NCBI GenBank assembly: GCA_964643995.1
Contig: CAZXUJ010000002.1
Location: 114,125-178,124, forward strand
Direction: 5' to 3'
DNA length: 64,000 nt
DNA from: an uncultured Candidatus Saccharibacteria bacterium
Lineage (GTDB): Bacteria > Patescibacteriota > WWE3 > UBA101185 > UBA10185
In this document: in pieces, positions 1 through 64,000 of the stretch
Numbering within the stretch: the stretch's first letter is position 1
How the letters are laid out: each line of letters opens with the position of its first letter
Position numbers and translations under genes: made by a program
Notes under the pieces: model-generated
Told to the model about the DNA's origin: nothing
The model's input: only the letters and a program-made list of their open reading frames with translations
The model's database searches: none

Positions 1-514
1 ATTCGTTGTTGCTACAGTCAATGGGCAACCTATCTCAAGACTTAAAGTACTCAGCCAACTCGAGAAACAGTATGCCAGTCAGGTATTACAAAACCTGATT
101 ACGCAGGAAATGGTCAAGCAAGAAGGTCAAAAATTAGGTGTTGTAGTATCTGATGAAGAAGTGCAAGCAGAACTTGATAAGATTAATGAGGATTTTGTAG
201 CACAAGGATCTTCCCTCGAAGAAGCTTTGACATTACAAGGGCTAAAGCTCGAGGACGTAAAGGAAGGATTTAAAACACAGTTGTTAATTCAAAAAATTGT
301 AGGTGATAATGTTGCTGAAGTATCTGATGACGAAACAAAAACTTTTATCGAAACCAATGAGCTCGGAGAAGCAACCCCCGAACTAATAGCTCAAACAAAG
401 GAGCAATTGCAGCAACAAAAAGTCTATCAAGAATCTCAGCTGTGGTTGCAGCAACTACGTGATGGTGCAAAGGTAAACTATTATTTGTACCCAGCACCTA
501 GTGCAACACAATAA
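1..514 (+). CDS. SurA-N-like periplasmic chaperone domain protein (5' partial; the ORF runs in from before the window)
   Basis: The frame is open from base 2 with no upstream stop. The sequence 'VNGQPISRLKVLSQLEKQYASQVLQNLITQEMVKQEGQKLGVVVSDEEVQAELDKI' resembles the SurA/PpiD N-terminal chaperone domain. Confidence 0.5.
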   Translation, partial: FVVATVNGQPISRLKVLSQLEKQYASQVLQNLITQEMVKQEGQKLGVVVSDEEVQAELDKINEDFVAQGSSLEEALTLQGLKLEDVKEGFKTQLLIQKIVGDNVAEVSDDETKTFIETNELGEATPELIAQTKEQLQQQKVYQESQLWLQQLRDGAKVNYYLYPAPSATQ

Positions 515-541
515 TCTCGTAAACTTATACACGGAAAATTC

Positions 542-1444
542 ATGAACTACAAGGTAGTACTATATTACAAGTATGTGCGTATAGATAATCCAGAGGGTTT
601 AAAAAACCAGCAGATGGATATTTGCAAAAAGTTAAATCTCAAAGGGCGGATCATCATTGCAGAAGAGGGAATAAATGGAACACTTGAGGGCACTAGTGAA
701 AACATCGAAACATATATTAAGGAACTAACCTCACAACGTATCTTTGAAAACGTGCACATTAAACTTAGTGAGGGCAGCGGCGAGTCATTTCCAAAACTAT
801 CAATAAAAATAAGGCCAGAAATAGTAGCAGCGCATCTCGGGGATGAAGATGTGAATCCAAATCAAACTACAGGTAGATATATATCGGCCGAAGAACTGCA
901 CAAGCTAATAAATAGCAAAGCGGAGTTTTACATAATTGATATGAGAAATGATTATGAACATGCAGTAGGCTATTTCGACAACTCCGTGTTGATGAAAATG
1001 AGAAACTTTAGAGATTTACCAATGGCGCTGAAAGACATTGAACACCTCAAAAACAAAAAAGTTGTCACCGTATGTACAGGGGGCATTCGGTGTGAAAAGG
1101 CGTCAGGATATCTTGTGACCAAGGGTTTCGAGGATGTATCCCAGCTATATGGAGGAATAGTTACATACATGGAAAAGTATCCAAACGATGATTTCCTAGG
1201 AGAATTATATGTTTTCGATAACAGAGTAGTTATGGGATTCAACCTAGATTCAGAAAAACATAAAACAGTAGGTAAATGCGAACATTGCAAAAAGCCCTCA
1301 ACCAATTATATAAACTGTGAATACGACCCCTGTCACAAACATTTTATTTGTTGTAAGGAATGTCAGGAGCTCGAAGAAAAAAAAGTGTGCGCGAAATGTG
1401 CTGAGCTAAATGTATATGCTAGAATGAACAAACATGAACAATAA
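542..1444 (+). CDS. trhO: tRNA uridine(34) hydroxylase TrhO (rhodanese-domain, UPF0176/YceA family) with C-terminal Cys-rich Zn-ribbon
   Basis: N-terminus 'MNYKVVLYYKYVRIDNPE', rhodanese catalytic loop 'VCTGGIRCEKASGYL', and a C-terminal run of CxxC motifs. Confidence 0.8.
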   Translation: MNYKVVLYYKYVRIDNPEGLKNQQMDICKKLNLKGRIIIAEEGINGTLEGTSENIETYIKELTSQRIFENVHIKLSEGSGESFPKLSIKIRPEIVAAHLGDEDVNPNQTTGRYISAEELHKLINSKAEFYIIDMRNDYEHAVGYFDNSVLMKMRNFRDLPMALKDIEHLKNKKVVTVCTGGIRCEKASGYLVTKGFEDVSQLYGGIVTYMEKYPNDDFLGELYVFDNRVVMGFNLDSEKHKTVGKCEHCKKPSTNYINCEYDPCHKHFICCKECQELEEKKVCAKCAELNVYARMNKHEQ

Positions 1445-2162
1445 AACCCCAATCATAATGATAACGGTTATAGGGCTGTTAGGGATTTTGGCTACATACA
1501 CTACTTTCAAAAACTTTAAGGATGATTTTGATTTCATACCATCTGGAATAAGACAGGAAGCAAATACTGGAACTGAAGATAAGATAAATTACGACCCCGC
1601 GAGTGCTCCAGAGTTTGAGGGAAACATAGAACTACAGGACACCCCAAAGGAAGCTCCAGAAGAAAACCCAGAAAAGTCCCAAGCACGAAATAAGCTGGAA
1701 GAACTTTTGTCGAACAATACCTCAACGATCTGCGATATAAATCAAAATGAAAATGGGCAAGTGGTTAGCGGAAAGCTTTACATAAAGCATAAAAACATAA
1801 AAGCTGAATTTACGCTCAAAAAAGACAATAATTCTTATGATTCAAATCTTCTAAAACTTGATAAAACAGTATATATTTGGTCAAAAACCAATAATATGGG
1901 GTATGAGTTTGCAGTAGAGAATGATGAAGAAGTATTCTCACTTAAGGATTTAGAACTACTTACAAGCGATTCAGGTTATAATTGCGTGGCAAGCGAAATA
2001 GGCGATAGCACATTTTCTAAACCAAATGGAGTAACATTCCAAAGTTTTACGGAAAATCTTGATCAACTAATCCGAAACTCCGAAAGTTTATGTGCGATAT
2101 GTAATAATGCACCAACCGACGACGCAAGACAGACATGCCGAGAACAACTTGAGTGTAATTAA
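1434..2162 (+). CDS. hypothetical membrane-anchored/secreted protein
   Basis: 242-aa ORF with an N-terminal hydrophobic segment (IIMITVIGLLGILATY) and several cysteines. It overlaps trhO by 11 nt and no family was recognised. Confidence 0.45.
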   Translation: MNNKTPIIMITVIGLLGILATYTTFKNFKDDFDFIPSGIRQEANTGTEDKINYDPASAPEFEGNIELQDTPKEAPEENPEKSQARNKLEELLSNNTSTICDINQNENGQVVSGKLYIKHKNIKAEFTLKKDNNSYDSNLLKLDKTVYIWSKTNNMGYEFAVENDEEVFSLKDLELLTSDSGYNCVASEIGDSTFSKPNGVTFQSFTENLDQLIRNSESLCAICNNAPTDDARQTCREQLECN

Positions 2163-3634
2163 TATAACAAAGCTTTTGCGCGCAATTTGTAAGCAAAAGC
2201 TTTTTTTATAGATATACGGGCTTTCTTTGTTTTAGCAAATTCCAACCATTCCTCCGAGGGGTATTTTTTGTTTTTGTCAGTTAAAATCTCCACCACATCA
2301 CCACTCTGCAACTGATAATTCATTGGAACAAACTTATTGTTTACCTGTGCCTTAACTGCTGTGGTACCCAAACCCGTATGCAGGCTGAAAGCAAAATCAA
2401 CAGGGGTGGAGCCTTTTTCGAGAGAAACAACGTCACCTTTGGGTGTAAAAACCAAGACTTCGTCAGAAAACTCGAATATAGAAGTTTTTTTAGTTTCCGT
2501 AAGGAGACTATCCTGCCATTGAAGCATGTTTTGAACAAGTTTGAGTCTAAAATCAGTGACAGGATTTTTATCCTGAGAAAGCTTATAAAACACATGCGAT
2601 GCAGGGCCGTACTCGTTGTACTCGTGCATTTCCTTGGTACGAATCTGAATCTCGCCAAAATTTTTGTTTCCAAAATCTATAACTAAATGGATACTTTGAT
2701 AACCATTTGGTTTAGGGTTTTTTATATAATCATCCGAAAACTCATGTAGATGGGCATACTTACTGCGAATAATATCCATAACTTTGTAACACTCACCTAT
2801 GTCAGAAACAATAACCCTAAAGGCTACACGGTCATAAACCGACTCAGAAGCACTGCGAAAATCTTTATGTTGTTTCAATAGATAGCGAACAGATTTTTGG
2901 TAAAAAGAATAAGGACTCTTTGTACGACCATGAATGTGAAAGTCCTTTATTTCGTTATCTTGCAAGATCTGCCTTAATTTTTCAACGAAACTCTGAATAC
3001 GATAGTCTTTTGAGTAGAAATGCGTGGCCAGTAGATTTTTAGACATCATGAATTTTTCGGGATCTGCAATTTCGAAAGATTTATTGGATAACATACCATG
3101 CAACATACCCATACCAATAAGATCTGCTAATGGAGAGTAAACCTCAAAAGCCTTTTTTAACATAAAGTCTTTGTGGGCCTTATCAAAAACATAGATAGAA
3201 TCCAAAGCATGTAATTTTTGGATTAATCTTAAAGCTACAACCCGAACATCTTTTCCTGTCATTAAAATAAGACGTCTAATATAGTCAGCATAATCCTTGG
3301 TTAGGTTGCTACTGTTGTACTTGTTTGAAAGCTCACGAACGTGCTCAAGATGAGTAAGCATACCAGCAACATCATCACCAAGCTCTTTTCTTACGTCTTC
3401 CTCGGTAAGGCCAAATTTGTATCCATCCAATAGTAGGGCAGAGCATATACTAGAAGTATCTAGCCGCAGGTAAGCCGCGACATTTGCCACATCGATGGCA
3501 TAATTCAGCCAATCTTCTCCGTTGATCCGCTTTTCACCAAAATATGCCATTTCGGCTAACTCATATGCTTTTTTTATACGATCGGTTTTAGGAGTAGGAT
3601 GATATGTTTGGTAAACATCCAAAAGTCTTTGCAT
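2159..3634 (-). CDS. relA: RelA/SpoT-homologue (p)ppGpp synthetase with degenerate (pseudo-)HD hydrolase domain, synthetase and TGS domains, no ACT domain
   Basis: Synthetase motifs 'RVIVSDIGECYKV...DYIKNPKPNGYQSIHLVI' and a TGS motif 'VLVFTPKGDVVSLEKGSTPVDFAFSLHTGLG' are present. The HD-domain catalytic residues are replaced (HD->LD; EDT->KFG; His->Tyr). Confidence 0.85.
   Translation of the reverse strand: MQRLLDVYQTYHPTPKTDRIKKAYELAEMAYFGEKRINGEDWLNYAIDVANVAAYLRLDTSSICSALLLDGYKFGLTEEDVRKELGDDVAGMLTHLEHVRELSNKYNSSNLTKDYADYIRRLILMTGKDVRVVALRLIQKLHALDSIYVFDKAHKDFMLKKAFEVYSPLADLIGMGMLHGMLSNKSFEIADPEKFMMSKNLLATHFYSKDYRIQSFVEKLRQILQDNEIKDFHIHGRTKSPYSFYQKSVRYLLKQHKDFRSASESVYDRVAFRVIVSDIGECYKVMDIIRSKYAHLHEFSDDYIKNPKPNGYQSIHLVIDFGNKNFGEIQIRTKEMHEYNEYGPASHVFYKLSQDKNPVTDFRLKLVQNMLQWQDSLLTETKKTSIFEFSDEVLVFTPKGDVVSLEKGSTPVDFAFSLHTGLGTTAVKAQVNNKFVPMNYQLQSGDVVEILTDKNKKYPSEEWLEFAKTKKARISIKKAFAYKLRAKALLY
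2169..2209 (+). terminator. Rho-independent terminator for the 1434..2162 gene, embedded in the 3' coding end of the convergent relA-like gene
   Basis: 11-bp perfect stem (aaagcttttgc / gcaaaagcttt) with a 13-nt loop, followed by a ttttttt run. Confidence 0.5.
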
Positions 3635-4013
3635 ATTAGTAATCTAGCATCATTAGGTAGAGGTTTAAAGTAGGAGTGCATGAGGCGCTACGCGCGGCAC
3701 TGGCTTGAGCCTCAGCAATTGTCGCATCAATCACCTGTGCTTCCTGAGGATACGAAGCAGAATTCAAAGAACCCCTCAGAGATTCAAGCAAAATTTGCAA
3801 CTCCTGGGCGGCCAGTGCATTATCGGTTTCAACGTCGGAATCACCAGAAATCCTACAACAAACCACAGCCAACTCGGTAATTTCTTGGGACTATACCCAG
3901 GTGCACTAACTCTTAACGTTGTCATAATCAATCTCCTTTGTTTTGTTTTTTTCACCTCATGGTGATGTTTCTAATCCCCGTATTATATCACCCCATAGTC
4001 ATATGGTCATAAA

Positions 4014-4042
4014 TTGCGATTGGGCATTATTGCATGCATAAT
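4014..4042 (+). promoter_or_regulatory. sigma70-like promoter (TTGCGA-17-CATAAT) ending 6 nt before the ATG; possibly a leaderless transcript
   Basis: -35 TTGCGA at 4014-4019, a 17-nt spacer, -10 CATAAT at 4037-4042, then the ATG at 4049 with no room for a Shine-Dalgarno. Confidence 0.3.
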
Positions 4043-4048
4043 TAGTAT

Positions 4049-4876
4049 ATGCATCGCACACGATCTTATGTTTTAAAGGCAATATTATTCTCATTTGCAC
4101 TTTTCGTTGAAACAATAATGGCGTCTAGCTTGTTGTTTGACTTTGCGATTGCCAAAAACTACTTCGCAATCGATTGGAACTTCATTGGGCTACTTACAGC
4201 AGCGCTGCTTTTGATCTGTTATACATATGCACTAACAGTTGGAGCATGGGATACGTGGGTGCAATATGTTATTGTCCCGTTACCTATCAGTCTTGGTACT
4301 GCGCTTATAGTTGCTAGAATGAACCTCGCTTACGGTATCATCGTTTTTTTTACGGTGTATATATTCTCGGCTTACGATGTATATGTCGCGACAAGTTTAA
4401 AGGAACAGCTTATAAGGTTTAATCCTAAAATTGTATTACGCTTCTCTACAAAGGGGCTTCTACTGATTTTCGCGCTTATTTCGGGCTTACTTATATTTAT
4501 TAGCCCTGTTTCTCCAGATGAAGTAAACACTAATGTTGTAGACTTTATGGCGGGAATTGCTGAAAAACAAACAAAAATCATCCTAAACAATTCCATGGAG
4601 CAAAATGAAAATCTTGCAATATTAAAGAGATTTGGACTAGTAAGCTTGGATTTCAAAACCCTTTTTTCAAACCAGATCAGTACAGTTTTAGAACCCTACA
4701 AACACTTCATTTTACCAGTCATTGCATTGTTAGTCGCAGGTTCAGTACAGTTTCTAAATGGCCCTGTGTATCTGCTATTTGCTATAACAGTTGACTTAGT
4801 TTTTATGCTAGCAAAGAGAACCGGAATATTAAAAACGGAATTTAGGGAAGTACAGCAAGAGATTTTAACTTATTAA
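4049..4876 (+). CDS. hypothetical polytopic membrane protein
   Basis: 275 aa with several hydrophobic helices and no recognised motif. Its 3' end overlaps truB by 4 nt (convergent). Confidence 0.5.
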   Translation: MHRTRSYVLKAILFSFALFVETIMASSLLFDFAIAKNYFAIDWNFIGLLTAALLLICYTYALTVGAWDTWVQYVIVPLPISLGTALIVARMNLAYGIIVFFTVYIFSAYDVYVATSLKEQLIRFNPKIVLRFSTKGLLLIFALISGLLIFISPVSPDEVNTNVVDFMAGIAEKQTKIILNNSMEQNENLAILKRFGLVSLDFKTLFSNQISTVLEPYKHFILPVIALLVAGSVQFLNGPVYLLFAITVDLVFMLAKRTGILKTEFREVQQEILTY

Positions 4877-5586
4877 ACTATAGGGGGGTGGTTACTTAAA
4901 ACGCTCGGAAGATCTTCGATTCTTATGGAGTCCGAAAGAGTATACTCACCGACACGACTACGAACTAGACTCATAAGCACGCCACCAGTACCTAATCTCT
5001 CGCCCAAGTCGTGGGCAATTGAGCGCAAATAAGTACCACTACCGCAAACAACTCGGCACTTAAGTACAGGAAGTAATTTTTCACCAACAGTAGTCTCAAA
5101 AAAATCCAAGATTTCGAATTCATGTATAGTGATCTTCTTCACTGGAAGAATACTGGAAACGTCTTCCCCTTGTCGCGATAGTTTGTATAACCTATTACCT
5201 TCAATTTTTGTAGCAGAGTATGCCGGAACCTTCTGCTCAATGTCACCAACAAACTCCGGAACTAAGTCTTCAATTTGTTTGCGTAATTCAGTAGGTGTTG
5301 TATTAATCTCAAAATATTCCAAATCACCTTCAAGATCATAAGTAGGGGATTCAGCTCCAAACGCTATCTCAGCAATATACTCTTTTGGCTTGCTCATGAT
5401 TAAATCCTGCTTCTTTGTATCATGTTGAGTAAGTACTATCAAAACACCTTCTGCCAGAGGATCCAACGTACCAGCATGACCGACCTTGAGCTTTTTTTTG
5501 TTAGTTGATGTTCGCAATATACCCTTTACTTTGGCAACCACATCAAAACTTGTCCAATTTTTAGGTTTGTAAACATTCAATATCAT
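4873..5586 (-). CDS. truB: tRNA pseudouridine(55) synthase TruB
   Basis: Catalytic motif 'GHAGTLDPLAEGVL' and a PUA-like C-terminus. Confidence 0.9.
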   Translation of the reverse strand: MILNVYKPKNWTSFDVVAKVKGILRTSTNKKKLKVGHAGTLDPLAEGVLIVLTQHDTKKQDLIMSKPKEYIAEIAFGAESPTYDLEGDLEYFEINTTPTELRKQIEDLVPEFVGDIEQKVPAYSATKIEGNRLYKLSRQGEDVSSILPVKKITIHEFEILDFFETTVGEKLLPVLKCRVVCGSGTYLRSIAHDLGERLGTGGVLMSLVRSRVGEYTLSDSIRIEDLPSVLSNHPPIV

Positions 5587-5620
5587 ACATAATGAAATAT
5601 AACACGAAAACCAAAAATCA

Positions 5621-5649
5621 TTGACTTGGCAATCTTTAGTCCTATAATA
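5621..5649 (+). promoter_or_regulatory. consensus sigma70 promoter (TTGACT-17-TATAAT) upstream of thrS
   Basis: -35 TTGACT at 5621-5626, a 17-nt spacer, -10 TATAAT at 5644-5649. A roughly 135-nt leader follows, containing the hairpin ccccatttttgggg. Confidence 0.55.
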
Positions 5650-5786
5650 TGTTTGAATGCTAAGCTACATGTATAAACTAACTTTAAACACTACCTTAAC
5701 TACAACCCCATTTTTGGGGTAAAAACAGTTGATTAAAATTAAATAGTCTCAGAGAATTAAGTATAATTAAGTTAAAGAAAGTAATT

Positions 5787-7553
5787 ATGTCTAAAGTAAT
5801 AGAAAAACTAAAAGATGATCCTTTAATGCCACTCAGGCACACGTGTGAACATGTGCTTCACATGGCAGTACAAGAGTTGTTTCCCAAAACGAAGAAAGTA
5901 ATGGGGCCTCCAATTGAAGATGGATTTTATTTTGACTTTGATTTAGATGACAAGATTTCACCAGAAAACTTCGAGGCAATAGAAGAACGAATGCAAGAAA
6001 TTATTGATGCAGACCTAAAGGTAAAGGTTCATGAGATATCGCTTGCAGAGGCGAGAGAAATATTCAAGCACAATCCATATAAAATTGATACCCTTGCCGA
6101 AATTGAAACACGCGGAGAAAAAGTAACTCTTTACAGCATTGGTGATGAAAATGATAAACACTACGATCTGGATCTGTGTGCAGGACCTCATGCAAAGAGT
6201 ACGGGGGAAATAAAAGCGTTCAAACTTTTGAGTGTTGCAGGAGCTTACTACAAGGGGAGCGAAAAAAATAAAATGCTTCAAAGAATTTATGGTACAGCAT
6301 TCGACTCCAAAGAAAACTTAGAAAAACACCTGTTCAGAATTGATGAGGCCAAAAGGCGAGATCACAAAAAACTTGGTGTCGCGCTGGAACTATATATGTT
6401 CCATGAAACAGCCCCAGGAATGGCCTACTGGTTACCTAAAGGTGTAGCGCTCTATAATCAACTAGTTGAGTTTTGGAGAACTGAGCATGAGAGTAACGGC
6501 TACAAAGAAATCTTTTCACCCTTAATCAACAAACAAGATTTGTACGAAACGTCAGGGCATTGGGAACACTACAAAGACGATATGTTTATCGCTGATATGG
6601 GAGAGAATGAGGTCTACTGCCTGAAACCTATGAATTGCCCCAACGCTATGGTCGTATTTGGAAGCAAACCACGATCGTATAGGGAACTTCCCCTTAGACT
6701 AGGGGACACCGATTGTTTACACAGATACGAGTTATCTGGAGCATTGAATGGTTTGCTACGTATCAGGGAATTTAGACAGGATGATGCACATATTTTCGTT
6801 TCAGAAGATCAGGTGCGAAGTGAGTTTAAAAACCTATTTGAAATAACTGAAAAGTTTTATTCAATTTTTGGTCTTGAGTATAGGTTTAGACTCGGTACAC
6901 GACCAGAAAAGTTTCTGGGTGATGTAACCGTCTGGAACAAGGCAGAAGAAGAGTTAAAAGATATTCTTGAAGAATCCGGAAAAGAATACTTTGTGCTTGA
7001 AGGCGACGGAGCATTTTATGGACCTAAAATAGATATATTAATGAAAGACGCCTTAGGACGAGATTGGCAAATGGGCACCTTGCAACTGGATTTTCAAATT
7101 CCGCAAAGATTTAAGCTAAGGTATGCAGATAAAGATGGCACACTAAAAATGCCAATAGTAATACATAGAGTAATTTATGGTTCATTAGAGAGATTTATTG
7201 GTCTAATAGTTGAGCATTTTGCTGGAGCATTTCCTGTATGGTTGGCCCCAGTACAGGCTGTGATAATACCGATAAGTGATAAACACCTAGAGTATGCTAA
7301 TCAGGTGGCTACCGTGCTCAGGAAAAATAGGATAAGAGTCGAAATCGATGACAATGATGAAAAAATGGGTGCAAAAATACGCGCAGCCCAAATGCAAAAA
7401 GTACCATATATGTTGGTAGTAGGGGACAAAGAGATGGGGGCCAACTCTGTGAGTGTCAGACTAAGAACTGAAGAAGATTTGGGAATCATGAAATTAGAAG
7501 AAGTTGTAGACAGGATAATTGAAAAGATAAGCTCTAGATCTCTTGAGCTGTAG
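5787..7553 (+). CDS. thrS: threonyl-tRNA synthetase (short form lacking N-terminal TGS domain)
   Basis: Class II aaRS motifs 'FRQDDAHIF' and 'GAFYGPKID', plus a C-terminal anticodon-binding domain. Confidence 0.9.
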   Translation: MSKVIEKLKDDPLMPLRHTCEHVLHMAVQELFPKTKKVMGPPIEDGFYFDFDLDDKISPENFEAIEERMQEIIDADLKVKVHEISLAEAREIFKHNPYKIDTLAEIETRGEKVTLYSIGDENDKHYDLDLCAGPHAKSTGEIKAFKLLSVAGAYYKGSEKNKMLQRIYGTAFDSKENLEKHLFRIDEAKRRDHKKLGVALELYMFHETAPGMAYWLPKGVALYNQLVEFWRTEHESNGYKEIFSPLINKQDLYETSGHWEHYKDDMFIADMGENEVYCLKPMNCPNAMVVFGSKPRSYRELPLRLGDTDCLHRYELSGALNGLLRIREFRQDDAHIFVSEDQVRSEFKNLFEITEKFYSIFGLEYRFRLGTRPEKFLGDVTVWNKAEEELKDILEESGKEYFVLEGDGAFYGPKIDILMKDALGRDWQMGTLQLDFQIPQRFKLRYADKDGTLKMPIVIHRVIYGSLERFIGLIVEHFAGAFPVWLAPVQAVIIPISDKHLEYANQVATVLRKNRIRVEIDDNDEKMGAKIRAAQMQKVPYMLVVGDKEMGANSVSVRLRTEEDLGIMKLEEVVDRIIEKISSRSLEL

Positions 7554-8934
7554 GAACTGGCTTTTTTCTGCTCTGTGGGACGCCCTGAACAAGGGCGTCT
7601 ACGGCAGGTCCTCCAAAAACTGGTGCATAATGACCACCGGGAATTGTGATACGTTTGATAGCAGGGTGCTCTTTATTAAATTTAACTGCATTCACCTGAG
7701 CGCGTATTGCAACTAGATCATCCTCTGTTAATTCTCTCAGAGAACCTTCTTCAACAGCCTTGATTAATTCATAGGCAGATATGGTTTTTAGAAGATTTAC
7801 TACATCATCAGGTGTTACTAACTTATCTTCCTGGCCAGTAAACACCGCTGACCTGTTTAGGCGTTCTACCTCGTATAGTGTCCACGAAGAAAAATCCACA
7901 CCACGACGAAGGTTAGTTAGAGTATAGGCTACAAGTTCATGTGTATCTAGCTCGTTACCGTGAATGTGTAACAGACTGTCAAGAATTTCAGCATCCTTTG
8001 CGGGGTCTCCAGTAATATTTTCGCCCATAGAATTAGGACCAACAAAATTAAAAAAGGCGTCTGTTGATAGTTTGGTTGTTTTAGGGAGTACCCTTTTTGT
8101 ATAAGATCCTAATGTTGCTACAGCACCAATAAAGGCGTACCTCCCATCGCCTTCAGTACGATAACCAAGTTTTCTAAGTAATTTCTCCATTTGGGTGCTT
8201 TCATTAGGATCCTCCATTTTGGTCTCTATGTCGGTAAGGTTTTCTCTTGTAGGAAATAATGCTGGCGCTAATGCAACAGTATTATCATAGCCATACTGCG
8301 CTCCTAAAATCATCGAAGCTGCACCTCCCATGGAGTGGCCCATAATACTTACATCAATTTTTTTGTCGTCACCGTAACCTAAAGCCTCCGTTATGAAAAA
8401 ATCGACCTGCTGTGCATATGCCTCAGGCGTGCAATAGTCTTGAAGATTTGGCAGCACATCAGGGCGAAACTTAGTACCGCCAAAGCCATTACCATCAAGA
8501 GCCACAATGACAGCATTTGGATCCTTAGCAAGAATTTCTTCTACAACCGACATACCCTCATCACCTTTTATGTCAGAGTAAATCGTATTATTTCCCGTCC
8601 AACCATGTAACAAAACATACAAGTTTTTTTCTTTGAGATTTTCACCAAGCTCTCCAGCTTCACGACTGTAAATGTTAGCGTTCATATCTTCTAATCCCAA
8701 CTCAAATAACTTTGCATTAAATTCGGCGGATGCAACACTTTCAGAATTTGCTTCAAAAAATGATTTTGCCTTTAAATTGGAACTATAGTAACTAAATCCC
8801 TTCTCTCCAGATAAGGCATGCTCTTGATACAGATTAAGTTTGGCTAAGCGTGGAACATGTTCTACAACGGGGAGTTCGTCAGGAAAAGTAAAATCTGCGT
8901 ATTCAGTAAGATCTGGAGCACCTTCAATGGGCAT
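7534..8934 (-). CDS. alpha/beta-hydrolase (lipase/esterase-like serine hydrolase)
   Basis: Oxyanion motif 'LLHGWTGN' and nucleophile elbow 'GHSMGG' (GxSxG), with no signal peptide. Confidence 0.7.
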   Translation of the reverse strand: MPIEGAPDLTEYADFTFPDELPVVEHVPRLAKLNLYQEHALSGEKGFSYYSSNLKAKSFFEANSESVASAEFNAKLFELGLEDMNANIYSREAGELGENLKEKNLYVLLHGWTGNNTIYSDIKGDEGMSVVEEILAKDPNAVIVALDGNGFGGTKFRPDVLPNLQDYCTPEAYAQQVDFFITEALGYGDDKKIDVSIMGHSMGGAASMILGAQYGYDNTVALAPALFPTRENLTDIETKMEDPNESTQMEKLLRKLGYRTEGDGRYAFIGAVATLGSYTKRVLPKTTKLSTDAFFNFVGPNSMGENITGDPAKDAEILDSLLHIHGNELDTHELVAYTLTNLRRGVDFSSWTLYEVERLNRSAVFTGQEDKLVTPDDVVNLLKTISAYELIKAVEEGSLRELTEDDLVAIRAQVNAVKFNKEHPAIKRITIPGGHYAPVFGGPAVDALVQGVPQSRKKPVPTAQEI

Positions 8935-9081
8935 GCCATAATTCTATCAAATAAATGGATACATTGACCAAATGCCCTGTTATATGGTAATTTTTATCCG
9001 CAAGTCAATTGTTTCTTAGGAAAAAGTATTAAGTATACACAAGGAAATCAAAACAATAGAAAATACAAAACAAATCAATTC

Positions 9082-9555
9082 ATAAGATACCCACAAGTAA
9101 GGGTTGTGAATTTAGGTGATGGAAGCGCAATACTTAACACCAGCGAAGCGCTAAAAATAGCAGAAGAGCAAGGGCTAGACTTAGTTTTAATAACTGAGAA
9201 TGCACAGCCCCCTGTTGCTAAGATTCTTGAATTTAACAAGTTTCTATACGAACAGAATAAAAAAGAGTCTCAGATAAAAGCCAAATCTAAAAAGAGTAAG
9301 CTGAAAGAGTTCAGATTCGGACCAACAATTGCAGATGAAGCTATAGAACAAAGGGTCAAACGTGCGAGAGAGTTCTTAGAAGAAGGAAACAGAGTTAAAT
9401 TTTCAGTGCTATTGAGGGGTAGACAAAAGGCTTATCCAGATATAGGACGTGAAAAAGTACAGAAGTGTATTGATGCTCTAAAAGATATTTCTAGGAGCGA
9501 GGACGAGATAAAGGTGCAAGGTGGTACTATTTCTGCTATACTCGTCAAGAATTAA
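9082..9555 (+). CDS. infC: translation initiation factor IF-3; probably a non-AUG start (ATA at 9082, or GTG at 9106 as in the ORF track)
   Basis: The IF3 N-domain homology 'IRYPQVRVVNLGDGSAI...' begins upstream of the GTG at 9106 and is in frame with an ATA codon at 9082. The C-domain reads 'KFSVLLRGRQKAY'. Confidence 0.8.
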   Translation: MRYPQVRVVNLGDGSAILNTSEALKIAEEQGLDLVLITENAQPPVAKILEFNKFLYEQNKKESQIKAKSKKSKLKEFRFGPTIADEAIEQRVKRAREFLEEGNRVKFSVLLRGRQKAYPDIGREKVQKCIDALKDISRSEDEIKVQGGTISAILVKN

Positions 9556-9569
9556 TTTCGAAAACAGAC

Positions 9570-9806
9570 ATGAAAACTAAAAAAACATTGGCAAAAAGAA
9601 TAAAAATTACTAAAACTGGTAAGGTTTTGAAAAAACAAAACAACAAAGGTCATTTGAATAGGAAGTTTGATGCGAACAAGCAGCAAAGAAAAAAAGCTTT
9701 GCAAGGAATTCCTAATCATGGGTATTTGAAGAAGATTAAAGTAATGTTAGGTAAGCAAGGCAGACATATCGACATTACAAATACTTCAGAAAAGAAAAAG
9801 ATTTAA
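9570..9806 (+). CDS. rpmI: 50S ribosomal protein L35
   Basis: 'MKTKKTLAKRIKITKTGKVLKK...' matches L35, in the conserved infC-rpmI-rplT order. Confidence 0.85.
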   Translation: MKTKKTLAKRIKITKTGKVLKKQNNKGHLNRKFDANKQQRKKALQGIPNHGYLKKIKVMLGKQGRHIDITNTSEKKKI

Positions 9807-9813
9807 AGATTAT

Positions 9814-10173
9814 ATGGCAAGAGTGAAAGGTGGCGCAAGAGCCCACCAAAGACATAAAAAAATAGTAAAGGCAGCAAAAGGTTACAGGGGAACCAGAAGT
9901 AAGCTTTTCCGAAGAGCACATGAAGCTGTCATTAGAGCAGGCGAACACGCTTTTGGTGGACGAAAAAGAAGAAAAAGAGACATGCGAACATTGTGGATTG
10001 CAAGGTTAAGTGGTGCATTATCTTCACATGATATGAACTACAGCACATTTATCTCAGGCTTAACTAAATCAGGGTTACAACTTAACAGAAAAATGTTGTC
10101 CGAACTTGCAATAAACGATCCGAAAGCTTTCGAAATGGTAGTTTCGAAGGTTAAGGAATTTACCTCTAAATAA
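9814..10173 (+). CDS. rplT: 50S ribosomal protein L20
   Basis: 'MARVKGGARAHQRHKKIVKAAKGYRG' is the L20 signature. Confidence 0.9.
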   Translation: MARVKGGARAHQRHKKIVKAAKGYRGTRSKLFRRAHEAVIRAGEHAFGGRKRRKRDMRTLWIARLSGALSSHDMNYSTFISGLTKSGLQLNRKMLSELAINDPKAFEMVVSKVKEFTSK

Positions 10174-10206
10174 TTCCCATATTAAGCTATAATTAAATAC
10201 GTACGT

Positions 10207-11202
10207 ATGACAGACGATATTGCTGAACTAAGAAAACTTTTTAATAGTGAATTAGCACAAGCTACTGATTTGGATGAACTTTATCTGAAATACTTTTCGA
10301 AGAAGAACGGACTCATAACAAACCTAATGAAAGCCTTGCCAGAGTTGGAAGGCAAAAAAAAGCGCGAAGCAGGAAAACTGCTAAATGATATCCAAAACGA
10401 ATTCAAGCAAAAAATTGATGAAAAAAGAGTAGATTCAAACTACACAAAAATTAATGATCCGCTTATCGACCTAACTATTCCAGCAAAACCACAGAACACA
10501 GGGTATTTACACCCAACAACGCAAGTTATAAGAGAAATGAATGAGTTTTTTAGATACTATGGTTTTTCCGTAGCTGAAGGTCCAGAAATTGAAACTGCTG
10601 AATATAATTTCCGTAAACTTAATCTTCCGGAGGGGCACCCAGCAACTGACTTGCAAGACACTTTGTTTGTGGAAGAACCAAATATACTCCTGAGAACACA
10701 CACCTCATCGGTGGAATCCAGGGTACTTACTGATAACAAACCACCAATCAGAATTGTGGTACCTGGGAAAGTGTATAGAAATGAGACATATAGTGCTACA
10801 AATGGGGCGTTCTTTCATCAATACCAAGGTGTAGTGGTCGATAAAGGAATCACCATTCAAAATTTAATGTATATGCTGGAAAAAGTTCATAAGTTTTTGT
10901 TTGGCGAAGATACAGAGGTTAGATTTAGGTATAAGTATTACCCTGAAGTTTCTCCTGGAGTAGGTGTAGATATGAAATGTAAGTTTTGTAACGGAGTAGG
11001 ATGTACTGTCTGCAAACAAAGAGGATGGATTGAAGTTTTAGGTAGTGGGATGATACATTACAACACTCTAAAGATGTGCAACATTGACCCAGAAATATAC
11101 ACAGGATTTGCTTTCGGCGTAGGTCTAGACCGCTTGGTTATGCAGAAATTTGGCATTAGCGATTTAAGAACCATGTATGGTGGAGGACTAATTTACGTAT
11201 GA
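10207..11202 (+). CDS. pheS: phenylalanyl-tRNA synthetase alpha subunit
   Basis: Class II core 'GFAFGVGLDRLVM' and a small Zn-ribbon insert 'CKFCNGVGCTVC'. Confidence 0.9.
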   Translation: MTDDIAELRKLFNSELAQATDLDELYLKYFSKKNGLITNLMKALPELEGKKKREAGKLLNDIQNEFKQKIDEKRVDSNYTKINDPLIDLTIPAKPQNTGYLHPTTQVIREMNEFFRYYGFSVAEGPEIETAEYNFRKLNLPEGHPATDLQDTLFVEEPNILLRTHTSSVESRVLTDNKPPIRIVVPGKVYRNETYSATNGAFFHQYQGVVVDKGITIQNLMYMLEKVHKFLFGEDTEVRFRYKYYPEVSPGVGVDMKCKFCNGVGCTVCKQRGWIEVLGSGMIHYNTLKMCNIDPEIYTGFAFGVGLDRLVMQKFGISDLRTMYGGGLIYV

Positions 11203-13115
11203 AAATACCTTTAAACTGGCTAAAAGATTATTTAAATACAAACAAAAAAACAAGTGAGCTGGCAGATAGTTTTACTGCATTAGGGTTATTACTTGATAAA
11301 CCAATAGAGAATGTTGGCAATACCGAGGTCTTGGATTTGGAACACCGAATGGATAGAGCAGACTGGCTTTCTGTTTTAGGATGTGCTCGAGATCTTGCGG
11401 CAATGTTACAGATACCTTTGGAGTATCCGAAATTTGATGATAACTTATGGCCCACAATAGATGACACCGAAAAGGTAAAGGTTATGGTAGAGGGGGATGG
11501 TTTTGTTAACCGATTTTATACAAGAGTTCTTAAAAATGTTGTTGTTGGAGAATCTCCCGAATGGCTAAAAGAAAGATTAGTGGCTTACGGCTTGCCATCT
11601 ATAAACAACATCGTAGATATCACTAATTTTGTAATGGTCGAGTTGGGACAGCCGATGCATGCTCATGATCTAGATAAGATGGATTCAAGAGACATAACAT
11701 TTAGAAAGGCAAAGTCTGGGGAAACCATTACTACGTTACTCGGGGAAACTATCAACCTGTCCGAAGATATATGGCTAACAACAACCAATAATGATCCTAC
11801 TGGAATTGGTGGGATTGTAGGCGGGCAAAAAGTTGCAATTGATAGTAATACCAAAAACATAGTTCTGGACTCGGGTAACTATGACCAAACAACAATAAGA
11901 AAATCCTCACGCAAGCTTAAAATATATAATGAAACTGTTTTGAGAGACGACAAATATCTGCATCCAGAAAACAACGAAAGAGCTATAAAACGGGCCACAC
12001 AGCTAATTCTTGAAATTTGCGGACCCAATGTAGAAGTATTTGAAAACTCTGATTTTTATCCCACGAAGTGGCCTATAAAAAATATGGCTATCAGAGTGTC
12101 AAGAGTAAAACAAATAAGTGGCTTGGATTTTGATGTAAGAGACATGCAAAGCATTCTAGAATCCCTTGAATTCAAAGTATTAAGTGTAGGCGAAAAGCAA
12201 CTTCAAGTAGAAGTTCCATTTTTTAGAACAGACATTGAGGTAGAGGATGATTTGGTTTCTGAAATTTTGAGGATTAAAAACTACAATCAAATACCTCTTA
12301 CTCCTATTCAGAGTGCACCACCCAAAGAAATTACACCTGAAATTTACAAATTAGAAGACAGAATACGGGATATCCTGGTCAAGAATGGGTTACACGAACA
12401 CATTACAGATCCTTTGGTGGAAGCTAACAATACTGAGGGGCAAGTGATTCTGCAAAACGCATTAAGCTCAGAAAAAAATGCCATGCGCAACGAAATGCGT
12501 AACTCTCTAGAACCTATATTGTCGGATTATAAAAAACATAAAATCGCAGATGTAGATATATTCGAGATAGGCCTTACTTACCACAAAACCGAGGAATATC
12601 TTGAAAAGAGAGAGCTCTGCGTACTAGCAAGAACAGATACCAAAACAAGTTACGAATTAAATAGACATGTTAAAGGCATACTTGCTACCTTATTCTATGA
12701 ACTAGGTGTTAAAGACTTTGTGATCGAAAACGGGATAATTTCTAGTGGTAAAGTACTTGGAAACTTATGGGTAGATGGATTCGGGCTATACATCGAAGCT
12801 TTACATGATATAGTCGGGTACAAAACCGTATCTCGTGCCCAATCAGTTATACCAAACAATAGTACCGATAACTTTTCTCTGATAGTCAAAGTAGGAAACT
12901 CTTTTGGATCTGCGTACAATGCAATCAAAAATCACAAAGCGATCAAAGATTTAGCTGTTACAGAGGAATATATTGATGAAGCAAAGATTGGAAAAGATAA
13001 CAAGGCAATTCTACTTGAAGTTACTTACAACAAAGATATAGATATAGAAAAAACCAGAAAAGAACTAATTGAAATACTTGAGAACAAATTCGGAATTACT
13101 ATTAGAACGAAGTAA
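11199..13115 (+). CDS. pheT: phenylalanyl-tRNA synthetase beta subunit (short form)
   Basis: N-terminus 'MKIPLNWLKDYL' and B3/4 and B5 regions. It overlaps the pheS stop. Confidence 0.9.
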   Translation: MKIPLNWLKDYLNTNKKTSELADSFTALGLLLDKPIENVGNTEVLDLEHRMDRADWLSVLGCARDLAAMLQIPLEYPKFDDNLWPTIDDTEKVKVMVEGDGFVNRFYTRVLKNVVVGESPEWLKERLVAYGLPSINNIVDITNFVMVELGQPMHAHDLDKMDSRDITFRKAKSGETITTLLGETINLSEDIWLTTTNNDPTGIGGIVGGQKVAIDSNTKNIVLDSGNYDQTTIRKSSRKLKIYNETVLRDDKYLHPENNERAIKRATQLILEICGPNVEVFENSDFYPTKWPIKNMAIRVSRVKQISGLDFDVRDMQSILESLEFKVLSVGEKQLQVEVPFFRTDIEVEDDLVSEILRIKNYNQIPLTPIQSAPPKEITPEIYKLEDRIRDILVKNGLHEHITDPLVEANNTEGQVILQNALSSEKNAMRNEMRNSLEPILSDYKKHKIADVDIFEIGLTYHKTEEYLEKRELCVLARTDTKTSYELNRHVKGILATLFYELGVKDFVIENGIISSGKVLGNLWVDGFGLYIEALHDIVGYKTVSRAQSVIPNNSTDNFSLIVKVGNSFGSAYNAIKNHKAIKDLAVTEEYIDEAKIGKDNKAILLEVTYNKDIDIEKTRKELIEILENKFGITIRTK

Positions 13116-15786
13116 CCTCTAACCTGATTTTGGTAGAGTCTTTGTTCCCTCTATCATTTTCAACTACAGCCTCAAACTCGTGAAAACCTCGCTGATCAGA
13201 CTTAAAGTCGAAATTGTAACCAAAAGGCTCTGATTTATCCTCCGTAACCTTATTACCATCCAAATAGATATTTACATGCCTTACGTCTGTGGGAGAAGAA
13301 ACTTCCACCTCAAGCCTAAAGGACAATGGAACCTTGTCACCATCGTCAAAGTTTACTATTTCGATTTTTGGATTACTCTCCTCACGAACATCGCCATCCT
13401 CATCAAATTCCAGTGCGGAGGTCATTCGAGGAGGGAAATATTCTGGCTTACCGTTGAAGTTTTCACCAATCCAAGCGTCAACATATGGTTGCCATTCAGA
13501 AACTTCGGCACGGACATCGATGTAGGCCTTTACATCAGTTTTATCGGCATCCTTACATGAATCACTTGCCAATTTACCATCTACCTCACAAACCTCATAT
13601 TTCTGGTACCAGTCGCTTGGTGCTGATGGTTCTGTACCTTTAACAAAATATTCATGACGCTTTGAAAAATCTTCAAAGGGTAAGCCACCAGTCAAAGAGT
13701 CAACTAAGACTTTTTCTACATTGGACGGCTTTTGAAATTCTTCTTTTTCATGAGCATTCAAAAATGTAGTCATCGCACGATTCCAAATAGGCGATGCACC
13801 TGTAATACCAGAGGCAACATTACTCATTTCTGCATTGTTATTGTTGCCAACCCAGACTCCTATGACAACTGAAGGGGTATAGCCAACAGCATAGTTATCT
13901 CTTAAATCATCAGTAGTACCGGTTTTAACAGCAACATCATGTCCAGCAATATTTAGTAAACTTCCTGTACCAAACACCAATGATCTAGCATTGTCGTCAG
14001 ACAAAATATCACTGATAATAAAAGCTGTCTCCTCGCTTGTAACCCTTTCACCAACAGGATTATGTTTATAGATTACATTACCACTAGCATTCTTTACTTC
14101 TATTATGGGAAAAGGTTTAACTAAGACTCCTTTATTAGCAAATACGCTGTAGGCACCTGCCATTTCGACCAATTTTGTTTCGCCACCGCCTAACGTCAAA
14201 GCTAAACCATATCTTTGACGATCTGTTAGAGTCGAAATACCCATACTTTCGGCCATATCCAACATACTATCAACTCCAACAATACTTAATGCCTTTACTG
14301 CGGGGATGTTCAAAGAGTTAGCAAGGGATGTTCTCAATGAAACGGGACCACGAAAGATACCGTCATAGTTTTCTGGAATATAGGGCTTATCTGGAGCAGA
14401 ACCTGGGAATTTAGTTAAAACATCTAGAAAGGGAAATCCGGCAGTATACCCTTGCTCAAGCATTGACGCATAAGTAATAGGCTTTATCGAAGAACCAGGT
14501 TGTCGAAGCGAAGTGGCAACATTTACGTTAGGGTCAAAAACACACCCACCCTCCCCAGGAATTCCTGGAGTACAACCTTCGGGAGAAGACTCACCAAAGT
14601 AATCCTTAGACCCTACCATAGCCAAAATTTGCCCATTTTTAGGATCAACAGCTACTAAAGCACCATTTCCTACATTTAGATAAGCTGCTTCTTCAACTTC
14701 CTCAGTAACTATATCCTGAACCTTATTCTGAAACTCAAGATCAAGAGTCGTAGTAACCTGCAGGCCGCCTTGTTCTAGAGCCTCATCACCCAACAAGTCA
14801 GCTAAAGTTTGACGAACATAAAAGACAAAATGAGGAGCTTCAAAATGAACACTTCCCGGAACAAAACTTATTTCTTCATTTTTTGCCGTCTCATATTCTT
14901 CATCGTTCAAATAATATCTTTTACCATCAGGTCCAATCCAACCACGTTCATTCATCAAATATAAGACGTAGTTTTTTCGTTCAAGCCCTGCCTCGGGATC
15001 CGAACCAAAATAAGAGTAACGACTAGGGCTCTGCGGCAAACCTGCCATATATGCGGCCTCAGCAACAGTTAAATCCTTTGGTAGTTTATTAAAGTATGCC
15101 TTCGCTGCAGTAAGAGCACCATAGTTCTGACCACCATAAGGAGTTTCATTAAGGTACATCTGTAATATTTGTTCTTTGGTGTATTTGTTTTCTAACTGCA
15201 AAGCTAAGCTCAATTCCTTTATCTTACGTGTTATCGTACGGTCTTGGGTAAGTACGGCATTTTTCACAACTTGCTGAGTTAATGTGGAACCACCTTGCAA
15301 CCCCTGACCAGTAGCTGTATTTTTAACTGCGCGCAACATACCCAACAAATAAAAACCTTGGTGATTATAAAAATTAGAATCTTCAACTGCTAAAGTTGCA
15401 TGTACCAAATGTTCGGATACATCCTCATACTTTATGAGACTTCGATTTTTTTGTCCGTACACTTCAGAAAGTGGTTGGCCGTTGCGGTCATATAGCTTTG
15501 TAGATAACTCGTCTCCACGTTCTAGTAGTTGGTCAGGGCTTGGTAGCTCACGTGAAAAATACAAAAAAATAAACAAAACTGCAAAAACACCTAAAATCAT
15601 GCTTAACAGGATTCCCATAGCGGCGTGTGTGGCTAGGACTAACCAACGCTCAGGTTTTTTGAAACGAGTTTTTTTCTTAACCCCACCAGAAGAACCCGAC
15701 TGCGGTAGACTGCTATACTTTGGGCGAAGTTTTGTTTTCTTGGTCAGCAGCCCCTTAAGCTTTGGTATTAATATATCTTTTAACAC
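13102..15786 (-). CDS. bifunctional penicillin-binding protein 1A (GT51 transglycosylase + transpeptidase) with long cytoplasmic N-tail and C-terminal extension
   Basis: GT51 motif 'ATLAVEDSNFYNHQGF', transpeptidase motifs 'SSIKP' and 'KTGTTDD', and an N-terminal TM helix. Confidence 0.9.
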   Translation of the reverse strand: MLKDILIPKLKGLLTKKTKLRPKYSSLPQSGSSGGVKKKTRFKKPERWLVLATHAAMGILLSMILGVFAVLFIFLYFSRELPSPDQLLERGDELSTKLYDRNGQPLSEVYGQKNRSLIKYEDVSEHLVHATLAVEDSNFYNHQGFYLLGMLRAVKNTATGQGLQGGSTLTQQVVKNAVLTQDRTITRKIKELSLALQLENKYTKEQILQMYLNETPYGGQNYGALTAAKAYFNKLPKDLTVAEAAYMAGLPQSPSRYSYFGSDPEAGLERKNYVLYLMNERGWIGPDGKRYYLNDEEYETAKNEEISFVPGSVHFEAPHFVFYVRQTLADLLGDEALEQGGLQVTTTLDLEFQNKVQDIVTEEVEEAAYLNVGNGALVAVDPKNGQILAMVGSKDYFGESSPEGCTPGIPGEGGCVFDPNVNVATSLRQPGSSIKPITYASMLEQGYTAGFPFLDVLTKFPGSAPDKPYIPENYDGIFRGPVSLRTSLANSLNIPAVKALSIVGVDSMLDMAESMGISTLTDRQRYGLALTLGGGETKLVEMAGAYSVFANKGVLVKPFPIIEVKNASGNVIYKHNPVGERVTSEETAFIISDILSDDNARSLVFGTGSLLNIAGHDVAVKTGTTDDLRDNYAVGYTPSVVIGVWVGNNNNAEMSNVASGITGASPIWNRAMTTFLNAHEKEEFQKPSNVEKVLVDSLTGGLPFEDFSKRHEYFVKGTEPSAPSDWYQKYEVCEVDGKLASDSCKDADKTDVKAYIDVRAEVSEWQPYVDAWIGENFNGKPEYFPPRMTSALEFDEDGDVREESNPKIEIVNFDDGDKVPLSFRLEVEVSSPTDVRHVNIYLDGNKVTEDKSEPFGYNFDFKSDQRGFHEFEAVVENDRGNKDSTKIRLEVTSF

Positions 15787-15947
15787 ATGGAAATTATAAC
15801 AAATTGAAGCTATACTTGGATCATAAATATGCTAAAAAGCACAAGAAAAAAACTTAAAAAAACTTTCACACGTGAGCGCGTTGCCAAGATGATAGTTCTT
15901 GTTAGTGGGTTGATGCTCGTCGCAACTTCAGTGCTACCATATCTGCT

Positions 15948-17078
15948 ATGAAAACTTTCCTTCAAAAGATGTATGTTACACCAAAGCAATTTGGGGCTAT
16001 TTTTTTTTGTGGTGCATTTTTTACACTAACCTTATTTTTTGTATTCAGCAGAGCAACAGATAGCAAATACCTTGATCGAAGCGATTTTGTACAATTTTAT
16101 ACAGGAGCGGTTATCGCAAAAGACGATCTCTCAAAACTCTATGACCATCAAACTCAAATCAAAGTTCAGAGTACCTACTTCGAGATATTTGATAGATCGT
16201 TCAGATCGTTGCCATTTGTGGCAATGATACTAAAACCCTTAGCATTTACTAACCCAAAAACTGCTCAGGACATAATGTTAGGCGCAATGTTAGCGGCTTT
16301 CATTATTGTCATTGGGATGTATTCTAGCTCAACAAAGGACTTTATCTTCAAAGTAATAGTTACAGGAAGTTACTATCCGCTTGTATTGGCGGTGTATAAC
16401 ATCCAAGTTTCACTAATGGTAGCTGCCGCTGTAGGCCTGGGTATATTACTACTTAAAAAAAACTACTGTGGGATAGCGGGAATAATACTTGCAACTGTCC
16501 TACTCAAGCCACAGTTTATGCTATTACCCATACTTCTTGTCGAAACAGCAAGGGACAAAATAAAATATTTACTGGGCTTAGGTGTCAGTTGTATAGGGCT
16601 ACTTTCTATTGGAAGTGATAAACTTGGAATCGCATACCCTTTAAAATATCTGACATTTTTAACAGAGACGGAAAACGGGTATTTTGGTACAAATCATTTT
16701 GAGCTAAGCTCATTACAAACTTTTTTTGCACATGTTAATTATGAACTGGCTAACAAACTAACCTTATATACAGTTCTTGTATTACTACCAATTGCAATAT
16801 ACCTGTATTTTAAATTTTCTAGTAGATTGAGTTTCACAGAGCAAGTTCTTGTTGCGATGTTACTCACAATTGCCCTCAGCCTGCATTCATTTATTTTTGA
16901 CTCCCTTATGCTTATTTTTCCATTATTTTCACTTTATGAGGAGAAACAGTTCAGACTAAGTAAGTTTTTATATTTTTTGCCTTTCACAACACTGATCGCG
17001 ATAAATTATGTGCATGCTTTGAGTTATCTTGGCATCGCGGGTTACCTGTTATTGGTAAAAGCAAGGACTCGGATATAA
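15948..17078 (+). CDS. polytopic membrane protein, GT-C / GT87(DUF2029)-like glycosyltransferase candidate
   Basis: About 10 TM helices. The motif 'LLKKNYCGIAGIILATVLLKPQFMLLPILL' is paralogous to the 50736..51956 protein. Confidence 0.45.
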   Translation: MKTFLQKMYVTPKQFGAIFFCGAFFTLTLFFVFSRATDSKYLDRSDFVQFYTGAVIAKDDLSKLYDHQTQIKVQSTYFEIFDRSFRSLPFVAMILKPLAFTNPKTAQDIMLGAMLAAFIIVIGMYSSSTKDFIFKVIVTGSYYPLVLAVYNIQVSLMVAAAVGLGILLLKKNYCGIAGIILATVLLKPQFMLLPILLVETARDKIKYLLGLGVSCIGLLSIGSDKLGIAYPLKYLTFLTETENGYFGTNHFELSSLQTFFAHVNYELANKLTLYTVLVLLPIAIYLYFKFSSRLSFTEQVLVAMLLTIALSLHSFIFDSLMLIFPLFSLYEEKQFRLSKFLYFLPFTTLIAINYVHALSYLGIAGYLLLVKARTRI

Positions 17079-17085
17079 TAACCAC

Positions 17086-19113
17086 ATGCAAAACTTGAAA
17101 GTTCCCGTCGCGGCTTTACCAAAGGTTGGACCCAAATATGCAGAGCTATTATCAAAACTCAAAATAGAAACTGTAGAAGACCTGTTATATTACTTTCCAT
17201 ACCGATATGAAAACTATTCAAATGTGAAAGCAATAAAGGAGCTTCAACCAGAGGAGACAGTAACAATTGAAGCAACGGTTTTACGTATTGATAACATTTT
17301 TACTCGTAATAACAAAAAAATTACCAAAGCAACGGCACAAGATGAGACTGGGCAAATTGAACTTGTATGGTTTAACCAACATTACATTAAAAACTCAATA
17401 ATCAAGGGAATTCCATATTATTTTAGCGGGAAGGTAACCGCATTTAACACCAAGCTTTCGCTTGTAGCTCCTCAGTTTGAGCAAGTTCGAAAGGACAACA
17501 TAAATACCGCGCGACTTGTGCCTATTTACTCAGAAACTTATGGGGTACCCTCCAAATGGTTACGGACAAGAGTCGATTTTATTCTCAAAACACTGTTGGC
17601 AGTGGATCCAATAACCGAAACCTTGCCAGAAGATATTATTCAAAAAGAGAAGCTGCTAGAACTAAACCAAGCTTTAAAAAATATTCACTTTCCGGAAAAC
17701 GATGAACTGCATATTAGGGCAAATGAAAGACTCGCATTCGAAGAACTTTTCAAAGAATTAATCAAAATTGAAAAACGTAAGCATTTTTGGAGAAATGAAA
17801 ACAAAGGTGCAAAAATCACTTATAAAAAATTTGAAAAAGAAGTAGAGCAATTTATAAACAACTTGCCCTTCACACTAACAAATTCACAAATACAAGTTCT
17901 ACAAGATATCAAGCAAGATCTGGACAAAACCTTCCCAATGAACAGATTGGTCGAAGGAGATGTGGGGTCGGGTAAAACAATCGTGGCAGTAATTGCCGCA
18001 TATCTCACACAGCTCAATGACTACAAAACTGTTTATATGGCACCTACAGAGCTTTTAGCGACACAACATTATGAAACATTCAAAAAATACCTAGATAATC
18101 TTGGCGTAAACGTGCAACTTTGCACTGGAAGTAGCAAGCCGAAAAACCTAGAAAAGTCAGACGTACTGGTTGGGACACATGCACTTTTGTACATGCAAGA
18201 TAATTTACCAAATATTGGTCTAGTAGTAATAGATGAACAACATCGTTTTGGCGTAGAACAAAGAGCAACACTAACTAGGCTAGGGGATAAAAATGCAGAA
18301 CCAAATGTTTTGACAATGACGGCAACACCAATTCCTAGAACGTTAGCATTAACTCTTTATGGAGATCTAGATTTATCGGTGCTAAGCGAAGTTCCAAACA
18401 AAAATAAAAATATCAAAACAAAAGTACTCGAGGATAAATACAGACAAAAAACTTATGAATGGGTGAGAGATCAAAACAAAAAGGCATTTATAGTTTGCCC
18501 ACTTATAGAAGAGTCTGAGTCAGAAACTATGGAAAATGTTAAAGCTGTTCAAGTTGAATACGAAAATTTAAAAAATGGGGTTTTTAAAGACATTGAAATA
18601 GGTCTACTACACGGAAGAATGTCAGCAAAAGAAAAAAATGAAATCATGTTGCGATTTAGAAACGACGAAGTAAGAGTTTTGGTTTCTACACCAGTGATAG
18701 AGGTTGGAGTAGACATCCCTGATGCTGAGGTTATTGTTATTGAAAGCGCCGAGAGGTATGGGTTAGCGTCATTGCATCAGCTTAGGGGTAGAGTAGGGCG
18801 TGGTATTGCAGAAGCTCATTGTATACTTTTTATGTCAAATTTTTCCAAAAGAGGGTTTACTAGATTAAAAAATCTCGAAGCTTTTGATTCGGGGTTAAAA
18901 CTTGCCGAGATAGATATGGAGTTTCGTGGAGAAGGGGATACATTTGGTGTAAGGCAACACGGTTTTAGACAATTTAAAATCGCAGACATCACTGATATAG
19001 AGTTTTTGAGCAGAGTTAAAAAATGTGCTGAAGAAACTTACAGAAAAATAGCGAAGTACCCTAAACTTCAAGCCGAACTAGAACAAGTTACACAACATGC
19101 TGTGAAAAACTAG
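17086..19113 (+). CDS. recG: ATP-dependent DNA helicase RecG
   Basis: Wedge domain 'YYFPYRYEN', helicase motif I 'GDVGSGKT', DEQH box, motif VI 'QLRGRVGRG'. Confidence 0.9.
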   Translation: MQNLKVPVAALPKVGPKYAELLSKLKIETVEDLLYYFPYRYENYSNVKAIKELQPEETVTIEATVLRIDNIFTRNNKKITKATAQDETGQIELVWFNQHYIKNSIIKGIPYYFSGKVTAFNTKLSLVAPQFEQVRKDNINTARLVPIYSETYGVPSKWLRTRVDFILKTLLAVDPITETLPEDIIQKEKLLELNQALKNIHFPENDELHIRANERLAFEELFKELIKIEKRKHFWRNENKGAKITYKKFEKEVEQFINNLPFTLTNSQIQVLQDIKQDLDKTFPMNRLVEGDVGSGKTIVAVIAAYLTQLNDYKTVYMAPTELLATQHYETFKKYLDNLGVNVQLCTGSSKPKNLEKSDVLVGTHALLYMQDNLPNIGLVVIDEQHRFGVEQRATLTRLGDKNAEPNVLTMTATPIPRTLALTLYGDLDLSVLSEVPNKNKNIKTKVLEDKYRQKTYEWVRDQNKKAFIVCPLIEESESETMENVKAVQVEYENLKNGVFKDIEIGLLHGRMSAKEKNEIMLRFRNDEVRVLVSTPVIEVGVDIPDAEVIVIESAERYGLASLHQLRGRVGRGIAEAHCILFMSNFSKRGFTRLKNLEAFDSGLKLAEIDMEFRGEGDTFGVRQHGFRQFKIADITDIEFLSRVKKCAEETYRKIAKYPKLQAELEQVTQHAVKN

Positions 19114-19121
19114 CATAAGTT

Positions 19122-20648
19122 CTAGCTTAAATTATAGAGAGCGCCAAACTTTTGTTTGAGGTAAGACTTCAAATATTCAGGGTTAAGACTTTCACCAGAA
19201 ATCATTTCACATAGCTCAGCTGGGGTATAGACACTTCCATGAGCATGAAGTTTTTCTCTAAGCCACTTAAGTAAAATGGCAGTATTACCTTGGCTAATTT
19301 CTTCTCTAAGGTTGGGGATTTGTTTTTGGATCGTTGCCCAAAACTGAGCCGCGTAAAGATTACCTAACGTGTAAGTTGGAAAATAGCCAATACCTCCTGT
19401 AGCCCAATGAATATCTTGCAAAACACCTTTTGAATCATCGGGGGGTGTAACACCTAGATATTCTTGCATTTTGACGTTCCATGCCTCAGGAAGATCTTTT
19501 ACCTTTAAATCACCTTTTACTAAAGCGCATTCAAGTTCAAATCTTAAAATTATGTGTAAGTTGTAGGTAACCTCATCAGCTTCAACACGAATAAAACTTG
19601 GTGAAACCATGTTAAGTGCTTTTACAAAATTATCCTGTTCAGTTACGTTTACCACATCGCCGAAGTATTTAACAAAAGTTGGAAACCAGTGTACCCAAAA
19701 TTCTGGAGTACGACCAACAAAATTTTCCCACATACGAGACTGTGATTCATGGATACCTAAAGAAACTCCTGTACCAATAATTGTTGAGTCTAATTGATGC
19801 GAAATACCTTGCTCATACAAAGCATGGCCAACCTCATGAATTGTTGCCATAACTGAAGAGTTAACTTCGTTTTCATAAAATCTGGTGGTAATACGAACAT
19901 CAGTACTAGTTCCAAATTCGGTAGTAAATGGATGAGTAGATCTGTCCAAACGACCAGCCTCAAAATCATAACCAATACCAGTTGCTAGATCGTTGTTGAA
20001 AGCTAGTTGTTTATCAATAGGGTAATTGCGATGCAAAATAGTGTTGGTTATCTTTACACTTGAAGCCGAAATATCCGCCACAAACTTTTTGGTAAAATCT
20101 TTTAATGGTTCAAAAATCGACTTGACCTTCGACTCAGTCAAACCTTGTTCATACAAATCTAACAACGTATCGTAAGGCGAGTCGTCGTAACCATAATAAT
20201 CAGCTTTTTGACGTGCAAGATCAAACGACTTTTGTAGATCTTTCTCGAAGATACTAAAATCTTTTTTTTCTCTTGCTTCTCGCCATGTCTCTAGAGATTG
20301 CGAAGTGTGTTCAGTAAGCTCTTTTACAAACTTAACCGGGAGTTTGGTCTCACGATCATAAGTTCTTTTGAACTCACGAACTAATGCTTTGTCTGAAGGT
20401 GTAAAAGATTCTGGAGAGCGCGAAATTTCTTTGACAAGCCTATCTACCAATTTACCGTTTTCTTTGTCTGTTAGGGCGCTATGTGAAAGTTCTGAAATTA
20501 TAGACATTTGTTGAGAACGACTAAAACCAGCTTTACGAGGCATCATGACTTCTTGATCCCATTCGAGTAGCGCCAAAATACCGCGCATGTATGTGATGTG
20601 TCGAGATTTTTCGATGAGTCTTTTGATATCTGGGTTTTTTGTAAACAT
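19122..20648 (-). CDS. M32 family carboxypeptidase (Taq-like metallocarboxypeptidase)
   Basis: 'HEVGHALYEQG' (HExxH) and the M32 signature 'DIHWATGGIGYFPTYTLGNLYAAQ'. Confidence 0.85.
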   Translation of the reverse strand: MFTKNPDIKRLIEKSRHITYMRGILALLEWDQEVMMPRKAGFSRSQQMSIISELSHSALTDKENGKLVDRLVKEISRSPESFTPSDKALVREFKRTYDRETKLPVKFVKELTEHTSQSLETWREAREKKDFSIFEKDLQKSFDLARQKADYYGYDDSPYDTLLDLYEQGLTESKVKSIFEPLKDFTKKFVADISASSVKITNTILHRNYPIDKQLAFNNDLATGIGYDFEAGRLDRSTHPFTTEFGTSTDVRITTRFYENEVNSSVMATIHEVGHALYEQGISHQLDSTIIGTGVSLGIHESQSRMWENFVGRTPEFWVHWFPTFVKYFGDVVNVTEQDNFVKALNMVSPSFIRVEADEVTYNLHIILRFELECALVKGDLKVKDLPEAWNVKMQEYLGVTPPDDSKGVLQDIHWATGGIGYFPTYTLGNLYAAQFWATIQKQIPNLREEISQGNTAILLKWLREKLHAHGSVYTPAELCEMISGESLNPEYLKSYLKQKFGALYNLS

Positions 20649-20673
20649 ATCGATTTAATAGTAACATACAGCC

Positions 20674-21234
20674 ATGCCGAGAATAACATCAGGAATAGCA
20701 AAAAATAGAAACATCGAAATACCTGAAATTGATAACATCAGAGTAGCTCAGGATGTTTACAAGATGTCCTTGTTTGCAATCATTGGAGATAGAATTACCG
20801 ATGCTACGTGTTTGGATTTATTCGCGGGCAGTGGAAGTTTTGGGCTTGAAGCATTAAGTCGTGGAGCCAAAAGTTGTGATTTTGTCGACGAAAGTAGACG
20901 GGCATGCCAAACAATCCAAGAAAACCTCAAAAATATGAGCCTCGAAGGTGGGGAAGTGTTTCAGGATAGTGCAGTTAAATTTGCTGCAAATACCGCAAAT
21001 ACATACGATATAGTTTTTATGGACCCTTTTTACGACGACACCAAACATAAGTTTTTACTAAAAAACCTTGAAGAGATTTTAAACCCAAACGGAGTTGTTG
21101 CCTTTTCTCATGGAGAAGGAATAAAGATTACCGAGCAAATCGAAGGAACTAATTTTAAGATTGATACGGAAAGAAGATTTGGAAGAAGTTACTTAACTAT
21201 GTTGGTATCAGGGTTGGTGTCGGAGCAACGCTAG
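20674..21234 (+). CDS. rsmD: 16S rRNA (guanine966-N2)-methyltransferase RsmD
   Basis: 'CLDLFAGSGSFGLEALSRGA' SAM-binding motif and 'DIVFMDPFY' (DPPY-like). Confidence 0.8.
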   Translation: MPRITSGIAKNRNIEIPEIDNIRVAQDVYKMSLFAIIGDRITDATCLDLFAGSGSFGLEALSRGAKSCDFVDESRRACQTIQENLKNMSLEGGEVFQDSAVKFAANTANTYDIVFMDPFYDDTKHKFLLKNLEEILNPNGVVAFSHGEGIKITEQIEGTNFKIDTERRFGRSYLTMLVSGLVSEQR

Positions 21235-21296
21235 CAAAAATATAAATATATCGAATTTTTCTGCGTAGCGTTACTCCTTATTTATATCCTTACGAT

Positions 21297-21788
21297 TTAC
21301 GGCAATGGCACCCCAGCGAGATCAAATGCCTCCATGAGCCACTGGATAATGTCACCGTTCTTCTGCAAAAAGGTTACACCATCAGGGAGATCTAGGTGAC
21401 CCATGTCTGCCGCGGACATGAGCACAATTGGCCTAATATGGACCCGAAGAATCTTTGGAATGCAGTACTCAGCACCACTTGAGTATCCATACTCATCAAC
21501 AAAATATATAGTTGTTGATTTCCTGAAGATGATATCATCGCAATCAGCCACCAACTCAGTGGTGCAACCAAGTTGTCGAAGTCCTATTTCGACCAACTCC
21601 CCCCAAGGCGCATCGTCCACAATAACTGCGCGACAACCCCCGCTAGAATTGATTTTTATCGCATGTAGCGAAAGCCATAAACTACCTAGTACTAGCAACC
21701 CAAGAAGAAGAAGATAAGCCCCTACGCGGGCTTTTCTTTCTTCATCGCCATCCCCATGACCACCGGATACTGCAATGCTTCTTGCCAT
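21297..21788 (-). CDS. hypothetical membrane-anchored protein with CheY-like receiver-type fold (orphan)
   Basis: One TM helix (AYLLLLGLLVLGSLWL), then 'RAVIVDDAP...' and 'PIVLMSAADMG', which resemble receiver-domain beta1 and beta4 signatures. Local GC is above that of neighbouring genes. Confidence 0.4.
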   Translation of the reverse strand: MARSIAVSGGHGDGDEERKARVGAYLLLLGLLVLGSLWLSLHAIKINSSGGCRAVIVDDAPWGELVEIGLRQLGCTTELVADCDDIIFRKSTTIYFVDEYGYSSGAEYCIPKILRVHIRPIVLMSAADMGHLDLPDGVTFLQKNGDIIQWLMEAFDLAGVPLP

Positions 21789-21918
21789 CTTAGTTCTCCT
21801 TACTATGTTCCGTTGATATCATCAAGACCAACCGCTTGAAGTGACCTATAATATACTATATCTACGAAATCATTGGAAATTTAGCAAGAAGTCTTCACTC
21901 TGTTATTATTAACTACAG

Positions 21919-23343
21919 ATGTTTTATAAGCATAAAAAAACCAAGATTATCGCAACTGTAGGACCTGCTTGTGCTAACAACGAAGCAATAAGAAACATGA
22001 TTAATCACGGGGTCAATGTGTTTAGATTTAACATGAAGCACGGAACAATGGAGGGACACCATAAAAACATTGATATTGTACAAGAAGAAGCTAACAAACT
22101 ACACGTCCCAATAGGCATCTTGGTAGATCTTCAAGGGCCTGAGATTAGAATCCAGACTCAAAACAAAGAGGATCTAGTCGTAACCAAAAACCAAAAAATA
22201 AAATTTGTTCAGAAGTTTGACCTTACAAGTAAAGAGCCTCAGATCAAAATAGTTCACAAATCTGTTTTTACTGCACTAGAAGAAGGGGATATGTTTTCGA
22301 TAGATAACGGATATATCCAACTAGTGGTACAACAGAGCAACAATGATAATTTTATAGCTATAGTTCAAGATGACGCAGTAATAAAAAACATGAAAAGCAT
22401 GAATCTGTTTGGGAAAGATTTAAAGCTACCCTCACTGATTAAAGACGATATTGAAAGATTGACTATAGCAGATTCGAGAAAGATTGATTATGTAGCTTTA
22501 TCTTTTGTAAGGTCTAAACGCGATCTCGATATTTTAAGAAAACACATGAAGGAGAAGGGAATTGACGCCCAGGTTGTAGCTAAAATCGAAAGTCAAGCTG
22601 CCATTGACAACATTGACGAAATCATAAAAGAGTCTGATGTAGTGATGATTGCTCGTGGAGACCTTGGTGTAGAAACACCAATAGAAAAGCTAGCCTACTA
22701 TCAAAAAATGATAATCACTAAGTGCCGTCACGCTAATACACCAGTAATTGTCGCAACTCAAATGTTGGAGTCTATGATAAACAGTCCAATTCCAACACGA
22801 GCGGAGGCAACAGATGTAGCAAATGCTGTTTTGGACGGAACAGATGCCTTGATGCTATCTGGGGAAACAGCTATTGGAAAGTACCCAGAGCGTGCTGTTA
22901 TGGAAATGTCAAAGATAGCTATGTTTAACGAAGAAAAGTCTGAAGTAGTACAGTTTGATATAAAGCCTCAAAATGCTACTGAACTTATCGTTGAAGCAGC
23001 AGAAACAATTGCTCAAAATTCCAAAGATTTGAAGATAGATCACATAGTTGTTATGACCGAAACAGGATACACCGCGAAAGTTTTATCGGTGTTCAGGCCA
23101 AAGATACCGGTTATCGCTATCACGGACCTTCAAAAAACTGTCGAGATACTTACTATGTCCTATGGTGTAAGACCTGTGAAGGTTAAGCTTCCACAAGGAA
23201 CAATGCTGACACCAAACTACATAATTAAACAACTGAAAGATCTTGAAGAGGTTGAAAAAGGCGAACTGGTCCTGTTGATACACGGACAACACTGGAAAAA
23301 ACCAGGGCAAACTAACGCCGTAGTTCTGATAACCGTAGAATAG
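21919..23343 (+). CDS. pyk: pyruvate kinase
   Basis: 'KIIATVGPA' and 'MIARGDLGVE' motifs; full-length barrel plus C-terminal domain. Confidence 0.9.
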   Translation: MFYKHKKTKIIATVGPACANNEAIRNMINHGVNVFRFNMKHGTMEGHHKNIDIVQEEANKLHVPIGILVDLQGPEIRIQTQNKEDLVVTKNQKIKFVQKFDLTSKEPQIKIVHKSVFTALEEGDMFSIDNGYIQLVVQQSNNDNFIAIVQDDAVIKNMKSMNLFGKDLKLPSLIKDDIERLTIADSRKIDYVALSFVRSKRDLDILRKHMKEKGIDAQVVAKIESQAAIDNIDEIIKESDVVMIARGDLGVETPIEKLAYYQKMIITKCRHANTPVIVATQMLESMINSPIPTRAEATDVANAVLDGTDALMLSGETAIGKYPERAVMEMSKIAMFNEEKSEVVQFDIKPQNATELIVEAAETIAQNSKDLKIDHIVVMTETGYTAKVLSVFRPKIPVIAITDLQKTVEILTMSYGVRPVKVKLPQGTMLTPNYIIKQLKDLEEVEKGELVLLIHGQHWKKPGQTNAVVLITVE

Positions 23344-23360
23344 TAAATAACCCTCCCTCA

Positions 23361-23389
23361 TTGACAAAAAATCAAATGGTTTGTATATT
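23361..23389 (+). promoter_or_regulatory. sigma70-like promoter (TTGACA-17-TATATT) upstream of rpmF
   Basis: -35 TTGACA at 23361-23366, a 17-nt spacer, -10 TATATT at 23384-23389. Confidence 0.5.
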
Positions 23390-23422
23390 GCTAATGCTTT
23401 AATTAGTTGTTAAGCTTATTTT

Positions 23423-23572
23423 ATGCCAGTACCAAAGAGAAGACATAGCAAAGGCCGCGTACGCCGAAAAAGAAATGAAAAGATGCAACAGTCTGTTGTA
23501 AATTCTATTAAGTGTAAAACCTGCGGCGCAGCAAAGTTACCACATCGTTTATGTGCAGCTTGTGGCAAGTAG
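23423..23572 (+). CDS. rpmF: 50S ribosomal protein L32 (49 aa; absent from the ORF track because it is under 60 aa)
   Basis: Translation 'MPVPKRRHSKGRVRRKRNEK...CKTCGAAKLPHRLCAACGK' carries the L32 N-terminal motif and the CxxC...CxxC zinc ribbon. Confidence 0.85.
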   Translation: MPVPKRRHSKGRVRRKRNEKMQQSVVNSIKCKTCGAAKLPHRLCAACGK

Positions 23573-23609
23573 TAGTATTGTAGTATTAAAGTAAGTTAAA
23601 GAACCTTAA

Positions 23610-24053
23610 ATGAAATCAATAAATGACCCAAGACACAACGCTAGAAGAATAGTGTTGGGAACGTTGTTTTGTGCACTCCATACTAATGTGGATGATGAGG
23701 CATGTTTGGAATTAACCAAAGAACTTTTAACACCCGAAAACATAGATGAATCCTTGACTAAAAAAATAATAAGTGGTATTAAGAAGCACCAACGCGAAAT
23801 CGACGGGATCATTGAGAAATGCGCCCCCGAATGGCCAGTTGATAAAATTGCCAAAGTCGACCTTGTGGTTTTGAGGATTGCTGTATTTGAAATTCTTTAT
23901 GACAACGAGGCGCCTGACAAAGTGGTAATCGACGAGGCTGTAGAACTTGCTAAGGAGTTTGGAAACGACACTTCAGGCAAATTCGTTAATGGCGTGCTGG
24001 GAACAGTAGTAGACATAAAAGTTTCCATACAAAAGGAGCAGACAAATGGATAA
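23610..24053 (+). CDS. nusB: transcription antitermination factor NusB
   Basis: 'PDKVVIDEAVELAKEFGNDTSGKFVNGVLG' is the NusB signature. Confidence 0.85.
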   Translation: MKSINDPRHNARRIVLGTLFCALHTNVDDEACLELTKELLTPENIDESLTKKIISGIKKHQREIDGIIEKCAPEWPVDKIAKVDLVVLRIAVFEILYDNEAPDKVVIDEAVELAKEFGNDTSGKFVNGVLGTVVDIKVSIQKEQTNG

Positions 24054-24279
24054 ACAAACAAAGGAAATAATAAATTTTATAGCAGACAGAGTCGGTGTAG
24101 AGTCTGAGGATATAACACCTGATTCTTATGTTGAAGACGATCTAAATATCGGCGAACTTGAACTTATTGAAATTTTAGAGGAACTAGAAGAGAAATACGG
24201 TGTAGAGTTAATGGACTATAAAGACGACTTTGAAACTATAAACGATATTCTTGAGCAAATAAACGAAAAGATTGACTAG
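24046..24279 (+). CDS. acyl-carrier-protein-like small acidic protein lacking the phosphopantetheine-attachment serine
   Basis: 77 aa and collinear with ACP ('SYVEDDLNIGELELIEILEELEE' against the ACP '[23 protein letters not shown]'), but the DSL motif is IGEL, so Ser is replaced by Glu. It sits immediately upstream of rnc, as acpP does in many bacteria. Confidence 0.6.
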   Translation: MDKQTKEIINFIADRVGVESEDITPDSYVEDDLNIGELELIEILEELEEKYGVELMDYKDDFETINDILEQINEKID

Positions 24280-24973
24280 TATGAGTTTTAAATCAAGCCA
24301 AGTAGAAGATGTTTTAAACATAAAGATAAAAGACATTGACTTGTTTGAAACTGCTTTTACCCATAGATCATACTTAAACGAACACCCTAACTATAAGCAC
24401 CCGTCTAATGAGAGGCTAGAGTTTTTAGGGGATGCGGTTCTACAACTAATTTCTTCAGAATATTTATATCTTCACTACGACGAGCCGGAAGGCATTCTTA
24501 CAAACTATAGATCAGCTATAGTTTGCACAAAATCTCTCGCACAAGAAGCTAAGAGGTTGGGATATGGTGAGTTTTTATATCTCTCCAAAGGTGAAGAGGC
24601 CTCTGGAGGACGTGATAGGGAATATATTCTTGCTAACACTTTCGAAGCAGTACTCGGAGCTTTATATCTTGCGGAGGGGTTGGAATTCTGTAAGAACTTT
24701 GTTGAAAAAGAGCTACTTTATAAGGTTGATGAGATTATCGAGACAGAATCCTATAAAGATGCTAAATCAAAATTTCAAGAGAAGGCACAAGAGTTAAGGA
24801 GTATAACACCTGAATATAAAGTTTTAGAAGCCTGGGGTCCAGATCATGAGAAAAGCTTTAAGGTTGGGGTTTTCTTAGGTAATGAGTTACTTGGAGAGGG
24901 AGAAGGCGCAAGCAAACAAAAAGCTGAGCAAAAAGCCGCTTTTGCTGCGTTAGACAAATTAAATAACCTTTGA
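24272..24973 (+). CDS. rnc: ribonuclease III
   Basis: RNase III signature 'ERLEFLGDAVLQL' and a C-terminal dsRBD. Confidence 0.9.
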   Translation: MTSMSFKSSQVEDVLNIKIKDIDLFETAFTHRSYLNEHPNYKHPSNERLEFLGDAVLQLISSEYLYLHYDEPEGILTNYRSAIVCTKSLAQEAKRLGYGEFLYLSKGEEASGGRDREYILANTFEAVLGALYLAEGLEFCKNFVEKELLYKVDEIIETESYKDAKSKFQEKAQELRSITPEYKVLEAWGPDHEKSFKVGVFLGNELLGEGEGASKQKAEQKAAFAALDKLNNL

Positions 24974-24989
24974 TAGAATTCAGGAGCTT

Positions 24990-25289
24990 ATGTCAGTAAC
25001 AATCAGATTAGCAAAAGTAGGAAGAAGAAATGCACCAGCATATAAAATTGTTGTTGCAAACACCCGTGATAAAAGAAACGGGAGATTTTTGGATGTCTTA
25101 GGACATTACAACCCTTCTCATAAACCTGAAACATTTGCAATCGACCAAAATAAATATCAGGAATGGCTAGCAAAAGGAGCCTTAACCTCTGCAACAGTTA
25201 CAAAACTTCGAGAAGGTAAATATACCTTTAAACCATACCGACCCCACGCTTCTAAAGACACTGAAGTAGAAAATTCTTCAGAGGCCTAA
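24990..25289 (+). CDS. rpsP: 30S ribosomal protein S16
   Basis: 'MSVTIRLAKVGRRNAPAYKIVVA' is the S16 N-terminus. Confidence 0.9.
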   Translation: MSVTIRLAKVGRRNAPAYKIVVANTRDKRNGRFLDVLGHYNPSHKPETFAIDQNKYQEWLAKGALTSATVTKLREGKYTFKPYRPHASKDTEVENSSEA

Positions 25290-25290
25290 G

Positions 25291-25518
25291 ATGCGAGAAT
25301 TTGTAGAATTTCTAGTTAAACAGATAGTTAATAAGCCCGAAGAATTAAAAGTTGATGAAGATCTCGATGGTACTGTTGTAACCATAAACATTTGTGCGAA
25401 TAAAGAAGATATGGGGTTAATAATTGGTAAAAGTGGTAAAACTATAAAAAGCATAAGAGACTTAGCTAAAGCCAAAGCTATAAAGGACAAAGTTAAGGTA
25501 TATGTTACGGTATGCTAA
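25291..25518 (+). CDS. KH-domain RNA-binding protein (YlqC/UPF0109 family)
   Basis: KH motif 'IIGKSGKTIKSIR', in the conserved rpsP-KH-(rimM)-trmD context. Confidence 0.8.
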   Translation: MREFVEFLVKQIVNKPEELKVDEDLDGTVVTINICANKEDMGLIIGKSGKTIKSIRDLAKAKAIKDKVKVYVTVC

Positions 25519-26192
25519 CTTTTGATGTACTGACCCTATTTCCCGAGCTATTTCAAAATCATTTCAATGAGCTACCTTTTAAACGAGCAATAAAGAAAGA
25601 ACTTATAGAGTGCAAGGTAACAAATCTAAGAGACTTTGCAGTAGATAAACATGGTACCGTAGATGATAAACCGTATGGTGGGGGAGTGGGAATGATATTA
25701 ATGCTCGAACCTATCTATAAAGCGCTTCACAAGATATACGATGGTCAATACAAAGATAAAAAGATAACACCACCAAAAAAGGACAAAATCATCTTTTTAA
25801 CACCAACTGGTAAAACTTACAATCAAAACAAAGCCTATGAATTAGCCGAATATAAACATTTAACATTCATTTGTGGAAGATATGAAGGGGTTGATGCGAG
25901 AATATCCGAAATTGCAGATATCGAGGAGATTTCAATAGGAGATTATGTACTTTCTGGCGGGGAATTGCCTGCATTAGTGATCATGGAAAGTATTGTGCGC
26001 CTACTTCCAGGAGTTCTTGAAGATCCAGAGGCACTGAACACTGAATCTTTCACGGAGATTTATCTAGAGCACCCGCAATATACAAGACCAGAAAACTTTC
26101 AGGGTATAAAAGTACCTGAAATACTTCTTTCAGGACACCATAAAAACATTGAACAATGGAAAAAAGATAACTCTAAAAAGCCTCAGGTGTAG
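25512..26192 (+). CDS. trmD: tRNA (guanine37-N1)-methyltransferase TrmD
   Basis: 'FDVLTLFPE' N-terminus and the SPOUT knot region 'GGYEGVDAR...SIGDYVLSGGE'. Confidence 0.9.
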   Translation: MLTFDVLTLFPELFQNHFNELPFKRAIKKELIECKVTNLRDFAVDKHGTVDDKPYGGGVGMILMLEPIYKALHKIYDGQYKDKKITPPKKDKIIFLTPTGKTYNQNKAYELAEYKHLTFICGRYEGVDARISEIADIEEISIGDYVLSGGELPALVIMESIVRLLPGVLEDPEALNTESFTEIYLEHPQYTRPENFQGIKVPEILLSGHHKNIEQWKKDNSKKPQV

Positions 26193-26961
26193 GAGGAACT
26201 TCTTCTATCACTACTTCGCCTGGTACAGGCTCTACAGGTAAATCGCTACCTGGAAGATCAGTAATATCTATAAAGTTTTCAACAGTAATATCGTAGTGTC
26301 TTAGGTTTTTTAAACGCTCCATCATTTGCTGAAAATCGTCAGCAGTTATATCAAAAGTGATAGGTTCATCGGTGTTGGCTTGGGCACTTACTTCTACATA
26401 TGGAGAAATTAACACCATGTTCGTATCAACTGTGCCAAGTTCCTCGTCAACAGTGAATCTTACGGTTGCGACATTTATTACACGAGAGGAATCTTCCAGA
26501 TTGGTCAAAAAGGTCACTACCTGATTATAGTTGCCTGCGACACTTATATTTACTGCAACAACTTGATAATTGCCAATTTTAGGGTCAACCTCACCAGTAT
26601 CGTTCAGCGCATAGCTCATGCGTGTAATTGCAAGACCTGATTCACGTGCTATCTGATCAATTTGGGTCAATAATTGAGGAACCAAAGGTTCATTAGATAA
26701 TGCTTTTGAAACCAAGACATTACTATCATCAACATTCTGTTTGAAATCTAAAAGATTATTTAGTTTTTCAACTTTATTGACTAACTGTTGGGATAAGTCC
26801 GCACGATCCTTAAGTTCTGAGTTTAGAAGAGGTATATCACTTAAAGAAGGATAGATGTATAAACCTAACAAACCAAGAGAGAGCACAAGTGCAACTAAAG
26901 GAATGATAAAATTTGCTATCGTTTGTTTAAGTCTAATACCTAATAATTCTTTTACATCCAT
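26173..26961 (-). CDS. pilO: type IV pilus assembly protein PilO-like (bitopic)
   Basis: N-terminal TM, a coiled region, a C-terminal ferredoxin-like region with alternating hydrophobics ('YQVVAVNISVAGNYNQVVTFLTNLE'), and position downstream of pilM-pilN. Confidence 0.6.
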   Translation of the reverse strand: MDVKELLGIRLKQTIANFIIPLVALVLSLGLLGLYIYPSLSDIPLLNSELKDRADLSQQLVNKVEKLNNLLDFKQNVDDSNVLVSKALSNEPLVPQLLTQIDQIARESGLAITRMSYALNDTGEVDPKIGNYQVVAVNISVAGNYNQVVTFLTNLEDSSRVINVATVRFTVDEELGTVDTNMVLISPYVEVSAQANTDEPITFDITADDFQQMMERLKNLRHYDITVENFIDITDLPGSDLPVEPVPGEVVIEEVPPTPEAF

Positions 26962-26976
26962 ATAACTGATGACCCA

Positions 26977-27567
26977 CTACTCAAAAAGTAGTGATGGGTC
27001 GTAATCCACAACAATAAAATAAGTAACTGAAAGATCTTGATTGTCTAAGTTTACTGAGTTAAGTGTTACATTTGTAAAAAGTTTTTCGAATCCAGGGTGC
27101 ACGCCGGGAAAATTCTGATCAGACAATGTATCAATAAAACGAGCGATTGATATGTAATCAAGCCCGGTACCAGACAAACTTATAGCCGAACGGTCATCAC
27201 CAACTAAAGTGAAATTATCTACCTTAACAGTGTCGGAGGGTACTCGTTTTTGTAGTTCATCTAGCAAAATAGAGTACTTATACCTAGCATCAAAAAAATT
27301 ATCCAAAACTACATATTTTGCGTCTAGTTCACGAGCAACAAGTTCTATCTCTAAAAGATTAGAAATATCCGTACGACTTTTTTCTATATTGACGTTTTGT
27401 TGGGCAATTGCTTTGTTGATTTCAGATTTGCGATACCAGTAGTAGCCACTTACACATACAACGATGACTAACAGTAGTATCGAAAATACAGAACTCATTT
27501 TAACGATACGTTCTTTACGTTGTTCTTTTTTTTCCTCTTGTGGAATTAAGTTAATGCTTTGAGACAT
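26977..27567 (-). CDS. pilN: type IV pilus assembly protein PilN
   Basis: The canonical PilN N-terminus 'INLIP', a TM helix, then a periplasmic domain. Confidence 0.7.
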   Translation of the reverse strand: MSQSINLIPQEEKKEQRKERIVKMSSVFSILLLVIVVCVSGYYWYRKSEINKAIAQQNVNIEKSRTDISNLLEIELVARELDAKYVVLDNFFDARYKYSILLDELQKRVPSDTVKVDNFTLVGDDRSAISLSGTGLDYISIARFIDTLSDQNFPGVHPGFEKLFTNVTLNSVNLDNQDLSVTYFIVVDYDPSLLFE

Positions 27568-27568
27568 A

Positions 27569-28612
27569 TTATATTTCTTTCAGTGCCAATCCAACCGCTG
27601 TTGAATAAATTGGTCCTGAGTCCATCAAGGCCTCTCTGCTGTGCTCAATCTTCTCATCTAATTTGATACTTCTCCAAGGATTCGCTAATTCGGCCTCTAC
27701 ATCAAGCTTATTTACCATGTAGGCAAGTAGTCCCGGCATCAGAGCAGTTCCGCCAGACAGTGTAACTCTATTTATGAGAACATCGGGATTATGCGTTGTG
27801 TAGTACGTCTTTGATCTGTTTAGTTCCATTAATATATTGTCAAAAACAGGTTTTATTGCTTCGTAAACCTTGCCTTCAACTTGAGTTTCGTCCAGACCAT
27901 AAGCCTTTTTATATTCCTCAGCCTGCACAGCCTCTAGACCTAAACATTTTTGAACAGCGCGAGTCAGTTCATCGCCTCCAACCGACACACTACGTGTAAA
28001 TTGTACGAAACCTTTGTAACTAATGATTAATTGTGTAGAAGCCGCACCAATGTGCACTATTATGCTGGCGCTTGGTCTTTCCGAGGTATCTCCCAGAATC
28101 CTTTCTATGGATAGTGTCTCGGGTTCTATACCTCTTGGAGTCAGCCCAGCACGTTTAATCAAATCGACATAGTTTGCTAAGACCTGATTCTTGGAGGCAA
28201 CTAGAAGAACACCCATAGTATTAGTGTCCGCAGCAGTTTGGGCATTACCACTCTGTAAGATCTGAACATCAAAAGTTACATCTGCAATGGGTATAGGAAT
28301 ATACTCTTCTGCACCTAAAGCAATGAAGTCCTTTAATTCTTTATATTCCATAACAGGCGTCGTTACCACCCGCAAAAATATATCCTGTTCAGGTAAAGCT
28401 ACTACAACGTGGGATGTGCTGAAATGGTGATCTTTTATAAAATTTTTAACAGCTTCTGCGTATGAATTTACTAAATCTTCATTAGTAAAGTTCAGTTCTA
28501 AAGGGGAACCATCGTATACTCCAAAGTTCTTCAAAATTTGCACTCCCTTGATCTTATCAAGCTCAACCGCGCAAAATCTTTCTCTTCCGATGTCGAGTCC
28601 TATAATGGGCAT
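27569..28612 (-). CDS. pilM: type IV pilus assembly ATPase-like protein PilM (actin fold)
   Basis: 'IGLDIGRERFCAVEL' actin-like phosphate-1 motif, 347 aa, followed by pilN and pilO. Confidence 0.85.
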   Translation of the reverse strand: MPIIGLDIGRERFCAVELDKIKGVQILKNFGVYDGSPLELNFTNEDLVNSYAEAVKNFIKDHHFSTSHVVVALPEQDIFLRVVTTPVMEYKELKDFIALGAEEYIPIPIADVTFDVQILQSGNAQTAADTNTMGVLLVASKNQVLANYVDLIKRAGLTPRGIEPETLSIERILGDTSERPSASIIVHIGAASTQLIISYKGFVQFTRSVSVGGDELTRAVQKCLGLEAVQAEEYKKAYGLDETQVEGKVYEAIKPVFDNILMELNRSKTYYTTHNPDVLINRVTLSGGTALMPGLLAYMVNKLDVEAELANPWRSIKLDEKIEHSREALMDSGPIYSTAVGLALKEI

Positions 28613-28646
28613 GGTTACATTCTAACAAAATTGAACGCTTAAATCA

Positions 28647-29450
28647 TTAGTTAGCTAATGGATTTATATCTGATTTTGAATATATAACGTAGTCAAATAA
28701 ATACGGGGTTTTATTAGAACCTCTTATGGCACCAATTTTTGTAGTTGTATCTAGGGAGGTTCCTGTGGATTCAATTAGGATGCCCTGGCCAGGTATAACA
28801 GCACTTGCGTGTGGGAAAACCATAACATCCACGTTTTGATACAAAGCACGCAGCCTAAGCAGTTGTGGGGAGGTTTGTGAAGAAATACCAAAGCAACTTT
28901 GATAACCATTTGCTGGTGATGCCTGAGTAAAGTTATTTGTTAACACACTGCTAGCAGAATTGTAAGCTACACTATTAGCCGAATAACTCCCAACAGTACC
29001 GTAAACTAACATACCCACTACTGACGGCAGGGGATCGAGACCCGCTTCGTTCCAACAAATAGTAAGATTAGTGTTGTTTGGATAACCTGCCAAATTTACT
29101 TCGCTTGATGAACTTTGTGACAAAGGCACCGAAAAGGGTTCAGACGAATTTCCAAGTCTAGTAAGAGTAACTGTTGCAGTTTCAACGATTCCATCGCTAT
29201 TAGTAACTTGAAGCGAACATTCAGCGCCACAGCTATTGTTTGTTATGTATGCATCAAGCTCCTGTGGAGTCTTAAGAAGCATTCTTTCTAGCAAAGCATC
29301 TGCAGCTGCCGAAGATCTATAACCTGTTTGAGTCCTTGTAACCGACCTAAGGCTTTTTATAAAACGACTGGAGGTTGCAATACCTATACTTAGCGCCAGC
29401 ACCATTACTAATACTATTATAACTAAAGTTTGTCCTCGTTCTTTGTTCAT
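28647..29450 (-). CDS. PilX-like minor pilus-associated protein (N-terminal TM, no canonical prepilin cleavage motif)
   Basis: 'MNKERGQTLVIIVLVMVLALSIGIATS' resembles a PilX_N-type N-terminus. The real start is probably the internal Met at 29450 rather than the ORF-track start. Confidence 0.4.
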   Translation of the reverse strand: MNKERGQTLVIIVLVMVLALSIGIATSSRFIKSLRSVTRTQTGYRSSAAADALLERMLLKTPQELDAYITNNSCGAECSLQVTNSDGIVETATVTLTRLGNSSEPFSVPLSQSSSSEVNLAGYPNNTNLTICWNEAGLDPLPSVVGMLVYGTVGSYSANSVAYNSASSVLTNNFTQASPANGYQSCFGISSQTSPQLLRLRALYQNVDVMVFPHASAVIPGQGILIESTGTSLDTTTKIGAIRGSNKTPYLFDYVIYSKSDINPLAN

Positions 29451-29454
29451 ATGA

Positions 29455-30015
29455 TCAATAAGTACCACGCAAAACTATAGTCTGTTCGAGTGGAACACTG
29501 CCTTGAAAACTTACACCACCAGTGGAAGCAGCCTGGAGTAAATTAAAATCAATCATAACAACATGAGGCTGGCTTTGATTCAAAACACAAATTTGACTTG
29601 AATTGTGATCAAGTTTTATACCGTTTGACTGAGTGCTATCCAAAACTGGGGAAGTAAACGAGTTAATACCATCATTTTCTGTACGACGTAAGGTACCTGC
29701 ATCGGCACCACTAGTATCAATCTGATAAGTGATCGTCACCAAACTATCATCTAATACACTATTCCTTTGGAATACTAATGTCGTGGAACATGTCCCCTGT
29801 GCAGGGCTAGTTAAGGATAATGCAACACGAAGTTCTTTTTCCATTTTTGACATCGCGATTGTTCCAGATTGCTCGATTTCGTTTGTAATTCTTGTCTTAT
29901 TGTACGTCCTTACTAAACTCAAAATGATGTCTGTAGTAAGACCAGCCGTTATAGCCAAAAGTGATATTGAGATTAACAGTTCAATTAAAGTAAAACCCTT
30001 TTCCGAGCGCTTCAT
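29455..30015 (-). CDS. prepilin-type minor pilin (pseudopilin)
   Basis: Class III signal 'MKRSEKG|FTLIELLISISL' with Glu at +5. Confidence 0.7.
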   Translation of the reverse strand: MKRSEKGFTLIELLISISLLAITAGLTTDIILSLVRTYNKTRITNEIEQSGTIAMSKMEKELRVALSLTSPAQGTCSTTLVFQRNSVLDDSLVTITYQIDTSGADAGTLRRTENDGINSFTSPVLDSTQSNGIKLDHNSSQICVLNQSQPHVVMIDFNLLQAASTGGVSFQGSVPLEQTIVLRGTY

Positions 30016-30018
30016 AAC

Positions 30019-30546
30019 CTAGTCAGTCCTCCAGTTAGAAACATCAGTGAAAATGTGAGAGGACTGTGCATCATTTCCTACCATCCACGTAACTTCTATA
30101 TTTATTCTAAGTACTGGGTCGGTGGTGCTTATTATATTGGTGTTATCACCAACCTCCTGAACAGGGTCAGTTACAGAGAAAGAGTATGAAAGTTCATTAA
30201 CAGTACCTACTTCCTCTGTGAAAACACCACTATTTATTACGAGATTGTAACTGTTGTCCACAGACATATAGCAATCACCACTGTTAACACAACCAAAAGC
30301 GTTTATGGCAGCTACAAACACGTCCCAGTTTCTGCTATCTCTATAAGCTCTAACCAACTCCAACTGTTCATTTGCCGATTTAGAGCCGCGTAGTAAAAGT
30401 TTGCCTCGACTGGAGGATCTAAGAGTGTATACAGATAGGGAAACTAGGGACGTTATTACAACAATCGCCAACCCTAGTGCCGCAATTATTTCGATTAGAC
30501 CTATACCACTTTCTGACTTGTTAAAATAATTTAGTTTGTAGGACAT
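30019..30546 (-). CDS. prepilin-like minor pilin (divergent cleavage motif)
   Basis: 'SESGIGLIEIIAALGLAIVV' is a G|xxLIE-type N-terminus. Confidence 0.55.
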   Translation of the reverse strand: MSYKLNYFNKSESGIGLIEIIAALGLAIVVITSLVSLSVYTLRSSSRGKLLLRGSKSANEQLELVRAYRDSRNWDVFVAAINAFGCVNSGDCYMSVDNSYNLVINSGVFTEEVGTVNELSYSFSVTDPVQEVGDNTNIISTTDPVLRINIEVTWMVGNDAQSSHIFTDVSNWRTD

Positions 30547-31088
30547 CGCTCTCCCACGGGAATAGGATTATTGCCCGTATAAGTATATACTGTACCAACT
30601 CTATTTACGGCTACTTTATAGGTAGTACCACCCGAAGGATATCGCAGGTTAACTTCGCTGGAGCTTCGACATACTGCATCACCATCTTCGAAGCTGAAAA
30701 AGATACAAATATCATCATCCATGACTTGTATGTTTGCTGGTAACGCCTCTGATTGCTCGTAAGACGACATTGTACCTATTACAGTTGTACACAAGTTGCC
30801 AAGGCCAGAAGCCGCGAGATCGGTTGCAAAATAAGAGTATCTTCCTGTTTCCTTTCTAAACGCTATACCCCAATATGTCGGGGAAGTTAAATTTTGTTTT
30901 ACGCCATTGAGCGCGCGTATTTGAACACCACGAATATCGCTTTTTATTTGATCCTGGGCCTGACGTAAATTTTGATTAGTGATATAGTTGTTAAAGCTTG
31001 GGATCGCCATACCTGTAATAGTTGCTATGATAGCTATTACAACCATCAACTCTAAGAGTGTAAATCCAGCTTGGGCAGACCTTAACAT
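30531..31088 (-). CDS. prepilin-type minor pilin
   Basis: 'MLRSAQAG|FTLLELMVVIAII'. The probable start is the internal Met (at 31088) of the 30531..31109 ORF. Confidence 0.65.
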   Translation of the reverse strand: MLRSAQAGFTLLELMVVIAIIATITGMAIPSFNNYITNQNLRQAQDQIKSDIRGVQIRALNGVKQNLTSPTYWGIAFRKETGRYSYFATDLAASGLGNLCTTVIGTMSSYEQSEALPANIQVMDDDICIFFSFEDGDAVCRSSSEVNLRYPSGGTTYKVAVNRVGTVYTYTGNNPIPVGERCPTN

Positions 31089-31114
31089 ACTAAAATGATA
31101 ACACAACAAACTTG

Positions 31115-31606
31115 CTAAAGTATTGTTAAATCGTCACCTAACTCATAAAGTAGGGGATTATTTCCTCCATCATTCTCGGCATACTCGGAATAATATTCTA
31201 AACGAGCATTCAACTCATATGTGTAGCCATTGTGTTGATAATAATAGTGATAACTTGCATTATTGGTAGGATCTAGAGGCAGTCTGTTTACAAAAGCAGA
31301 AAAATTAGCATCTATCCAGCCGTCAGTTACATCAAACAGCGGTCCCATGTTGCCTGATGGTAATGCAGTACTTTCCCTAAGCATATCGACAGTATCTGGA
31401 TACCTATCATTATCTATCTTGAACTCATTAATAATGTTTTCAAGTGTCGACATATCGCTTAGACGCTTTTCATCGCGGGCACGCTGGCGTATTTCAGAAG
31501 GACTTATTGATAAAGCTAACCCACCAATTACAAAAAGGAAAATAGCGAATGCTACAAGAATGCTTATTAAGGAGTAACCAAGATTGTTAGGGGTTTTCGA
31601 CACCAT
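31115..31606 (-). CDS. pilin-like protein with degenerate class III signal
   Basis: 'MVSKTPNNLG|YSLISILVAFAIFLFV' lacks Glu at +5. The probable start is the internal Met at 31606. Confidence 0.45.
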   Translation of the reverse strand: MVSKTPNNLGYSLISILVAFAIFLFVIGGLALSISPSEIRQRARDEKRLSDMSTLENIINEFKIDNDRYPDTVDMLRESTALPSGNMGPLFDVTDGWIDANFSAFVNRLPLDPTNNASYHYYYQHNGYTYELNARLEYYSEYAENDGGNNPLLYELGDDLTIL

Positions 31607-32162
31607 AGCAAAAGTCTGAAGTTGCCGGTGGGTTCGCCGCGCACCCATCATAGGCATCCCATGAGTTTAATGTGTGACACTCGTGCCCGTTGTTAGAGGT
31701 TGCAACCTCCATTTGGGCAGTCAACAGATAGATATCTCCCGTAGCCGTGGTCCGATAGTTGTATCGAAAGTTCGTAGGTATAGTGCAAGGGCTAGCGTTG
31801 ATACCTACCGGTGTGGGTTCGATAGGTACGGCATTAATATAGCTGGGAGATAAAGCGGTTGATAACGCATCAGTTCCTGTGATTCTGAGCCAAGCATTAG
31901 GACCAGGATATCTTCTAAAGTCAGCAAAATAAAGTTCAAGAGCCGACTGTATCTTTTTTAAATCAGCAATTCTAGTATTATCTCTAGACTTTTGCCTAAT
32001 ACCTTGAGAATTAATAACAGTTAAAATCAAACCTGCTAAAACACCTATAATCATGATTACTATCAAAAGTTCAACTAAGGTGAAACCTTTTTGTTTTTCA
32101 GGTGGTGTATTTTGGGCAGACATGCTTCTGTAATTATACATATTTTTAACAAGGGGAACCAT
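31587..32162 (-). CDS. type IV pilin
   Basis: 'PEKQKG|FTLVELLIVIMIIGVLAGL' and the GspG/PilA-like helix 'RDNTRIADLKKIQSALELYF'. Confidence 0.7.
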   Translation of the reverse strand: MVPLVKNMYNYRSMSAQNTPPEKQKGFTLVELLIVIMIIGVLAGLILTVINSQGIRQKSRDNTRIADLKKIQSALELYFADFRRYPGPNAWLRITGTDALSTALSPSYINAVPIEPTPVGINASPCTIPTNFRYNYRTTATGDIYLLTAQMEVATSNNGHECHTLNSWDAYDGCAANPPATSDFCYGVENP

Positions 32163-32646
32163 CTCTCGTCACACAATCCAAAATTTCGTCTACTAGGCAA
32201 GACGTCGCACATTCTTTTGCAATTGATCCAGAGCAGGCAGGATTGTTACCCGAAACAGGCTTAGATACGAATTTAAAATATTTAGATGGGTCTGTAGCCA
32301 TAGGGACGGAAATACACAAAGCATCGTTTGGATAGGATTTATACTGGTACAAAGCGTCCAGAGGCCAGTTGTTAACATACGTCTCTAAACCAGTGTTGTC
32401 ATTGAGTGGGTTGCCGTCATTGTTTATATCAACTGGGAATGTTCCGCGAGATGCCACAAAAGACGAAACACCGGTAACTAAATTATTTAGAGTTGCTTGA
32501 CGAACACTATCTTCAGCCTTATTACGATACAATGGACCATTTAATATAGACAACACCAACCCAGCTAAAATACCAACTATTGTTATAACTACTAAAAGCT
32601 CGACTAATGTGAATCCTTGAATTTTTTTTATGGGGGAGATCATCAT
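32146..32646 (-). CDS. type IV pilin
   Basis: 'MMISPIKKIQG|FTLVELLVVITIVGILAGL'. The start was moved to the Met-Met at 32646, because the ORF-track start at 32667 lies inside a 13-bp hairpin. Confidence 0.7.
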   Translation of the reverse strand: MMISPIKKIQGFTLVELLVVITIVGILAGLVLSILNGPLYRNKAEDSVRQATLNNLVTGVSSFVASRGTFPVDINNDGNPLNDNTGLETYVNNWPLDALYQYKSYPNDALCISVPMATDPSKYFKFVSKPVSGNNPACSGSIAKECATSCLVDEILDCVTRDGSPC

Positions 32647-32652
32647 TTGATG

Positions 32653-32684
32653 GCATATGCCCTGCACTTACGCAGGGCATATGC
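32653..32684 (-). other. perfect 13-bp stem-loop between two pilin genes (an attenuator or mRNA-processing/stability element)
   Basis: gcatatgccctgc-acttac-gcagggcatatgc: zero mismatches, a 6-nt loop, and it ends 7 nt upstream of the downstream pilin's ATG. Confidence 0.5.
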
Positions 32685-32691
32685 TCTTTGG

Positions 32692-33276
32692 TTAATTCAA
32701 CTCTACACAGCCTCCTAAAGCACCACTAATCGCCAATGTTGTAGGACAGGTATAGAAACCCTCATTTATAACACCACCTGTTTCAGCATATTCATATACG
32801 AAGGACTGAGGAGGGTTAGCAACTCCACGAACACCTATTCTGAAAGAATCAACCGTTCGGTAATACTTAAACTCACACTGTACTGCACCACCTGTTCCGG
32901 TCCAGTTTTCAGAAGCACAGTCCGCACCAAGTGAAATACCATCAACGGAAAATTCACATTGGGTAGTAGCGTTTGTTACTGTCGAAGCACAGTCTCCAAC
33001 ATCATTTATTGTATCCGCAGCACCTCCAACACCACTAAAGAATTCTGCAAGTGACGGAGCACGCTCCGTTGTTCTAGGGGACGACACAAAAAGTGACTTT
33101 CCTGCTAGCGCCATCTTGTTTAGAGAAGATCTAAATGTTGCATCTCTAGCTCGATTCTGTTGTTGAATAGGATTTAACACGCCGATAACTACTCCGGCTA
33201 AAATACCTATAATAACAATAACTATTAACAACTCAATAAGAGTAAAACCCCTACTATTCAATCTATGTTTGGTCAT
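32692..33276 (-). CDS. type IV pilin (candidate abundant pilin of this block)
   Basis: 'MTKHRLNSRG|FTLIELLIVIVIIGILAGV'. It is followed by the strong stem-loop. Confidence 0.7.
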   Translation of the reverse strand: MTKHRLNSRGFTLIELLIVIVIIGILAGVVIGVLNPIQQQNRARDATFRSSLNKMALAGKSLFVSSPRTTERAPSLAEFFSGVGGAADTINDVGDCASTVTNATTQCEFSVDGISLGADCASENWTGTGGAVQCEFKYYRTVDSFRIGVRGVANPPQSFVYEYAETGGVINEGFYTCPTTLAISGALGGCVELN

Positions 33277-33391
33277 TTGGTTGCACCTCCTTTCGACAAT
33301 AATTTATTTTTGCAAATATGAAGTTCAGTTTGAGTAATTCGTAAAGTTTTCATTGGGCAGATCATTCTTAAGTAAGTATGATTTCTATCAA

Positions 33392-34306
33392 CTACTGTGT
33401 CAAGTTATCCTTTGAATAAAATGAGAAATCAAATACTGCCGGTGTGTAAGAGAAAGATTTAAACACTGTAACATCGCGGGCAATACCGTCTGTATTTACA
33501 AGTTCACCTCGCGTTGTGATTTTATAACCTTGCATAGGCAGGGCAGGGGTAGGGAACAATCGTCCATCATCTATAGCATCGCCTAAAGCTCTAATTCTTA
33601 ATCCCTGCGGGTCACTGACACCATTAGCACCTGAAACAACTACGGTGTAACAATGATCGTATTCTGGGTGTCCTGCGGAACTCCCGGAGGAAGCAGTTTC
33701 GGCATTGCCATAAGTCCACTGATGGCAATTTTGTGTGGAACAACGCACTATATCGTTTACGTTGTCTCCCAAGTCATTATAGACACGGTAATATAAATCA
33801 GCATTGCCATCCCAACATACTTCTACCTCAGGCTGACCATATCCATCCAAGAATATCTCTTTAACGTCATTTGCTGGAATTGAGAACACCGAGGAATAGC
33901 CATTGTCTGGATCAGTAACGTCATACTCCTCAACCGTAACTGCGGAACGCACCTCTATAGGATCTTGCCCGGTACCACTCTGTGCGGTAAAACGTACAAA
34001 ACATGTTCCGGAACTTGTAACCCATTCCCCACTTAAAATACCTGTGCATTCAGACGAACTTATACCATTAGTGGCCAGACTATCCAGATCGTTGTTACTC
34101 AGGGTCAAAGTTCTTTCTGCAGCTCCCTCAGCCGCGGCTAGAGCACGCTGTGAGGTATCCGTATCTGCGACAGTGGAAACAGAATTTATAGTTTCCAAGG
34201 ACAAACCAATACCCAAAGCTAAAGCTATAGTCATGGTTATAACAACAAACAACAAGGCCTGTCCTAATTCATTTCTTTTCAAGTCAATGTTTATCAAAGG
34301 TTTCAT
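33392..34306 (-). CDS. PilX-like pilus-associated protein (N-terminal TM + secreted domain)
   Basis: 'ELGQALLFVVITMTIALALGIGLS' N-terminus. No enzymatic motif, and it lies within the minor-pilin operon. Confidence 0.4.
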   Translation of the reverse strand: MKPLINIDLKRNELGQALLFVVITMTIALALGIGLSLETINSVSTVADTDTSQRALAAAEGAAERTLTLSNNDLDSLATNGISSSECTGILSGEWVTSSGTCFVRFTAQSGTGQDPIEVRSAVTVEEYDVTDPDNGYSSVFSIPANDVKEIFLDGYGQPEVEVCWDGNADLYYRVYNDLGDNVNDIVRCSTQNCHQWTYGNAETASSGSSAGHPEYDHCYTVVVSGANGVSDPQGLRIRALGDAIDDGRLFPTPALPMQGYKITTRGELVNTDGIARDVTVFKSFSYTPAVFDFSFYSKDNLTQ

Positions 34307-34326
34307 TGTGTTTCAATGATAACTAA

Positions 34327-36585
34327 TTATGGACTGACTTTCCATATGACATCTTGTTCCATTACTCCAGAATTTTCGGTCAACTCACGCCCATAAATTG
34401 GATTGTATTTGACAAGTGCCGCAGGATATAAGGCATTGCTTAACCCCAAATTGCGTCGAAGTTCAATGTTAACAGTAGTGACATCAGACGACCCAGCAAC
34501 AAAAGGTCCCTCTAACAAAATTATTTTGTCTGGTTGCCCAGGAAAATTGGGGGAATAGCTTGAACCAAAGGTTATAGTGTGCTGTGCAATTAACCCAATT
34601 TGTAAATGAGCAGGACTAGTGGCAAGGTTACCAATTGTTGCAACTGTGGTTCCTACATCAGGAGCAATATAGACCGGGCGCTGACTTATAATTAAAATAC
34701 GACGATCAGTATGTTGTGATGTAAAACTCTGAGGAAAAGTTAGTGAACCAGCACTACCAGTTACATATAGCACAGCCACACCAGCCCCACCACCAAGATT
34801 ATAGTCATCATTATTTAACAGATAGCTATTTACTAGGCCAATTTCGGCGCGATATACACGACCGGTTTGCATGGTGTTCAAGCCCTGCGCATTTGTAAGG
34901 TTGGTAGCACCCGCTGGGGGCGTAAAACTAAAGGTGGAAGGCCAAAATCCTCCAGTAAAACCATCTATATACTTACCACCCTCAACCAAACGATCTGGTG
35001 ACACCTGTATATCTTCACCAAAAACTGCTACTTCGCGACTTCCACCATGAAATGTCAGATAGGGCTCTACACCACTATTTGGTGCAACAACCCCAGATAC
35101 ATTCGCCGCGATAACTTCGCCGTATGTATCACCATCCAAACTTGCAAACCAACCGTCATCATAGGGATTCTCCAAGACATAACCAAAATTATACCCAGCT
35201 AAATTAGTGTTGAAATTGGCTACAGGTATAGAAGCAAGAGTAGGGCTATATGTCCATGTACCAGAGTTGCCAGCTTTTATACACTGGTATCTGTACTGAA
35301 TTCCGACAGCAGCCAAATCGGGATCATTGGAACTCACCACAGTTCTATTCAACGATACAGCTCCTGCAGCGCCAGGTAAGTTCGTAATTGTATAGTTGGA
35401 GTTTCCTGCATTAACATTTGCGGATCTGCTATAACTATACGTGGTAACATTAAACGTGGCAGTTACTGGGTCTGCAGTAAGATTGGCCACGGAATGCAAA
35501 CTTGATTGCCCAGCGACTGGGGTGCAGGTGTTCCCACTAACCGTGACATAATTCAAAGTACCACTTAAAGAATAAGGTGTACAGGTATTCACAAAAAATG
35601 CAGCACCGGGGACGTCTGCAGACAGCGCGCCATTCGCAGCTTCAGCTTGAACACTCCATCCTAGATATTGCCCGGGCACAAAAGACATAATCGCAGGCTG
35701 AATACCGATCGTTGCAGTACAGGTTGCACCATTACAGGAACCACTAGTGCTAGTATTTGCGCTTGGGGGAATATATCTCCACCAATCATTTGCACTCACC
35801 CATTCGGGATTAGTCAAATCCTCACGATTAACTCTCAAAATATATCTGACCGCACCCGGAACAGCAGTCCAATTGAATGTGCCAGTACGATAAGGTAAAT
35901 TGTTTCCGGGGTTTACGCAAACATCACTGCGACTTAAAATAACAGGATTTCCAAAAACTTGATATCTGAAGTTGCAATCGGTACCACAGTCATTAGATGC
36001 ATTGGCCTCTTGACTCTCATAGCTGGCTGAGTTTAGCGGGGTATGGGCACCAGAAACTACATTCCAACTTGCCGTATTGTTTGTAGTCTGAGCAGGAGGT
36101 ATGTACCCTGAAGGCGCAGTTTGCGGAGTTGCCATGTTACCTGGCACTCTTACGGCATAAGTATAACCGGCCTCTACGGCATTTGTGAAAACAAAGTAAC
36201 CATTACTGTCAGTGGAATCATAAATTGTTGTGTTAGTACCTGTATCATATAGAGAAACATTTACATTTTGAATCCCAACATTGGTATTAGCGTCCCGGAC
36301 ATAACCCGCAACAGTAATCATTATGTTGCCACCACCACAACAATAAGCACCAGGACACTCTGCATCCCAACCCGAGTTAGTGTTACATTGGTTATTATCG
36401 CAATTACAAGTACACCCATGATCTTCACAACAATCATGTCCCGTTGGAGGGCAAGTGTAACCAGCAGGACAGTCTCCACAGGTATGGTGCGCATAAACAG
36501 GTGAAGTAGCTGTAGAGGTAAAAGTAACAACTACAAAAAACCCAAACAAAACCAAAATATGTCTAGTAAAATTATTTTTCTTCAT
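34327..36585 (-). CDS. large secreted Cys-rich protein with CnaB/carboxypeptidase-regulatory-like beta-sandwich; candidate pilus-associated adhesin
   Basis: Signal peptide 'MKKNNFTRHILVLFGFFVVVTFTSTATSPVYA', a Cys-rich module 'CGDCPAGYTCPPTGHDCCEDHGCTCNCDNNQCN', then 'ITVAGYVRDANTNVGIQNVNVSLYD...SNGYFVF' (CnaB-like), then a long Thr/Ser/Asn/Gly-rich region. Confidence 0.55.
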   Translation of the reverse strand: MKKNNFTRHILVLFGFFVVVTFTSTATSPVYAHHTCGDCPAGYTCPPTGHDCCEDHGCTCNCDNNQCNTNSGWDAECPGAYCCGGGNIMITVAGYVRDANTNVGIQNVNVSLYDTGTNTTIYDSTDSNGYFVFTNAVEAGYTYAVRVPGNMATPQTAPSGYIPPAQTTNNTASWNVVSGAHTPLNSASYESQEANASNDCGTDCNFRYQVFGNPVILSRSDVCVNPGNNLPYRTGTFNWTAVPGAVRYILRVNREDLTNPEWVSANDWWRYIPPSANTSTSGSCNGATCTATIGIQPAIMSFVPGQYLGWSVQAEAANGALSADVPGAAFFVNTCTPYSLSGTLNYVTVSGNTCTPVAGQSSLHSVANLTADPVTATFNVTTYSYSRSANVNAGNSNYTITNLPGAAGAVSLNRTVVSSNDPDLAAVGIQYRYQCIKAGNSGTWTYSPTLASIPVANFNTNLAGYNFGYVLENPYDDGWFASLDGDTYGEVIAANVSGVVAPNSGVEPYLTFHGGSREVAVFGEDIQVSPDRLVEGGKYIDGFTGGFWPSTFSFTPPAGATNLTNAQGLNTMQTGRVYRAEIGLVNSYLLNNDDYNLGGGAGVAVLYVTGSAGSLTFPQSFTSQHTDRRILIISQRPVYIAPDVGTTVATIGNLATSPAHLQIGLIAQHTITFGSSYSPNFPGQPDKIILLEGPFVAGSSDVTTVNIELRRNLGLSNALYPAALVKYNPIYGRELTENSGVMEQDVIWKVSP

Positions 36586-36591
36586 AAAATC

Positions 36592-37236
36592 TTAGGGCAA
36601 CAATGCCTCCGAGGTTTCCAAAGCTTCTATTTCACGATCGTTTAAGATTCTGCCTCCGACTGAAACTTCTTTTGCAGAAAAACTGGCATCCTCGTTAACT
36701 TTAATGGTAACACCAAGAGTCACATCTTTAAACCTTTGCAACTTTTCGTAAACGGTAAGATCATAAAAGTCATTTGGAAAAGTATTGATATTGTTTGCTG
36801 GGGAAATCTCAAGGGACGCATCATAAGCAACTCGGATAGTTTGAAGCTTACCCGGATAAGATAATTCAAATTTATTTTCATCTACAGTAACCAACATACC
36901 AACAACTACAAGCTCACAGTAAGTATCTTGCCCAACCGTAACCAATCCTGACGAATAAACTCCAAATCCATCCTTTAGCGGATACGTAGATGCATATGTG
37001 GCACACAAAGCTGATAAATCATTGTTAGGTACAAGCATGACATTTGAATTACTTTTCACGAAATCAGGCCGATTCATCAGTACACCTGTAACAACAATTA
37101 AAACAACAATTAAGAAAAAAACGGCAATGTACACTGGTAAATAGGAGTGACTTGAGGATGGTTCGGGATGTTCAACGGCTAAAGAATCTTGGAAACTAGG
37201 ATTATTCTCCATATGGATATTTTTCCACATGGACAA
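36592..37236 (-). CDS. hypothetical single-TM protein at head of pilus operon
   Basis: 214 aa with one TM helix (YIAVFFLIVVLIVVTGVL) and no recognised motif. Confidence 0.45.
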   Translation of the reverse strand: MSMWKNIHMENNPSFQDSLAVEHPEPSSSHSYLPVYIAVFFLIVVLIVVTGVLMNRPDFVKSNSNVMLVPNNDLSALCATYASTYPLKDGFGVYSSGLVTVGQDTYCELVVVGMLVTVDENKFELSYPGKLQTIRVAYDASLEISPANNINTFPNDFYDLTVYEKLQRFKDVTLGVTIKVNEDASFSAKEVSVGGRILNDREIEALETSEALLP

Positions 37237-37370
37237 CCCATCGTCAATGATGTATACAAAAAAAATAATATACTATCGGTCTAGGAAAAAAGTTGCTATA
37301 ATTCAGAACTAGAGAGATTTGAAAATTTAATATTTTTCTGGATTTTGGAAATCTGGAAAAGGAGCATGAG

Positions 37371-38219
37371 ATGAACACGAAACGAATGAGTTTGATGATA
37401 TTGGTATTGTTTTTGTTATTGATTGTAGGTTGCGTTGCAGAAACTATACCCCCCACAAGGATTACAGTTACTCCAACGGAGGTTTGGAAACCGCTGGCAC
37501 CTGTGGTTATAGAAGTCGTACAGGCAACACTAGGCCCACCGGCAACACTGACTGCAGTACCAACGATAACCCGGGACCCAACGGATACCCCTGTACCAAC
37601 GGTTACAGCGACTGCTACAGCTACAGCTTGGCCAACGTGGACTAACACACCGATGCCAACGGCTACAGCGACTGCTACAGCTACAGCCTGGCCAACCAAT
37701 ACCGTAATGCCAACGGCAACCACGGGACCAACCAACACACCATGGCCAACGCTGGAACCAACCCCGAGTCCGACGGAAACGGCAGTTCCAACGGTAGTAG
37801 CTGCAGGTGGTAGCACAATTCCGTTCGGAACGCCACCCGAAAGCTTAGAAGCGTTGGTGGCATGCCTGGCCCCGATTTACATAACACCGTCTTACGAGAT
37901 GGTGGAATGGACAGGACAGGATGGTACTGTCTGGCACATGGAAAGAGGAAACCTGGCGTCAGTGGATCCAATTGGAAGAACGGTTACATTTGTGAACGGC
38001 GTTGTTGTTCAATATGACGCACCTGCAGTCTATGTGCGTTACCAACGCCAAAGCGGTAACTGGTGGGAATCACCGGAAAACTGGCAAGTTACACCTCAGC
38101 TTTTTACTTGGGAACAAGTTTTGACGGCCATGCAGTTGGCACTTTCCCAAGGTAAGGTTGTTGGCATCCAACGCATTACAGAAAACAGTAACACGTTGGT
38201 AATTTGCCATGCACACTAG
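37371..38219 (+). CDS. lipoprotein with Pro/Thr-rich tandem-repeat linker and C-terminal globular domain
   Basis: Good RBS (aaaaggagcatgagATG), a signal peptide plus lipobox 'LLIVGC', and a repeated 'PTVTATATATAWPT' module. The antisense ORF 37244..37816 is a shadow of the GC-rich repeat. Confidence 0.7.
   Translation: MNTKRMSLMILVLFLLLIVGCVAETIPPTRITVTPTEVWKPLAPVVIEVVQATLGPPATLTAVPTITRDPTDTPVPTVTATATATAWPTWTNTPMPTATATATATAWPTNTVMPTATTGPTNTPWPTLEPTPSPTETAVPTVVAAGGSTIPFGTPPESLEALVACLAPIYITPSYEMVEWTGQDGTVWHMERGNLASVDPIGRTVTFVNGVVVQYDAPAVYVRYQRQSGNWWESPENWQVTPQLFTWEQVLTAMQLALSQGKVVGIQRITENSNTLVICHAH
37596..37760 (+). repeat. tandem repeats of about 60 bp (2.5-3 copies) encoding a PT-rich linker
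   Basis: 'ccaacggttacagcgactgctacagctacagcttggccaac...' recurs at 37596 and 37656 with a few substitutions. GC is well above the window average. Confidence 0.6.
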
Positions 38220-38250
38220 TCTTTTTAAGTAAATAAGTAGGGAGCCTAGA

Positions 38251-38287
38251 AGGGCAGTGATCTTTATGAAAGGAGAATCACTGCCCT
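38251..38287 (+). terminator. stem-loop terminator downstream of lipoprotein gene
   Basis: 11-bp stem agggcagtgat / atcactgccct with a 15-nt loop, followed by a U-rich tail 'aagctttctg'. Confidence 0.45.
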
Positions 38288-38420
38288 AAGCTTTCTGTGG
38301 AGTAGGGGATACATTATATTTTTATAGCTAGGGAATTTTCAAGACCGATAATAATTTAATAGTCAAAGGAGGCCTGATCGTTTTTTAGGCAATTAGACCT
38401 CCCGGTAAACCTTTGGGATA

Positions 38421-39872
38421 CTAGTCACTAGACCTAACCACAAAGGGTAATAATGTTTCAAATCCAACAGGTGGTTCGGGGGTTACAGTAGGGGTAGGTG
38501 ACGGCGAGGGAGTGGGTGTGCTTGTTGGTGTAGGTGTTTCAGTGGGTACCACAGGTACTACATCAAGGAGAAACACATCCCAAGTACCGTTATTGTCACC
38601 TACAACAAGATTGGGCACTAATGACTCAAAAATCACACTATCTTGAGCAGTAAAAGCAGGGAAATGAGTTTTTTCCCCTTGACCACCACCACCAATCAAA
38701 AGAATGGTATGCCCATCCTTGTGAAGATATAGCCTACTTAGAAACCCCTGCACATTGGAGGTGAGATCAGACGCCATGGACTCGAAAACCACATGCCCTG
38801 AATCATTCACCGTGGCTCCAAAGAGTCCCGAATTGTTATCGGACTCACCACCAAAGCTATCCACAGACACCAAGGACAAGGTGTTACTGATGGTATCCAA
38901 CATATACACGTCGGAAAACCCATTGGTGTCTATAGAGGACAAATTCTCCGCAAACGACTGAAAAACTACATATCTGCCGTTTGGGGAAATCATAGGAAAT
39001 GAGCTTGAAGAGTCAGCAGGACCACCTTCAGTACTACGTACAACATACGACACTTCGTTGGTCGTAGAATCATAGAGGTATATGTCCTCAAATCCACTCC
39101 AAGCTCCAGTGGAAACCCAGTTACTGGCAGTGGACGAGAAAACAACACAAGACCCATCAAGATTAATTTTTGGTTCGTAGGACGCTCCGTTAGGTTCCAC
39201 ACCAAAACTTGGTACCAGACGCGAAAGTTCCCAAGTTACAACATTGCGCACGAAAATATCTGTGCGCAAGTTAGTATCCTCGGGAACGAGGTTTTTGGAG
39301 TCAGATGTGAAAACCACCCATTGGCCATTCCCTGATATTTGACTGCCACCAGAAAACCCGTCACCCTCTGCACCTGACCACGACGTCGAAACTCGAACAA
39401 CTTCTTGAGTTAGTGCATCCCAAACAAACACGTCAGGAGTTTGATTTGTATCATTTTCCACCAGATCAAAGGCATCTGAGGTAAACGACACAAACCGACC
39501 ATCTGCTGAAATTGAAGGATTCATGGAAGGGCCATTTGCCGGGCCATCACCACCTAAGCTATGGGACACTAAACAGATTTGCTGAGTTTGCATGTCTTTT
39601 AAGAAGATATCAGAGGCGTTATTTGTATCACCCACTACCAGATTATTGGCAAAAGAGTTAAATACGACGTAACGACCACTTGCAGATACAGCGGCAGATT
39701 GAGAGGCATTATTGCCAATAGTCCCCTCATTGTCAGCACTAACCAAAAAGACATCACCAAATGTTGCTTCAACGACTCCTGACGATACAAATATCATCAG
39801 AAATATAACCAACACGATAAAAACAATCCCACCCCGAAGGGTGGTTTCTCCAAACCGATTCACGGTATTCAT
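38421..39872 (-). CDS. N-terminally anchored TolB-like (PD40/WD40-like) beta-propeller protein with C-terminal PT-rich tail
   Basis: Repeated 'SxDGRxVxFxS...DIFxxD' PD40-like blades, an N-terminal TM helix, and the C-terminus 'TETPTPTSTPTPSPSPTPTVTPEPP'. Confidence 0.7.
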   Translation of the reverse strand: MNTVNRFGETTLRGGIVFIVLVIFLMIFVSSGVVEATFGDVFLVSADNEGTIGNNASQSAAVSASGRYVVFNSFANNLVVGDTNNASDIFLKDMQTQQICLVSHSLGGDGPANGPSMNPSISADGRFVSFTSDAFDLVENDTNQTPDVFVWDALTQEVVRVSTSWSGAEGDGFSGGSQISGNGQWVVFTSDSKNLVPEDTNLRTDIFVRNVVTWELSRLVPSFGVEPNGASYEPKINLDGSCVVFSSTASNWVSTGAWSGFEDIYLYDSTTNEVSYVVRSTEGGPADSSSSFPMISPNGRYVVFQSFAENLSSIDTNGFSDVYMLDTISNTLSLVSVDSFGGESDNNSGLFGATVNDSGHVVFESMASDLTSNVQGFLSRLYLHKDGHTILLIGGGGQGEKTHFPAFTAQDSVIFESLVPNLVVGDNNGTWDVFLLDVVPVVPTETPTPTSTPTPSPSPTPTVTPEPPVGFETLLPFVVRSSD

Positions 39873-39971
39873 TTTTTCGCTCCTATTGGATTTTTTGTTA
39901 AAGAGCTCGCAATAAGCAAGCCCTCCTTTTTTATAAAACGAGTAGTCTCAAACTCTAATGTACATTATAGG

Positions 39972-40856
39972 TCAAAAAAGTCCAAAATACCAATCAATCA
40001 ACATGTCACCCCAAAAAAGCATCACAAAACTCCCAAGGAGCAGAAATGGTCCAAATGGTACTGTATCCTTAATAGTTTTTCTCTTTGTCCAAACCAAGAG
40101 AATACTAAGCAAAGCACCAAAGAGAAAACCCAAGAATATGGCAAAGACATTATGGGGAAATCCATTAACAAGACCTATCAAAAAGGCCAATTTTACATCG
40201 CCACCACCCATAGCACGACCATTCTTTATAAGTGTAAGTAACCAAAAGAAAACACCGATGCCAATTGCACTTAACAAGATGTAAAGGTGATCCTTAAGCA
40301 CTGCCTGCCATTGTAAGTCCCAATATCCAGCCTTTATCAAGTATTTCCCAAAAGTATCGTTGTTTAAGCTCTGATAGGTATAGTAAAGTGAGAGCACCAT
40401 ACCAAGCACTAAGAAGGCAATAGTAACTAGGATTGCTGGAAATAAAACTTTATTGGGTAATAACAGATACTTTAGATCAGTTAAAAGCAATACAACATAA
40501 ACACTAAGCACAACTATCAAAAAAACGAAATACAACCAAGTAAAAGCAGTTGCTGTGTCTGAAAAGATCCCTATTTTATAAGCAGCAACTGCAAAAACAA
40601 AACCCGTTAAGACCTCTGAGATGGGGTAATACCAAGAAAGCTTCTTTTTGCAGTTTTTACAGGCACCTCTTTGAAGAAGGAAAGAAAATACTGGAATAAG
40701 TTCAAGAGCAGAAAGAACTTTGCTACAAAACTCACAAACGGAGCGACCTAAAAAGAAAGAACGGTTAGAGACGATTCTATCAGAGACAACATTTAGAAAG
40801 GATCCTATGAACAATCCTGCAATAAAAATCAATACGTATAAAACCCAAACAACCAT
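39972..40856 (-). CDS. pilD: prepilin peptidase PilD (A24 family aspartic peptidase / N-methyltransferase)
   Basis: N-terminus 'GSFLNVVSDRI', a CxxC...CxxC zinc motif, and the catalytic region 'GGGDVKLAFLIG'. Confidence 0.9.
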   Translation of the reverse strand: MVVWVLYVLIFIAGLFIGSFLNVVSDRIVSNRSFFLGRSVCEFCSKVLSALELIPVFSFLLQRGACKNCKKKLSWYYPISEVLTGFVFAVAAYKIGIFSDTATAFTWLYFVFLIVVLSVYVVLLLTDLKYLLLPNKVLFPAILVTIAFLVLGMVLSLYYTYQSLNNDTFGKYLIKAGYWDLQWQAVLKDHLYILLSAIGIGVFFWLLTLIKNGRAMGGGDVKLAFLIGLVNGFPHNVFAIFLGFLFGALLSILLVWTKRKTIKDTVPFGPFLLLGSFVMLFWGDMLIDWYFGLF

Positions 40857-40880
40857 AGATCAATTATATACTGCTTATTG

Positions 40881-40913
40881 CGCAAAAGAAAAGACCCCAT
40901 TACTGGGGTCTTT
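40881..40913 (-). terminator. Rho-independent terminator immediately downstream of pilA
   Basis: 9-bp stem aaagacccc / ggggtcttt with a 6-nt loop. On the minus strand it is followed by UCUUUUG. Confidence 0.65.
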
Positions 40914-40924
40914 CCTAATGAACG

Positions 40925-41437
40925 TTAGTTTATAAGATCTAAACCAGGGTCTGTACCCATTTCGTAAACAGCAGCGTTGTCTCCGCCATCTGTCGTCATT
41001 TTATTTGCATTATCTGCGGCTTCCAGAACAGAATTGACTTCATAATTTGTGCCGTCAGATGCCCATGAGTAGGTACCTGTAGAAGGATCAGCTGGTAAAA
41101 CCGAAACAAATTTACCAAGGCCGGTTAATCCTACAGGAATTGTGAATTTGACCCATCCGTTTGCGCCATCTACACCCTGTCTTGGGGTTGCTGCAGTACT
41201 GGTACATGTTGCACAAACACCACTAGTATCTGTTAAAACGATTTCACCATCAGCTAAAGCTAAGGTGACTGCCTTATTCAAGGCATCCATATCTTCTAAT
41301 CTCTGTGCATCACGGCCTTCTTGCAATAATTGAGCTGGGTTCAAAACAACAAGCACAGCACCTGCTAATACACCAATAATTGCGATAACGATGATAAGTT
41401 CTACTAATGTAAAACCTTTTTGATTTTTGTTAAACAT
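40925..41437 (-). CDS. pilA: type IV pilin PilA (likely major pilin)
   Basis: 'MFNKNQKG|FTLVELIIVIAIIGVLAGAVLVVLNP', 170 aa. It has its own terminator and is adjacent to pilC and pilD. Confidence 0.75.
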   Translation of the reverse strand: MFNKNQKGFTLVELIIVIAIIGVLAGAVLVVLNPAQLLQEGRDAQRLEDMDALNKAVTLALADGEIVLTDTSGVCATCTSTAATPRQGVDGANGWVKFTIPVGLTGLGKFVSVLPADPSTGTYSWASDGTNYEVNSVLEAADNANKMTTDGGDNAAVYEMGTDPGLDLIN

Positions 41438-41460
41438 TCAATTCACCTCCCTTCAATCAG

Positions 41461-42663
41461 TTAAATTGCCGATGTAATCTTATAAATCGGCGTAATAATT
41501 GAAATTATCAAAAAACCAACCATACTACCTAACATGATTAATATTAGCGGTTCCAAAGCAGCAGAAAGACCTTCGACGGCATGACTTGCTTCTTTCTCAA
41601 AGAAATCTGCCAAACGATCCAAAACCTCATCTAAACGACCGGTTTCCTCTCCTGTAGACACCATATTTCCCAGAATAGGAGGAAACGCATCGTTGCTTTT
41701 GAGATAAATAGACAAGGTTCCACCCTTTTCTATACTTTTGGCTGCCTCTAAGCTACCTTTTTTAAACTCAATGCTTTGGACAACATTTGCAACAATATGT
41801 AAAGAATCAACAATAGGCACTGCCGAGGACAACAACAGACTTAGAGTTCGGGTAAACTCAGTCAGCTCACGCTTATGGTTAAGATTTCCAAAAATTGGAG
41901 TTTTAAATGCAAGCAAGGTAACCAAATTTTTACCACCATCTGTTTGAAGGAAATATCTCATACCAAAAATGAAAAAAATGCCCCCGCCAATTACCAAAAA
42001 CACATTGTTAACAAAAAAGTCTGACATAGTAATCATTAACTGGGTTGTCGCAGGTAACTCCACATTTAAGCTTTCATACATATCGGCAAGTTTGGGAACA
42101 ACAAACAACATAAGCATGAAAAAGACACCGATCATAGCAATAAATATAATTGTTGGATAAATCATTGCGGACTTAAACTTAGCTCGTAATTCTCGCTGAG
42201 ACTCCATGGTATCCGCCAATCTGGCCAAGATCTCATCAAGCCTACCAGAGGCCTCACCCGCTGAAACCAGTGACTGATATGTGGCTGCAAATACGTCAGG
42301 ATATTTTCCAAAAGCGTTAGCTAGTGAGGCACCACCCTCTACATCACGCAGTATATCAGTGAGAATTTTCTTGAATTTCAGATTTGTGGTCTGTTCGGCC
42401 AAAACACTTAGCGCTTTAGAAATAGAGAGACCGGCCGAGATCATGGTGGAAAGTTGTCTCGTAAAGGCAACAACCTCACCGAATGGAACACCTCTAAATG
42501 TCATTATACTTTCAAATACAGAGTCGTTTTTCTTGTTTAGGGTCAAAACGAAATAGCCCTGTTCTTTCAGTAAAGAGAAAGCAGCTTGTTGATTACGTGC
42601 ATCAACAATACCATTCTTTCTACCACCTTTTTGGTCCATTGCGGTATAGGTAAATGCTGACAT
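41461..42663 (-). CDS. pilC: type IV pilus inner-membrane platform protein PilC (GspF family)
   Basis: Two tandem GspF repeats ('...ISAGLSISKAL...' and '...LSSAVPIVDSL...') and three TM segments, 400 aa. Confidence 0.9.
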   Translation of the reverse strand: MSAFTYTAMDQKGGRKNGIVDARNQQAAFSLLKEQGYFVLTLNKKNDSVFESIMTFRGVPFGEVVAFTRQLSTMISAGLSISKALSVLAEQTTNLKFKKILTDILRDVEGGASLANAFGKYPDVFAATYQSLVSAGEASGRLDEILARLADTMESQRELRAKFKSAMIYPTIIFIAMIGVFFMLMLFVVPKLADMYESLNVELPATTQLMITMSDFFVNNVFLVIGGGIFFIFGMRYFLQTDGGKNLVTLLAFKTPIFGNLNHKRELTEFTRTLSLLLSSAVPIVDSLHIVANVVQSIEFKKGSLEAAKSIEKGGTLSIYLKSNDAFPPILGNMVSTGEETGRLDEVLDRLADFFEKEASHAVEGLSAALEPLILIMLGSMVGFLIISIITPIYKITSAI

Positions 42664-42666
42664 ACG

Positions 42667-43737
42667 CTAGCCTCTCACTCCCTTTATCAATCTACGCAAC
42701 ATGTCTGGGCTAACTGAGAATTTCATTGCTTCTTCCTCAGTTATCTCCTCTCGATGCACCAACAAGGCAAGACTTGAGTCCAACCCGATCATCCCAATAT
42801 TTGAGCTTGTACCTATAACATTATCAAGCTGGTGCGATTTACCCTCACGAATTAGGCTACGAACAGCATCACTACCTAACATTATTTCTACTGCTGGTAC
42901 AACACCTGACTTTTTTGATGGAATTAATCTTTGGGACACTACAGCCTCCAAAACCTGAGATAACTGAAGCTTTATCTGCAATTGCTTAACCTCAGGAAAA
43001 CTACTAATCATACGATCTATACTTTGTGAAGCCGAATTAGTATGCATTGTTGCAAAAACTAAATGACCGGTTTCAGCAATCGTTAAACAGGACTGTGTAG
43101 TCTCGATGTCTCTAAGTTCGCCTATGAAGACTACGTTAGGATCTTGACGTAAAATAGCTCTCAAAGCACCATCCCAAGAATGAGTGTCCAAATACATCTC
43201 GCGTTGTTCAACTAACGACTTTTTATTAGTAAAAATATATTCGATTGGATCTTCAATGGTAACGATGTGCTCTGAACGAGTCTCATTGATATGATCTATC
43301 AATGCTGCTATTGTAGTAGATTTGCCATGCCCAGTAGGTCCTACAACCAATACCAATCCCTGACGTATATCACATAATCTGGTGATTATTTCAGGTAAGT
43401 TGAGATCCGTTAGCTTTGGAATAACCAATGGAATAACACGTAGAGCAACAGCAGGGTAACCCTTTTGGTAGAAAGCGTTGACCCTAAAACGAGCCTTATT
43501 ACTAAGTGCAACTGAAAAGTCTACCTCACGATTAACCTCCAAGATATTCTTTTGCTCTTCGGTCAGAACTTTGGACAAAAACAAGTTGATATCATCAACA
43601 GTGAGAACATCTGTGTCCTCAAGAGGGTAGAGTTCACGATCTACACGAACTACAGGAGAAATCCCAACAGTAAGGTGCAAATCAGAGGCTCCTTGTTCTA
43701 TTACATTTTCTAAAATTTTTGATACGTTAAACGCCAT
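42667..43737 (-). CDS. pilT: type IV pilus retraction ATPase PilT
   Basis: Walker A 'GPTGHGKSTT', 'HLVFATMHTNSA' His box, a PilT-typical length of 356 aa, and no N-terminal GSPII_E_N domain. Confidence 0.85.
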   Translation of the reverse strand: MAFNVSKILENVIEQGASDLHLTVGISPVVRVDRELYPLEDTDVLTVDDINLFLSKVLTEEQKNILEVNREVDFSVALSNKARFRVNAFYQKGYPAVALRVIPLVIPKLTDLNLPEIITRLCDIRQGLVLVVGPTGHGKSTTIAALIDHINETRSEHIVTIEDPIEYIFTNKKSLVEQREMYLDTHSWDGALRAILRQDPNVVFIGELRDIETTQSCLTIAETGHLVFATMHTNSASQSIDRMISSFPEVKQLQIKLQLSQVLEAVVSQRLIPSKKSGVVPAVEIMLGSDAVRSLIREGKSHQLDNVIGTSSNIGMIGLDSSLALLVHREEITEEEAMKFSVSPDMLRRLIKGVRG

Positions 43738-43776
43738 ATACTTTTGCCCTCGAAAAGCAGGTCTGTACTCAGATCG

Positions 43777-45552
43777 CTAATTATTTGCCACTCTCATAAC
43801 CTCTTCCAAGGTAGTAGCCCCTTCCACAACTCGTAAATAACCATCCTGAACCAAAGTAAGCATTCCATCAGCTATAGCCGCCTCAGCTATCATGTTTTCT
43901 GGCTTATGCTCAAGTATCATTTTTCCAATCTCATTGGACATTTCCAAAACTTCAAAAATACCTATTCGACCTTTATACCCAGAATTTCCACATTTATCAC
44001 AGCCTTTTCCTCGGGAGAGCTTTAGTTTACCCTTGCCAACTTTTGCTATAGTTTCTGCGATGATTTTGTCTTTGTGCATCAAAACTTCTGAGCTCTGAAC
44101 ATTTGCCAAAATTTTTCTTATATCCTTTTCAATTTCATCAGGTGCATCGTACGTCTCCTTACAATCGGCACAGATTTTTCTAACTAAGCGTTGAGCAAGT
44201 ATAGCGTTCACTGTGGATGCCAAAAGAAAATTTTCTACTCCCATATCTATCAAACGGGGGAGTGCCCCAGCCGCTGAGTTTGTGTGTAAAGTTGACAAAA
44301 CAAGGTGACCGGTCAAAGCAGCATGTATGGCAAGTTCTGCCGTTTCACTATCTCGAACCTCTCCTACCATTATTATATTTGGATCTTGTCTTAAAAATGC
44401 TCTTAGTCCAGAAGAGAAGGTTAGTCCAGCCTTGGGATTAACCTGAACGTGATTGACCCCAGGTACTCTAATTTCAACCGGGTCCTCAATGGTAACAACG
44501 TTAACCCTAACAGTGTTAAGTTTAGCTAAAGCGGTTGCAAGGGTAACGGTCTTACCCGAACCTGTGGGACCTGTAACAAGTACCATACCAACCGGCCTTA
44601 TTATTGCTTCTTCAAAACGCTTCAAAGATAAGCCGCGCAAACCAAGATCTTTATAGGTAAAAACATTACCTTGCTCTTTCAATAATCGAATAACCACCTT
44701 TTCACCAAATACTGTGGGTAAGGTTGAAACTCTCAAATCAGTGCCTGTGTTACCCACCTGTACTTTAAAACGACCGTCTTGAGGAATACGTTTCTCGTCG
44801 ATCTTCATGACCGAAAGTATCTTTATACGAGCAACAATAGATTCATGCATCTCCTTAGGGAATTTTCTTTTTTCTTGTAAAACACCATCAACACGGTAAC
44901 GTAATCTAGTATCAGATTCGGTTGGTTCGATGTGTACATCAGAAGCACCAATTTTTACAGCGGTTTCTAAGATCATACCTACAATACGAGCAATAGGTGC
45001 ATCTCTAATTGTTGCATCGTCGGCATTCAAATCGCCAGAATCACCTTTAAGCTGTAAAGTGGTAGCACTTATTTCTTCTAGTGCAGCACTAATTTCTTCT
45101 GAGATGGCTTTTCCTTGAACTTCACCTAATACCGCCTCTATCTCCTTAAGGGTCGAGATGTAGGGTTTTACAGTGTAGCCAGTTTTTCTTTCGATAAATT
45201 CAATGGTCTGGAGGTCTAGTGGATCAACCATAGCCACCGATAGAACGTTATCATTCATGTCTAACATAAACGGCGCTACTTGATATCTTTTCTCTACAGC
45301 AACAGGCAGTAACTCCAAAACATTTTGTTCGATTTTGACTTCTTGGGGATTAATATATTCAATGCCGTATACCTCACCAAAAGACTTCACAAAATCCTCG
45401 TTTGTGACGTAACCACGTTCTTTAATAATAGTCTCAGCACTCTTACCAGTATTTACATGTTCGAATTTAACAGCAGATAGCTGATCTGCATTTATGAGGG
45501 TTTTTTCGAAGAGAACGTCTTCTATTCCTTTATGTGCGTTTGTTGAATCCAT
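43777..45552 (-). CDS. pilB: type IV pilus assembly (extension) ATPase PilB (GspE family)
   Basis: An N-terminal GSPII_E_N domain, Walker A 'GPTGSGKT', 'HLVLSTLHTNSAAG', and a C-terminal tetracysteine 'CADC...CDKC'. Confidence 0.9.
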   Translation of the reverse strand: MDSTNAHKGIEDVLFEKTLINADQLSAVKFEHVNTGKSAETIIKERGYVTNEDFVKSFGEVYGIEYINPQEVKIEQNVLELLPVAVEKRYQVAPFMLDMNDNVLSVAMVDPLDLQTIEFIERKTGYTVKPYISTLKEIEAVLGEVQGKAISEEISAALEEISATTLQLKGDSGDLNADDATIRDAPIARIVGMILETAVKIGASDVHIEPTESDTRLRYRVDGVLQEKRKFPKEMHESIVARIKILSVMKIDEKRIPQDGRFKVQVGNTGTDLRVSTLPTVFGEKVVIRLLKEQGNVFTYKDLGLRGLSLKRFEEAIIRPVGMVLVTGPTGSGKTVTLATALAKLNTVRVNVVTIEDPVEIRVPGVNHVQVNPKAGLTFSSGLRAFLRQDPNIIMVGEVRDSETAELAIHAALTGHLVLSTLHTNSAAGALPRLIDMGVENFLLASTVNAILAQRLVRKICADCKETYDAPDEIEKDIRKILANVQSSEVLMHKDKIIAETIAKVGKGKLKLSRGKGCDKCGNSGYKGRIGIFEVLEMSNEIGKMILEHKPENMIAEAAIADGMLTLVQDGYLRVVEGATTLEEVMRVANN

Positions 45553-45631
45553 AGGGCAGTTACACCATAATCTTACCAGTTATATTCTACTTAGTGCAAT
45601 AATTCTAAAATATCTAGTATAAAATGAACAT

Positions 45632-46294
45632 ATGAATCTAGAGGGAAGCATACTAATATATGGCGGAGATAGGGCAGCAAGAAATAATAAAATTTTAGAA
45701 TTACTTGGGCAAAATCAAATCTCCGTGGAAAATAACCCAGACGTCTTGAATGTAAGGTTAATAGAGGATAAGAAATCCATAGGAATAGGAACAGTCAAAG
45801 ACAATATAAAAGCCTTGGGACAAAAACCCTTTTCACACAAATACAAAATACTTATTATCTGGGAAGCGGATTTGATGACTATTGAGGCACAAAACACACT
45901 TCTAAAAATCCTTGAAGAACCACCCGAGTATGCAACTATAATTTTATGTGCACCAACAAAAACCGCAGTCCTACCAACGATACTATCTAGATGCAAAAGG
46001 GTGGAGTTGAAATCCAAAGCTTATGAAGATAGCAAAGAACGCGCATTTTTTGAGCTTTTTCAAATGAGTTTAGGAGATAGAATGTCCTGGGCGGCTGAAG
46101 TCTCCAAAGAGGATAGAGAAGTAGTAATTGACATTGTAAAAGATTTGATTCTGGATTTGGAAATATCTGCAAGAACCGAGCCTACAATGAAAGCTGCCCA
46201 AGCATTGGTAAAGCTTAGTGAGGTTAGGAATGATCTTTTGAAGACCAATGTGAATTTGAAATTGGCACTTGAGTACCTGGTGTTATCTGTTTAG
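45632..46294 (+). CDS. holB: DNA polymerase III delta-prime-like clamp-loader subunit (short)
   Basis: 'AQNTLLKILEEPPEYATIIL' (the clamp-loader 'LLKTLEEPP' motif) and sensor-2-like 'SRCKRVELK'. The Walker A is degenerate, as in delta-prime. Confidence 0.6.
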   Translation: MNLEGSILIYGGDRAARNNKILELLGQNQISVENNPDVLNVRLIEDKKSIGIGTVKDNIKALGQKPFSHKYKILIIWEADLMTIEAQNTLLKILEEPPEYATIILCAPTKTAVLPTILSRCKRVELKSKAYEDSKERAFFELFQMSLGDRMSWAAEVSKEDREVVIDIVKDLILDLEISARTEPTMKAAQALVKLSEVRNDLLKTNVNLKLALEYLVLSV

Positions 46295-46453
46295 TTCTAG
46301 GGACTCTAGTGCACTGAGATTTCAGTAGCATTAAAGTCCCCGACAGGGCTACCTGTATGTTTGCACGTCAATTCTCCTTTGGGCCATGCCCACGTTCAGT
46401 AAGATACCTAATCTTTAACATAACCATATAACACGTGCAAGTTTAGAACGCTG

Positions 46454-46482
46454 TTGAAACAGAGGTGTAAATCCTTTACAAT
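46454..46482 (+). promoter_or_regulatory. sigma70-like promoter (TTGAAA-17-TACAAT) upstream of gyrB
   Basis: -35 at 46454-46459, a 17-nt spacer, -10 at 46477-46482. Confidence 0.5.
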
Positions 46483-46511
46483 GAAACCCGCGCTAGGATA
46501 TTTCTTTTTTT

Positions 46512-48479
46512 ATGTCAAACCAAGCTTATGATGCAGATCAAATACAAGTCCTTGAGGGCCTAGACCCTGTAAGAAAACGTCCAGGTATGTATATTGGTTC
46601 TACTGGGCAAGTAGGACTTCATCACCTAGTACAAGAAATATTAAATAACTCGATGGACGAGGCTATGGCCGGGTTTGCGAATCACATACGAGTAGTTTTT
46701 TTGAAAGATGGGTCAGTCGCAGTATACGATAATGGTCGAGGAATACCTTATGGCATAAAGAAAGACCAAGGAAAATCGGCTTTAGAGCTAGTATTTACAG
46801 TTCTACACGCTGGAGGTAAATTCGGGGGTGGCGGTTACAAAGTATCAAGCGGACTACACGGTGTTGGAGCTTCTGTTGTTAATGCATTATCTCATTGGCT
46901 TAGGGTTGTTGTAATCAGGCAAAAAGAAATAGTTGTGCAAGAGTTTCAAGATGGGGGACACGTTGTTCGCGACGTTGAACCTCTAGACAGGAAAAAACCA
47001 GTAACAAAACTCAAGGGAGAAGAGTGGAACTTGGATGTTGAATCATGGAATTATGAAACCGGATCAATTGTCCAGTTCAAACCTGACGCTACAATATTTG
47101 AAACCGTAGACTTTAAATTAAAGCATTTCATGAACCTAATGAAGGAATATGCCTACCTAACTGCCGACATTAAATTCGAGGTTATTGACCACCGTACAGA
47201 GGAGCACTATTGTTTTTACTTTGAAGGTGGGATTAAAGCTTACATCAAATCCCTTAACAAAAATAAAAAACCTCTTCACGACAATATTTTTTATGTTGGC
47301 AAAGAAGAGGATAACGTATCTGTTGAATTAGCATTACAATACAACGACACCTTTACTGAAAACGTGCTAACTTTTGCAAACCACATTCGTACGGTCGAGG
47401 ACGGTACCCATCTAACTGGTTTTAGAGCCGCTTTGACTAAGGTCATAAATGACTACGCAAGATCCAAAGAAATAATAAAGGAGAAAGATGCCAATCTATC
47501 GGGAGACGATTTAAAAGAGGGCTTAACGGCGGTTATCTCTGTGAAACTTGATTCAGACATTTTACAGTTCGAAGGGCAAACTAAGGCTAAACTCGGTAAT
47601 TCTCATGTCAGAACAGCAGTGGAAAAAGTAACAAAAGATGCATTAGAGTTGTTTTTGGGAGAACACCCTCGCGACGCGCAAGCTATAATTGAAAAAAATG
47701 TACTAGCACTAAAAGCTCGAATAGCAGCTAAAGCCGCCAGAGATACCATTATCAGAAAAACTGTTATGGAGGGTGGGGGAGTTTTACCTGGACAATTGGC
47801 CGATTGTTCAGAACGCGATCCATCGAAAACTGAGCTTTTCATAGTAGAAGGAGATTCAGCAGGAGGTTCAGCTAAACAAGGCCGTGATAGGGATACTCAA
47901 GCAATACTACCTTTGTTTGGTAAACCGCCTAATGCAGAAAAAACCCGTCTTGATAAACTTGTTGCCAACGAACGATATAAAAGCTTGGTGTTGGCATTGG
48001 GCACAGGAATCGGGGATGTCTATAATCCAGCAAAACTTAGGTACCACAAATTAATAATCATGGCAGATGCTGATGTGGACGGTTATCATATTGGAACTCT
48101 GTACTTAACATTTTTTTATAGGTACATGAAGGAGTTGATTGAAGGGGGACATGTTTACCTTGCCTCTCCACCTCTATTTAAGGCTACTTGGGGTAAAAAC
48201 AAAAAATATCTTACTGATGAAGCGGAAGCTGACCTGTTTCGCAAAACAGATGATGGACAAAAAGCTCTTATTCAAAGATTTAAAGGTTTGGGTGAAATGA
48301 ACGAAGATGAACTTTGGGAAACAACAATGAATCCACAGACACGAATATTAAAACAAATAAACATTGAAGATGCCGCTCATGCAGACGATGTATTTAGCAC
48401 ACTTATGGGTTCCGAAGTTCCACCACGCAAAAAATTTATTATGAACCACGCCAAAGATGCAGCCGTTGACGTAACCTAA
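46512..48479 (+). CDS. gyrB: DNA gyrase subunit B
   Basis: GHKL ATPase 'LHAGGKFGGGGYKVSSGLHGVG', Toprim 'ELFIVEGDSAGGSAKQGRD', and 'PLFGKPPN'. gyrA lies 7 kb downstream. Confidence 0.9.
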   Translation: MSNQAYDADQIQVLEGLDPVRKRPGMYIGSTGQVGLHHLVQEILNNSMDEAMAGFANHIRVVFLKDGSVAVYDNGRGIPYGIKKDQGKSALELVFTVLHAGGKFGGGGYKVSSGLHGVGASVVNALSHWLRVVVIRQKEIVVQEFQDGGHVVRDVEPLDRKKPVTKLKGEEWNLDVESWNYETGSIVQFKPDATIFETVDFKLKHFMNLMKEYAYLTADIKFEVIDHRTEEHYCFYFEGGIKAYIKSLNKNKKPLHDNIFYVGKEEDNVSVELALQYNDTFTENVLTFANHIRTVEDGTHLTGFRAALTKVINDYARSKEIIKEKDANLSGDDLKEGLTAVISVKLDSDILQFEGQTKAKLGNSHVRTAVEKVTKDALELFLGEHPRDAQAIIEKNVLALKARIAAKAARDTIIRKTVMEGGGVLPGQLADCSERDPSKTELFIVEGDSAGGSAKQGRDRDTQAILPLFGKPPNAEKTRLDKLVANERYKSLVLALGTGIGDVYNPAKLRYHKLIIMADADVDGYHIGTLYLTFFYRYMKELIEGGHVYLASPPLFKATWGKNKKYLTDEAEADLFRKTDDGQKALIQRFKGLGEMNEDELWETTMNPQTRILKQINIEDAAHADDVFSTLMGSEVPPRKKFIMNHAKDAAVDVT

Positions 48480-48496
48480 GCCATTTTTTCCAAAAC

Positions 48497-48525
48497 TTGA
48501 TAAAACAGCCCAAAAAGGCTATTAT
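48497..48525 (+). promoter_or_regulatory. sigma70-like promoter (TTGATA-17-TATTAT) upstream of ABC exporter gene
   Basis: -35 at 48497-48502, a 17-nt spacer, -10 at 48520-48525. Confidence 0.45.
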
Positions 48526-48580
48526 ACCCTCCATACCCCCCAAAAAAGTTTCTTCCAAGTTGGATTAATCGTGGGGAGAA

Positions 48581-50419
48581 ATGGCTATGGACAAAGAAAA
48601 AACCACAAAAAAGAGCTTTCGAGCACAAATATTGGAACTTCAAGAAATTCTGAGGATATCCGTCAGAATGTGGAACTATGGGTTCAAAAATGCAAAGTCA
48701 AACACAATCGGCTTTTTCGTCACGGTATTGCTTGTTTCTTTCATACCTTATGGACTAAACAAACTTTGGACATTATCATTGGATGCCTTAATACTTGCAG
48801 GAGACAACAAAAGCTATGTTTTAGCAATATTTATCCTCTACGTTGTAGGTATAGCTATTGAGAAGATATTGTGGGTTTTGACTGACTACTTCGAAAGATC
48901 AAACTACTACATGATTCACAGAAGCATGTCCTACGACATGTCAAAAAAACTTGCCGAACTAGACATTCAATATTATGAAAACCCAAAGTTTAACAATCTG
49001 TTACAAAAAGTTAGCGAGAGTTATGGGTGGCGAGCAAATGACTTTTTGAACAGAATTTTCTGGGTAATTAGAGATGTTGTTGGATTAATTATTGCAGTAG
49101 CTATTATGGTCAGCTTTTCGCCGCTAGCTGTTTTGATTATTGTCATAATCTCAATACCTGAGGTACTAAACAAACTAAAGTATGGACGTCAGGGCTGGGC
49201 AATATGGGATCTTGAGGGCGAATCCAGAAGAAATTACTACGATACCTTGTCCTTATTAAACAGGGAAAACTCATTATTTGAGATAAAAATTTATAACACT
49301 AAGCAATATCTCTTAAACATAATCAAAACTGTATACGACGGTTTTATTTCCAAACAAGAAAAGGCAGAGAAAAAGGGAATTATAACCTCTGGAATAATTT
49401 CTCTCATCATCCCTATAGGGTATGGGATTATCGGATACATGTTGATAAACAGTTTCATAACTGGGGGCATATCTGTTGGAAGTTTCGCATTCTATATGGC
49501 AACTGTATTGCAGTTTTCTTCATCTTTTTCTAACTTTTTGAGAAATGTTACAACTAACGTAGAGCATGGACTATACGTTATAGACATTTTTAAGGTTCTG
49601 GATCTGGAGAAATTTATTGTTAACGGTTCAAAAACATTGGAATACAAAGAAATACCCCCAAAAATAGAGTTTCAAGGGGTTTCGTTCAAATACCCAAGTT
49701 CAGACAAATATGTATTTAAAGACCTAGATTTCACTATTAATCCAGGAGAAAACATTGCGCTTGTAGGTAAAAATGGTGCTGGTAAGACCACGCTCGTTAA
49801 ACTATTGTGCCGTTTCTACGATGTTACCGAGGGAAAGATATTAGTTGACGGCATAGATATAAAAGAACTAGACATAGATTCTCTATATAAAAAGATCTCT
49901 CTTCTAACCCAAGATTTTGTACGGTATCATTTTGACGCTAAGACAAACATTGGCTTGGGAGACATAGATAACATGGATGATTACCAAAGGGTAGAGGAGG
50001 CAGCCCGCAAAGGCGGGGCTCACGATTTTATATCCAATGATTTCACCAAGAAGTATGATCAGGTGTTGTCCAAACGCTACAATGAGGGAACTGAACCTTC
50101 AGTTGGACAATGGCAAAAAATAGCTTTATCAAGAGCATTCTTCAAAAATGCACCCATAATAATCCTAGACGAACCAACCAGCGCAATAGATCCAAAGGCA
50201 GAGGCACAGATATTTGATAACATTTTTAGGGGAGAAAAAACCAACCAAGATAAAACTATAATTACTGTTTCTCATAGGTTTTCAACTGTGAGAAATGCGG
50301 ATAAAATTATAGTTATGGAAAACGGCAAAATTGCAGAACAAGGAACACACAAAGAACTTATGCAATTAAACGGAATATACAAAGAAGCATTCGAATTGCA
50401 AAAAAGAGGTTACGAATAG
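48581..50419 (+). CDS. ABC exporter, fused permease/ATPase (MsbA-like lipid/multidrug exporter family)
   Basis: An N-terminal 6-TM domain, Walker A 'GKNGAGKTT', signature 'LSVGQWQKIALSRAF', and Walker B 'IILDEPTSAID'. Confidence 0.85.
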   Translation: MAMDKEKTTKKSFRAQILELQEILRISVRMWNYGFKNAKSNTIGFFVTVLLVSFIPYGLNKLWTLSLDALILAGDNKSYVLAIFILYVVGIAIEKILWVLTDYFERSNYYMIHRSMSYDMSKKLAELDIQYYENPKFNNLLQKVSESYGWRANDFLNRIFWVIRDVVGLIIAVAIMVSFSPLAVLIIVIISIPEVLNKLKYGRQGWAIWDLEGESRRNYYDTLSLLNRENSLFEIKIYNTKQYLLNIIKTVYDGFISKQEKAEKKGIITSGIISLIIPIGYGIIGYMLINSFITGGISVGSFAFYMATVLQFSSSFSNFLRNVTTNVEHGLYVIDIFKVLDLEKFIVNGSKTLEYKEIPPKIEFQGVSFKYPSSDKYVFKDLDFTINPGENIALVGKNGAGKTTLVKLLCRFYDVTEGKILVDGIDIKELDIDSLYKKISLLTQDFVRYHFDAKTNIGLGDIDNMDDYQRVEEAARKGGAHDFISNDFTKKYDQVLSKRYNEGTEPSVGQWQKIALSRAFFKNAPIIILDEPTSAIDPKAEAQIFDNIFRGEKTNQDKTIITVSHRFSTVRNADKIIVMENGKIAEQGTHKELMQLNGIYKEAFELQKRGYE

Positions 50420-50735
50420 TCTCCAGATAAAACATGAACAAATATATTTATTCTGCAAAAAGGGCCTAATCGATTCGGCAGCTTATCCAAGTAGGTTTTT
50501 CTCGAATATATGGATAGACGACATCTCGCTATGGTTTACTTCTTTTTTAGGCTTGTTACTCAAATACTATTTCAAACCTGCGTGCCATTCATGCTAATAG
50601 AAGCAAAAATAATGCAGATGGCCGAATACAGATCAGATATGCTTACTATGCTAACGAGCTCCTATGGCTACAACATACTATCTTTAATATTTTTAAAAAA
50701 GCTATTTGGGTTTTACCTAAGCTCACAAACAATAT

Positions 50736-51956
50736 TTATTGGTTTAACGTGGGTTCTATGGGCGAGGGGTTTGAAAAACTACTCTTCTGTAAGTAGCTAA
50801 AAGGTTTTATAACCAATAAGTGCACAAATACAAACAAAAGCAAATACGTATTCGTATAAAAACCATGTACAAAAGGCAGTAAAATTGCAAAAAAAAGAGC
50901 TAAAGATTCTCTGTCATATCTTATCAATAACAAAGGGAAAAACCATAGATAATACCAAGGAGTGACCCAACTGGTGGAGGATATCAAGAGGAGTATTGGT
51001 AAGATAAAAGCCTCATACTTCTTGTTTTTCTCCCATAGTATTACAGACAATAAAACTAAAACTGGAAGAACAAAGGGCGAAATACTACCGGAAATACCAA
51101 TGAAGTTTTTAACTCCCACAAGCACCCCATATACAGGATAACTGTCAGCTACAGCAAAGTTTATTTGGAAGGATAAACCGTGGAACAGGCTTAAAAAATC
51201 CCAATTATTTACTAGAAACGGAAGATAGCTCAAAACTACTAGTGTAAGTGAGGCCAAACCGTATTTGGCCATCTCGAAAAAGGCGCCTCTTAGGGCGTCA
51301 CGTGAACTACGAAACCAGTCCCATAAAACTAGTGGAAGCAACAATAAAGTAACGTATTTTATAAGAAAACCAAGCACCAAAGCCAACACAGCAAATCTGT
51401 GTTTTTTTTGGGTAAGAAAAAAATATGCAGCACAAATTGAAAGCATTACAAAGATATCGTTGTGCAAGTCTACCAACCCAAATACCAAAATAGGCGCTGA
51501 AAAAAGATAGGCTAAAAGCTTGTTCAATTTCATGTTTTGGCGAGGTAACCCCTCTGCATTCAAGAGTTTGTTCATAAAATGTAATGTCAAAAGTATTGGG
51601 AGCATCCAGATAATCCTCAAAATAAAAAAAGTGGCTCCAGTGGAGAGATTAAGAGTTAGTGGTAATGCATACAGTAGTACACTTAGCGGACCGTGCGTCA
51701 TAGGTACGTAATGCCACGCTGCAAAAATCGAATAGGCGGAAGATGGCGTCTCAGTAAGAGGTTGCAAATATGGATTAAACCCCTGAAGAAAATTGTAGGC
51801 ATTGGCAAGATTCCAATACACATCCGTAGACTGTATTGGCCCCATAAACATCACAATTATAAACAAAACAACTAACAGAGCTATCACAAAATAATCACCA
51901 CTTATCGGTTCCGTAGTGGTTTTGAACGCCAGATACCCTAACAAACCAAGTGCCAC
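50736..51956 (-). CDS. polytopic membrane protein, GT-C / GT87(DUF2029)-like glycosyltransferase candidate (paralogue of 15948..17078)
   Basis: More than 10 TM helices. 'FFLTQKKHRFAVLALVLGFLIKYVTLLLLPLVLW' aligns with 'LLLKKNYCGIAGIILATVLLKPQFMLLPILLV' of the other gene. Confidence 0.45.
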   Translation of the reverse strand: MALGLLGYLAFKTTTEPISGDYFVIALLVVLFIIVMFMGPIQSTDVYWNLANAYNFLQGFNPYLQPLTETPSSAYSIFAAWHYVPMTHGPLSVLLYALPLTLNLSTGATFFILRIIWMLPILLTLHFMNKLLNAEGLPRQNMKLNKLLAYLFSAPILVFGLVDLHNDIFVMLSICAAYFFLTQKKHRFAVLALVLGFLIKYVTLLLLPLVLWDWFRSSRDALRGAFFEMAKYGLASLTLVVLSYLPFLVNNWDFLSLFHGLSFQINFAVADSYPVYGVLVGVKNFIGISGSISPFVLPVLVLLSVILWEKNKKYEAFILPILLLISSTSWVTPWYYLWFFPLLLIRYDRESLALFFAILLPFVHGFYTNTYLLLFVFVHLLVIKPFSYLQKSSFSNPSPIEPTLNQ

Positions 51957-52459
51957 CTCAATATATGCCCGGCATCAGAAGCAACACGAAATGCATTGCC
52001 TATACCAAAAAAAAGCGAAATGTTTAAGAAAAAATAACAGTAAATGCTTACATAAAGTATAAACAGAAACCTAGGCAATACTTTTTTTTTTAAAAAACAG
52101 CATGCAAATATTTTACACACTATACACTTTTTAATGCAAGGGAGCCTATAATCGCGTTTCAACATCTGGAGCATCTGATTTAGCAGGCTCGATAAAAAGC
52201 GGGTAAATTACTAAAGATTTAGTTAGGCCACTAAACTATATTAACCTTAACATCCCAAGAAATTACATCGGAGCACTATTTGGGACTATTGGTAACCTCA
52301 TAGCTATTTTGCTGTTTTCCGTCTTTTTATGCAAATCACTATAACTTATAGCGTTTAAGTAGTTGTGCCGGTAGGCTAAAAAAGCTTGTAACCACAGGAA
52401 CTACATCGCAAGACTTATAGTAATATCGCGGTGGATTTTGATTTACTCGAGGAGCTAAC

Positions 52460-52759
52460 ATGAATATCTGGTTCGTTAAGCCGGTGTTGGACCTGTTTTG
52501 GATATTGTTTCTTTTTCTTATTGGGCTCTGGGGATTTTTCAAAGATTCAATGTGGAAAGGCAGAGGAAAAACCTTGACATGGTTTGCAGACCTGATAGCA
52601 GTTTCAATAATGGATCTGCGGGCGCTTCTAAACAAAATATTCGGTTTACTGGCGATAGGACTCTGCACGAGTTATCTACTTGGAGTGCGAGCACTCATAA
52701 CCCGGGTAGTTTTCGAGAAAAGAAATTATAAGATTTCGTTTTTCAGGAAACATGAGTAA
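52460..52759 (+). CDS. hypothetical small membrane protein
   Basis: RBS gaggag 6 nt upstream of the ATG, 99 aa, two predicted TM helices. It sits alone after a roughly 500-bp ORF-free region. Confidence 0.35.
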   Translation: MNIWFVKPVLDLFWILFLFLIGLWGFFKDSMWKGRGKTLTWFADLIAVSIMDLRALLNKIFGLLAIGLCTSYLLGVRALITRVVFEKRNYKISFFRKHE

Positions 52760-52809
52760 ATCCAAATCCACAAACAAAAAAAACCTGCCGAGTGTGATAT
52801 ATTATTCCC

Positions 52810-53751
52810 ATGAAAACTATAATAATAGGGCATAAGTCCCCAGACCTAGACGCTATTGCATCAGCGGTGCAATATGCTGAATTTTTAGAAAAATCAGGAA
52901 AAAATAAAAATATTGAGGTTGTACCTGCTAGAGCAGGGGAGCCTAACGCCGAAACTAAATATATTTTTGAAAGATTTGGCATTACGTTACCTGAAAACCT
53001 CGATAATATCGAAGTAACAGATGAAGATAAGTTCATTCTAGTGGACCACAATGAGGAGACACAAAGACACGAGAAAGTAAACCCAAGTAAAATCACGGAA
53101 CTAGTAGACCATCATAAAATAAACGTAAACTTTTCATCACCATTAAGAGTTGATGTCAGACCAGTAGGATCAACCAGTACCATAATTTATGAACTTTTTG
53201 AATCAGCAGGACTTGAAGCATCAAAAGGTATTTTAGGTTTGATGTTGTCAGGAATACTTTCCGATACTGTAGGATTGAAATCCAGTACAACTACAGGACT
53301 AGACTCGGATGTGGCACACAAAATTGCTGAAAAAATCGGCGAAGATCTAGATAAATTAACATTTGAAATTTTTAGGGCAAAATCTGATTTGACGGGTTTA
53401 TCAGCTTTTGAGATTGCCACAAAGGACTTTAAGGTTTTTGACTTTGGAGGTACTCCAGTATTCATCAATCAAGTAGAAACCGTAGAACCTGAGAAAGTTT
53501 TGGAAATGAAAGATGCGTTAACTGAAGCGTTAAACGAGGCTAAATCTCGGGAGGGCGCATCACAAGGCTACTTGGTAATAACTGATATCTTAAAAATCAA
53601 CTCGCAAGTTATTTATACTAACGATACCGAGAAGGAGATTGTGGAAAAGGCTTTTACAACAAAAGGCGAGGATAACGTAGCGGATATTGGGCCAAAGATG
53701 TCACGAAAAAAAGATATTGCACCGGCTATTGAAAAAATATTGGCAAAGTAG
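52810..53751 (+). CDS. ppaC: manganese-dependent inorganic pyrophosphatase (family II, DHH-DHHA2)
   Basis: 'IIGHKSPDLDAIASA', 'LVDHNE', 'DHHKIN' DHH motifs, and the DHHA2 region 'GLMLSGILSDTVGLKSSTTT'. Confidence 0.85.
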   Translation: MKTIIIGHKSPDLDAIASAVQYAEFLEKSGKNKNIEVVPARAGEPNAETKYIFERFGITLPENLDNIEVTDEDKFILVDHNEETQRHEKVNPSKITELVDHHKINVNFSSPLRVDVRPVGSTSTIIYELFESAGLEASKGILGLMLSGILSDTVGLKSSTTTGLDSDVAHKIAEKIGEDLDKLTFEIFRAKSDLTGLSAFEIATKDFKVFDFGGTPVFINQVETVEPEKVLEMKDALTEALNEAKSREGASQGYLVITDILKINSQVIYTNDTEKEIVEKAFTTKGEDNVADIGPKMSRKKDIAPAIEKILAK

Positions 53752-53766
53752 GCATTTATAGAATAT

Positions 53767-55401
53767 TTAGAAAGAAACTACAGCAGGATTGTACAAGGGG
53801 CTGACTAAATTTTTTCCTGGACGTGTCGTTTGCTTAATCTTAAGTTTGACCTCTTCAGAAACATCATCGGGAACTTCAGGTAATTCAGCTATCATTGCAA
53901 CCACGTATCTACCTAGCCGATCAAAAGCGTTACTCCATATAGCAGATTCAGAGGCATTTCTCGCAATCATTTGTAAATAGCTTTTGTCGCCTAAGGCATT
54001 TGCTTCTTGGGCAGCCAATACATCTGAAAAACGATCGCCATGCGGTTTTATCCCGTCAGGCAGACGGCTCATATATTGAGCTGCTAATAACATACCTGTC
54101 ACTTTATCTACCATAGCAGGACTCAAATCTTGCTGGGTCCTCAAGGCTATGTTAAGAGCCTTGATACCATCTGCATGCGCATCCAGAGTCCCAATAGCCT
54201 CCGGATTCATATATCTTTTGACACGATCTCCTAACTCTTGTTCCGTGATATCCTCTACAGCGCGACCACGTGTTTGAGCTTCCTTTTTAATTTGATCATA
54301 AGCCAGCTCGCGAATTGATCCTTCGGCAACTGCCTGCGCATTATTTAGCATTCCTGTGAATACCTCATTTACGCCATTTCCTAAAGCATCACGAAAGGCA
54401 GTTTTAACTTCAGGGCGACTAAGCACTGAAGAAAATTTTGTTGCTAATTCATATGTTTCAACGGCTTGCTCGCGCTCAATCCTCTCTTCGGGGGTTAGAG
54501 CAACAGGTACTGATTCAGTTTCAGAATTTTCCAAACGACCACGATGCGATGAGGCAGCTTGATCAAGCACGGCATTACCCCTCACTGTTAACATACGACC
54601 TTTGGCATAAACTTTTTTCAAAACACTAAGACGAGACTTCAAACCAGAACCCGTCATAGTTTTACGAGCATGTTCGGCTGCAGTCAATGCTGCTTCTGAG
54701 ACTGAATGCCCTAGCGCAGCATAGTTGTCAGCAAAGGTTACTAAATCTGTGAACTCTATAGGGCTTTCTTCCTCGGAAACTTCAGTGATGAATGATCCAA
54801 AATCGATACCATTCTGTGCGAGCTGAGAATCTAAGGCAAGCACAAAGCCCTCACGCTGTTGCATATTGTCATACCTCTTGGTGGAACCCTCTTTGTAACG
54901 ACCAAATTTGGATGGATCCTCCAACAAGGTTGAAGGTTTTTCAACAGATGCAGCTTGAAGCAAAGCTGGGGAAAACATTCTAGAAAATGCTACATTAGTG
55001 CTAGTTTTGAAAGCCGGACGCTTTTCGTCAGGTAAGGCCCTCAGTAATTCGGAAGCAAGTTCACGGACGACACGAAGCTCCGTAAGCATAGTATCCAACT
55101 GGCGTCTCCTTACTACTATATCCTCAGCCTGCTGTAAAATCCTTTCATAAAAATCCTGTTCCTCACGGGTTCTGCTAGAACGAGTCGTATAATGCTCAGC
55201 ATTCATAGCATCCCGTAAAACCAAGGATTCAACTGCTTCTCTATATACGAATTCCTCTGCCTGTCTATCTTCCAAAGTAGGATCTTCATACAGTGTTTGT
55301 ATTTGGGATTTTTCGGTAGGGGCATTCTCAGTAACAACTTCGGGTGCAGGTACAGCATGTTGTTCTAAAAGATTTTGTGGTAATGACTTTTCATCGGGCA
55401 T
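53767..55401 (-). CDS. hypothetical cytoplasmic protein (544 aa, Ala/Glu/Arg-rich, predicted helical)
   Basis: A long uninterrupted ORF with no TM helix, no signal peptide and no recognisable catalytic motif. Confidence 0.55.
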   Translation of the reverse strand: MPDEKSLPQNLLEQHAVPAPEVVTENAPTEKSQIQTLYEDPTLEDRQAEEFVYREAVESLVLRDAMNAEHYTTRSSRTREEQDFYERILQQAEDIVVRRRQLDTMLTELRVVRELASELLRALPDEKRPAFKTSTNVAFSRMFSPALLQAASVEKPSTLLEDPSKFGRYKEGSTKRYDNMQQREGFVLALDSQLAQNGIDFGSFITEVSEEESPIEFTDLVTFADNYAALGHSVSEAALTAAEHARKTMTGSGLKSRLSVLKKVYAKGRMLTVRGNAVLDQAASSHRGRLENSETESVPVALTPEERIEREQAVETYELATKFSSVLSRPEVKTAFRDALGNGVNEVFTGMLNNAQAVAEGSIRELAYDQIKKEAQTRGRAVEDITEQELGDRVKRYMNPEAIGTLDAHADGIKALNIALRTQQDLSPAMVDKVTGMLLAAQYMSRLPDGIKPHGDRFSDVLAAQEANALGDKSYLQMIARNASESAIWSNAFDRLGRYVVAMIAELPEVPDDVSEEVKLKIKQTTRPGKNLVSPLYNPAVVSF

Positions 55402-55500
55402 GACTAAATGATAATGGAAATAAATAACATTGTAAATAGTTCGTTTGCCTCTACGAGATCAATTGAATCAACAAGTGAAAACTGCTATGATATCTAGGCC

Positions 55501-58116
55501 ATGGCAAATAACGACGCAATAACAGGAATAATTCCAGAAACTGAAGAACAAACTAACCCCAATATCCGAAAAACAGACATCACAACCGAGATGCAAAAAG
55601 CATACCTTGACTACGCAATGTCTGTTATTGTTTCAAGAGCACTTCCAGACGTTAGAGATGGGTTAAAGCCAGTACAACGAAGGATTATCTATTCCATGCA
55701 AGAAAATAATATGGCAGCTTCAGGAAAGTTTCATAAGTGCGCTACAGTTGTTGGAGGTGTAATCGGACACTATCACCCTCACGGCGATGTCTCAGTATAT
55801 GACGCTTTAGTAAGAATGGGACAGGATTGGACCCTGAGGTATCCACTTATTTGGCCACAAGGAAACTTTGGAAGCATAGATAATGACCCCCCAGCAGCTA
55901 TGAGGTATACCGAGTGCAAACTTGAAAAAATCTCCGAGGAACTTTTTAAAGACATCCAACACGAAACTGTGGATTTTGAACTAAACGACCTTCAAAATTA
56001 TGAGCCTAAATATTTGCCATCATTGTTACCAAATCTATTGCTGATGGGGGCATCCGGTATCGCAGTTGGTATGGCCACAAACATACCACCACATAACTTA
56101 GGTGAAGTAGTAGATGGCATAAATCACATGATTGCTAATGCAGATATAATAGGCCATAAACCTGGAAAAGATGACGAAATAACTTTAGACCTAGGATTTA
56201 TTCAGTACAAAGTAAAAACCGCCAAAACCGACTTTTCTTCAAAGGCTACTGTCGAAGAGTTAGTGAAATTTATTCAAGGACCAGACTTTCCAACAGGAGG
56301 AGTCATTTATGACCAAAAAGAACTTATTCAGATGTATGCAACCGGAAAGGGCAGGGTAGTAACACGCGCAAAAATGGAGACGGAAGAGACTAAATCCGGA
56401 AAGACCAAACTTATTGTTACTGAAATTCCATATCAGGTGAACAAGGCTGCATTGATTGAAAAAATAGCCGAGCTTGTAAAGGATAAGCGAATAAATGGAA
56501 TTTCTGATCTAAGAGACGAATCAAGCAGTAGAGGGGGCATGCGAATTTCTATCGAACTAAGAAAAGATGCACTGGTTAAGAAAATCCAGAACCAACTTTT
56601 TAAATATAGCCCTTTGCAGAGCACTTTCAACACCAACATGGTGGCTCTTCTGAATGGGGAACCAAAACTTATGACTCTAAAGTTTATTCTTGAGGAGTTT
56701 ATCAAGCACAGGCAGGAGGTTATTGTTAAGAGGTGTCTGTTTTTCCTTAAGAAGCATAAGGCGCGAGAACATATTTTACTCGGATTAAAGATAGCTTTAG
56801 ATAATCTTGATGAGGTTATAAAGCTCATCAGAAGCAGTAAGGACGCGGAAACAGCTAAAAACGGTTTAATGACCAAATTCAAGCTCACTGATATACAGGC
56901 ACAAGCAATACTGGATATGCAATTACGCAAGCTTGCAGCTCTGGAAAGACAAAAAATAGAGGATGAACTCAAAGAGGTTACAAGCTATATCGCAGATTTA
57001 GAAGATCTAGTAGCCTCACCAGACAGAATTTTGAAAACAGTTAAGGACGAATTGACGGAACTAAAACAAAAATATGGAGATCCAAGGAAAACCAAACTTA
57101 TCAAATCCAAGCTTGGAGACATAGAAGAAACTGACCTCATACCTAATGAAAAATGCATCATTACAATCTCAAGGAGTGGGTATATAAAACGAATGAAGGA
57201 AGACACCTATAAAATACAAGGTAGGGGCGGAAAAGGCGTCAAAGGACAAGATCTAAAGGAAGAAGATGTAATAGATGCTATAAAACCCTGCCATACACAT
57301 GATTGGGCGTTATTTTTCACAAATACAGGGAAGGTTTATAAACTAAGAGCATGGGAGATTCCGGAAACACAACGTCAAGCTAAAGGTACTGCACTTGTAA
57401 ACTTTCTTAACATAGCAAGTGTGGAAAAAATCGAGGTTTTCTTTGTAGTTACCGACGAAATGCTATCGCATAAGGAAGCATTTATTTTATTTGGTACTAA
57501 AAAGGGAACTATCAAGAAAACCCCAGTGGTCGAGTTTGCTAACATCCGTGCGTCTGGCATCGCAGCAATAAAAGTAAACAATGGTGATAGTTTAACGTGG
57601 GCTAACTATCTTAAGGAAGAGGCAGACATAGTAATGATTACCTCACGTGGACAATCGATAAGATTTGACCAGGATGACCTTAGACCAATGGGAAGAGTAG
57701 CAGCTGGTGTCAGGGGCATAAAACTTACTAAAAGCGACGACGAGGTTATAGGTATGGACATAGTACCTAAAACGGATAAAGGTGTTAACCTAATGATAGT
57801 TTCATCCGGGGGTTACGGCAAAAGATCCCCACTAAGTGAGTACAAAACACAGAATAGGGGAGGATCTGGAATTTTGACATACAAGGTATCAGATAAAACT
57901 GGGAAGCTAGTTGCAGGTAGAGTGCTCTCAACCGATACTGAGACAGATATATTGATAGCAACAAACTCTGGTAAATTTATCAGACTTGGTACAAAAGAGG
58001 TGCCTGAGCTAGGTAGAGCTACAATGGGAGTAAGACTTATAAAACTCGATTCAGGCGACAAAGTTACATCTGTGGCAGTACTCGAAAACAATGACCAACT
58101 CGAAGACCATAAATAG
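55501..58116 (+). CDS. gyrA: DNA gyrase subunit A
   Basis: 'YAMSVIVSRALPDVRDGLKPVQRRI' and an active-site Tyr region, with C-terminal beta-pinwheel repeats. Confidence 0.9.
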   Translation: MANNDAITGIIPETEEQTNPNIRKTDITTEMQKAYLDYAMSVIVSRALPDVRDGLKPVQRRIIYSMQENNMAASGKFHKCATVVGGVIGHYHPHGDVSVYDALVRMGQDWTLRYPLIWPQGNFGSIDNDPPAAMRYTECKLEKISEELFKDIQHETVDFELNDLQNYEPKYLPSLLPNLLLMGASGIAVGMATNIPPHNLGEVVDGINHMIANADIIGHKPGKDDEITLDLGFIQYKVKTAKTDFSSKATVEELVKFIQGPDFPTGGVIYDQKELIQMYATGKGRVVTRAKMETEETKSGKTKLIVTEIPYQVNKAALIEKIAELVKDKRINGISDLRDESSSRGGMRISIELRKDALVKKIQNQLFKYSPLQSTFNTNMVALLNGEPKLMTLKFILEEFIKHRQEVIVKRCLFFLKKHKAREHILLGLKIALDNLDEVIKLIRSSKDAETAKNGLMTKFKLTDIQAQAILDMQLRKLAALERQKIEDELKEVTSYIADLEDLVASPDRILKTVKDELTELKQKYGDPRKTKLIKSKLGDIEETDLIPNEKCIITISRSGYIKRMKEDTYKIQGRGGKGVKGQDLKEEDVIDAIKPCHTHDWALFFTNTGKVYKLRAWEIPETQRQAKGTALVNFLNIASVEKIEVFFVVTDEMLSHKEAFILFGTKKGTIKKTPVVEFANIRASGIAAIKVNNGDSLTWANYLKEEADIVMITSRGQSIRFDQDDLRPMGRVAAGVRGIKLTKSDDEVIGMDIVPKTDKGVNLMIVSSGGYGKRSPLSEYKTQNRGGSGILTYKVSDKTGKLVAGRVLSTDTETDILIATNSGKFIRLGTKEVPELGRATMGVRLIKLDSGDKVTSVAVLENNDQLEDHK

Positions 58117-58759
58117 AGTCCAATTCGAACTAGATTTAATAGGGAAAGGTGTAAACGTTATTGCCGGTGTTGATGAGGTGGGGAGGGGACCACTAGCCGG
58201 ACCCATGGTCACCGCAGCAGTGGCATTTAATAATGAAGATTTACTAGCCATCTCACAAAGTAGGGAAGTCAATAAACTATTTGGAATGATCAAAGACTCT
58301 AAAATACTTTCGGAGAGGCATAGAAATGAGTTAGGTTGCTTTATTCGTGAAACGGCATACGCATATAACATAGAGACAATTGACCGGGAAATAATAGACC
58401 AAAAGGGAATCAGTACAGCAACCCAAATTGGTTTTTTTAATGCTGTTAAAAAAATACCAAACTACCAACACGTTTTAACAGATAACTTTAAAATAAGTCT
58501 CATTGTAGAGACGAAACAAACAAACATTGTAAAGGGCGACAATTTGAGTATTTCCATTGGGGCCGCCTCCATAATAGCAAAGGTGTTCAGAGATGAAATT
58601 ATGGTTAAATATGCAGAAAAGTATCCGCAGTACGGATTTGAAAAACATAAGGGATACGGAACGAAGCAACATCTGGAAGCCATTTACAAGCATGGGGTAT
58701 GCGAAATTCACAGAAAAAGCTTTGAGCCGATTAAGACGATTTTAAGCACTCGGGCCTAA
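58091..58759 (+). CDS. rnhB: ribonuclease HII
   Basis: 'VIAGVDEVGRGPLAGPMV' catalytic N-terminus. It overlaps the gyrA stop. Confidence 0.9.
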   Translation: MTNSKTINRVQFELDLIGKGVNVIAGVDEVGRGPLAGPMVTAAVAFNNEDLLAISQSREVNKLFGMIKDSKILSERHRNELGCFIRETAYAYNIETIDREIIDQKGISTATQIGFFNAVKKIPNYQHVLTDNFKISLIVETKQTNIVKGDNLSISIGAASIIAKVFRDEIMVKYAEKYPQYGFEKHKGYGTKQHLEAIYKHGVCEIHRKSFEPIKTILSTRA

Positions 58760-59069
58760 TTTCTGACTTGAGTACAAACTTGTCGAAATGGTCGTTTAGA
58801 AAAGAGTAGAGGGTATCAAACCTTTGATCGAGCATTTCTTGCATCTCTGCCTTTAAGCTTATTCTCATACCTTTAAGCATATATTCCGTTTTTAGTTCCA
58901 AACGTTGCTCAAGCGCAGCGAGCTTTGCATCAAACCTACTTTCCAATGCAGTAAGCTTTGCATCAAACTTAGCATCTAAACGTGCTTCTAAAGCAGCATT
59001 GTTTACCTCAAACATGTTTTGGAGGATTTTGATGTCATTTCGTGTGAGTGCCATAATCGAATTATACAT
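58731..59069 (-). CDS. small coiled-coil protein with internal repeats
   Basis: 'LEARLDAKFDAKLTALESRFDAKLAALEQRLE' is a repeated 11-mer-like unit. No homology was recognised. Confidence 0.4.
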   Translation of the reverse strand: MYNSIMALTRNDIKILQNMFEVNNAALEARLDAKFDAKLTALESRFDAKLAALEQRLELKTEYMLKGMRISLKAEMQEMLDQRFDTLYSFLNDHFDKFVLKSEIRPECLKSS

Positions 59070-59363
59070 AGGGAACCAGATGTAACAAGAGTGAAAATTC
59101 TCTTTAGAATAGGAATAAAATCAGTACAAATGGAAACTAAAAATGTGCCAAAAGGCAAAAGTCTTCCTACAGAAAAGATTGTAGGACCACCTGAAGTAAG
59201 ACGAGAATCATTATGTGCTTTGCTTTTCTCTCTACGACTCATCACGAACTCTCCTTGGCCTAAGGCCCTATATTGGGTTATAAGCATTACAGGTATACCA
59301 CTCATGTTTGGATTTTTCAAGTTTTGACAAGATATACCTGTTCGACTAACATGTAGAAGTCAC

Positions 59364-61619
59364 ATGCCAAGATCTTTCATGGATACAGAGATCAAATATG
59401 TTAACCATGTAATAGGGGATAAATCCCAAAACTCAAGTGCAAAAATAATAGAGATTTCAACAACTAATGCGGACAAATTGCGGGAATTTCAGAGATTACT
59501 ACCTAACTATCAGATAAAGGGTGTAAATCTAGACATAGATGAGATTCAATCATTGGATCCATATAAAGTGGTCGTTCAAAAAGCTAAGGATGCTTTTGAA
59601 AAAAACAACAATAATCCCATTTTAGTGGAAGACACCTCATTGGATATTCTTGGGTTAGGGGGGCGCCCGAGCACATTTGTGACGTTTTTTGTTTCAGATG
59701 TGGAAATTCGCAGACTTATAGCTGAAAATTGGCTAAAGAACAAAGATCGAAGAGCAGTCGCAAGAGTTATTTTAGCAATTTTTGATGGGAAAGAGGTCTT
59801 TACATTTGAGGGAAATACCTCAGGTACAATTGCAGAAACACTGAGAGGTGGTAATGGTTTTGGCTTCGATGACATATTTGTGCCCGAAAAATCTGATAAA
59901 ACGTTCGCTGAAATGTCAGATAAAGAAAAAGACATGCATTCGATGAGAAGAAAGGCAGCTGAAAAACTTATTGCTCAGAAACTAAAGCTAGGTGATTTAG
60001 TAGAGGAAATACCGGAGCCGTTTGAAAATGAGCTAAAACGAGTACGCAAGGAAAAGATAAATACTGACCCTAAAGCACTAAAATTCGCATACAATCTTGA
60101 AGCTATTCAAGGTAGCACCGTAAACGAAGCGTTCAGTGCAGATGTATACAAGCCAATTATCAAATCGAAAAACAAATACTACGATCGTTATACTTTGGAC
60201 AAAGAGTCAGCAAGTATAGGGCTTATAATAACTGATATTGATAAGGCAGGAATAAGACTGCACAGTAATGGAGAACCACGCCTTTGGCAAATGGGTCCCG
60301 AACGTAGAATGCTAGCGCTGGCTCAAAGAGCAGAATATTTTATGTGCAATGCCAGCCCAAACTTCCTCCAATATGTTAGGGGACTTGAAAAGAACAACTT
60401 CCACAAAAGAGTTAACAAGAGGAGCCCTTCTCTGGAAACAATACTAAAATATGATTTTACAGGCATTCCATTTAACACAAAGGCAATAAAGGAACTTGGG
60501 TATAAAAAACAAATTTCAGAAAAAAATTTGAGCAGACGCGCTATAGCCTCCAAAGGGCTGTTTAACAAGATTGGAAAATATCCAAGACTTATGTACGGTA
60601 TTGGCTCAATGCCTGCAGTTTCTGGATGGAGAGACGTTATTGTTACAGCAGCAATAGGGCATATGCCTGTGTTTGTTACTCGAAATAATGTTTTTGCTGG
60701 TGATACTAACTTACGGATAAATCTCATAAAACAATCTAAAGAATGTATAAGTGAACTAGGCATTAGAAAAAATTATCTTGATATAGTTGAAAGGAACATA
60801 GGTGTAGCAATCGGAACGGCTAACCCCAGGGAACAAGTAAATGAAGCGAAACGGTTTTTTAAGGAAGCAGGTGTAAGATTGTTTCGTATTTATACCATAA
60901 ACAGCGACCCTCGGTTCGTTGAAACAGCTGAACTATTGCGAAGTGAACTTGGCAACGAGATCGAAATTTTTGCCGGACAGGTAGTAAGTAAATCACAGGT
61001 TTACAAACTAAAAGATAAAGCCAATATAGACGGTGTAATGATCGGGCATGGTGGTGGGAGACAGTGTACTTCGGCAACAAATGGAATGGCGCTAACAACG
61101 GTTGAAGAAGTATATAGCTTGGTAACAGACCATAACTTCAACGACATAACTATTATGGTTGAGGGAGGGGTTGGCAGATCAGTCGGGGCGTTAGCCATAC
61201 TTGGGGTAGACGGTATCCTCTACAACCAGCAGTTTACCCGAGGTACTATTGAGACCGGAGGAATCTTTGTAAGGAACGATAACGACCAACTGGGACAACC
61301 CTATCATGGCAGTGCTAGTGCCACCACAATGATTATAGAATCAGCAAAAGATAGTCTAACGGACACAATGTTGAACTATTCAGGGAGAACTAAAGTCCCT
61401 GAGGGCAAAAAAGGTTTTACACTATACTCTGAAAAGGCAAACTCTATGGCGTTTTGGGTAGAGGAGTTTAAACATCAGTTAGCTAGAACGTATGCTGACC
61501 TAGGAGTGGAAAATGTTAGTGAGTTGAGAAAGTTTATTGCTTCTTACGACAAGGAATTACTGAGGATTGTATCCCCAGAAGCTGCAGAAACAGCTAAAGC
61601 TTACAAGAATAGGGAATAA
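59364..61619 (+). CDS. three-part fusion protein: N-terminal Ham1/RdgB (ITPase) nucleoside-triphosphate pyrophosphatase domain, a central unknown region, and a C-terminal IMPDH/GMP-reductase-family TIM barrel (no CBS pair)
   Basis: Ham1 motifs 'ISTTNADKLREF', 'VEDTSLDILGLGGRPS', 'FGFDDIFVP' and 'HSMRR'. C-terminal motifs 'IFAGQVVSKSQVYKLKDKANIDGVMIGHGGGRQCTSATNG' (catalytic-Cys loop, compare GIGPGSVCTT), 'MVEGGVGRSVGALAILGVDGIL' (compare DGGIRYSGDIVKALAAGA) and 'KVPEGKKG' (compare VPEGIEG). Confidence 0.8.
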   Translation: MPRSFMDTEIKYVNHVIGDKSQNSSAKIIEISTTNADKLREFQRLLPNYQIKGVNLDIDEIQSLDPYKVVVQKAKDAFEKNNNNPILVEDTSLDILGLGGRPSTFVTFFVSDVEIRRLIAENWLKNKDRRAVARVILAIFDGKEVFTFEGNTSGTIAETLRGGNGFGFDDIFVPEKSDKTFAEMSDKEKDMHSMRRKAAEKLIAQKLKLGDLVEEIPEPFENELKRVRKEKINTDPKALKFAYNLEAIQGSTVNEAFSADVYKPIIKSKNKYYDRYTLDKESASIGLIITDIDKAGIRLHSNGEPRLWQMGPERRMLALAQRAEYFMCNASPNFLQYVRGLEKNNFHKRVNKRSPSLETILKYDFTGIPFNTKAIKELGYKKQISEKNLSRRAIASKGLFNKIGKYPRLMYGIGSMPAVSGWRDVIVTAAIGHMPVFVTRNNVFAGDTNLRINLIKQSKECISELGIRKNYLDIVERNIGVAIGTANPREQVNEAKRFFKEAGVRLFRIYTINSDPRFVETAELLRSELGNEIEIFAGQVVSKSQVYKLKDKANIDGVMIGHGGGRQCTSATNGMALTTVEEVYSLVTDHNFNDITIMVEGGVGRSVGALAILGVDGILYNQQFTRGTIETGGIFVRNDNDQLGQPYHGSASATTMIIESAKDSLTDTMLNYSGRTKVPEGKKGFTLYSEKANSMAFWVEEFKHQLARTYADLGVENVSELRKFIASYDKELLRIVSPEAAETAKAYKNRE

Positions 61620-61723
61620 CTGTTGGTGGCGAACAATACAGAGATTTATGTATCATTCAACACCAGATAAACGCTAATAACCAATAAAACCGATGTGGCT
61701 TTTTACAACATCCACAACCATGG

Positions 61724-61993
61724 CTACATAGCGCCGCAAAATGAACTGCCCAGAGGGAGATGCATTAGGCCCACCAATAACCTCAAAAATGGCGTCAGCC
61801 AATCGTTGTAAAGCGGATTCAGTACAGCTACAGAATTTTCCATAAGTTCCTGTTGTAAGTGGGTAAACACCAGGCCACCTTTGAAAAACAAGCCCACAAT
61901 GATAACTACACAAAACACCAAAAACTTCACTACTGGATGGACTCCACTACGCACACTGCCTATCACGTTTCCACCATATATCGTTGTACTCAT
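61724..61993 (-). CDS. hypothetical small membrane protein (possibly disrupted; an overlapping minus-strand ORF sits in another frame)
   Basis: Strong RBS (aaggag, 8 nt, ATG) and one TM helix. The 61674..61913 ORF in a different frame overlaps it, which suggests a frameshift or a gene remnant. Confidence 0.3.
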   Translation of the reverse strand: MSTTIYGGNVIGSVRSGVHPVVKFLVFCVVIIVGLFFKGGLVFTHLQQELMENSVAVLNPLYNDWLTPFLRLLVGLMHLPLGSSFCGAM

Positions 61994-62089
61994 TGAATTT
62001 TCTCCTTGCTCTTACGAGCCTAGTTTAAGATAAGCACATTATAAATATCTGAACACAAAATTCAACTAGGTGGGGTAGGGGAGTAGAGC

Positions 62090-63118
62090 TTAGAGTAAAC
62101 CGGTAATGGGCGCAGTATTATCGGAATTAGTCACGTCTTTGGCTTCTGTTTCAATATCTTTATGAAATTTGGAGTGGACCTCCCGCAAACGCTCATTGGT
62201 AACATGCGTATAAATTTGCGTAGTCGAGACACTTGAGTGCCCCAGTAATTCCTGGACACTGCGAATATCCGCACCGTTAAGCAACAAATCAGTAGCAAAT
62301 GAATGCCTAAGCGTATGTGGAGTAGCATCTACGCTAATACCAGCACGTTGAGTATATTTTTTTACCATTCTTTGAACACTCCTTACGCTTAGGCGCAAAG
62401 ATTCTCCTTCTTTGTCATTATTTTCCATGAGTTTGCCAGAGTAACGTAAAAAAAGGGGGTTAAAGGGGTCTCGCCTAGTATTTAAATAGCTTTTCAGCCA
62501 GTGTATAGCTGATTTACTAAGATAAACTGTGCGTGGTTTACGACCTTTACCAATTACCGTAAATTCCCCGGATTCAAGATTAACATCATCAATATCTAAA
62601 GCAACAAGCTCACTTACACGCAAACCAGTGCTAAATAAAGTTTCAAGTATTGCTCTATCACGTATTCCAGAGCGTTTGTTAAGGTTTTGCACCTCGAATA
62701 GATTCTTTAGTTGAGCGTCATCCAAAAACTTAGGAACACTTGCCTCCTGCTTACCTAGTAATATTTGGTCTGGCGACGGTACATTTAAATTACGCTCTAC
62801 AACAAGGTACTTAAGAAAAGCCCTCACAGCAACTAAAAATATCTTTTGAGTGTTTTTTTTGTATTCTTCGTGACTCTTGGACGAAATTCGTCGGTTCAGG
62901 TAAACACGATACTTACGAATTAAGTCATGAGACAAATCATCTATTTCAATGGTTTCTTTTTTTAGATGCTCCTTGGACCACTCAAAAAAATCTTTTAAAT
63001 AAAAATCGTAATACTTGAGGGAGCTCTGCGCGAGATTCTTTTCAATTTCACAGTACTCTAAGTAGTCAGTGATGAGCTTATCTAAGTGAGCAGGCATGGG
63101 TTCATGATAGCACATCAT
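62090..63118 (-). CDS. tyrosine site-specific recombinase (XerC/XerD / phage-integrase family)
   Basis: An N-terminal SAM-like core-binding domain and the C-terminal catalytic motif 'HTLRHSFATDLLLNGADIRSVQELLGHSSVSTTQIYTHV' (R...HxxR...Y). Confidence 0.8.
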   Translation of the reverse strand: MMCYHEPMPAHLDKLITDYLEYCEIEKNLAQSSLKYYDFYLKDFFEWSKEHLKKETIEIDDLSHDLIRKYRVYLNRRISSKSHEEYKKNTQKIFLVAVRAFLKYLVVERNLNVPSPDQILLGKQEASVPKFLDDAQLKNLFEVQNLNKRSGIRDRAILETLFSTGLRVSELVALDIDDVNLESGEFTVIGKGRKPRTVYLSKSAIHWLKSYLNTRRDPFNPLFLRYSGKLMENNDKEGESLRLSVRSVQRMVKKYTQRAGISVDATPHTLRHSFATDLLLNGADIRSVQELLGHSSVSTTQIYTHVTNERLREVHSKFHKDIETEAKDVTNSDNTAPITGLL

Positions 63119-63688
63119 GAGTATGGAGTTATCTTTTTGATAAAAATCGATTGTAGGGCATTATAGAACGCGATGAGTACTTTATGTTGTCATAACAAGT
63201 TTTTGTGTGTATGTGCTAGTCATTTTAAGCTAGAGTAAGTAACATAGTGAGGTGGTAAGACGTAGAGTTGGGAATTTTACGGGAATTATAAAAGTCGGAG
63301 AAGATAAATTATTTAGGGGCATCCTGATATAAATAGAGTAGAAAAGAGCTACTAGAGTATTAAGCACACAATAGATCAACAATAAACAAAAAATTTAAAT
63401 TGTTAATTAGAATTAAATATATTAAAGAAGGGAAGTTATCATTTGGATCAATTCCGCGCGTCGTTAAATGTATGTTTAACGGCATCTAGGCTGAGCAGCC
63501 TATTGGAAGAGGGCATATGGAGGGAATAGAGTACCTAAATAAACCCTTCCGAAACAAAGCACTATAAAGCCTTAATTTCAAGTATATTTATTTGTTATTT
63601 CTGCCTATTTTCGTGATATTTTTCAGTTACATTAAATCCTATAGAAATCGAATCCGTCAAATATAGATATCCACATCAAAATAACTAG

Positions 63689-63759
63689 TATGACAAACCT
63701 ACTATGACAATCGTAATTATGACAAACGTACTATAGGTTATCATACTGCCCTATAGGTT
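63689..63759. repeat. cluster of short direct repeats (TATGACAA x3; ACTATAGGTT x2) in an AT-rich ORF-free region beside the recombinase gene
   Basis: TATGACAAAC at 63689, TATGACAATC at 63703, TATGACAAAC at 63718; CTATAGGTT at 63731 and 63751, with a palindromic CTATAG core. Confidence 0.4.
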
Positions 63760-64000
63760 GCTAACCTCCCCTGCTCCATTAATGTTAGGTAAGCATTTGA
63801 ACACTCTTGTTACCTGTTATTGCAGCAAATAATTATAGAAAAACTTTCTAGGGCCTGAACAAAATTAATAAAAATAGAAATATTAAACTTATAATTCCAT
63901 ACTCTAACAATAGCCTCAAATTGATGCGGTTTTTATAATGCCCTTGTACATACCCCAACCCAAACATTATTACTGTTGATACAAATAAGGCACGCAAAAA

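Follow-up and report, generated by a model that had tools for sequence, protein, structure and literature searches.

A 77-residue protein encoded directly upstream of rnc in a genome of Patescibacteria, most likely of WWE3/Katanobacteria, resembles the bacterial acyl carrier protein (ACP) in length, acidity and predicted fold, and carries glutamate at the position of the serine to which phosphopantetheine is attached. We consider it probable (roughly 0.7) that this ACP-like protein derives from AcpP and has been kept in the genome to bind other proteins, independently of the cofactor.

Gene and neighbourhood

In the window (that is, the whole 64-kb stretch of DNA that was analysed), the sequence and the list of open reading frames place the ACP-like gene between an ATG start and a TAG stop, and the computed net charge of its product is -20, so that the protein is strongly acidic (Table 1). 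The start overlaps the nusB stop by 8 nt, and the in-frame ATG of rnc (24281) stands 1 nt after the TAG, the mechanical open-reading-frame call for rnc beginning at TTG 24272. A scan of the + strand from 23300 to 26300 returned no terminator-like sites. GGAG-type motifs likewise precede the start codon in many orthologous loci.

Table 1. Features of the ACP-like gene and its surroundings (window coordinates)
Feature	Position	Strand	Basis
Promoter-like TTGACA-17-TATATT (11 of 12)	23361-23389	+	promoter scan
rpmF (L32), first cluster gene	23423..23572	+	PF01783
nusB (ATGGATAA)	23610..24053	+	PF01029, 111.7 bits; TIGR01951, 118.4 bits
Shine-Dalgarno AAGGAG	24033..24038	+	7 nt 5' of the ATG, within the nusB 3' end; sequence reading
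CDS, putative serine-less ACP-fold protein, 77 aa (MDKQTKEIINFIADRVGVESEDITPDSYVEDDLNIGELELIEILEELEEKYGVELMDYKDDFETINDILEQINEKID)	24046..24279	+	open-reading-frame list; profile and structure matches; pN/pS
Degenerate attachment motif, codons 32-39, D-L-N-I-G-E-L-E	24139..24162	+	alignments
Predicted helix II, residues 37-51 (ELELIEILEELEEKY)	24154..24198	+	DSSP on AF2 model (H37-51)
rnc (RNase III)	24281..24973	+	TIGR02191, 236 bits
rpsP	24990-25289	+	conserved cluster; tblastn synteny
KhpA-type KH protein gene	25291-25518	+	Pfam match
trmD	25512-26192	+	conserved cluster; tblastn synteny; Pfam families in relatives

The arrangement extends well beyond the window. At the junction of nusB and the ACP-like gene, most of approximately 30 related loci (spanning approximately 30% to 90% identity and including distant members with Q, A or P at the attachment position) show an overlap of -8 or -4 nt or a start within 5 nt, and adjacency to rnc is conserved in all related loci. 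The order (L32-)NusB-X-Rnc(-S16-KH-TrmD) is kept, as far as the contigs extend, in 24 genome loci, which were found by scanning genome contigs with the peptide pattern EDDLNIG[ED] and thus cannot prove conservation of the motif; for that, we therefore rely on a pattern-free profile search and on the contexts of individual distant matches, among which the same order was found on the contigs of P0084 (Q), P0019 (A), P0163 (P) and P0119 (E). In a control locus from Bdellovibrionales, by comparison, the order is YceD-L32-FabH-FabD-FabG-ACP(DSL)-FabF, with NusB a further 3.4 kb away. The collapse of the usual rpmF-plsX-fab-acpP-rnc neighbourhood, which the preliminary description had proposed, is thus seen in the window and in approximately 30 related loci as L32-NusB-ACPlike-Rnc without fab genes.

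Nothing in the vicinity points to fatty-acid metabolism. Pfam scans of the approximately 54 open reading frames in the 64-kb window returned no acpS/sfp, fab genes or plsX, a second canonical acpP does not occur within the window, and no lipid-metabolism genes are linked to the ACP-like gene in the window or in the approximately 30 loci. Published analyses describe no ACP-dependent metabolism in CPR, TM7 or WWE3 genomes, and no phosphopantetheinyl transferase has been reported for CPR.

Homology and predicted fold

The kinship with ACP had been suggested from the appearance of the sequence, and the PP-binding profile (PF00550) agrees, if by a narrow margin, matching residues 7-69 with 21.3 bits against a gathering score of 20.8. 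Of 14 NCBIfam matches, 13 are to ACP-type models (four with E values of 1e-8 or better, the best 1e-10), all of which score below their curated cut-offs (for example, TIGR00517 with 35 against 70.45). A first homologue search returned nine relatives, including the window's own protein, none with a precomputed Pfam domain and two named by their source. The closest solved structure in a search of PDB sequences is the Aquifex ACP (2ehs; E 1.9e-9), in which G-A-D-S-L pairs with N-I-G-E-L of the ACP-like protein; the trypanosome mitoribosome-assembly entry 7aoi is also among the matches.

The AF2 model (pLDDT 90.7) has four helices (residues 3-16, 37-51, 56-61 and 65-76), and its top matches in a Foldseek search of the PDB are all ACPs of fatty-acid synthesis (TM 0.82-0.89; rmsd 1.2-2.0 A). 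At the level of a confident prediction, the model shows that the four-helix ACP fold is kept, and helix II is the equivalent of the acidic recognition helix of ACP. Membership of DUF1493 (PF07377), a family of ACP-like proteins whose function is not known, was also considered, on a marginal match (21.6 bits; cut-off 21); this covers residues 1-58 and profile positions 1-64 of 108, is partial and no better than the PP-binding match, and was taken as cross-talk among related ACP-like families, the fold and PDB matches being to ACPs of fatty-acid synthesis.

Loss of the phosphopantetheine serine

The canonical (D/H)-S-L serine is absent from the protein, which reads G36-E37-L38. In a MAFFT alignment with the ACPs of Escherichia coli and Bacillus subtilis, Glu37 (codon GAA, 24154-24156) falls in the column of Ser36, and in the model it is the first residue of helix II, at the position that bears phosphopantetheine. 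The change from DSL to GEL that had been read from the sequence alone therefore stands in the PDB, E. coli and B. subtilis alignments.

How far the loss extends was taken from the unbiased, pattern-free profile search of 1.84 billion representatives, in which 79 short matches were counted. Serine is missing from 72 of these (E in 47, D in 9, Q and K in 4 each, A and P in 3 each, N and G in 1 each), acidic residues replace it in 56 of the 79, and none of the 47 short matches that score at least 57 bits has it. Across the family, column 37 is E in 71% and D in 12%, and 18% of members have serine at position 36, which directly precedes the canonical site and is glycine here. One member in the same slot, P0111 from a single WWE3 metagenome-assembled genome (GCA_026396615.1), keeps serine (HSL), and a search with it as query found it to be a singleton. 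In the comparison with orthologues that the preliminary description had suggested, the serine-to-glutamate change thus forms part of a loss of serine common to a large family of Patescibacteria; the replacement is not uniformly glutamate, and one WWE3 member retains serine.

Two further proteins with Ser-to-Glu changes (P0127 and P0143) are canonical-looking ACPs on phage-like contigs, outside the nusB-rnc slot, and were excluded from the family. Nearly all matches of 101-320 aa, which are tandem duplicates or repeats of carrier domains, have serine-bearing motifs; P0077, among them, belongs to the family but has an insertion, with proline at the attachment site. The multi-domain matches contain no informative fusion, and the longer ones (up to 4019 aa, with many matching stretches each) were largely uninformative by motif scan.

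It follows from established ACP chemistry that a protein of this sequence would not be convertible to holo-ACP at the canonical site, and therefore would not carry acyl chains as thioesters.

Conservation and selection

Compared with an orthologue of 90% identity, 9 of 187.8 non-synonymous and 34 of 43.2 synonymous sites differ (pN/pS of approximately 0.06, given in place of dN/dS because synonymous sites are saturated, with pS at 0.79), and this suppression of non-synonymous change matches that of NusB, Rnc, S16 and KH. Dozens of genomes, with identities as low as approximately 30%, have an uninterrupted reading frame of 73-82 aa. Conservation in the family is highest in D-L-N (residues 32-34, 99% each) and in the acidic helix II (E39 93%, E42 74% with a further 22% D, E48 98%, E49 81%), and G17 (95%), D67 (91%), Thr/Ser64 (96%) and Ser27 (68%) are also retained. 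Conservation of the open reading frame is thus strong rather than poor, with near-invariant columns, and on the sequence data the ACP-like gene is no decaying relic.

A cofactor-independent derivative of AcpP

As the best explanation of these observations, we propose that the gene is an orthologue of the housekeeping acpP of the rpmF-fab-acpP(-rnc) neighbourhood and was retained after the surrounding fatty-acid-synthesis genes had been lost. Selection would act on the end of loop I and on helix II, with the putative signature D-L-N-x-G-E-x-E-L-x-E-I-L-x-E-L-E-E, that is, on the surface by which ACPs dock partner proteins; given selection on this surface, a protein-binding role would be the most likely one. 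The product would then most likely be a small, acidic, cofactor-independent protein-binding subunit or regulator that keeps an ACP 'hub' interaction for which the prosthetic group was never needed, and it is in this sense that we infer the ACP to have been 'repurposed', as the preliminary description put it. In holo-ACP, the phosphodiester places a negative charge at the N terminus of helix II, for which Glu or Asp at position 37 may stand in; position 37 is not universally acidic, however (Q, K, A, P, N or G in some members), and such a 'phosphate mimic' would therefore not be essential to the function of the family. Candidate partners would be found foremost in the cluster for rRNA transcription, rRNA processing and ribosome biogenesis, NusB in particular, and otherwise among the ancestral partners of ACP, for example Rel/SpoT (with a Rel gene at 2159-3634 of the window), SMC-type ATPases, cysteine desulfurase and lipid acyltransferases.

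A specific link to this cluster would mean that the protein serves NusB-dependent rRNA antitermination, or else RNase III processing and ribosome biogenesis, as a dedicated accessory subunit or regulator, and that translational coupling holds it at a fixed ratio to NusB. The close junction with nusB in most of the approximately 30 loci favours such a role, as does a cluster in which everything (L32, NusB, RNase III, S16, KhpA and TrmD) concerns rRNA, ribosomes or tRNA. Mitochondrial ACP-LYRM modules, moreover, take part in mitoribosome assembly, and 7aoi is among the sequence matches. In a mirror-tree comparison of 15 protein pairs, the ACP-like protein and NusB correlate most highly (raw 0.82; partial 0.43; permutation p of approximately 0.001), although this signal is weak, being only marginally above background pairs (the next unrelated pair, Rnc-KH, reaches 0.37) and of a kind that shared phylogeny inflates. 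Against this, the best 120 matches of a concatenated NusB-ACP-like query contained no fusion, all being stand-alone NusB proteins of 135-184 aa, and simple electrostatic complementarity with NusB or Rnc was rejected because both are net acidic (-7 for NusB, -12 for RNase III). In the cultivated Saccharibacterium Southlakia epibionticum, the order is nusB-NUDIX-rnc, with a NUDIX gene filling the slot, and the Tn-seq annotation tables of this organism hold no ACP, PP-binding or PF00550 entries; there is therefore at least one CPR class in which NusB and RNase III do without the ACP-like protein. The gene order may, furthermore, be purely historical, because acpP-rnc adjacency (found also in Firmicutes) and rpmF-acpP adjacency are ancestral, and the neighbours rnc and rpmF would have been inherited from the canonical acpP locus. 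We therefore treat NusB as a weak lead to the partner and regard the dedicated role as doubtful. Its boldest form, in which WWE3-type Patescibacteria have turned a former fatty-acid carrier into a subunit or regulator of their rRNA transcription and processing machinery that needs no cofactor, is co-translated with NusB and acts as an acidic RNA mimic or assembly factor on the conserved basic face of NusB, on RNase III or on nascent ribosomal particles, appears rather more doubtful. If true, it would provide a bacterial counterpart of the mitochondrial ribosome-assembly ACP modules and the first bacterial ACP with a solely non-metabolic role.

That the ACP fold and its core of helices II, III and IV are retained could also reflect lipid handling without a cofactor, in which the protein would be, for example, a non-covalent chaperone of fatty acids or lysolipids, or a ligand that acts allosterically or competitively on acyltransferases such as PlsC or PlsY in cells whose membranes are assembled from scavenged host lipids. 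CPR must build their membranes from scavenged lipids, and some retain PlsY and PlsC. In E. coli, apo-ACP binds and inhibits glycerol-3-phosphate acyltransferase, which would suit such a ligand. We nevertheless find this improbable: no lipid-metabolism gene accompanies the ACP-like gene in the window or the approximately 30 loci, what has been shown to be conserved is chiefly the charged face of helix II, not the pocket residues, and in canonical ACPs acyl chains are sequestered only if phosphopantetheine tethers them.

Much the same holds, with greater force, for a covalent carrier modified elsewhere, whether at Ser27, at Thr64, at the Ser36 of some family members or through a novel modification of Glu37. 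The conservation of Ser27 and Thr/Ser64 and the occurrence of serine one residue before the canonical site would allow for it, but in the alignment Ser27 and Thr64 are equally conserved as structural residues of canonical ACPs, residue 36 is glycine in this protein, relatives in the same slot tolerate A, P, K and Q at position 37, and a phosphopantetheinyl transferase is neither present in the window nor reported for CPR, so that we regard this as highly improbable. As for a decaying, functionless acpP remnant or a chance acidic, helical reading frame that looks like ACP, to which the bare Pfam score, the missed NCBIfam cut-offs and the nine relatives without a Pfam domain might point, we give it next to no credence, given that it is effectively refuted by the conservation data (that is, the low pN/pS at saturated synonymous sites, the frame kept intact across divergent genomes and the several near-invariant positions) and opposed by the strong Shine-Dalgarno sequence, translational coupling, a confidently predicted ACP fold and the orthologous genomic position.

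Implications

ACP is among the most connected of bacterial proteins, and it has long been asked which of its interactions (with SpoT, MukB, IscS, SecA and others) function independently of fatty-acid synthesis. The serine-less family could serve as a natural experiment on this question, as the docking helix is intact and the cofactor site destroyed in a large bacterial radiation reported in the literature to have lost fatty-acid synthesis, and once its partner is named it would be clear which interaction of ACP matters enough to outlive the pathway. The core genes of Patescibacteria, a set that is poorly understood, would also gain a small protein that is conserved and probably important. Those of its members that bear a name in public sources are called 'acyl carrier protein' or 'phosphopantetheine-binding protein', labels from which a metabolic reconstruction might wrongly derive ACP-dependent metabolism. 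Our literature searches found no earlier description of a serine-less ACP in CPR/Patescibacteria.

Comparison with known systems

Set beside AcpP of E. coli, AcpA of B. subtilis and the Aquifex protein 2ehs, the ACP-like protein bears out the collinearity with bacterial ACP that had been claimed for it: length (77 aa), predicted four-helix fold, acidic helix II, the alignment of Glu37 with Ser36 and the genomic position downstream of rpmF and directly upstream of rnc all agree, and Gly17 and Thr64-Val/Ile65 are conserved in both. It differs from them in the replacement of the serine of D-S-L by glutamate and of the preceding aspartate by glycine, in the exchange of the glycine of D-L-G for an invariant asparagine (giving the family signature D-L-N), in the absence of the I-P-D motif ahead of helix III, in a net charge of -20 compared with -15 for E. 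coli ACP and a helix II even more acidic than the canonical one, and in missing every curated ACP equivalog cut-off and having no fab, plsX or acpS nearby.

In E. coli, apo- and holo-AcpP stimulate the MukB ATPase equally (Prince et al. 2021, PMC8602292), which shows that the role of a bacterial ACP in an interaction can be that of a protein ligand alone. AcpP, however, keeps its serine and its carriage of fatty acids, whereas the carrier function appears to be gone here, and no linkage to MukB or SMC was found in the window or related loci. The mitochondrial ACP-LYRM modules (trypanosomal 7aoi; MALSU1-L0R8F8-mtACP) place an ACP fold in ribosome biogenesis, and here a ribosome and rRNA cluster surrounds the gene, a likeness of gene context alone. 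The ACPs of mitoribosome assembly, moreover, carry acyl-phosphopantetheine that is inserted into the LYR protein.

A close likeness is seen with the mitochondrial ACP of Plasmodium falciparum (mACP; PF3D7_1208300), in which the serine is replaced by phenylalanine and which is essential and binds Isd11-Nfs1 (10.1101/2021.04.13.439690); outside Apicomplexa, a serine-less ACP was found only in Vitrella (Falekun et al. 2021, 10.1101/2021.04.13.439690). The two proteins differ in that mACP is eukaryotic and organellar and ours bacterial, in that the phenylalanine of mACP is hydrophobic and packs against Isd11 whereas Glu or Asp stands here, and in their surroundings, as the mACP partners are the LYR protein Isd11 and Nfs1 and no LYR or desulfurase gene is linked in any locus here. 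In both, the conserved serine has been substituted and the protein is nonetheless under selection; mACP was retained after local loss of FASII and of the transferase, and the window likewise lacks fab and acpS genes; and the acidic residues of helix II, through which mACP has been shown to bind protein, are conserved in both. The ACP-like protein has most likely been kept for protein binding, and would in this be a bacterial counterpart of the ACP that works without cofactor in the mitochondria of malaria parasites.

Identity of the ACP-like protein

The open reading frame (ORF) that the preliminary description had placed beside rnc was recovered at the same coordinates, and the two properties claimed for its product, likeness to acyl carrier protein (ACP) and replacement of the attachment serine (DSL to GEL), were upheld by Pfam, PDB alignment, a MAFFT column and the AlphaFold2/Foldseek fold. 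A match to the Pfam PP-binding model, on which that description had made the kinship depend, was obtained for residues 7-69 (21.3 bits; gathering score 20.8), and 13 of 14 NCBIfam matches are to ACP-type models (E down to 1e-10), all scoring under their curated cut-offs; neither NCBIfam nor Pfam holds a dedicated model for a serine-less ACP family. A phmmer search of the PDB retrieved FAS-type ACPs, the best being that of Aquifex (2ehs, E 1.9e-9), in which G-A-D-S-L lies opposite N-I-G-E-L, and Glu37 shares a column with Ser36 when aligned by MAFFT with the Escherichia coli and Bacillus subtilis ACPs. The AlphaFold2 model (input of nine sequences; mean pLDDT 90.7) has helices at residues 3-16, 37-51, 56-61 and 65-76, boundaries that put Glu37 at the very start of helix II, the place of the modified serine in ACPs, and the top Foldseek matches in the PDB were all ACPs (TM 0.82-0.89, rmsd 1.2-2.0 Å). 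With 26 acidic and 6 basic residues, the protein carries a net charge of -20 (E. coli ACP, -15).

Features of the window, and of other contigs where a contig handle is given
Feature	Position	Strand	Remarks
Rel/SpoT-type protein	2159-3634	-	HD, RelA_SpoT and TGS domains (Pfam)
163-aa ORF	21297-21788	-	No Pfam match; predicted N-terminal hydrophobic segment; flanked by rsmD and the pyruvate kinase gene, where a close relative (contig L033) has a 169-aa ORF
Promoter-like site	23361-23389	+	TTGACA-17-TATATT, 11/12, just 5' of rpmF (promoter scan)
rpmF	23423-23572		Neighbour of the ACP-like gene
nusB	23610-24053		Directly 5' of the ACP-like gene
Shine-Dalgarno AAGGAG	24033-24038	+	7 nt 5' of the ACP-like ATG, read in the sequence
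ACP-like ORF	24046-24279	+	ATG to TAG, 77 codons (sequence read and ORF list)
rnc, then rpsP, KhpA-type KH protein gene, trmD			3' neighbours of the ACP-like gene
Promoter-like site	24951-24979	+	TAGACA-17-TAGAAT, extended TG, 10/12; within the rnc 3' end, 5' of rpsP
Type IV pilus cluster	26173-45552	-	PilO, PilN, PilM, prepilin peptidase, PilC (T2SSF), two T2SSE ATPases
751-aa ORF	59364-61619	+	N-terminal Ham1-like (ITP/XTP pyrophosphatase) and C-terminal IMPDH/GMP-reductase domains
P0111 (serine-keeping relative)	L034 6001-6240		L32-NusB-X-Rnc-S16-KH-TrmD slot; A-D-L-N-I-H-S-L-E
Bdellovibrionales MAG control	L026 6203-14111		YceD-L32-FabH-FabD-FabG-ACP-FabF, then SHMT, NrdR, NusB
P0127 (canonical-looking ACP)	L027 245-484		D-D-L-N-C-D-E-L-D, Ser to Glu
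P0143 (canonical-looking ACP)	L030 8001-8222		A-D-L-Y-A-D-E-L-D, Ser to Glu

Conservation and selection

A word-indexed search returned nine proteins (the window's own and eight relatives, with identity down to 47%), all nine of which read D-D-L-N-I-G-(E/D). A scan of genome contigs gave 24 loci, whose MAGs bear the labels candidate division WWE3, Patescibacteria, 'Saccharibacteria' or Nomurabacteria; these loci are not counted towards motif conservation because the motif itself was the search pattern. In a pattern-free profile search of 1.84 billion 50%-identity representatives, serine was absent from the site in 72 of 79 short matches (E 47, D 9, Q 4, K 4, A 3, P 3, N 1 and G 1) and in all 47 that scored at least 57 bits; the remaining seven comprise six canonical D-S-L-D proteins, all low-scoring, and P0111, which reads H-S-L-E. 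As to whether the S-to-E change is conserved across the lineage, a check proposed in the preliminary description, the loss of serine recurs lineage-wide and the replacement is not uniformly Glu.

Glu or Asp occupies position 37 in 83% of the serine-less family, and across 94 serine-less members conservation is high at D32, L33 and N34 (99%), E48 (98%), G17 (95%), E39 (93%) and D67 (91%). The conserved block is the end of loop I together with helix II, and the invariant asparagine in place of the canonical glycine (D-L-N versus D-L-G) is a signature of the family. In comparison with an orthologue of 90% identity, found on a 106-kb contig, 34 of 43.2 synonymous and 9 of 187.8 non-synonymous sites differ (pN/pS ~0.06), the same regime as for NusB, RNase III, S16 and KH; the gene is thus under strong purifying selection and no decaying relic.

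Two further proteins, P0127 and P0143, lie in phage-like contexts (one beside SSB, the other amid many small uncharacterised ORFs with AAA_24, DUF3799 and Lar_restr_allev). They point to a second and independent group of serine-less ACPs, which may be encoded by phages.

Gene neighbourhood and origin

The stop codon of nusB and the start codon of the ACP-like gene lie within an 8-nt overlap (ATGGATAA), and an in-frame rnc ATG at 24281 follows one base past the ACP-like stop. No terminator-like site was found on the + strand as far as trmD, and promoter-like sites in the region did not in total exceed the shuffled expectation; the rpmF-to-trmD cluster is consistent with a single transcription unit, such scans being no evidence of function.

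When the window's neighbours were searched with tblastn, the order RsmD ... L32-NusB-X-Rnc-S16-KH-TrmD (X being the slot gene) was found in 24 of 24 loci, as far as contigs extend, and the same slot holds distant profile matches with Gln (P0084), Glu (P0119), Ala (P0019) or Pro (P0163) at the site. P0111, named 'acyl carrier protein [candidate division WWE3 bacterium]' by NCBI, has a mean identity of 34% to the serine-less family versus 30% to canonical ACPs and was a singleton in a search of 5.8 billion proteins; its serine may have survived from the ancestor or have been regained. The Bdellovibrionales locus, recovered by chance, serves as a control: its ACP keeps DSL (55 bits) and NusB lies 3.4 kb downstream. 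Such proximity of nusB to fab-acpP in a genome still capable of fatty-acid synthesis may explain why nusB abuts the ACP gene after fab loss. The comparison bears out the collapsed rpmF-plsX-fab-acpP-rnc neighbourhood of the preliminary description and supports a history in which the slot gene is the former acpP, left behind when the fab genes separating it from rpmF disappeared, and in which almost all descendants subsequently gave up the serine.

Where close relatives of the window's NusB carry an organism name, it is candidate division WWE3 or 'Patescibacteria group', and the window's content is typical of CPR (type IV pilus cluster, PBP1, Rel, translation genes and gyrase). No AcpS/Sfp, Fab, PlsX, PlsY or PlsC homologue occurs among the ~54 ORFs scanned in the 64-kb window, a small part of the genome. 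In published analyses, CPR genomes yielded no enzyme that makes or needs ACP (10.1101/465690), TM7 metabolic reconstructions hold no ACP-using reaction (PMC6609349), and no pathway of lipid biosynthesis could be identified in a complete WWE3 genome (PMC3812714).

At least six genes of the pilus cluster are pilin-like, having N-terminal methylation motifs or a T2SS protein G domain, and several large proteins without Pfam matches are scattered through it. In relatives whose contigs extend that far, PilO-PilN-PilM likewise come after trmD and on the other strand. The 751-aa ORF joins two purine-nucleotide enzymes, an unusual combination.

Proposed function and candidate partners

By established ACP biochemistry, a protein without the serine lacks the phosphopantetheine arm and with it any acyl chain carried as a thioester, and ACPs dock universally through helix II. 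With an ACP fold that lacks the attachment serine, selection centred on helix II and tight operon linkage, the protein is most likely retained, we infer by analogy with two ACP precedents, as a cofactor-independent protein ligand. The Plasmodium mitochondrial ACP (mACP), with Phe at the serine position, is essential and has Isd11-Nfs1 as its binding partner (10.1101/2021.04.13.439690), and in E. coli the apo form of AcpP equals the holo form in activating MukB (PMC8602292). Glu or Asp at position 37 could stand in for the negative charge of the phosphodiester, which a conserved Arg reads in the ACP-Isd11 complex (10.1101/2021.04.13.439690); as relatives with Q, K, A or P share the slot, this charge cannot be indispensable. 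We judge the earlier interpretation of a repurposed ACP to be correct, its protein-binding mechanism being proposed by analogy.

NusB is a weak lead as partner. In most loci the ACP-like start either overlaps the nusB stop (by 8 or 4 nt) or is no more than 5 nt away from it, a start/stop coupling that favours NusB; spacing to rnc ranges from -11 to +86 nt. In a crude mirror-tree analysis (23 taxa, six cluster proteins), ACP-like/NusB ranked first among 15 pairs in raw correlation (0.82) as well as in partial correlation (0.43, permutation p ~0.001), and ACP-like/Rnc gave 0.17, a signal for NusB that is only suggestive because the unrelated Rnc-KH pair reaches 0.37. Against NusB and RNase III as partners, the adjacency may be mere inheritance, NusB and RNase III are both net acidic, and no NusB/ACP-like fusion occurs among the best 120 matches of a concatenated query. 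The cultivated Saccharibacterium Southlakia epibionticum, moreover, has at SEML1_0592-0595 a NUDIX-domain gene (scored essential or growth-defective) between nusB and rnc, and no ACP or PF00550 entry anywhere in its tables (PMC10633639 and supplement), so the slot's occupant differs between CPR classes.

The window's Rel is a further candidate. SpoT contacts AcpP through its TGS domain. As SpoT is listed among the interaction partners of E. coli AcpP (PMC8602292), Rel may likewise bind the serine-less ACP.

Comparison with known systems

The protein belongs to a large family of ACP derivatives without the cofactor site, fixed between nusB and rnc in WWE3-type Patescibacteria, which as far as we searched is previously undescribed: no serine-less ACP in Patescibacteria was found in the literature searched, and the mACP authors found none outside Apicomplexa and Vitrella (10.1101/2021.04.13.439690). 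A lineage-wide bacterial serine-less ACP under strong selection is noteworthy to specialists, as it makes directly testable which ACP interactions matter apart from lipid synthesis; the genome of P0111 (WWE3 MAG GCA_026396615.1) is the place to seek a surviving AcpS.

Public names, where any, are 'acyl carrier protein' or 'phosphopantetheine-binding protein'. The ACP-like protein descends from AcpP and would work like it, but the modifiable serine, the defining feature of that family, is missing, and since its scores also fall under all curated equivalog thresholds we do not count it among the acyl carrier proteins. Its closest functional analogue is the phosphopantetheine-free mACP of Apicomplexa, which differs in belonging to another domain of life, in carrying Phe rather than Glu/Asp and in having a known partner.

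Follow-up and report, generated by a model that had tools for sequence, protein, structure and literature searches.

A secretin-free type IVa pilus locus in a Patescibacteria/CPR bacterium, with a proposed two-gene tip module

What does the 19-kb stretch at positions 26173-45552 of the window (the whole stretch of 64,000 nucleotides analysed here) encode, and what might the unassigned genes embedded in it do? The stretch is flanked by housekeeping genes (TrmD, RNase III, NusB, pyruvate kinase, HolB, GyrB, GyrA, PBP1, RecG and aminoacyl-tRNA synthetases), and an earlier note, made from the sequence alone, had read it as a type IV pilus (T4P) apparatus with coordinates that were confirmed exactly by the placement of the ORFs. 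Type IV pili of CPR bacteria that have PilB/T/C/D and divergent pilins but lack PilQ were described earlier (Kantor 2013, PMC3812714; Meheust 2018, 10.1101/335083). As publications on PilQ-less CPR pili go back to 2013, the T4P interpretation itself is not new; the novelty lies in the unassigned genes within the locus. In our view, with a probability of about 0.7, a Patescibacteria/CPR bacterium carries here, in a single complete locus, an outer-membrane-free type IVa pilus system of the secretin-less kind, including a proposed tip module.

The motor, platform, peptidase and alignment genes of the locus are the following.

43777-45552, minus strand: pilB, extension ATPase, 591 aa; best NCBIfam match TIGR02538 PilB, then GspE
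42667-43737, minus strand: pilT, retraction ATPase, 356 aa; TIGR01420, T2SSE and motifs
41461-42663, minus strand: pilC, platform protein, 400 aa; Pfam T2SSF twice, E = 1e-63
39972-40856, minus strand: pilD, prepilin peptidase, 294 aa; A24_N_bact 4e-26, Peptidase_A24 4e-8
27569-28612, minus strand: pilM, 347 aa; PilM_2 (PF11104), E = 7e-41
26977-27567, minus strand: pilN, 196 aa; PF05137, 26.2 bits (cutoff 22.8)
26173-26961, minus strand: pilO, 262 aa; PF04350, E = 7e-12

Of these, PilT scored 428 bits against the PilT/PilU model TIGR01420 (cutoff 319) and 2e-40 against Pfam T2SSE, and contains the motifs GPTGHGKST and AVRSLIRE. A PilT-family ATPase above the curated cutoff together with this AIRNLIRE-like motif supports the reading of the locus as encoding a dynamic T4a-type pilus, which the earlier note had proposed from the joint presence of PilB and PilT. 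PilB matched TIGR02538 with E = 1e-171 and 572 bits, under the model's strict cutoff of 675; its translation contains the Walker A motif GPTGSGKT and a CxxC...CxxC cluster, and its orthologs in related loci have MshEN and T2SSE domains. PilC reached 1e-105 with the GspF model and 6e-96 with the PilC model, all below the strict equivalog cutoffs, and PilD shows the CxxC...CxxC and GGGDVK motifs. PilM scored 184 bits against TIGR01175 (cutoff 133), PilN has an N-terminal INLIP motif, and PilO, which reached 4e-5 with the GspM model, has an acidic, Pro-rich C-terminal extension, the 3' end of its gene overlapping the convergent trmD by 20 nt. Thus, the profile searches that had been suggested were positive for PilM, PilN, PilO, N_methyl, T2SSF and Peptidase_A24; that for T2SSE was positive with Pfam for PilT, PilB being scored with NCBIfam models only. 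None of 20 flanking ORFs of the window (all of those with at least 400 aa) matched secretin models, which agrees with the claim that PilQ is absent. As the window ORFs scanned include no GspD/PilQ, GspC or GspL/M, the pilins are not accompanied there by the GspD secretin that the earlier note had named as the mark of a type II secretion system.

The remaining part of the apparatus consists of PilA and seven further prepilins, with two hairpins.

40925-41437, minus strand: pilA, probable major pilin, 170 aa, G|FTLVE; N_methyl 6e-11
40887-40916, minus strand: intrinsic-terminator-like hairpin 3' of pilA, from RNA folding; 13-bp stem, U-rich tail
32692-33276, minus strand: pln7, PilA-like pilin, 194 aa, G|FTLIE; N_methyl 3e-9
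32653-32684, minus strand: conserved 13-bp stem-loop, 8 nt past the pln7 stop; -28.8 kcal/mol, z -6.9
32146-32667, minus strand: pln6, pilin, G|FTLVE; N_methyl 6e-8
31587-32162, minus strand: pln5, pilin, 191 aa, G|FTLVE, GspG-like globular part; N_methyl 2e-8
31115-31657, minus strand: pln4, pilin, G|YSLIS, GspG-like; Pfam T2SSG 3e-5, TIGR01710 1.5e-7
30531-31109, minus strand: pln3, pilin, 192 aa, G|FTLLE; N_methyl 7e-8
30019-30546, minus strand: pln2, pilin, 175 aa, G|IGLIE; from signal and gene order
29455-30015, minus strand: pln1, pilin, 186 aa, G|FTLIE; N_methyl 8e-8

Eight class III signals had been counted. Seven, that of PilA and six of the other seven, have the canonical G|xxxxE form, but the eighth, that of pln4, has lost Glu5, a feature of this clade (its orthologs elsewhere mostly have G|xTxxE). 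N_methyl was above cutoff for PilA and five of the other seven. pilA is the best-conserved pilin between related loci (1e-43 to 1e-59), and the hairpin behind it (-25.3 kcal/mol, z -5.3; none of 200 shuffles folded as well) would act as a terminator. The gene of pln7, whose best NCBIfam match is the Myxococcus PilA model (3e-10), is preceded by a 115-nt gap with AGGAGG and followed by a stem-loop that recurs at the same place in L001, the closest relative (z -3.7); pln7 is possibly a second abundant pilin. The listed GTG start of pln6 falls within this stem-loop, and translation probably begins at the AUG near 32646. Residues 25-114 of pln5 match GspG (TIGR01710, 1e-11). The N-terminal region of pln3 matches the PpdD and GspH models (1e-10 and 7e-10), and the gene was found in all 25 loci spanning that stretch. 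pln2, for which no HMM match was obtained, lies between pln3 and pln1 in every case, and its signal across 25 orthologs is mostly G|[IL]G[LI]xE, with a few variants such as G|IALVE. The matches of pln1 were weak (ComGF 2e-5, GspJ 2e-3).

The genes that the earlier note had left unassigned, or had labelled PilX-like, are listed below.

33392-34306, minus strand: X304, Glu5-less PilX/GspK-like non-canonical pilin, 304 aa
28647-29468, minus strand: X273, Glu5-less PilX/GspK-like paralog of X304, directly upstream of pilM
34327-36585, minus strand: secreted protein, 752 aa; Sec signal, Cys-rich stretch, Ig-like domains, C-terminal beta-solenoid
36592-37236, minus strand: small bitopic membrane protein, 214 aa, one TM helix near residue 30; directly upstream of the 752-aa gene
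37371-38219, plus strand: lipoprotein, 282 aa; lipobox LIVGC, Pro/Thr-rich linker, conserved C-terminal domain
38421-39872, minus strand: exported PD40/TolB-like beta-propeller protein, 483 aa, Pro/Thr-rich C-terminal linker; PD40 6e-8

Gaps or overlaps within each block of the locus are at most about 115 nt. The T4P components had been placed on the minus strand, and every ORF of the locus except the lipoprotein gene does lie there. This gene is inverted, as stated, but the beta-propeller gene described as its convergent partner is co-directional with pilD. A minus-strand ORF at 37244-37816 was rejected as an antisense artefact of the Pro/Thr-rich repeat of the lipoprotein.

X304 and X273 share a conserved N-terminus, GQALLF..., without Glu5, and sequence comparison indicates that they are paralogs (BLASTP 5e-17) in a lineage-restricted family. 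The description of the pair as PilX_N-like is not supported by Pfam: PilX_N detects neither ORF, and only 2 of 35 family members matched it, at E values of at least 0.11. X273 had no Pfam or NCBIfam match, and PilX_N, T2SSK and the ice-binding DUF3494 (Pfam) gave no significant matches. The PilX-like label that we use rests on the Glu5-less N-terminus of both proteins, gene position, and the predicted fold of X304, a pilin-like head plus a beta-sandwich, the model's best matches being GspI-type pseudopilins, with GspK among the matches.

The 752-aa protein, called giant before, is mid-sized in its family (652-1823 aa). It has 12 Cys in residues 36-83 and a conserved beta-solenoid at about residues 440-752. 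Across the family, the conserved part is the C-terminal ~300 aa, C-terminal in every case, and a Sec-type signal was present in all but a few of 45 homologs inspected. The protein evolves faster (69% identity) than X304 (84%) and PilD (87%). A PDB profile search with its C-terminal domain gave spurious matches only.

Conservation of gene order links these genes to the pilus genes. Twenty related loci share the order large protein-X304-pilins-pln3-pln2-pln1-X273-pilM(-N-O), with pilB/T/C/A/D ahead of it in every locus whose flank is long enough; five further loci differ only by the absence of pln4 and X273, which are present or absent jointly, and X273 orthologs are upstream of pilM in 20 of the 25 loci. 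Most of the 20 loci, among them that of the complete RAAC2_WWE3_1 genome, are labelled candidate division WWE3. Several of the closest relatives are labelled Saccharibacteria or Nomurabacteria, and named WWE3 relatives show at most 40% identity; judging from the nearest named relatives of the lineage-specific genes, the organism, an ultrasmall candidate-phyla bacterium, is probably WWE3-like. Wherever the upstream flank of an X304-type gene could be read, a large protein was found directly before it, or, in locus L027, the fragments of the large gene, which is split there; in four cases, however, a large protein is one gene away from X304 instead of adjacent. Four loci chosen via the large protein alone had the same X304-type neighbour, and stand-alone copies between topA and rpsB, outside T4P loci, still paired the two genes.

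The lipoprotein (no Pfam match) has an ortholog in L001, likewise inverted, and in eight other loci, including the stand-alone L024, homologs of its C-terminal domain lie upstream of the large protein at a distance of up to about 1.5 kb; a ninth, in L027, lies about 3 kb upstream of the gene fragments. Sequence homologs of the bitopic protein were found in the closest relative only, and most related loci have at its position a single-TM ORF of 100-260 aa, which in many cases overlaps the large gene at its start. Lipoprotein, bitopic protein, 752-aa protein and X304 form a recurrent four-gene accessory module upstream of the pilin array. The beta-propeller protein had a detectable ortholog in L001 only among the loci examined (63% identity), again beside pilD.

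Synteny and fold evidence strengthen the suggestion of the earlier note that the embedded genes are candidates for tip or anchoring functions. We propose that the conserved large protein and X304 probably build the pilus tip, as an apparently undescribed pair that may be regarded as a "split ComZ/PilY1-like" module. Pilins would be processed by PilD, and PilA would be polymerised by PilB/PilC on a primer that consists of the invariant pln3-pln2-pln1 trio and has a Glu5-less PilX/GspK-like protein (X273 and/or X304) as its cap; PilT would retract the fibre. The 752-aa protein would be exported by Sec and dock via its solenoid onto X304 at the tip, and the pair would then be the equivalent, in two polypeptides, of Thermus ComZ-PilA2, cyanobacterial solenoid-PilX or PilY1-PilX.

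These systems show how the parts compare. In Thermus thermophilus, ComZ carries its IBP-like solenoid as an insertion within the pilin fold, all in one polypeptide, and binds PilA2, the pilin adjacent to it (PMC6561018), whereas here the solenoid makes up the C-terminal domain of a protein with a Sec signal and without a pilin domain, following Ig-like/Cys-rich parts. The cyanobacterial PilX "tip plug" also combines a Glu5-less terminal minor pilin with an IBP-like solenoid, occurs in organisms without PilY1, and belongs to distinct minor-pilin sets tied to specialised filaments, as here (10.64898/2026.02.12.705559); however, the solenoid there is fused inside PilX, and cyanobacteria are diderm and have PilQ. 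As in the PilY1/PilC and FimU-PilV-PilW-PilX systems of Myxococcus and Pseudomonas (PMC7541494, PMC5979040), a large protein that is not a pilin, variable in its N-terminal part, conserved in its C-terminal domain and proposed to sit on Glu5-less PilX at the tip, is encoded beside the minor pilins, of which a core set of about four lies next to the machinery genes, but in PilY1 the conserved domain is a beta-propeller and not a solenoid, and the PilY1 and PilX_N models had no match in the locus. By gene order and weak N-terminal HMM matches, pln3/2/1/X273 may correspond to FimU/PilV/PilW/PilX. The nearest parallel among CPR bacteria is T4P-1 of Nanosynbacter lyticus TM7x (PMC11623550), one locus with PilB/T/C/D/M/N/O, a small major pilin, divergent minor pilins and no secretin, whose largest "PilX" proteins, as here, lack a predicted PilD signal, have an extra beta-rich domain and are proposed tip proteins. 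Compared by description, TM7x has five pilins in that locus, against eight prepilins and two PilX-like paralogs here, where the PilX-like gene is accompanied by a separate secreted solenoid protein, a bitopic protein and a lipoprotein.

The adjacency of the 752-aa protein and X304 could, on the other hand, reflect co-regulation only. It is conceivable, at perhaps one chance in four, that the family of the 752-aa protein consists of ordinary surface adhesins or wall proteins, exported by Sec, which work independently of the pilus and lie beside the PilX-like gene only through co-regulation or co-inheritance of surface-structure genes: the protein has a Sec and not a class III signal, its stalk is Ig/CnaB-like and similar to Gram-positive adhesins and sortase pilins, and copies exist outside T4P loci. 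Yet those stand-alone copies keep their own X304-type pilin-like gene, the conserved solenoid is of the ComZ/IBP type used at Thermus and cyanobacterial pilus tips (PMC6561018; 10.64898/2026.02.12.705559), and the C-terminus shows neither a sortase motif nor a wall anchor. Rather unlikely is the view that the tip module is a DNA receptor, a split ComZ-PilA2, on a pilus serving mainly DNA uptake (for nucleotides or transformation) and not host attachment. The solenoid showed no sequence similarity to ComZ, the window ORFs scanned contain neither comEC nor comEA, competence was normal in those T4P-2 pilin mutants of TM7x that were tested (PMC11623550), and the variability of the Cys-rich/Ig-like N-terminal parts and the presence of multiple divergent copies in a genome resemble the diversification of adhesins. 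It is very improbable that the locus encodes a type II secretion or Com-type pseudopilus system and not a surface pilus: although several pilins match GspG/T2SSG models in their globular domains, PilC scores highest on GspF, and the order GspG-like, pln3, pln2, pln1, X273, pilM/N, pilO mirrors gspG-H-I-J-K-L-M, the PilT-family ATPase is present, GspD and GspC are absent among the window ORFs scanned, PilM, PilN and PilO are separate proteins that score better on T4P models than on GspL/GspM, and homologous Saccharibacteria systems make visible pili (PMC11623550).

The locus, then, encodes PilB, PilT, PilC, PilD, PilM/N/O, a PilA-type pilin and seven further prepilins. If the large protein and X304 do form the tip of this pilus, the variable Ig-like/Cys-rich part of the 752-aa protein would be displayed as its receptor-binding end, and the pilus may, by analogy with Saccharibacteria (PMC11623550), serve in host contact, motility or DNA uptake.

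The segment from 26173 to 45552 holds 21 real genes, 20 of them on the minus strand and separated by short gaps or overlaps, and they include the gene set for a retractile, secretin-less type IV pilus (T4P) of the T4a type. The genes with which we are mainly concerned are the following.

Genes of the pilus locus (percentages are identity to the closest relative, locus L001)
28647..29468, minus: X273, a 273-aa paralog of X304
29455-33276, minus: pln1 to pln7, prepilin-type pilins (pln6, 90%)
33392..34306, minus: X304, a 304-aa PilX/GspK-like protein without Glu5 (84%)
34327..36585, minus: the large protein, 752 aa, with a Sec signal and a predicted C-terminal beta-solenoid (69%)
36592..37236, minus: the bitopic protein (69%)
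37371..38219, plus: the lipoprotein (60%)
38421..39872, minus: the PD40 protein, a beta-propeller (63%)
adjoining the PD40 gene, minus: PilD (87%)
40925..41437, minus: PilA

Profile searches assigned the parts of the machine. PilO (PF04350, E 7e-12), PilN (26 bits, the cutoff being 22.8, with INLIP at its N-terminus), PilM (Pfam E 7e-41, and TIGR01175 above cutoff), PilD (A24_N_bact, 4e-26, together with Peptidase_A24 and a GGGDVK motif) and PilC (two T2SSF domains, E 1e-63) all exceed the Pfam gathering scores. PilT scores 428 bits with TIGR01420, whose cutoff is 319, and carries a Walker A motif and AVRSLIRE, and an identical PilT is present in the reads SRR8893623/4; the top match of PilB is TIGR02538 (572 bits, E 1e-171, under the equivalog cutoff of 675), and its sequence contains a Walker A motif and a tetracysteine cluster. 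The T4P apparatus that the earlier note recognized in this sequence, including its pair of extension and retraction ATPases, is thus real and was rightly interpreted. The eight class-III-signal pilins that it counted are reduced to seven with a canonical G|xxxxE signal, since the eighth, pln4 (31115-31657), reads G|YSLIS and has no Glu5.

PilQ, with PilP, is a feature of diderm systems only. As had been claimed from the sequence, a secretin is missing: no Secretin match was obtained within the locus or in 20 scanned ORFs of the flanks, among them every one of at least 400 aa, and the absence of PilQ is the rule in CPR bacteria (10.1101/335083). The possibility that the pilins are type II secretion pseudopilins near a GspD secretin had also been raised. 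No GspD, GspC or GspL/GspM was detected in the locus and the flanking ORFs scanned, and PilT is present; the GspL model reaches PilM at E 0.08 and the GspM model reaches PilO at 4e-5, both more weakly than the PilM and PilO models themselves.

The locus is flanked by housekeeping genes, and no tRNA gene was found in the window. pilO (minus) and trmD (plus) are convergent genes that share 20 nt at their 3' ends (26173-26192). An ORF of 751 aa at 59364-61619 joins a Ham1/ITPase domain (7e-37) to an IMPDH/GMP-reductase-type barrel (3e-13); both domains belong to nucleotide metabolism, and their fusion is unusual. Two ORFs of 406 and 544 aa (50736-51956 and 53767-55401, minus) had no Pfam match at the thresholds used.

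Secretin-less T4P loci of CPR bacteria are known biology, because the T4P genes of RAAC2_WWE3_1 were reported by Kantor et al. 2013 (PMC3812714), CPR pili that have PilB/T/C/D and divergent pilins but lack PilQ were described by Meheust et al. 2018 (10.1101/335083), and the roles of two such pili in Saccharibacteria were demonstrated by Grossman et al. 2024 (PMC11623550). What is new is a conserved module composed of the solenoid protein and a PilX-like protein, for which we found no description for Patescibacteria in the searchable literature.

Homologs of X304 are few. A word-indexed search returned 34, from CPR metagenome bins, and a genome scan with the X304 family alignment gave 38 loci, with a best identity of about 40%. 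The titles of most name candidate division WWE3, the complete genome RAAC2_WWE3_1 among them, and some name Saccharibacteria, Nomurabacteria or Patescibacteria. The representative genomes therefore do not include the species of the window, for which we infer a WWE3-like lineage. When the ORFs of these loci were labelled using the proteins of the window, 20 loci shared one order: large protein, X304, a pilin array ending in pln3-pln2-pln1, X273 and pilM, then pilN/pilO in loci that continue beyond this point, with pilB/T/C/A/D upstream wherever the flank is long enough. The pln3-pln2-pln1-X273 block is inverted in one locus, and pln4 and X273 are both missing in five.

With an HMM of the C-terminal domain of the large protein, each X304-type gene that has a readable flank is found to be immediately preceded by a matching large ORF; in L027, where the large gene is split, the HMM matches the fragments. 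The same neighbours were recovered in four loci picked via the large protein alone. Furthermore, the pair persists outside pilus loci: in RAAC2_WWE3_1 (L026; CP006914.1, about 488.7-492.4 kb) and four other genomes (L024, L030, L032 and L036) it lies among housekeeping genes, with topA on one side and rpsB-tsf-frr on the other, at a distance from the pilus locus; genes for small membrane proteins or lipoproteins come before it. Eight loci (L009, L011, L019, L020, L031, L033, L036 and L038) also have duplicates of the large-protein gene, either in tandem or with a single gene in between, with a second PilX-like gene in some of them and not in others. The copies are divergent, and therefore the module has expanded repeatedly.

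The 752-aa protein begins with a Sec-type signal peptide and has 12 Cys in residues 36-83. Next come an Ig domain that resembles CarboxypepD_reg at a score below threshold, other beta domains and finally the C-terminal region, which is the best conserved part. Like nearly all of 45 homologs, it has a Sec-type signal and neither a class III signal nor a pilin-like helix, and in about three quarters of the large proteins upstream of X304-type genes a Cys-rich stretch comes after the Sec signal, although by jackhmmer these N-termini share composition only, with no detectable homology. An exhaustive profile search was needed to reveal the family. A word-indexed search with the whole protein found a single homolog (68% identity, identical synteny), and one with the C-terminal-domain alignment returned one uninformative fragment; the profile search of 1.84 billion cluster representatives matched 99 proteins, many of which (600 to 1800 aa) match at their extreme C-terminus, at profile positions of about 400-759. 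In the predicted structure this domain (residues about 440-752) is a triangular beta-solenoid like that of ice-binding proteins. The likeness is at the level of the fold, as the ice-binding family DUF3494 gave no Pfam match at E <= 0.01, and a profile of the domain against PDB sequences gave spurious bromodomain matches only.

X304 and X273 are paralogs (BLASTP 5e-17) whose orthologs occupy fixed places: those of X304 precede the pilin array, and those of X273 separate pln1 from pilM. The earlier description of both as PilX-like is borne out by the N-terminus, which is strongly conserved in the family (G-Q-[AVT]-L-L/V-..., a hydrophobic helix and TDTS.R.LAAAEGG.ER, with no Glu at +5), but not by PilX_N itself: neither protein has a Pfam or NCBIfam match (Pfam E <= 0.01; PilX_N PF14341 and T2SSK included), and PilX_N touches only two of 35 family members, at E >= 0.11. 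A hydrophobic N-terminal helix after Gly without Glu5, and a pilin fold with an added domain, the fold being that of the X304 model, are features of the PilX/GspK type. Further structure matches of this model, with modest scores, are jelly-roll and carbohydrate-binding-type sandwiches. These features agree with a capping pilin of the GspK/PilX type that lacks Glu5 and bears an additional beta-sandwich, and TM7x PilX1 has been described in much the same terms (PMC11623550).

A single-pass membrane protein of 100-260 aa recurs upstream of the large gene, often overlapping its start, with a conserved position and a sequence that is not conserved; jackhmmer found homologs of the bitopic and PD40 proteins in the closest relative only. 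In eight other loci, including one stand-alone module, a lipoprotein homolog is encoded no more than about 1.5 kb upstream of the large gene, and a ninth match is about 3 kb from split large-gene fragments. The lipoprotein and beta-propeller genes had been described as a convergent pair; only the lipoprotein gene is inverted, and the PD40 gene has the orientation of pilD. The lipoprotein gene is real, because the closest relative has it in the same inverted position, and we therefore regard the overlapping minus-strand ORF 37244-37816 as an antisense artefact of its Pro/Thr-rich repeat. That ORF reads as a Gly/Val-rich protein of 190 aa, and in L001 the gene caller chose an equivalent 160-aa artefact. 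The PD40 protein has a Pro/Thr-rich linker near its end and, after it, a short conserved tail, LLPFVVRSSD (YLPFVVND in the relative), which could be a sorting or anchoring signal, albeit one matching no known motif.

As for the shaft, PilA would be the major pilin, because no other pilin is as well conserved and its gene is followed by a strong terminator. This intrinsic-terminator-like hairpin with a U-rich tail lies in the pilA-pilD gap (40887-40916, minus, z -5.3); such hairpins are typical of major-pilin genes with partial read-through. A consensus promoter/terminator scan stayed at background level and missed it. A second element, a perfect 13-bp stem-loop without a U-tract 8 nt past the pln7 stop (32653-32684, minus, z -6.9), is kept at the same place in L001 (about 8301-8328) and might indicate that pln7 is an abundant pilin with an expression of its own. 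Because the listed GTG start of pln6 overlaps the stem-loop, its start is probably the AUG near 32646. The +5 residue of pln4 is Ser here and in the closest relative, and most orthologs elsewhere keep G|xTxxE; across 25 loci pln4 and X273 are jointly present or jointly absent, a co-occurrence that hints at a functional pair. Assembly may be primed by pln3-pln2-pln1 together with a Glu5-less cap, an order that, with weak HMM support, parallels fimU-pilV-pilW-pilX and gspH-I-J-K before the L/M-like pilM/N/O. When alignments of the orthologs of pln1, pln2, pln3 and X273 were searched as profiles against the PDB, the matches, where there were any, were confined to the N-terminal helix of full-length pilins, and individual GspH/I/J/K or FimU/PilV/PilW/PilX identities are not assignable from them.

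Two known kinds of tip protein bear on the module. ComZ is a tip-located competence pilin whose large solenoid resembles ice-binding proteins and which binds the neighbouring pilin PilA2 (PMC6561018), and cyanobacterial PilX proteins carry the same kind of solenoid and have been proposed as the tip plug replacing PilY1 (10.64898/2026.02.12.705559). At the level of the predicted fold, the 752-aa protein shares their triangular solenoid. In ComZ and the solenoid-PilX, however, the solenoid is inserted in the pilin fold of the same polypeptide, whereas the 752-aa protein has a Sec-type signal and no pilin-like helix. It is plausible that the large protein and its PilX-like partner are a split variant of these tip proteins. 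The Sec-exported large protein would dock via its solenoid on X304 at the pilus tip and expose its variable part. Extending this, we propose, tentatively and with a probability of roughly 0.3, that the tip of the WWE3-like pilus is an exchangeable cassette of a lipoprotein, a bitopic protein, a Sec-exported protein, with a hypervariable Cys-rich/Ig-like end and a conserved ComZ/IBP-like solenoid for docking, and a dedicated Glu5-less PilX-like adaptor, with alternative receptors supplied by extra cassettes.

On the other hand, the large protein may be an adhesin that works independently, a reading we consider doubtful: it has a Sec-type signal and copies exist outside pilus loci, yet those copies keep their own X304-type gene. 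The PilY1/PilC adhesins end in a beta-propeller, for which the 752-aa protein gave no Pfam or NCBIfam match; its C-terminus is modelled as a solenoid instead. That the module is a DNA receptor in the manner of ComZ is improbable. A T2SS or Com pseudopilus is rejected as most improbable because PilT is present and no GspD/C was detected in the locus and the flanking ORFs scanned.

Among host-contact organelles of ultrasmall CPR bacteria, type IV pili have the strongest support, and to our knowledge genetic tests of CPR pili are confined to Saccharibacteria. From this locus and its relatives, the uncultivated WWE3-like lineage now gains a parts list: one machine, a fixed minor-pilin trio, two caps that are PilX-like and a secreted protein that evolves fast and has one of the caps as its constant partner. 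If the exchangeable-cassette reading is true, the tip would be a two-polypeptide answer to the role played elsewhere by ComZ, solenoid-PilX or PilY1, and tandem or stand-alone cassettes, such as that between topA and rpsB in RAAC2_WWE3_1, would give one pilus machine alternative receptors and so a changed host or substrate range. If the large protein and X304 are the tip receptor, the solenoid 'tip plug' that is fused to pilins in Thermus and cyanobacteria could also be a separate subunit, and the pair would provide a handle for predicting or fishing the hosts or ligands of WWE3-like organisms.

Follow-up and report, generated by a model that had tools for sequence, protein, structure and literature searches.

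A candidate dif-like site in a conserved intergenic module upstream of xer in WWE3-type Patescibacteria

The 729-bp gap (63119–63847) upstream of a tyrosine recombinase gene, near the right end of a 64-kb stretch of DNA (the whole of which is called the window below), is probably a conserved module that works at the DNA level and is centered on the recombination site of the neighboring Xer enzyme. The candidate core is a 28-bp dif-like site located 341 bp upstream of xer and accompanied by a set of conserved flanking motifs (Table 1). The original prediction had left open a chromosome-dimer resolution site next to a lone xer gene or the edge of an integrated element, and the former is now given a concrete candidate in this palindrome, while matches to published dif sites are found 40–650 bp upstream of xer in other Patescibacteria.

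The gene-free stretch had been estimated at about 880 bp. A long one indeed exists, but it spans 729 bp: a membrane-protein gene ends inside the window and takes up its last 153 bp, so that the larger estimate is partly an effect of the window edge. This gene could be followed past 64000 on a contig carrying the same sequence as the window (L001, 0 mismatches over 11,911 bp); it has no Pfam or NCBIfam family, and it bounds the conserved module while lying outside the module itself. The region, described earlier as downstream of the recombinase, is actually upstream (5′) of the recombinase gene. The gene order is yebC-ruvC-membrane protein-[gap]-xer-rnhB-gyrA, and this housekeeping synteny is kept in relatives (more than 10 genomes). 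Close relatives were found via exact-protein look-ups; a metagenome scan with the single recombinase protein gave relatives at 27–40% identity only, and a genome-contig scan with a recombinase alignment gave mostly distant relatives among the matches listed. In four large contigs, the locus is located 70–105 kb off one end and is reversed each time, a position that is suggestive but would take on meaning only together with the start points of these contigs.

Table 1. Positions of module elements and bordering genes in the window.
Feature	Coordinates	Strand	Basis or remark
Xer-type tyrosine recombinase gene, 342 aa	62090..63118	-	Pfam PF00589, PF02899/PF13102
Block C: hairpin (TTGTTATGACAA, with inverted TTGTCATA at 63187-63194), then ..CTAnAATGCCCTAnAATCGATTTTTAT	63134..63203	-	Conservation
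Fast-evolving spacer, pyrimidine-rich on xer-sense strand	63204..63457	-	Islands AATTCCCG, CTCTATT (alignment)
AATAGAGTA, left copy of direct repeat flanking dif-like site	63332..63340	+	Repeat search; alignment
Dif-like core site GCGTCGTTAAA TGTATG TTTAACGGCAT	63458..63485	.	Two 11-bp inverted arms and 6-bp center
Spacer, dif-like site to DnaA-box-like motif	63486..63666	.	Sequence; alignments
AATAGAGTA, right copy of direct repeat flanking dif-like site	63525..63533	+	Repeat search; ACTCTATTCC kept in relatives
DnaA-box-like 9-mer, TGTGGATAT on xer-sense strand	63667..63675	-	Relatives: perfect TGTGGATAA
Three TATGACAA repeats (TTGTCATA on xer-sense strand); unit about GTAnGTTTGTCATACTT	63689..63725	-	Repeat search
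CTATAGGTT repeats, two copies with 20-bp spacing and a palindromic CCTATAGG core	63731..63759	.	Repeat search
G-rich element, GGAGCAGGGGAGG on xer-sense strand	63765..63777	-	Left border of module
Membrane-protein gene, 3′ end (275 aa, multi-pass)	63848..64000	-	L001 gene 8444-9271; runs off window; syntenic in relatives

The recombinase is a conserved Xer of Patescibacteria (WWE3-like) with intact catalytic residues. As had been predicted for the right end of the window, the gene is a real one: its product has the Phage_integrase domain (PF00589, E = 2.9e-44) and an N-terminal SAM-like core-binding domain (PF02899/PF13102), and no arm-binding domain was detected by Pfam besides these SAM-like and catalytic domains. 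The catalytic R167, K191, H268, R271, H294, and Y303 are invariant across 28 homologues. More than 8000 homologues exist, the best 120 of which are 63–75% identical to the recombinase, bar three closer ones, and the named members among these 120 belong to Patescibacteria/WWE3. Scores with the NCBIfam models are 253 bits for XerC, 253 bits for XerD, and 219.6 bits for XerA, all below the equivalog cut-offs (220 for XerA), and 142 bits for XerS with a cut-off of 267. The nearest solved structure is that of Escherichia coli XerD (1A0P, E = 6e-46), and XerH gives a weaker match (E = 1e-16). Only one xer gene is found in 73 kb, and the recombinase appears to be the sole Xer of these small genomes.

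Allowing for up to 3 mismatches, the window holds a single dif-like site (0 expected); no second copy is found in 73 kb, and each related locus has one. In a comparison of ten WWE3-type genomes, including the window, whose Xer proteins are 66–92% identical, the 24-nt core is the exact WWE3 consensus in six and carries 2–3 differences in the other four, the core of the window being 3 positions off the consensus; the mean column identity of the intergenic alignment around this core is 42%. The 11-6-11 layout is the same in all of the relatives. Within the inner arms, five out of six pairs between positions 7–12 and 17–22 are complementary, more than four pairs being the published palindrome criterion (PMC3025954). 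The arms as a whole are near-palindromic, with an outer CGTCG on each side, as expected where one protein binds both. Furthermore, the WWE3 consensus, ACGTCGTATAA TGTATG TTTAACGACAT, has 16 of 28 positions in common with E. coli dif, including five of six in the center. Of the general features of Xer/dif systems, 11-6-11 arms, the inner palindrome, and a cognate Xer with intact catalytic residues are present. The G+C content of the site (11/28 = 0.39, as compared with 0.36–0.41 in the surrounding windows) is not below average, unlike that of classical dif. When compared with a profile of published XerCD dif sites, for which the XerD arm, TTATGTTAAAT, is especially relevant, the site of the window does not match: it obtains -8.0 bits and ranks 1535th in 73 kb, so that its assignment as dif rests on architecture, conservation, position, and the intermediate forms found in relatives.

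Sites closer to published dif occur in other Patescibacteria. A profile built from nine published dif sites only (PMC2731167, PMC3025954) has its best match, at 18–22 bits, 38–654 bp ahead of xer in six loci from other Patescibacteria, and eight of the ten best matches of at least 10 bits fall within the zone upstream of xer, which makes up about 8% of the scanned sequence. For example, the sites of loci L028 and L035 have 18 consecutive bases in common with Erwinia dif. The pattern nnnTCGnAnAA-TGTAnn-TTnnnCGAnnn is common to the WWE3 consensus and the canonical-like sites of these Patescibacteria. Among the nine other WWE3-type loci, the site is 269–576 bp from xer in eight, and in the remaining one, L109, it is 1237 bp from xer with a 269-aa ORF in between. 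A family search for the ORFs that separate the module from xer in L109, L007, and L028 found none. Collectively, these sequence comparisons show that linkage between xer and a predicted dif site is a rule throughout the Patescibacteria lineage.

If the site works as its architecture suggests, a dimer of the recombinase would bind the two near-identical 11-bp arms. When homologous recombination joins sister chromosomes into a dimer, the two copies of the site would pair, and a recombinase tetramer would swap strands across the 6-bp center, TGTATG, to restore monomers. Such a scheme resembles several Xer systems in part. The 28-bp 11-6-11 organization, the center (TGTATG here and TGTATA in the canonical site), the A/T-rich inner arms, XerD as the nearest solved structure to the recombinase, and the high-scoring sites of sister Patescibacteria are shared with XerCD/dif, while the apparently single recombinase, the near-palindromic arms, the location of the site by xer, the failure in the canonical profile, and the lack of a nearby strand-asymmetry switch are different from it. 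XerS/difSL of streptococci and lactococci likewise comprises a single recombinase and a site next to its gene as one module (PMC1914069, PMC5357621), but difSL is 31 bp long with an 11-bp center and is located at the terminus, whereas the center here is 6 bp, and the recombinase here is not an XerS equivalog. XerH/difH of epsilon-proteobacteria has a single recombinase, palindromic arms, a 6-bp center, and often linkage to the gene (PMC2731167); however, difH has an unrelated sequence and is located close to the skew maximum, and the recombinase is closer to XerD than to XerH. In archaea, a single recombinase, XerA, acts with a highly symmetric 28-bp site, conserved sequences or inverted repeats flank dif and have been suggested to bind partners, and the location of dif is not in every case linked to termination (PMC2958812, PMC3020120). 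The XerA model just falls short of its cut-off with the present recombinase, but dif of Thermococcales is not beside xerA, and the organism here is a bacterium. All considered, the locus seems fairly likely, on sequence grounds, to be a gene-linked Xer/dif module that represents a variant of the known Xer/dif type.

The direct repeats pointed out in the original prediction are real. The TATGACAA copies start at 63689, 63703, and 63718 with spacings of 14 and 15, and the CTATAGGTT copies start at 63731 and 63751. The former sequence occurs nine times on both strands of the window, compared with 3.3 ± 1.9 in shuffled sequences, and four of the nine copies, three in a row and an inverted one at 63187, are within the gap; therefore, the cluster is not due to chance. 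Examination of related genomes for a repeat module by xer, as had been proposed, revealed that the cluster recurs in ten of them with fixed order and orientation: TTGTCATA is present in 2–4 copies, in one orientation, 209–335 bp from the dif-like site, and elsewhere in each related locus in 0–2 copies per remaining 4–20 kb. No KOPS-like polarity of TTGTCATA was observed across 73 kb, where there are nine copies only. CCTATAG is found in 1–3 copies at the matching relative place in nine of ten WWE3-type loci, L003 having one copy in the opposite orientation amid its TTGTCATA repeats, and it is replaced by CCTATAAT/TATAGG in Microgenomatia-type loci. The flagged repeats are conserved flanking elements rather than the crossover site, a role suggested for them earlier: they are direct repeats and lie 200–300 bp away from the core. 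The 11-6-11 palindromic site is absent from the earlier account.

Other elements of the module are also ordered. On the xer-sense strand, the flagged repeats are followed by a DnaA-box-like 9-mer and then by a 60–100 bp tract, within the spacer on this side of the core, which is very AT-rich in all of the relatives. The 9-mer is found in all ten WWE3-type genomes (seven perfect and three with one mismatch) in one orientation, 192–227 bp from the dif-like site, and a perfect TGTGGATAA is also present in L020/L022 (-173), L007 (-317), and L013. The G-rich tract is conserved in WWE3- and Microgenomatia-type loci. On the other side of the core, the pyrimidine-rich spacer has a purine fraction of 0.30–0.40 in the eight WWE3-type loci measured and cannot be aligned by blastn even with a relative whose Xer is 92% identical, and its length is kept; the left AATAGAGTA island in it reads CTCTATT on the xer-sense strand and is conserved. 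Block C is 95% identical to that of L109 over 63 bp, beyond which the adjoining sequence no longer aligns, and 6–9 relatives retain it, between +262 and +367 relative to the dif-like site. In L109, block C is on the dif side and the 269-aa ORF lies between block C and xer. Block C may serve as the promoter of xer or mark where the module ends on the right. Repeat number and spacing differ between genomes. By analogy, the three TTGTCATA and two CCTATAGG repeats, the DnaA-box-like motif, the AT-rich tract, and block C are putative protein-binding elements flanking the core. In the plasmid sites cer and psi, a core site is combined with a one-sided conserved protein-binding array, and such an arrangement could give resolution selectivity without FtsK. 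The putative binding sequences here form a comparable core with a one-sided array, although the array is 190–390 bp upstream of the core (-190 to -390), instead of 0–180 bp, and the locus is chromosomal. Most likely, the flanking elements would bind accessory or architectural proteins controlling the reaction or xer expression, as in cer/psi.

The relation of the locus to replication was considered from strand asymmetry. GC skew of raw composition follows gene orientation and is uninformative on replication, and third-position skews were used instead. At third positions, A exceeds T on the plus strand in 62 of 63 genes on both flanks of the site; hence no skew switch of the kind expected at a terminus is seen along the 63 kb to one side or the 9 kb to the other, and relatives have none within 4–6 kb on either side of the site. 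Within this reach, the lack of a switch, which the original prediction named as a refuting outcome, speaks against a terminus here, and the poor dif-profile score calls for caution as well. It is conceivable, but unlikely, that a replication origin makes up all or part of the module and uses its DnaA box, repeats, and AT-rich tract, with dif adjoining the origin because replication is unidirectional or extremely asymmetric and origin and terminus are together. The DnaA-box-like 9-mer is fixed in orientation and position, is perfect in most of the WWE3-type genomes and in L007, L013, L020, and L022, and is preceded by direct repeats and followed by the AT-rich tract, and the strand asymmetry passes the locus without a flip in every genome examined. 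Whole Microgenomates genomes have been reported to show a monotonic cumulative GC skew, and either closely located origin and terminus or unidirectional theta replication has been proposed for them (Kadnikov et al., 2020; PMC7143001), which fits such an origin. Of the features of oriC, however, the AT-rich tract is present, and a DnaA-box cluster, a skew switch, and linkage to dnaA/dnaN are not: there is a single conserved box, degenerate boxes (up to 2 mismatches) show no enrichment, with 42 found and 36 expected, and dnaA and dnaN are missing from the 64-kb window and from 4–10 kb around every locus, six-frame translations of these sequences containing no DnaA signature and Pfam annotation of the neighbors being negative. 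In addition, the AT-rich tract is 3′ of TGTGGATAA, and in oriC of E. coli and Bacillus subtilis it is on the other side of the DnaA box. An equally doubtful extension is that, in WWE3- and Microgenomatia-type genomes, dif would reside inside an origin-like element, with origin and terminus side by side and the chromosome copied essentially one way, the oriented TTGTCATA repeats serving as a one-way barrier or as initiator sites; if true, this would provide a sequence-level explanation of the monotonic Microgenomates skew (PMC7143001).

With a similarly small chance, the palindrome would have no recombination role and, together with the repeats, would be concerned only with transcriptional control of xer, as an operator, tandem promoters, or a DnaA-regulated promoter. 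Indeed, TGTCATAAT looks like an extended -10 element and CCTATAAT/CCTATAGT like -10 hexamers, a promoter-like match coincides in part with the first repeat, block C is 20–40 bp ahead of the xer start in several genomes, and the site is 40–70 bp ahead of xer in other lineages. Promoter-like matches are nevertheless not in excess (5 and, in shuffled sequences, 4.8), an 18-base match to published dif, as seen in sister lineages, would not be anticipated for an operator, and the modules of L109 and L007 are intact though another gene separates them from xer. Besides, autoregulation and recombination are mutually compatible.

Still less probable is that the gap encodes a large (about 650 nt) novel structured RNA, with the conserved islands as single-stranded parts and the palindrome as an internal hairpin. 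Ordered islands with variable spacers do persist where Xer proteins are only 45–48% identical, and a C-rich stretch 160–240 bp beyond the palindrome often complements the G-rich 5′ element, but the z-scores of this duplex are just -0.4 to -2.5, the folding energy is no better than that of shuffled sequences (z = -0.13 and -0.45 for both strands), RNAalifold gives no compensatory or covarying pairs in the repeat block, and the copy number of the repeats is variable. Extensive pairing is also impossible for a 250-nt tract at 30–40% purines. A search of the window and five related loci with Rfam, at gathering and permissive (E ≤ 10) thresholds, yielded no accepted match, and a tRNA/tmRNA search yielded nothing. 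RAGATH-32 (20 bits) and SAM-V (17 bits) were sub-threshold Rfam matches at chance level and were dismissed.

Finally, an att site or the edge of an integrated phage or ICE, with the repeats as arm-type sites or iterons, was the other half of the original prediction and has hardly any likelihood left: such elements are usually recognized by a tyrosine recombinase beside an AT-rich gap that contains direct repeats, but the sequence beyond 64000 refutes an edge there, as the membrane-protein gene, ruvC, yebC, and other housekeeping genes continue in conserved order, housekeeping genes being present on both flanks with synteny in more than 10 genomes. The recombinase is a highly conserved Xer that lacks an arm-binding domain, and the repeats are therefore not its arm-type sites; neither the site nor the repeats recur within 73 kb, and no viral contigs bearing the site, as would be expected of phages exploiting Xer, were found.

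Patescibacteria (Candidate Phyla Radiation) account for a large share of bacterial diversity, and little is known about their chromosome maintenance. Full-text searches of a literature collection found no paper describing a dif site or an Xer system for them. The present locus offers a concrete, testable candidate dif site for Patescibacteria, which, in one large branch, is embedded in a 650-bp module that is deeply conserved, carries a DnaA box, and lies away from any visible skew switch. This bears on how chromosome dimers may be resolved in very small genomes and on whether resolution would depend on FtsK or on accessory factors, as well as on where replication starts and ends in these genomes and on the published one-signed skew of Microgenomates. 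The 28-bp site would also be a useful landmark for curating metagenome-assembled genomes.

The tyrosine recombinase at the right end of the window has no additional arm-binding domain in a Pfam domain search. Its homologues number more than 8000; the best 120 are 63–75% identical except for three closer ones, and the named entries among these 120 are all from Patescibacteria, in the majority from candidate division WWE3. The XerC and XerD models score it equally (253 bits) and the XerA model gives 219.6, every one below its equivalog cut-off, while E. coli XerD is the closest solved structure. R167, K191, H268, R271, H294, and Y303, which make up the catalytic set of the family, are invariant in 28 homologues. 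No second xer was found in the 73 kb of the window and its extension in L001, a public contig identical in sequence to the window across 11.9 kb and reaching past 64000.

The ORF-free region upstream of xer is real, but the 880 bp of the original prediction is too long, because the window ends inside a membrane-protein gene: the intergenic gap proper is 729 bp. Before the membrane-protein gene, L001 carries ruvC, yebC, a TPR protein, a DUF87/TrwB-like ATPase, rluD, two receiver proteins, lspA, and lgt. No phage- or ICE-like gene is present past 64000, which refutes the idea that the region is the edge of an integrated element. Furthermore, the order yebC-ruvC-membrane protein-gap-xer-(IMPDH/Ham1)-rnhB-gyrA is kept in nine further genomes (Xer 66–92% identical), whose gap free of conserved genes is 615 to 1626 bp. 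In three lineages (L109 3110–3919, L007 3199–3930, L028 3472–3897), the dif module is separated from xer by an opposite-strand ORF of 141–269 aa without a family match; no such ORF is present in the window genome. Downstream of xer, a variable 470 bp (61620–62089) holds an 89-aa hydrophobic ORF (61724–61993, − strand), replaced by a 176-aa ORF in the close relative L109, and neither matches a family. At 59364–61619 a 751-aa protein fuses a Ham1-type nucleoside-triphosphate pyrophosphatase with a barrel resembling IMPDH/GMP reductase; some relatives share this fusion, and others encode just the barrel. We saw no FtsK in the window. Several relatives retain, close to ruvC, dif, and xer, the 867-aa DUF8128/DUF87/TrwB-like ATPase of the HerA/VirB4/coupling-protein type found at L001 3458–6061 (past the window end, equivalent to ~67058–69661); it may be a DNA translocase partner. 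Type IV pilus genes form a block at ~39972–45552, within a 19-kb − strand gene run (~26173–45552), and no tRNA, tmRNA, or Rfam family was found in the 64-kb window.

Features around the gap upstream of xer
Feature	Position	Strand	Remarks
Tyrosine recombinase ORF, 342 aa	62090–63118	−	Pfam Phage_integrase (E=2.9e-44) and N-terminal SAM-like core-binding domain
Intergenic gap	63119–63847		
Block C	63134–63203	−	Conserved
Dif-like site, GCGTCGTTAAA-TGTATG-TTTAACGGCAT	63458–63485	given on +	Two 11-bp inverted arms, 6-bp centre
TATGACAA, three copies	starts 63689, 63703, 63718	read on +	From sequence
CTATAGGTT, two copies	starts 63731, 63751	read on +	From sequence
Membrane-protein gene, 275 aa	ends 63848, cut by window edge	− (same as xer)	Read from L001

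Alignment of the gaps of these genomes gives a mean column identity of 42%, yet sharply conserved islands stand within it. The strongest, on the xer-sense strand, is TCGTTAAACATACATT(TA/AT)ACGACG, a 24-nt consensus exact in six of the ten WWE3-type genomes (the window and the nine relatives) and with two or three differences in the other four, three in the window. The corresponding dif-like site, found once in the window, has the layout that defines dif sites, two inverted arms of 11 bp with a centre of 6 bp between them (PMC2958812, PMC5357621), and by the inner-palindrome criterion it scores five of six pairs, a passing value (PMC3025954). The WWE3 consensus, ACGTCGTATAA TGTATG TTTAACGACAT, has 16 of 28 positions, and five of six in the centre, in common with E. 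coli dif (GGTGCGCATAATGTATATTATGTTAAAT; PMC3025954). The window site is missed by a canonical profile built solely from nine published dif sites, against which it scores −8.0 bits. Probably, the WWE3 site is a diverged and more symmetric version of dif; the greater symmetry fits expectation if a single protein binds both arms. The predicted dimer-resolution site beside a lone xer is supported in substance by this site, which the original prediction had missed, and not by the repeats flagged originally.

These repeats lie exactly where they were reported. TATGACAA is present in nine copies in the window, where 3.3 would be expected, and four of these fall within the gap. In the xer-sense reading, the repeats are two CCTATAG(G) followed by three (GTAnGT)TTGTCATA(CTT). 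The proposed search for the module beside xer in related genomes found it in all ten WWE3-type genomes: two to four copies of TTGTCATA in one orientation, 209–335 bp from the dif-like site, with zero to two copies in the remaining 4–20 kb of each locus. A DnaA-box-like 9-mer comes after the repeats in every one, 192–227 bp from the site (perfect TGTGGATAA in seven genomes, TGTGGATAT in the window), and then a very AT-rich tract of 60–100 bp. On the opposite side of the site, a fast-evolving pyrimidine-rich spacer leads to block C, with an inverted TTGTCATA-like hairpin and ..AATGCCCTAnAATCGATTTTT. Between the window and L109 (Xer 92% identical), blastn homology ends precisely at one edge of the dif-like site (L001 9660/L109 2761, ~63459); the next 255 bp are alike in length and unlike in sequence, and block C is back to 95%. 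Elsewhere the module runs G-rich tract, CCTATAAT/TATAGG, TTTTCACG repeats, GATATAG, TGTGGATAA, dif, and pyrimidine-rich tract, the same order being found in Woesebacteria, Levyibacteriota, and two more lineages with Xer just 45–48% identical. Since their order is conserved down to this identity, the repeats are most likely functional and ancient elements flanking the crossover site, that is, conserved putative accessory elements. As arm-type sites for this recombinase the repeats are ruled out, the protein having no arm-binding domain.

The module has no Rfam match in the window or related loci, folds no better than its shuffles on either strand, and shows no compensatory pairs; repeat number and spacing differ between genomes, and a 250-nt tract has 30–40% purines. 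These observations point to a module acting at the DNA level. A G-rich element at its left border (63765–63777) is often complementary, in lineage-specific sequences, to a C-rich stretch 160–240 bp past the dif-like site (window ~63290–63320; related loci L013, L022, L114, L117, L122), and z-scores of the long-range duplex, −0.4 to −2.5, are not significant.

Raw GC skew tracks gene orientation, and third-codon-position counts were used to separate the strand effect from it. Of the 63 genes counted, 52 over 63 kb on one side of the site and 11 over 9 kb on the other, 62 have more A than T at third positions of the window + strand, whichever way they are oriented. Within these flanks there is thus no skew switch at or near the site of the kind expected of a terminus, and this argues against a bidirectional origin as well as against an exact terminus there; related loci are likewise one-signed across their sites. 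The leading strand is usually G- and T-rich, and by this rule we infer that the fork travels in the xer direction; the terminus would be more than 63 kb onward. GC3 skew is ~0 (window 1–64000 and L001 1–9271), the strong, one-signed asymmetry being borne by A/T, not G/C, over at least 73 kb. In the related locus L022 (1–8917; also L020), + strand GC3 skew lies between +0.30 and +0.56 in every one of the six genes, irrespective of their strand and of the side of the dif-like site on which they lie, which resembles the G/C disparity between strands reported for Microgenomates UBA1400 genomes (PMC7143001). In four contigs of 630 kb to 1.11 Mb (L116, L119, L120, L122), the xer locus lies 70–105 kb from the high-coordinate end, reversed in all four, which may reflect a break or rotation point shared by the assemblies, or may be coincidence.

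Kadnikov et al. reported Microgenomates genomes whose cumulative GC skew is monotonic over their whole length, and suggested either that origin and terminus are close neighbours or that replication is unidirectional (PMC7143001). A DnaA box and AT-rich tract adjoining dif are what this idea predicts, and the module would then be an origin beside dif; we consider this improbable. A classical oriC is not supported, because no dnaA lies nearby in the window or related loci and the DnaA box is single, degenerate boxes not being enriched. Judging from sequence, the locus is most likely a variant of the Xer/dif kind, with apparently one recombinase, the canonical 6-bp centre, and linkage of the site to the gene; the site is embedded in a conserved module of 650 bp that includes a DnaA box, and no terminus signature is seen within 63 kb on one side and 9 kb on the other.

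In six other Patescibacteria loci, the top match of the published-dif profile (18–22 bits) lies 38–654 bp upstream of xer, and eight of the ten best matches of at least 10 bits fall within the upstream-of-xer zone. One of these sites, ACTTCGCATAATGTATATTAATCCACGT, has 18 consecutive bases in common with Erwinia dif. With a profile of the WWE3 sites, and then of all Patescibacteria sites, intermediate forms were found at the same position in ~20 loci of Woesebacteria, Levyibacteriota, Falkowbacteria, Magasanikiibacteriota, and others. No description of xer-dif linkage in Patescibacteria was found in the papers searched. From the profile matches and the intermediate forms, this linkage appears to be a rule across the phylum.
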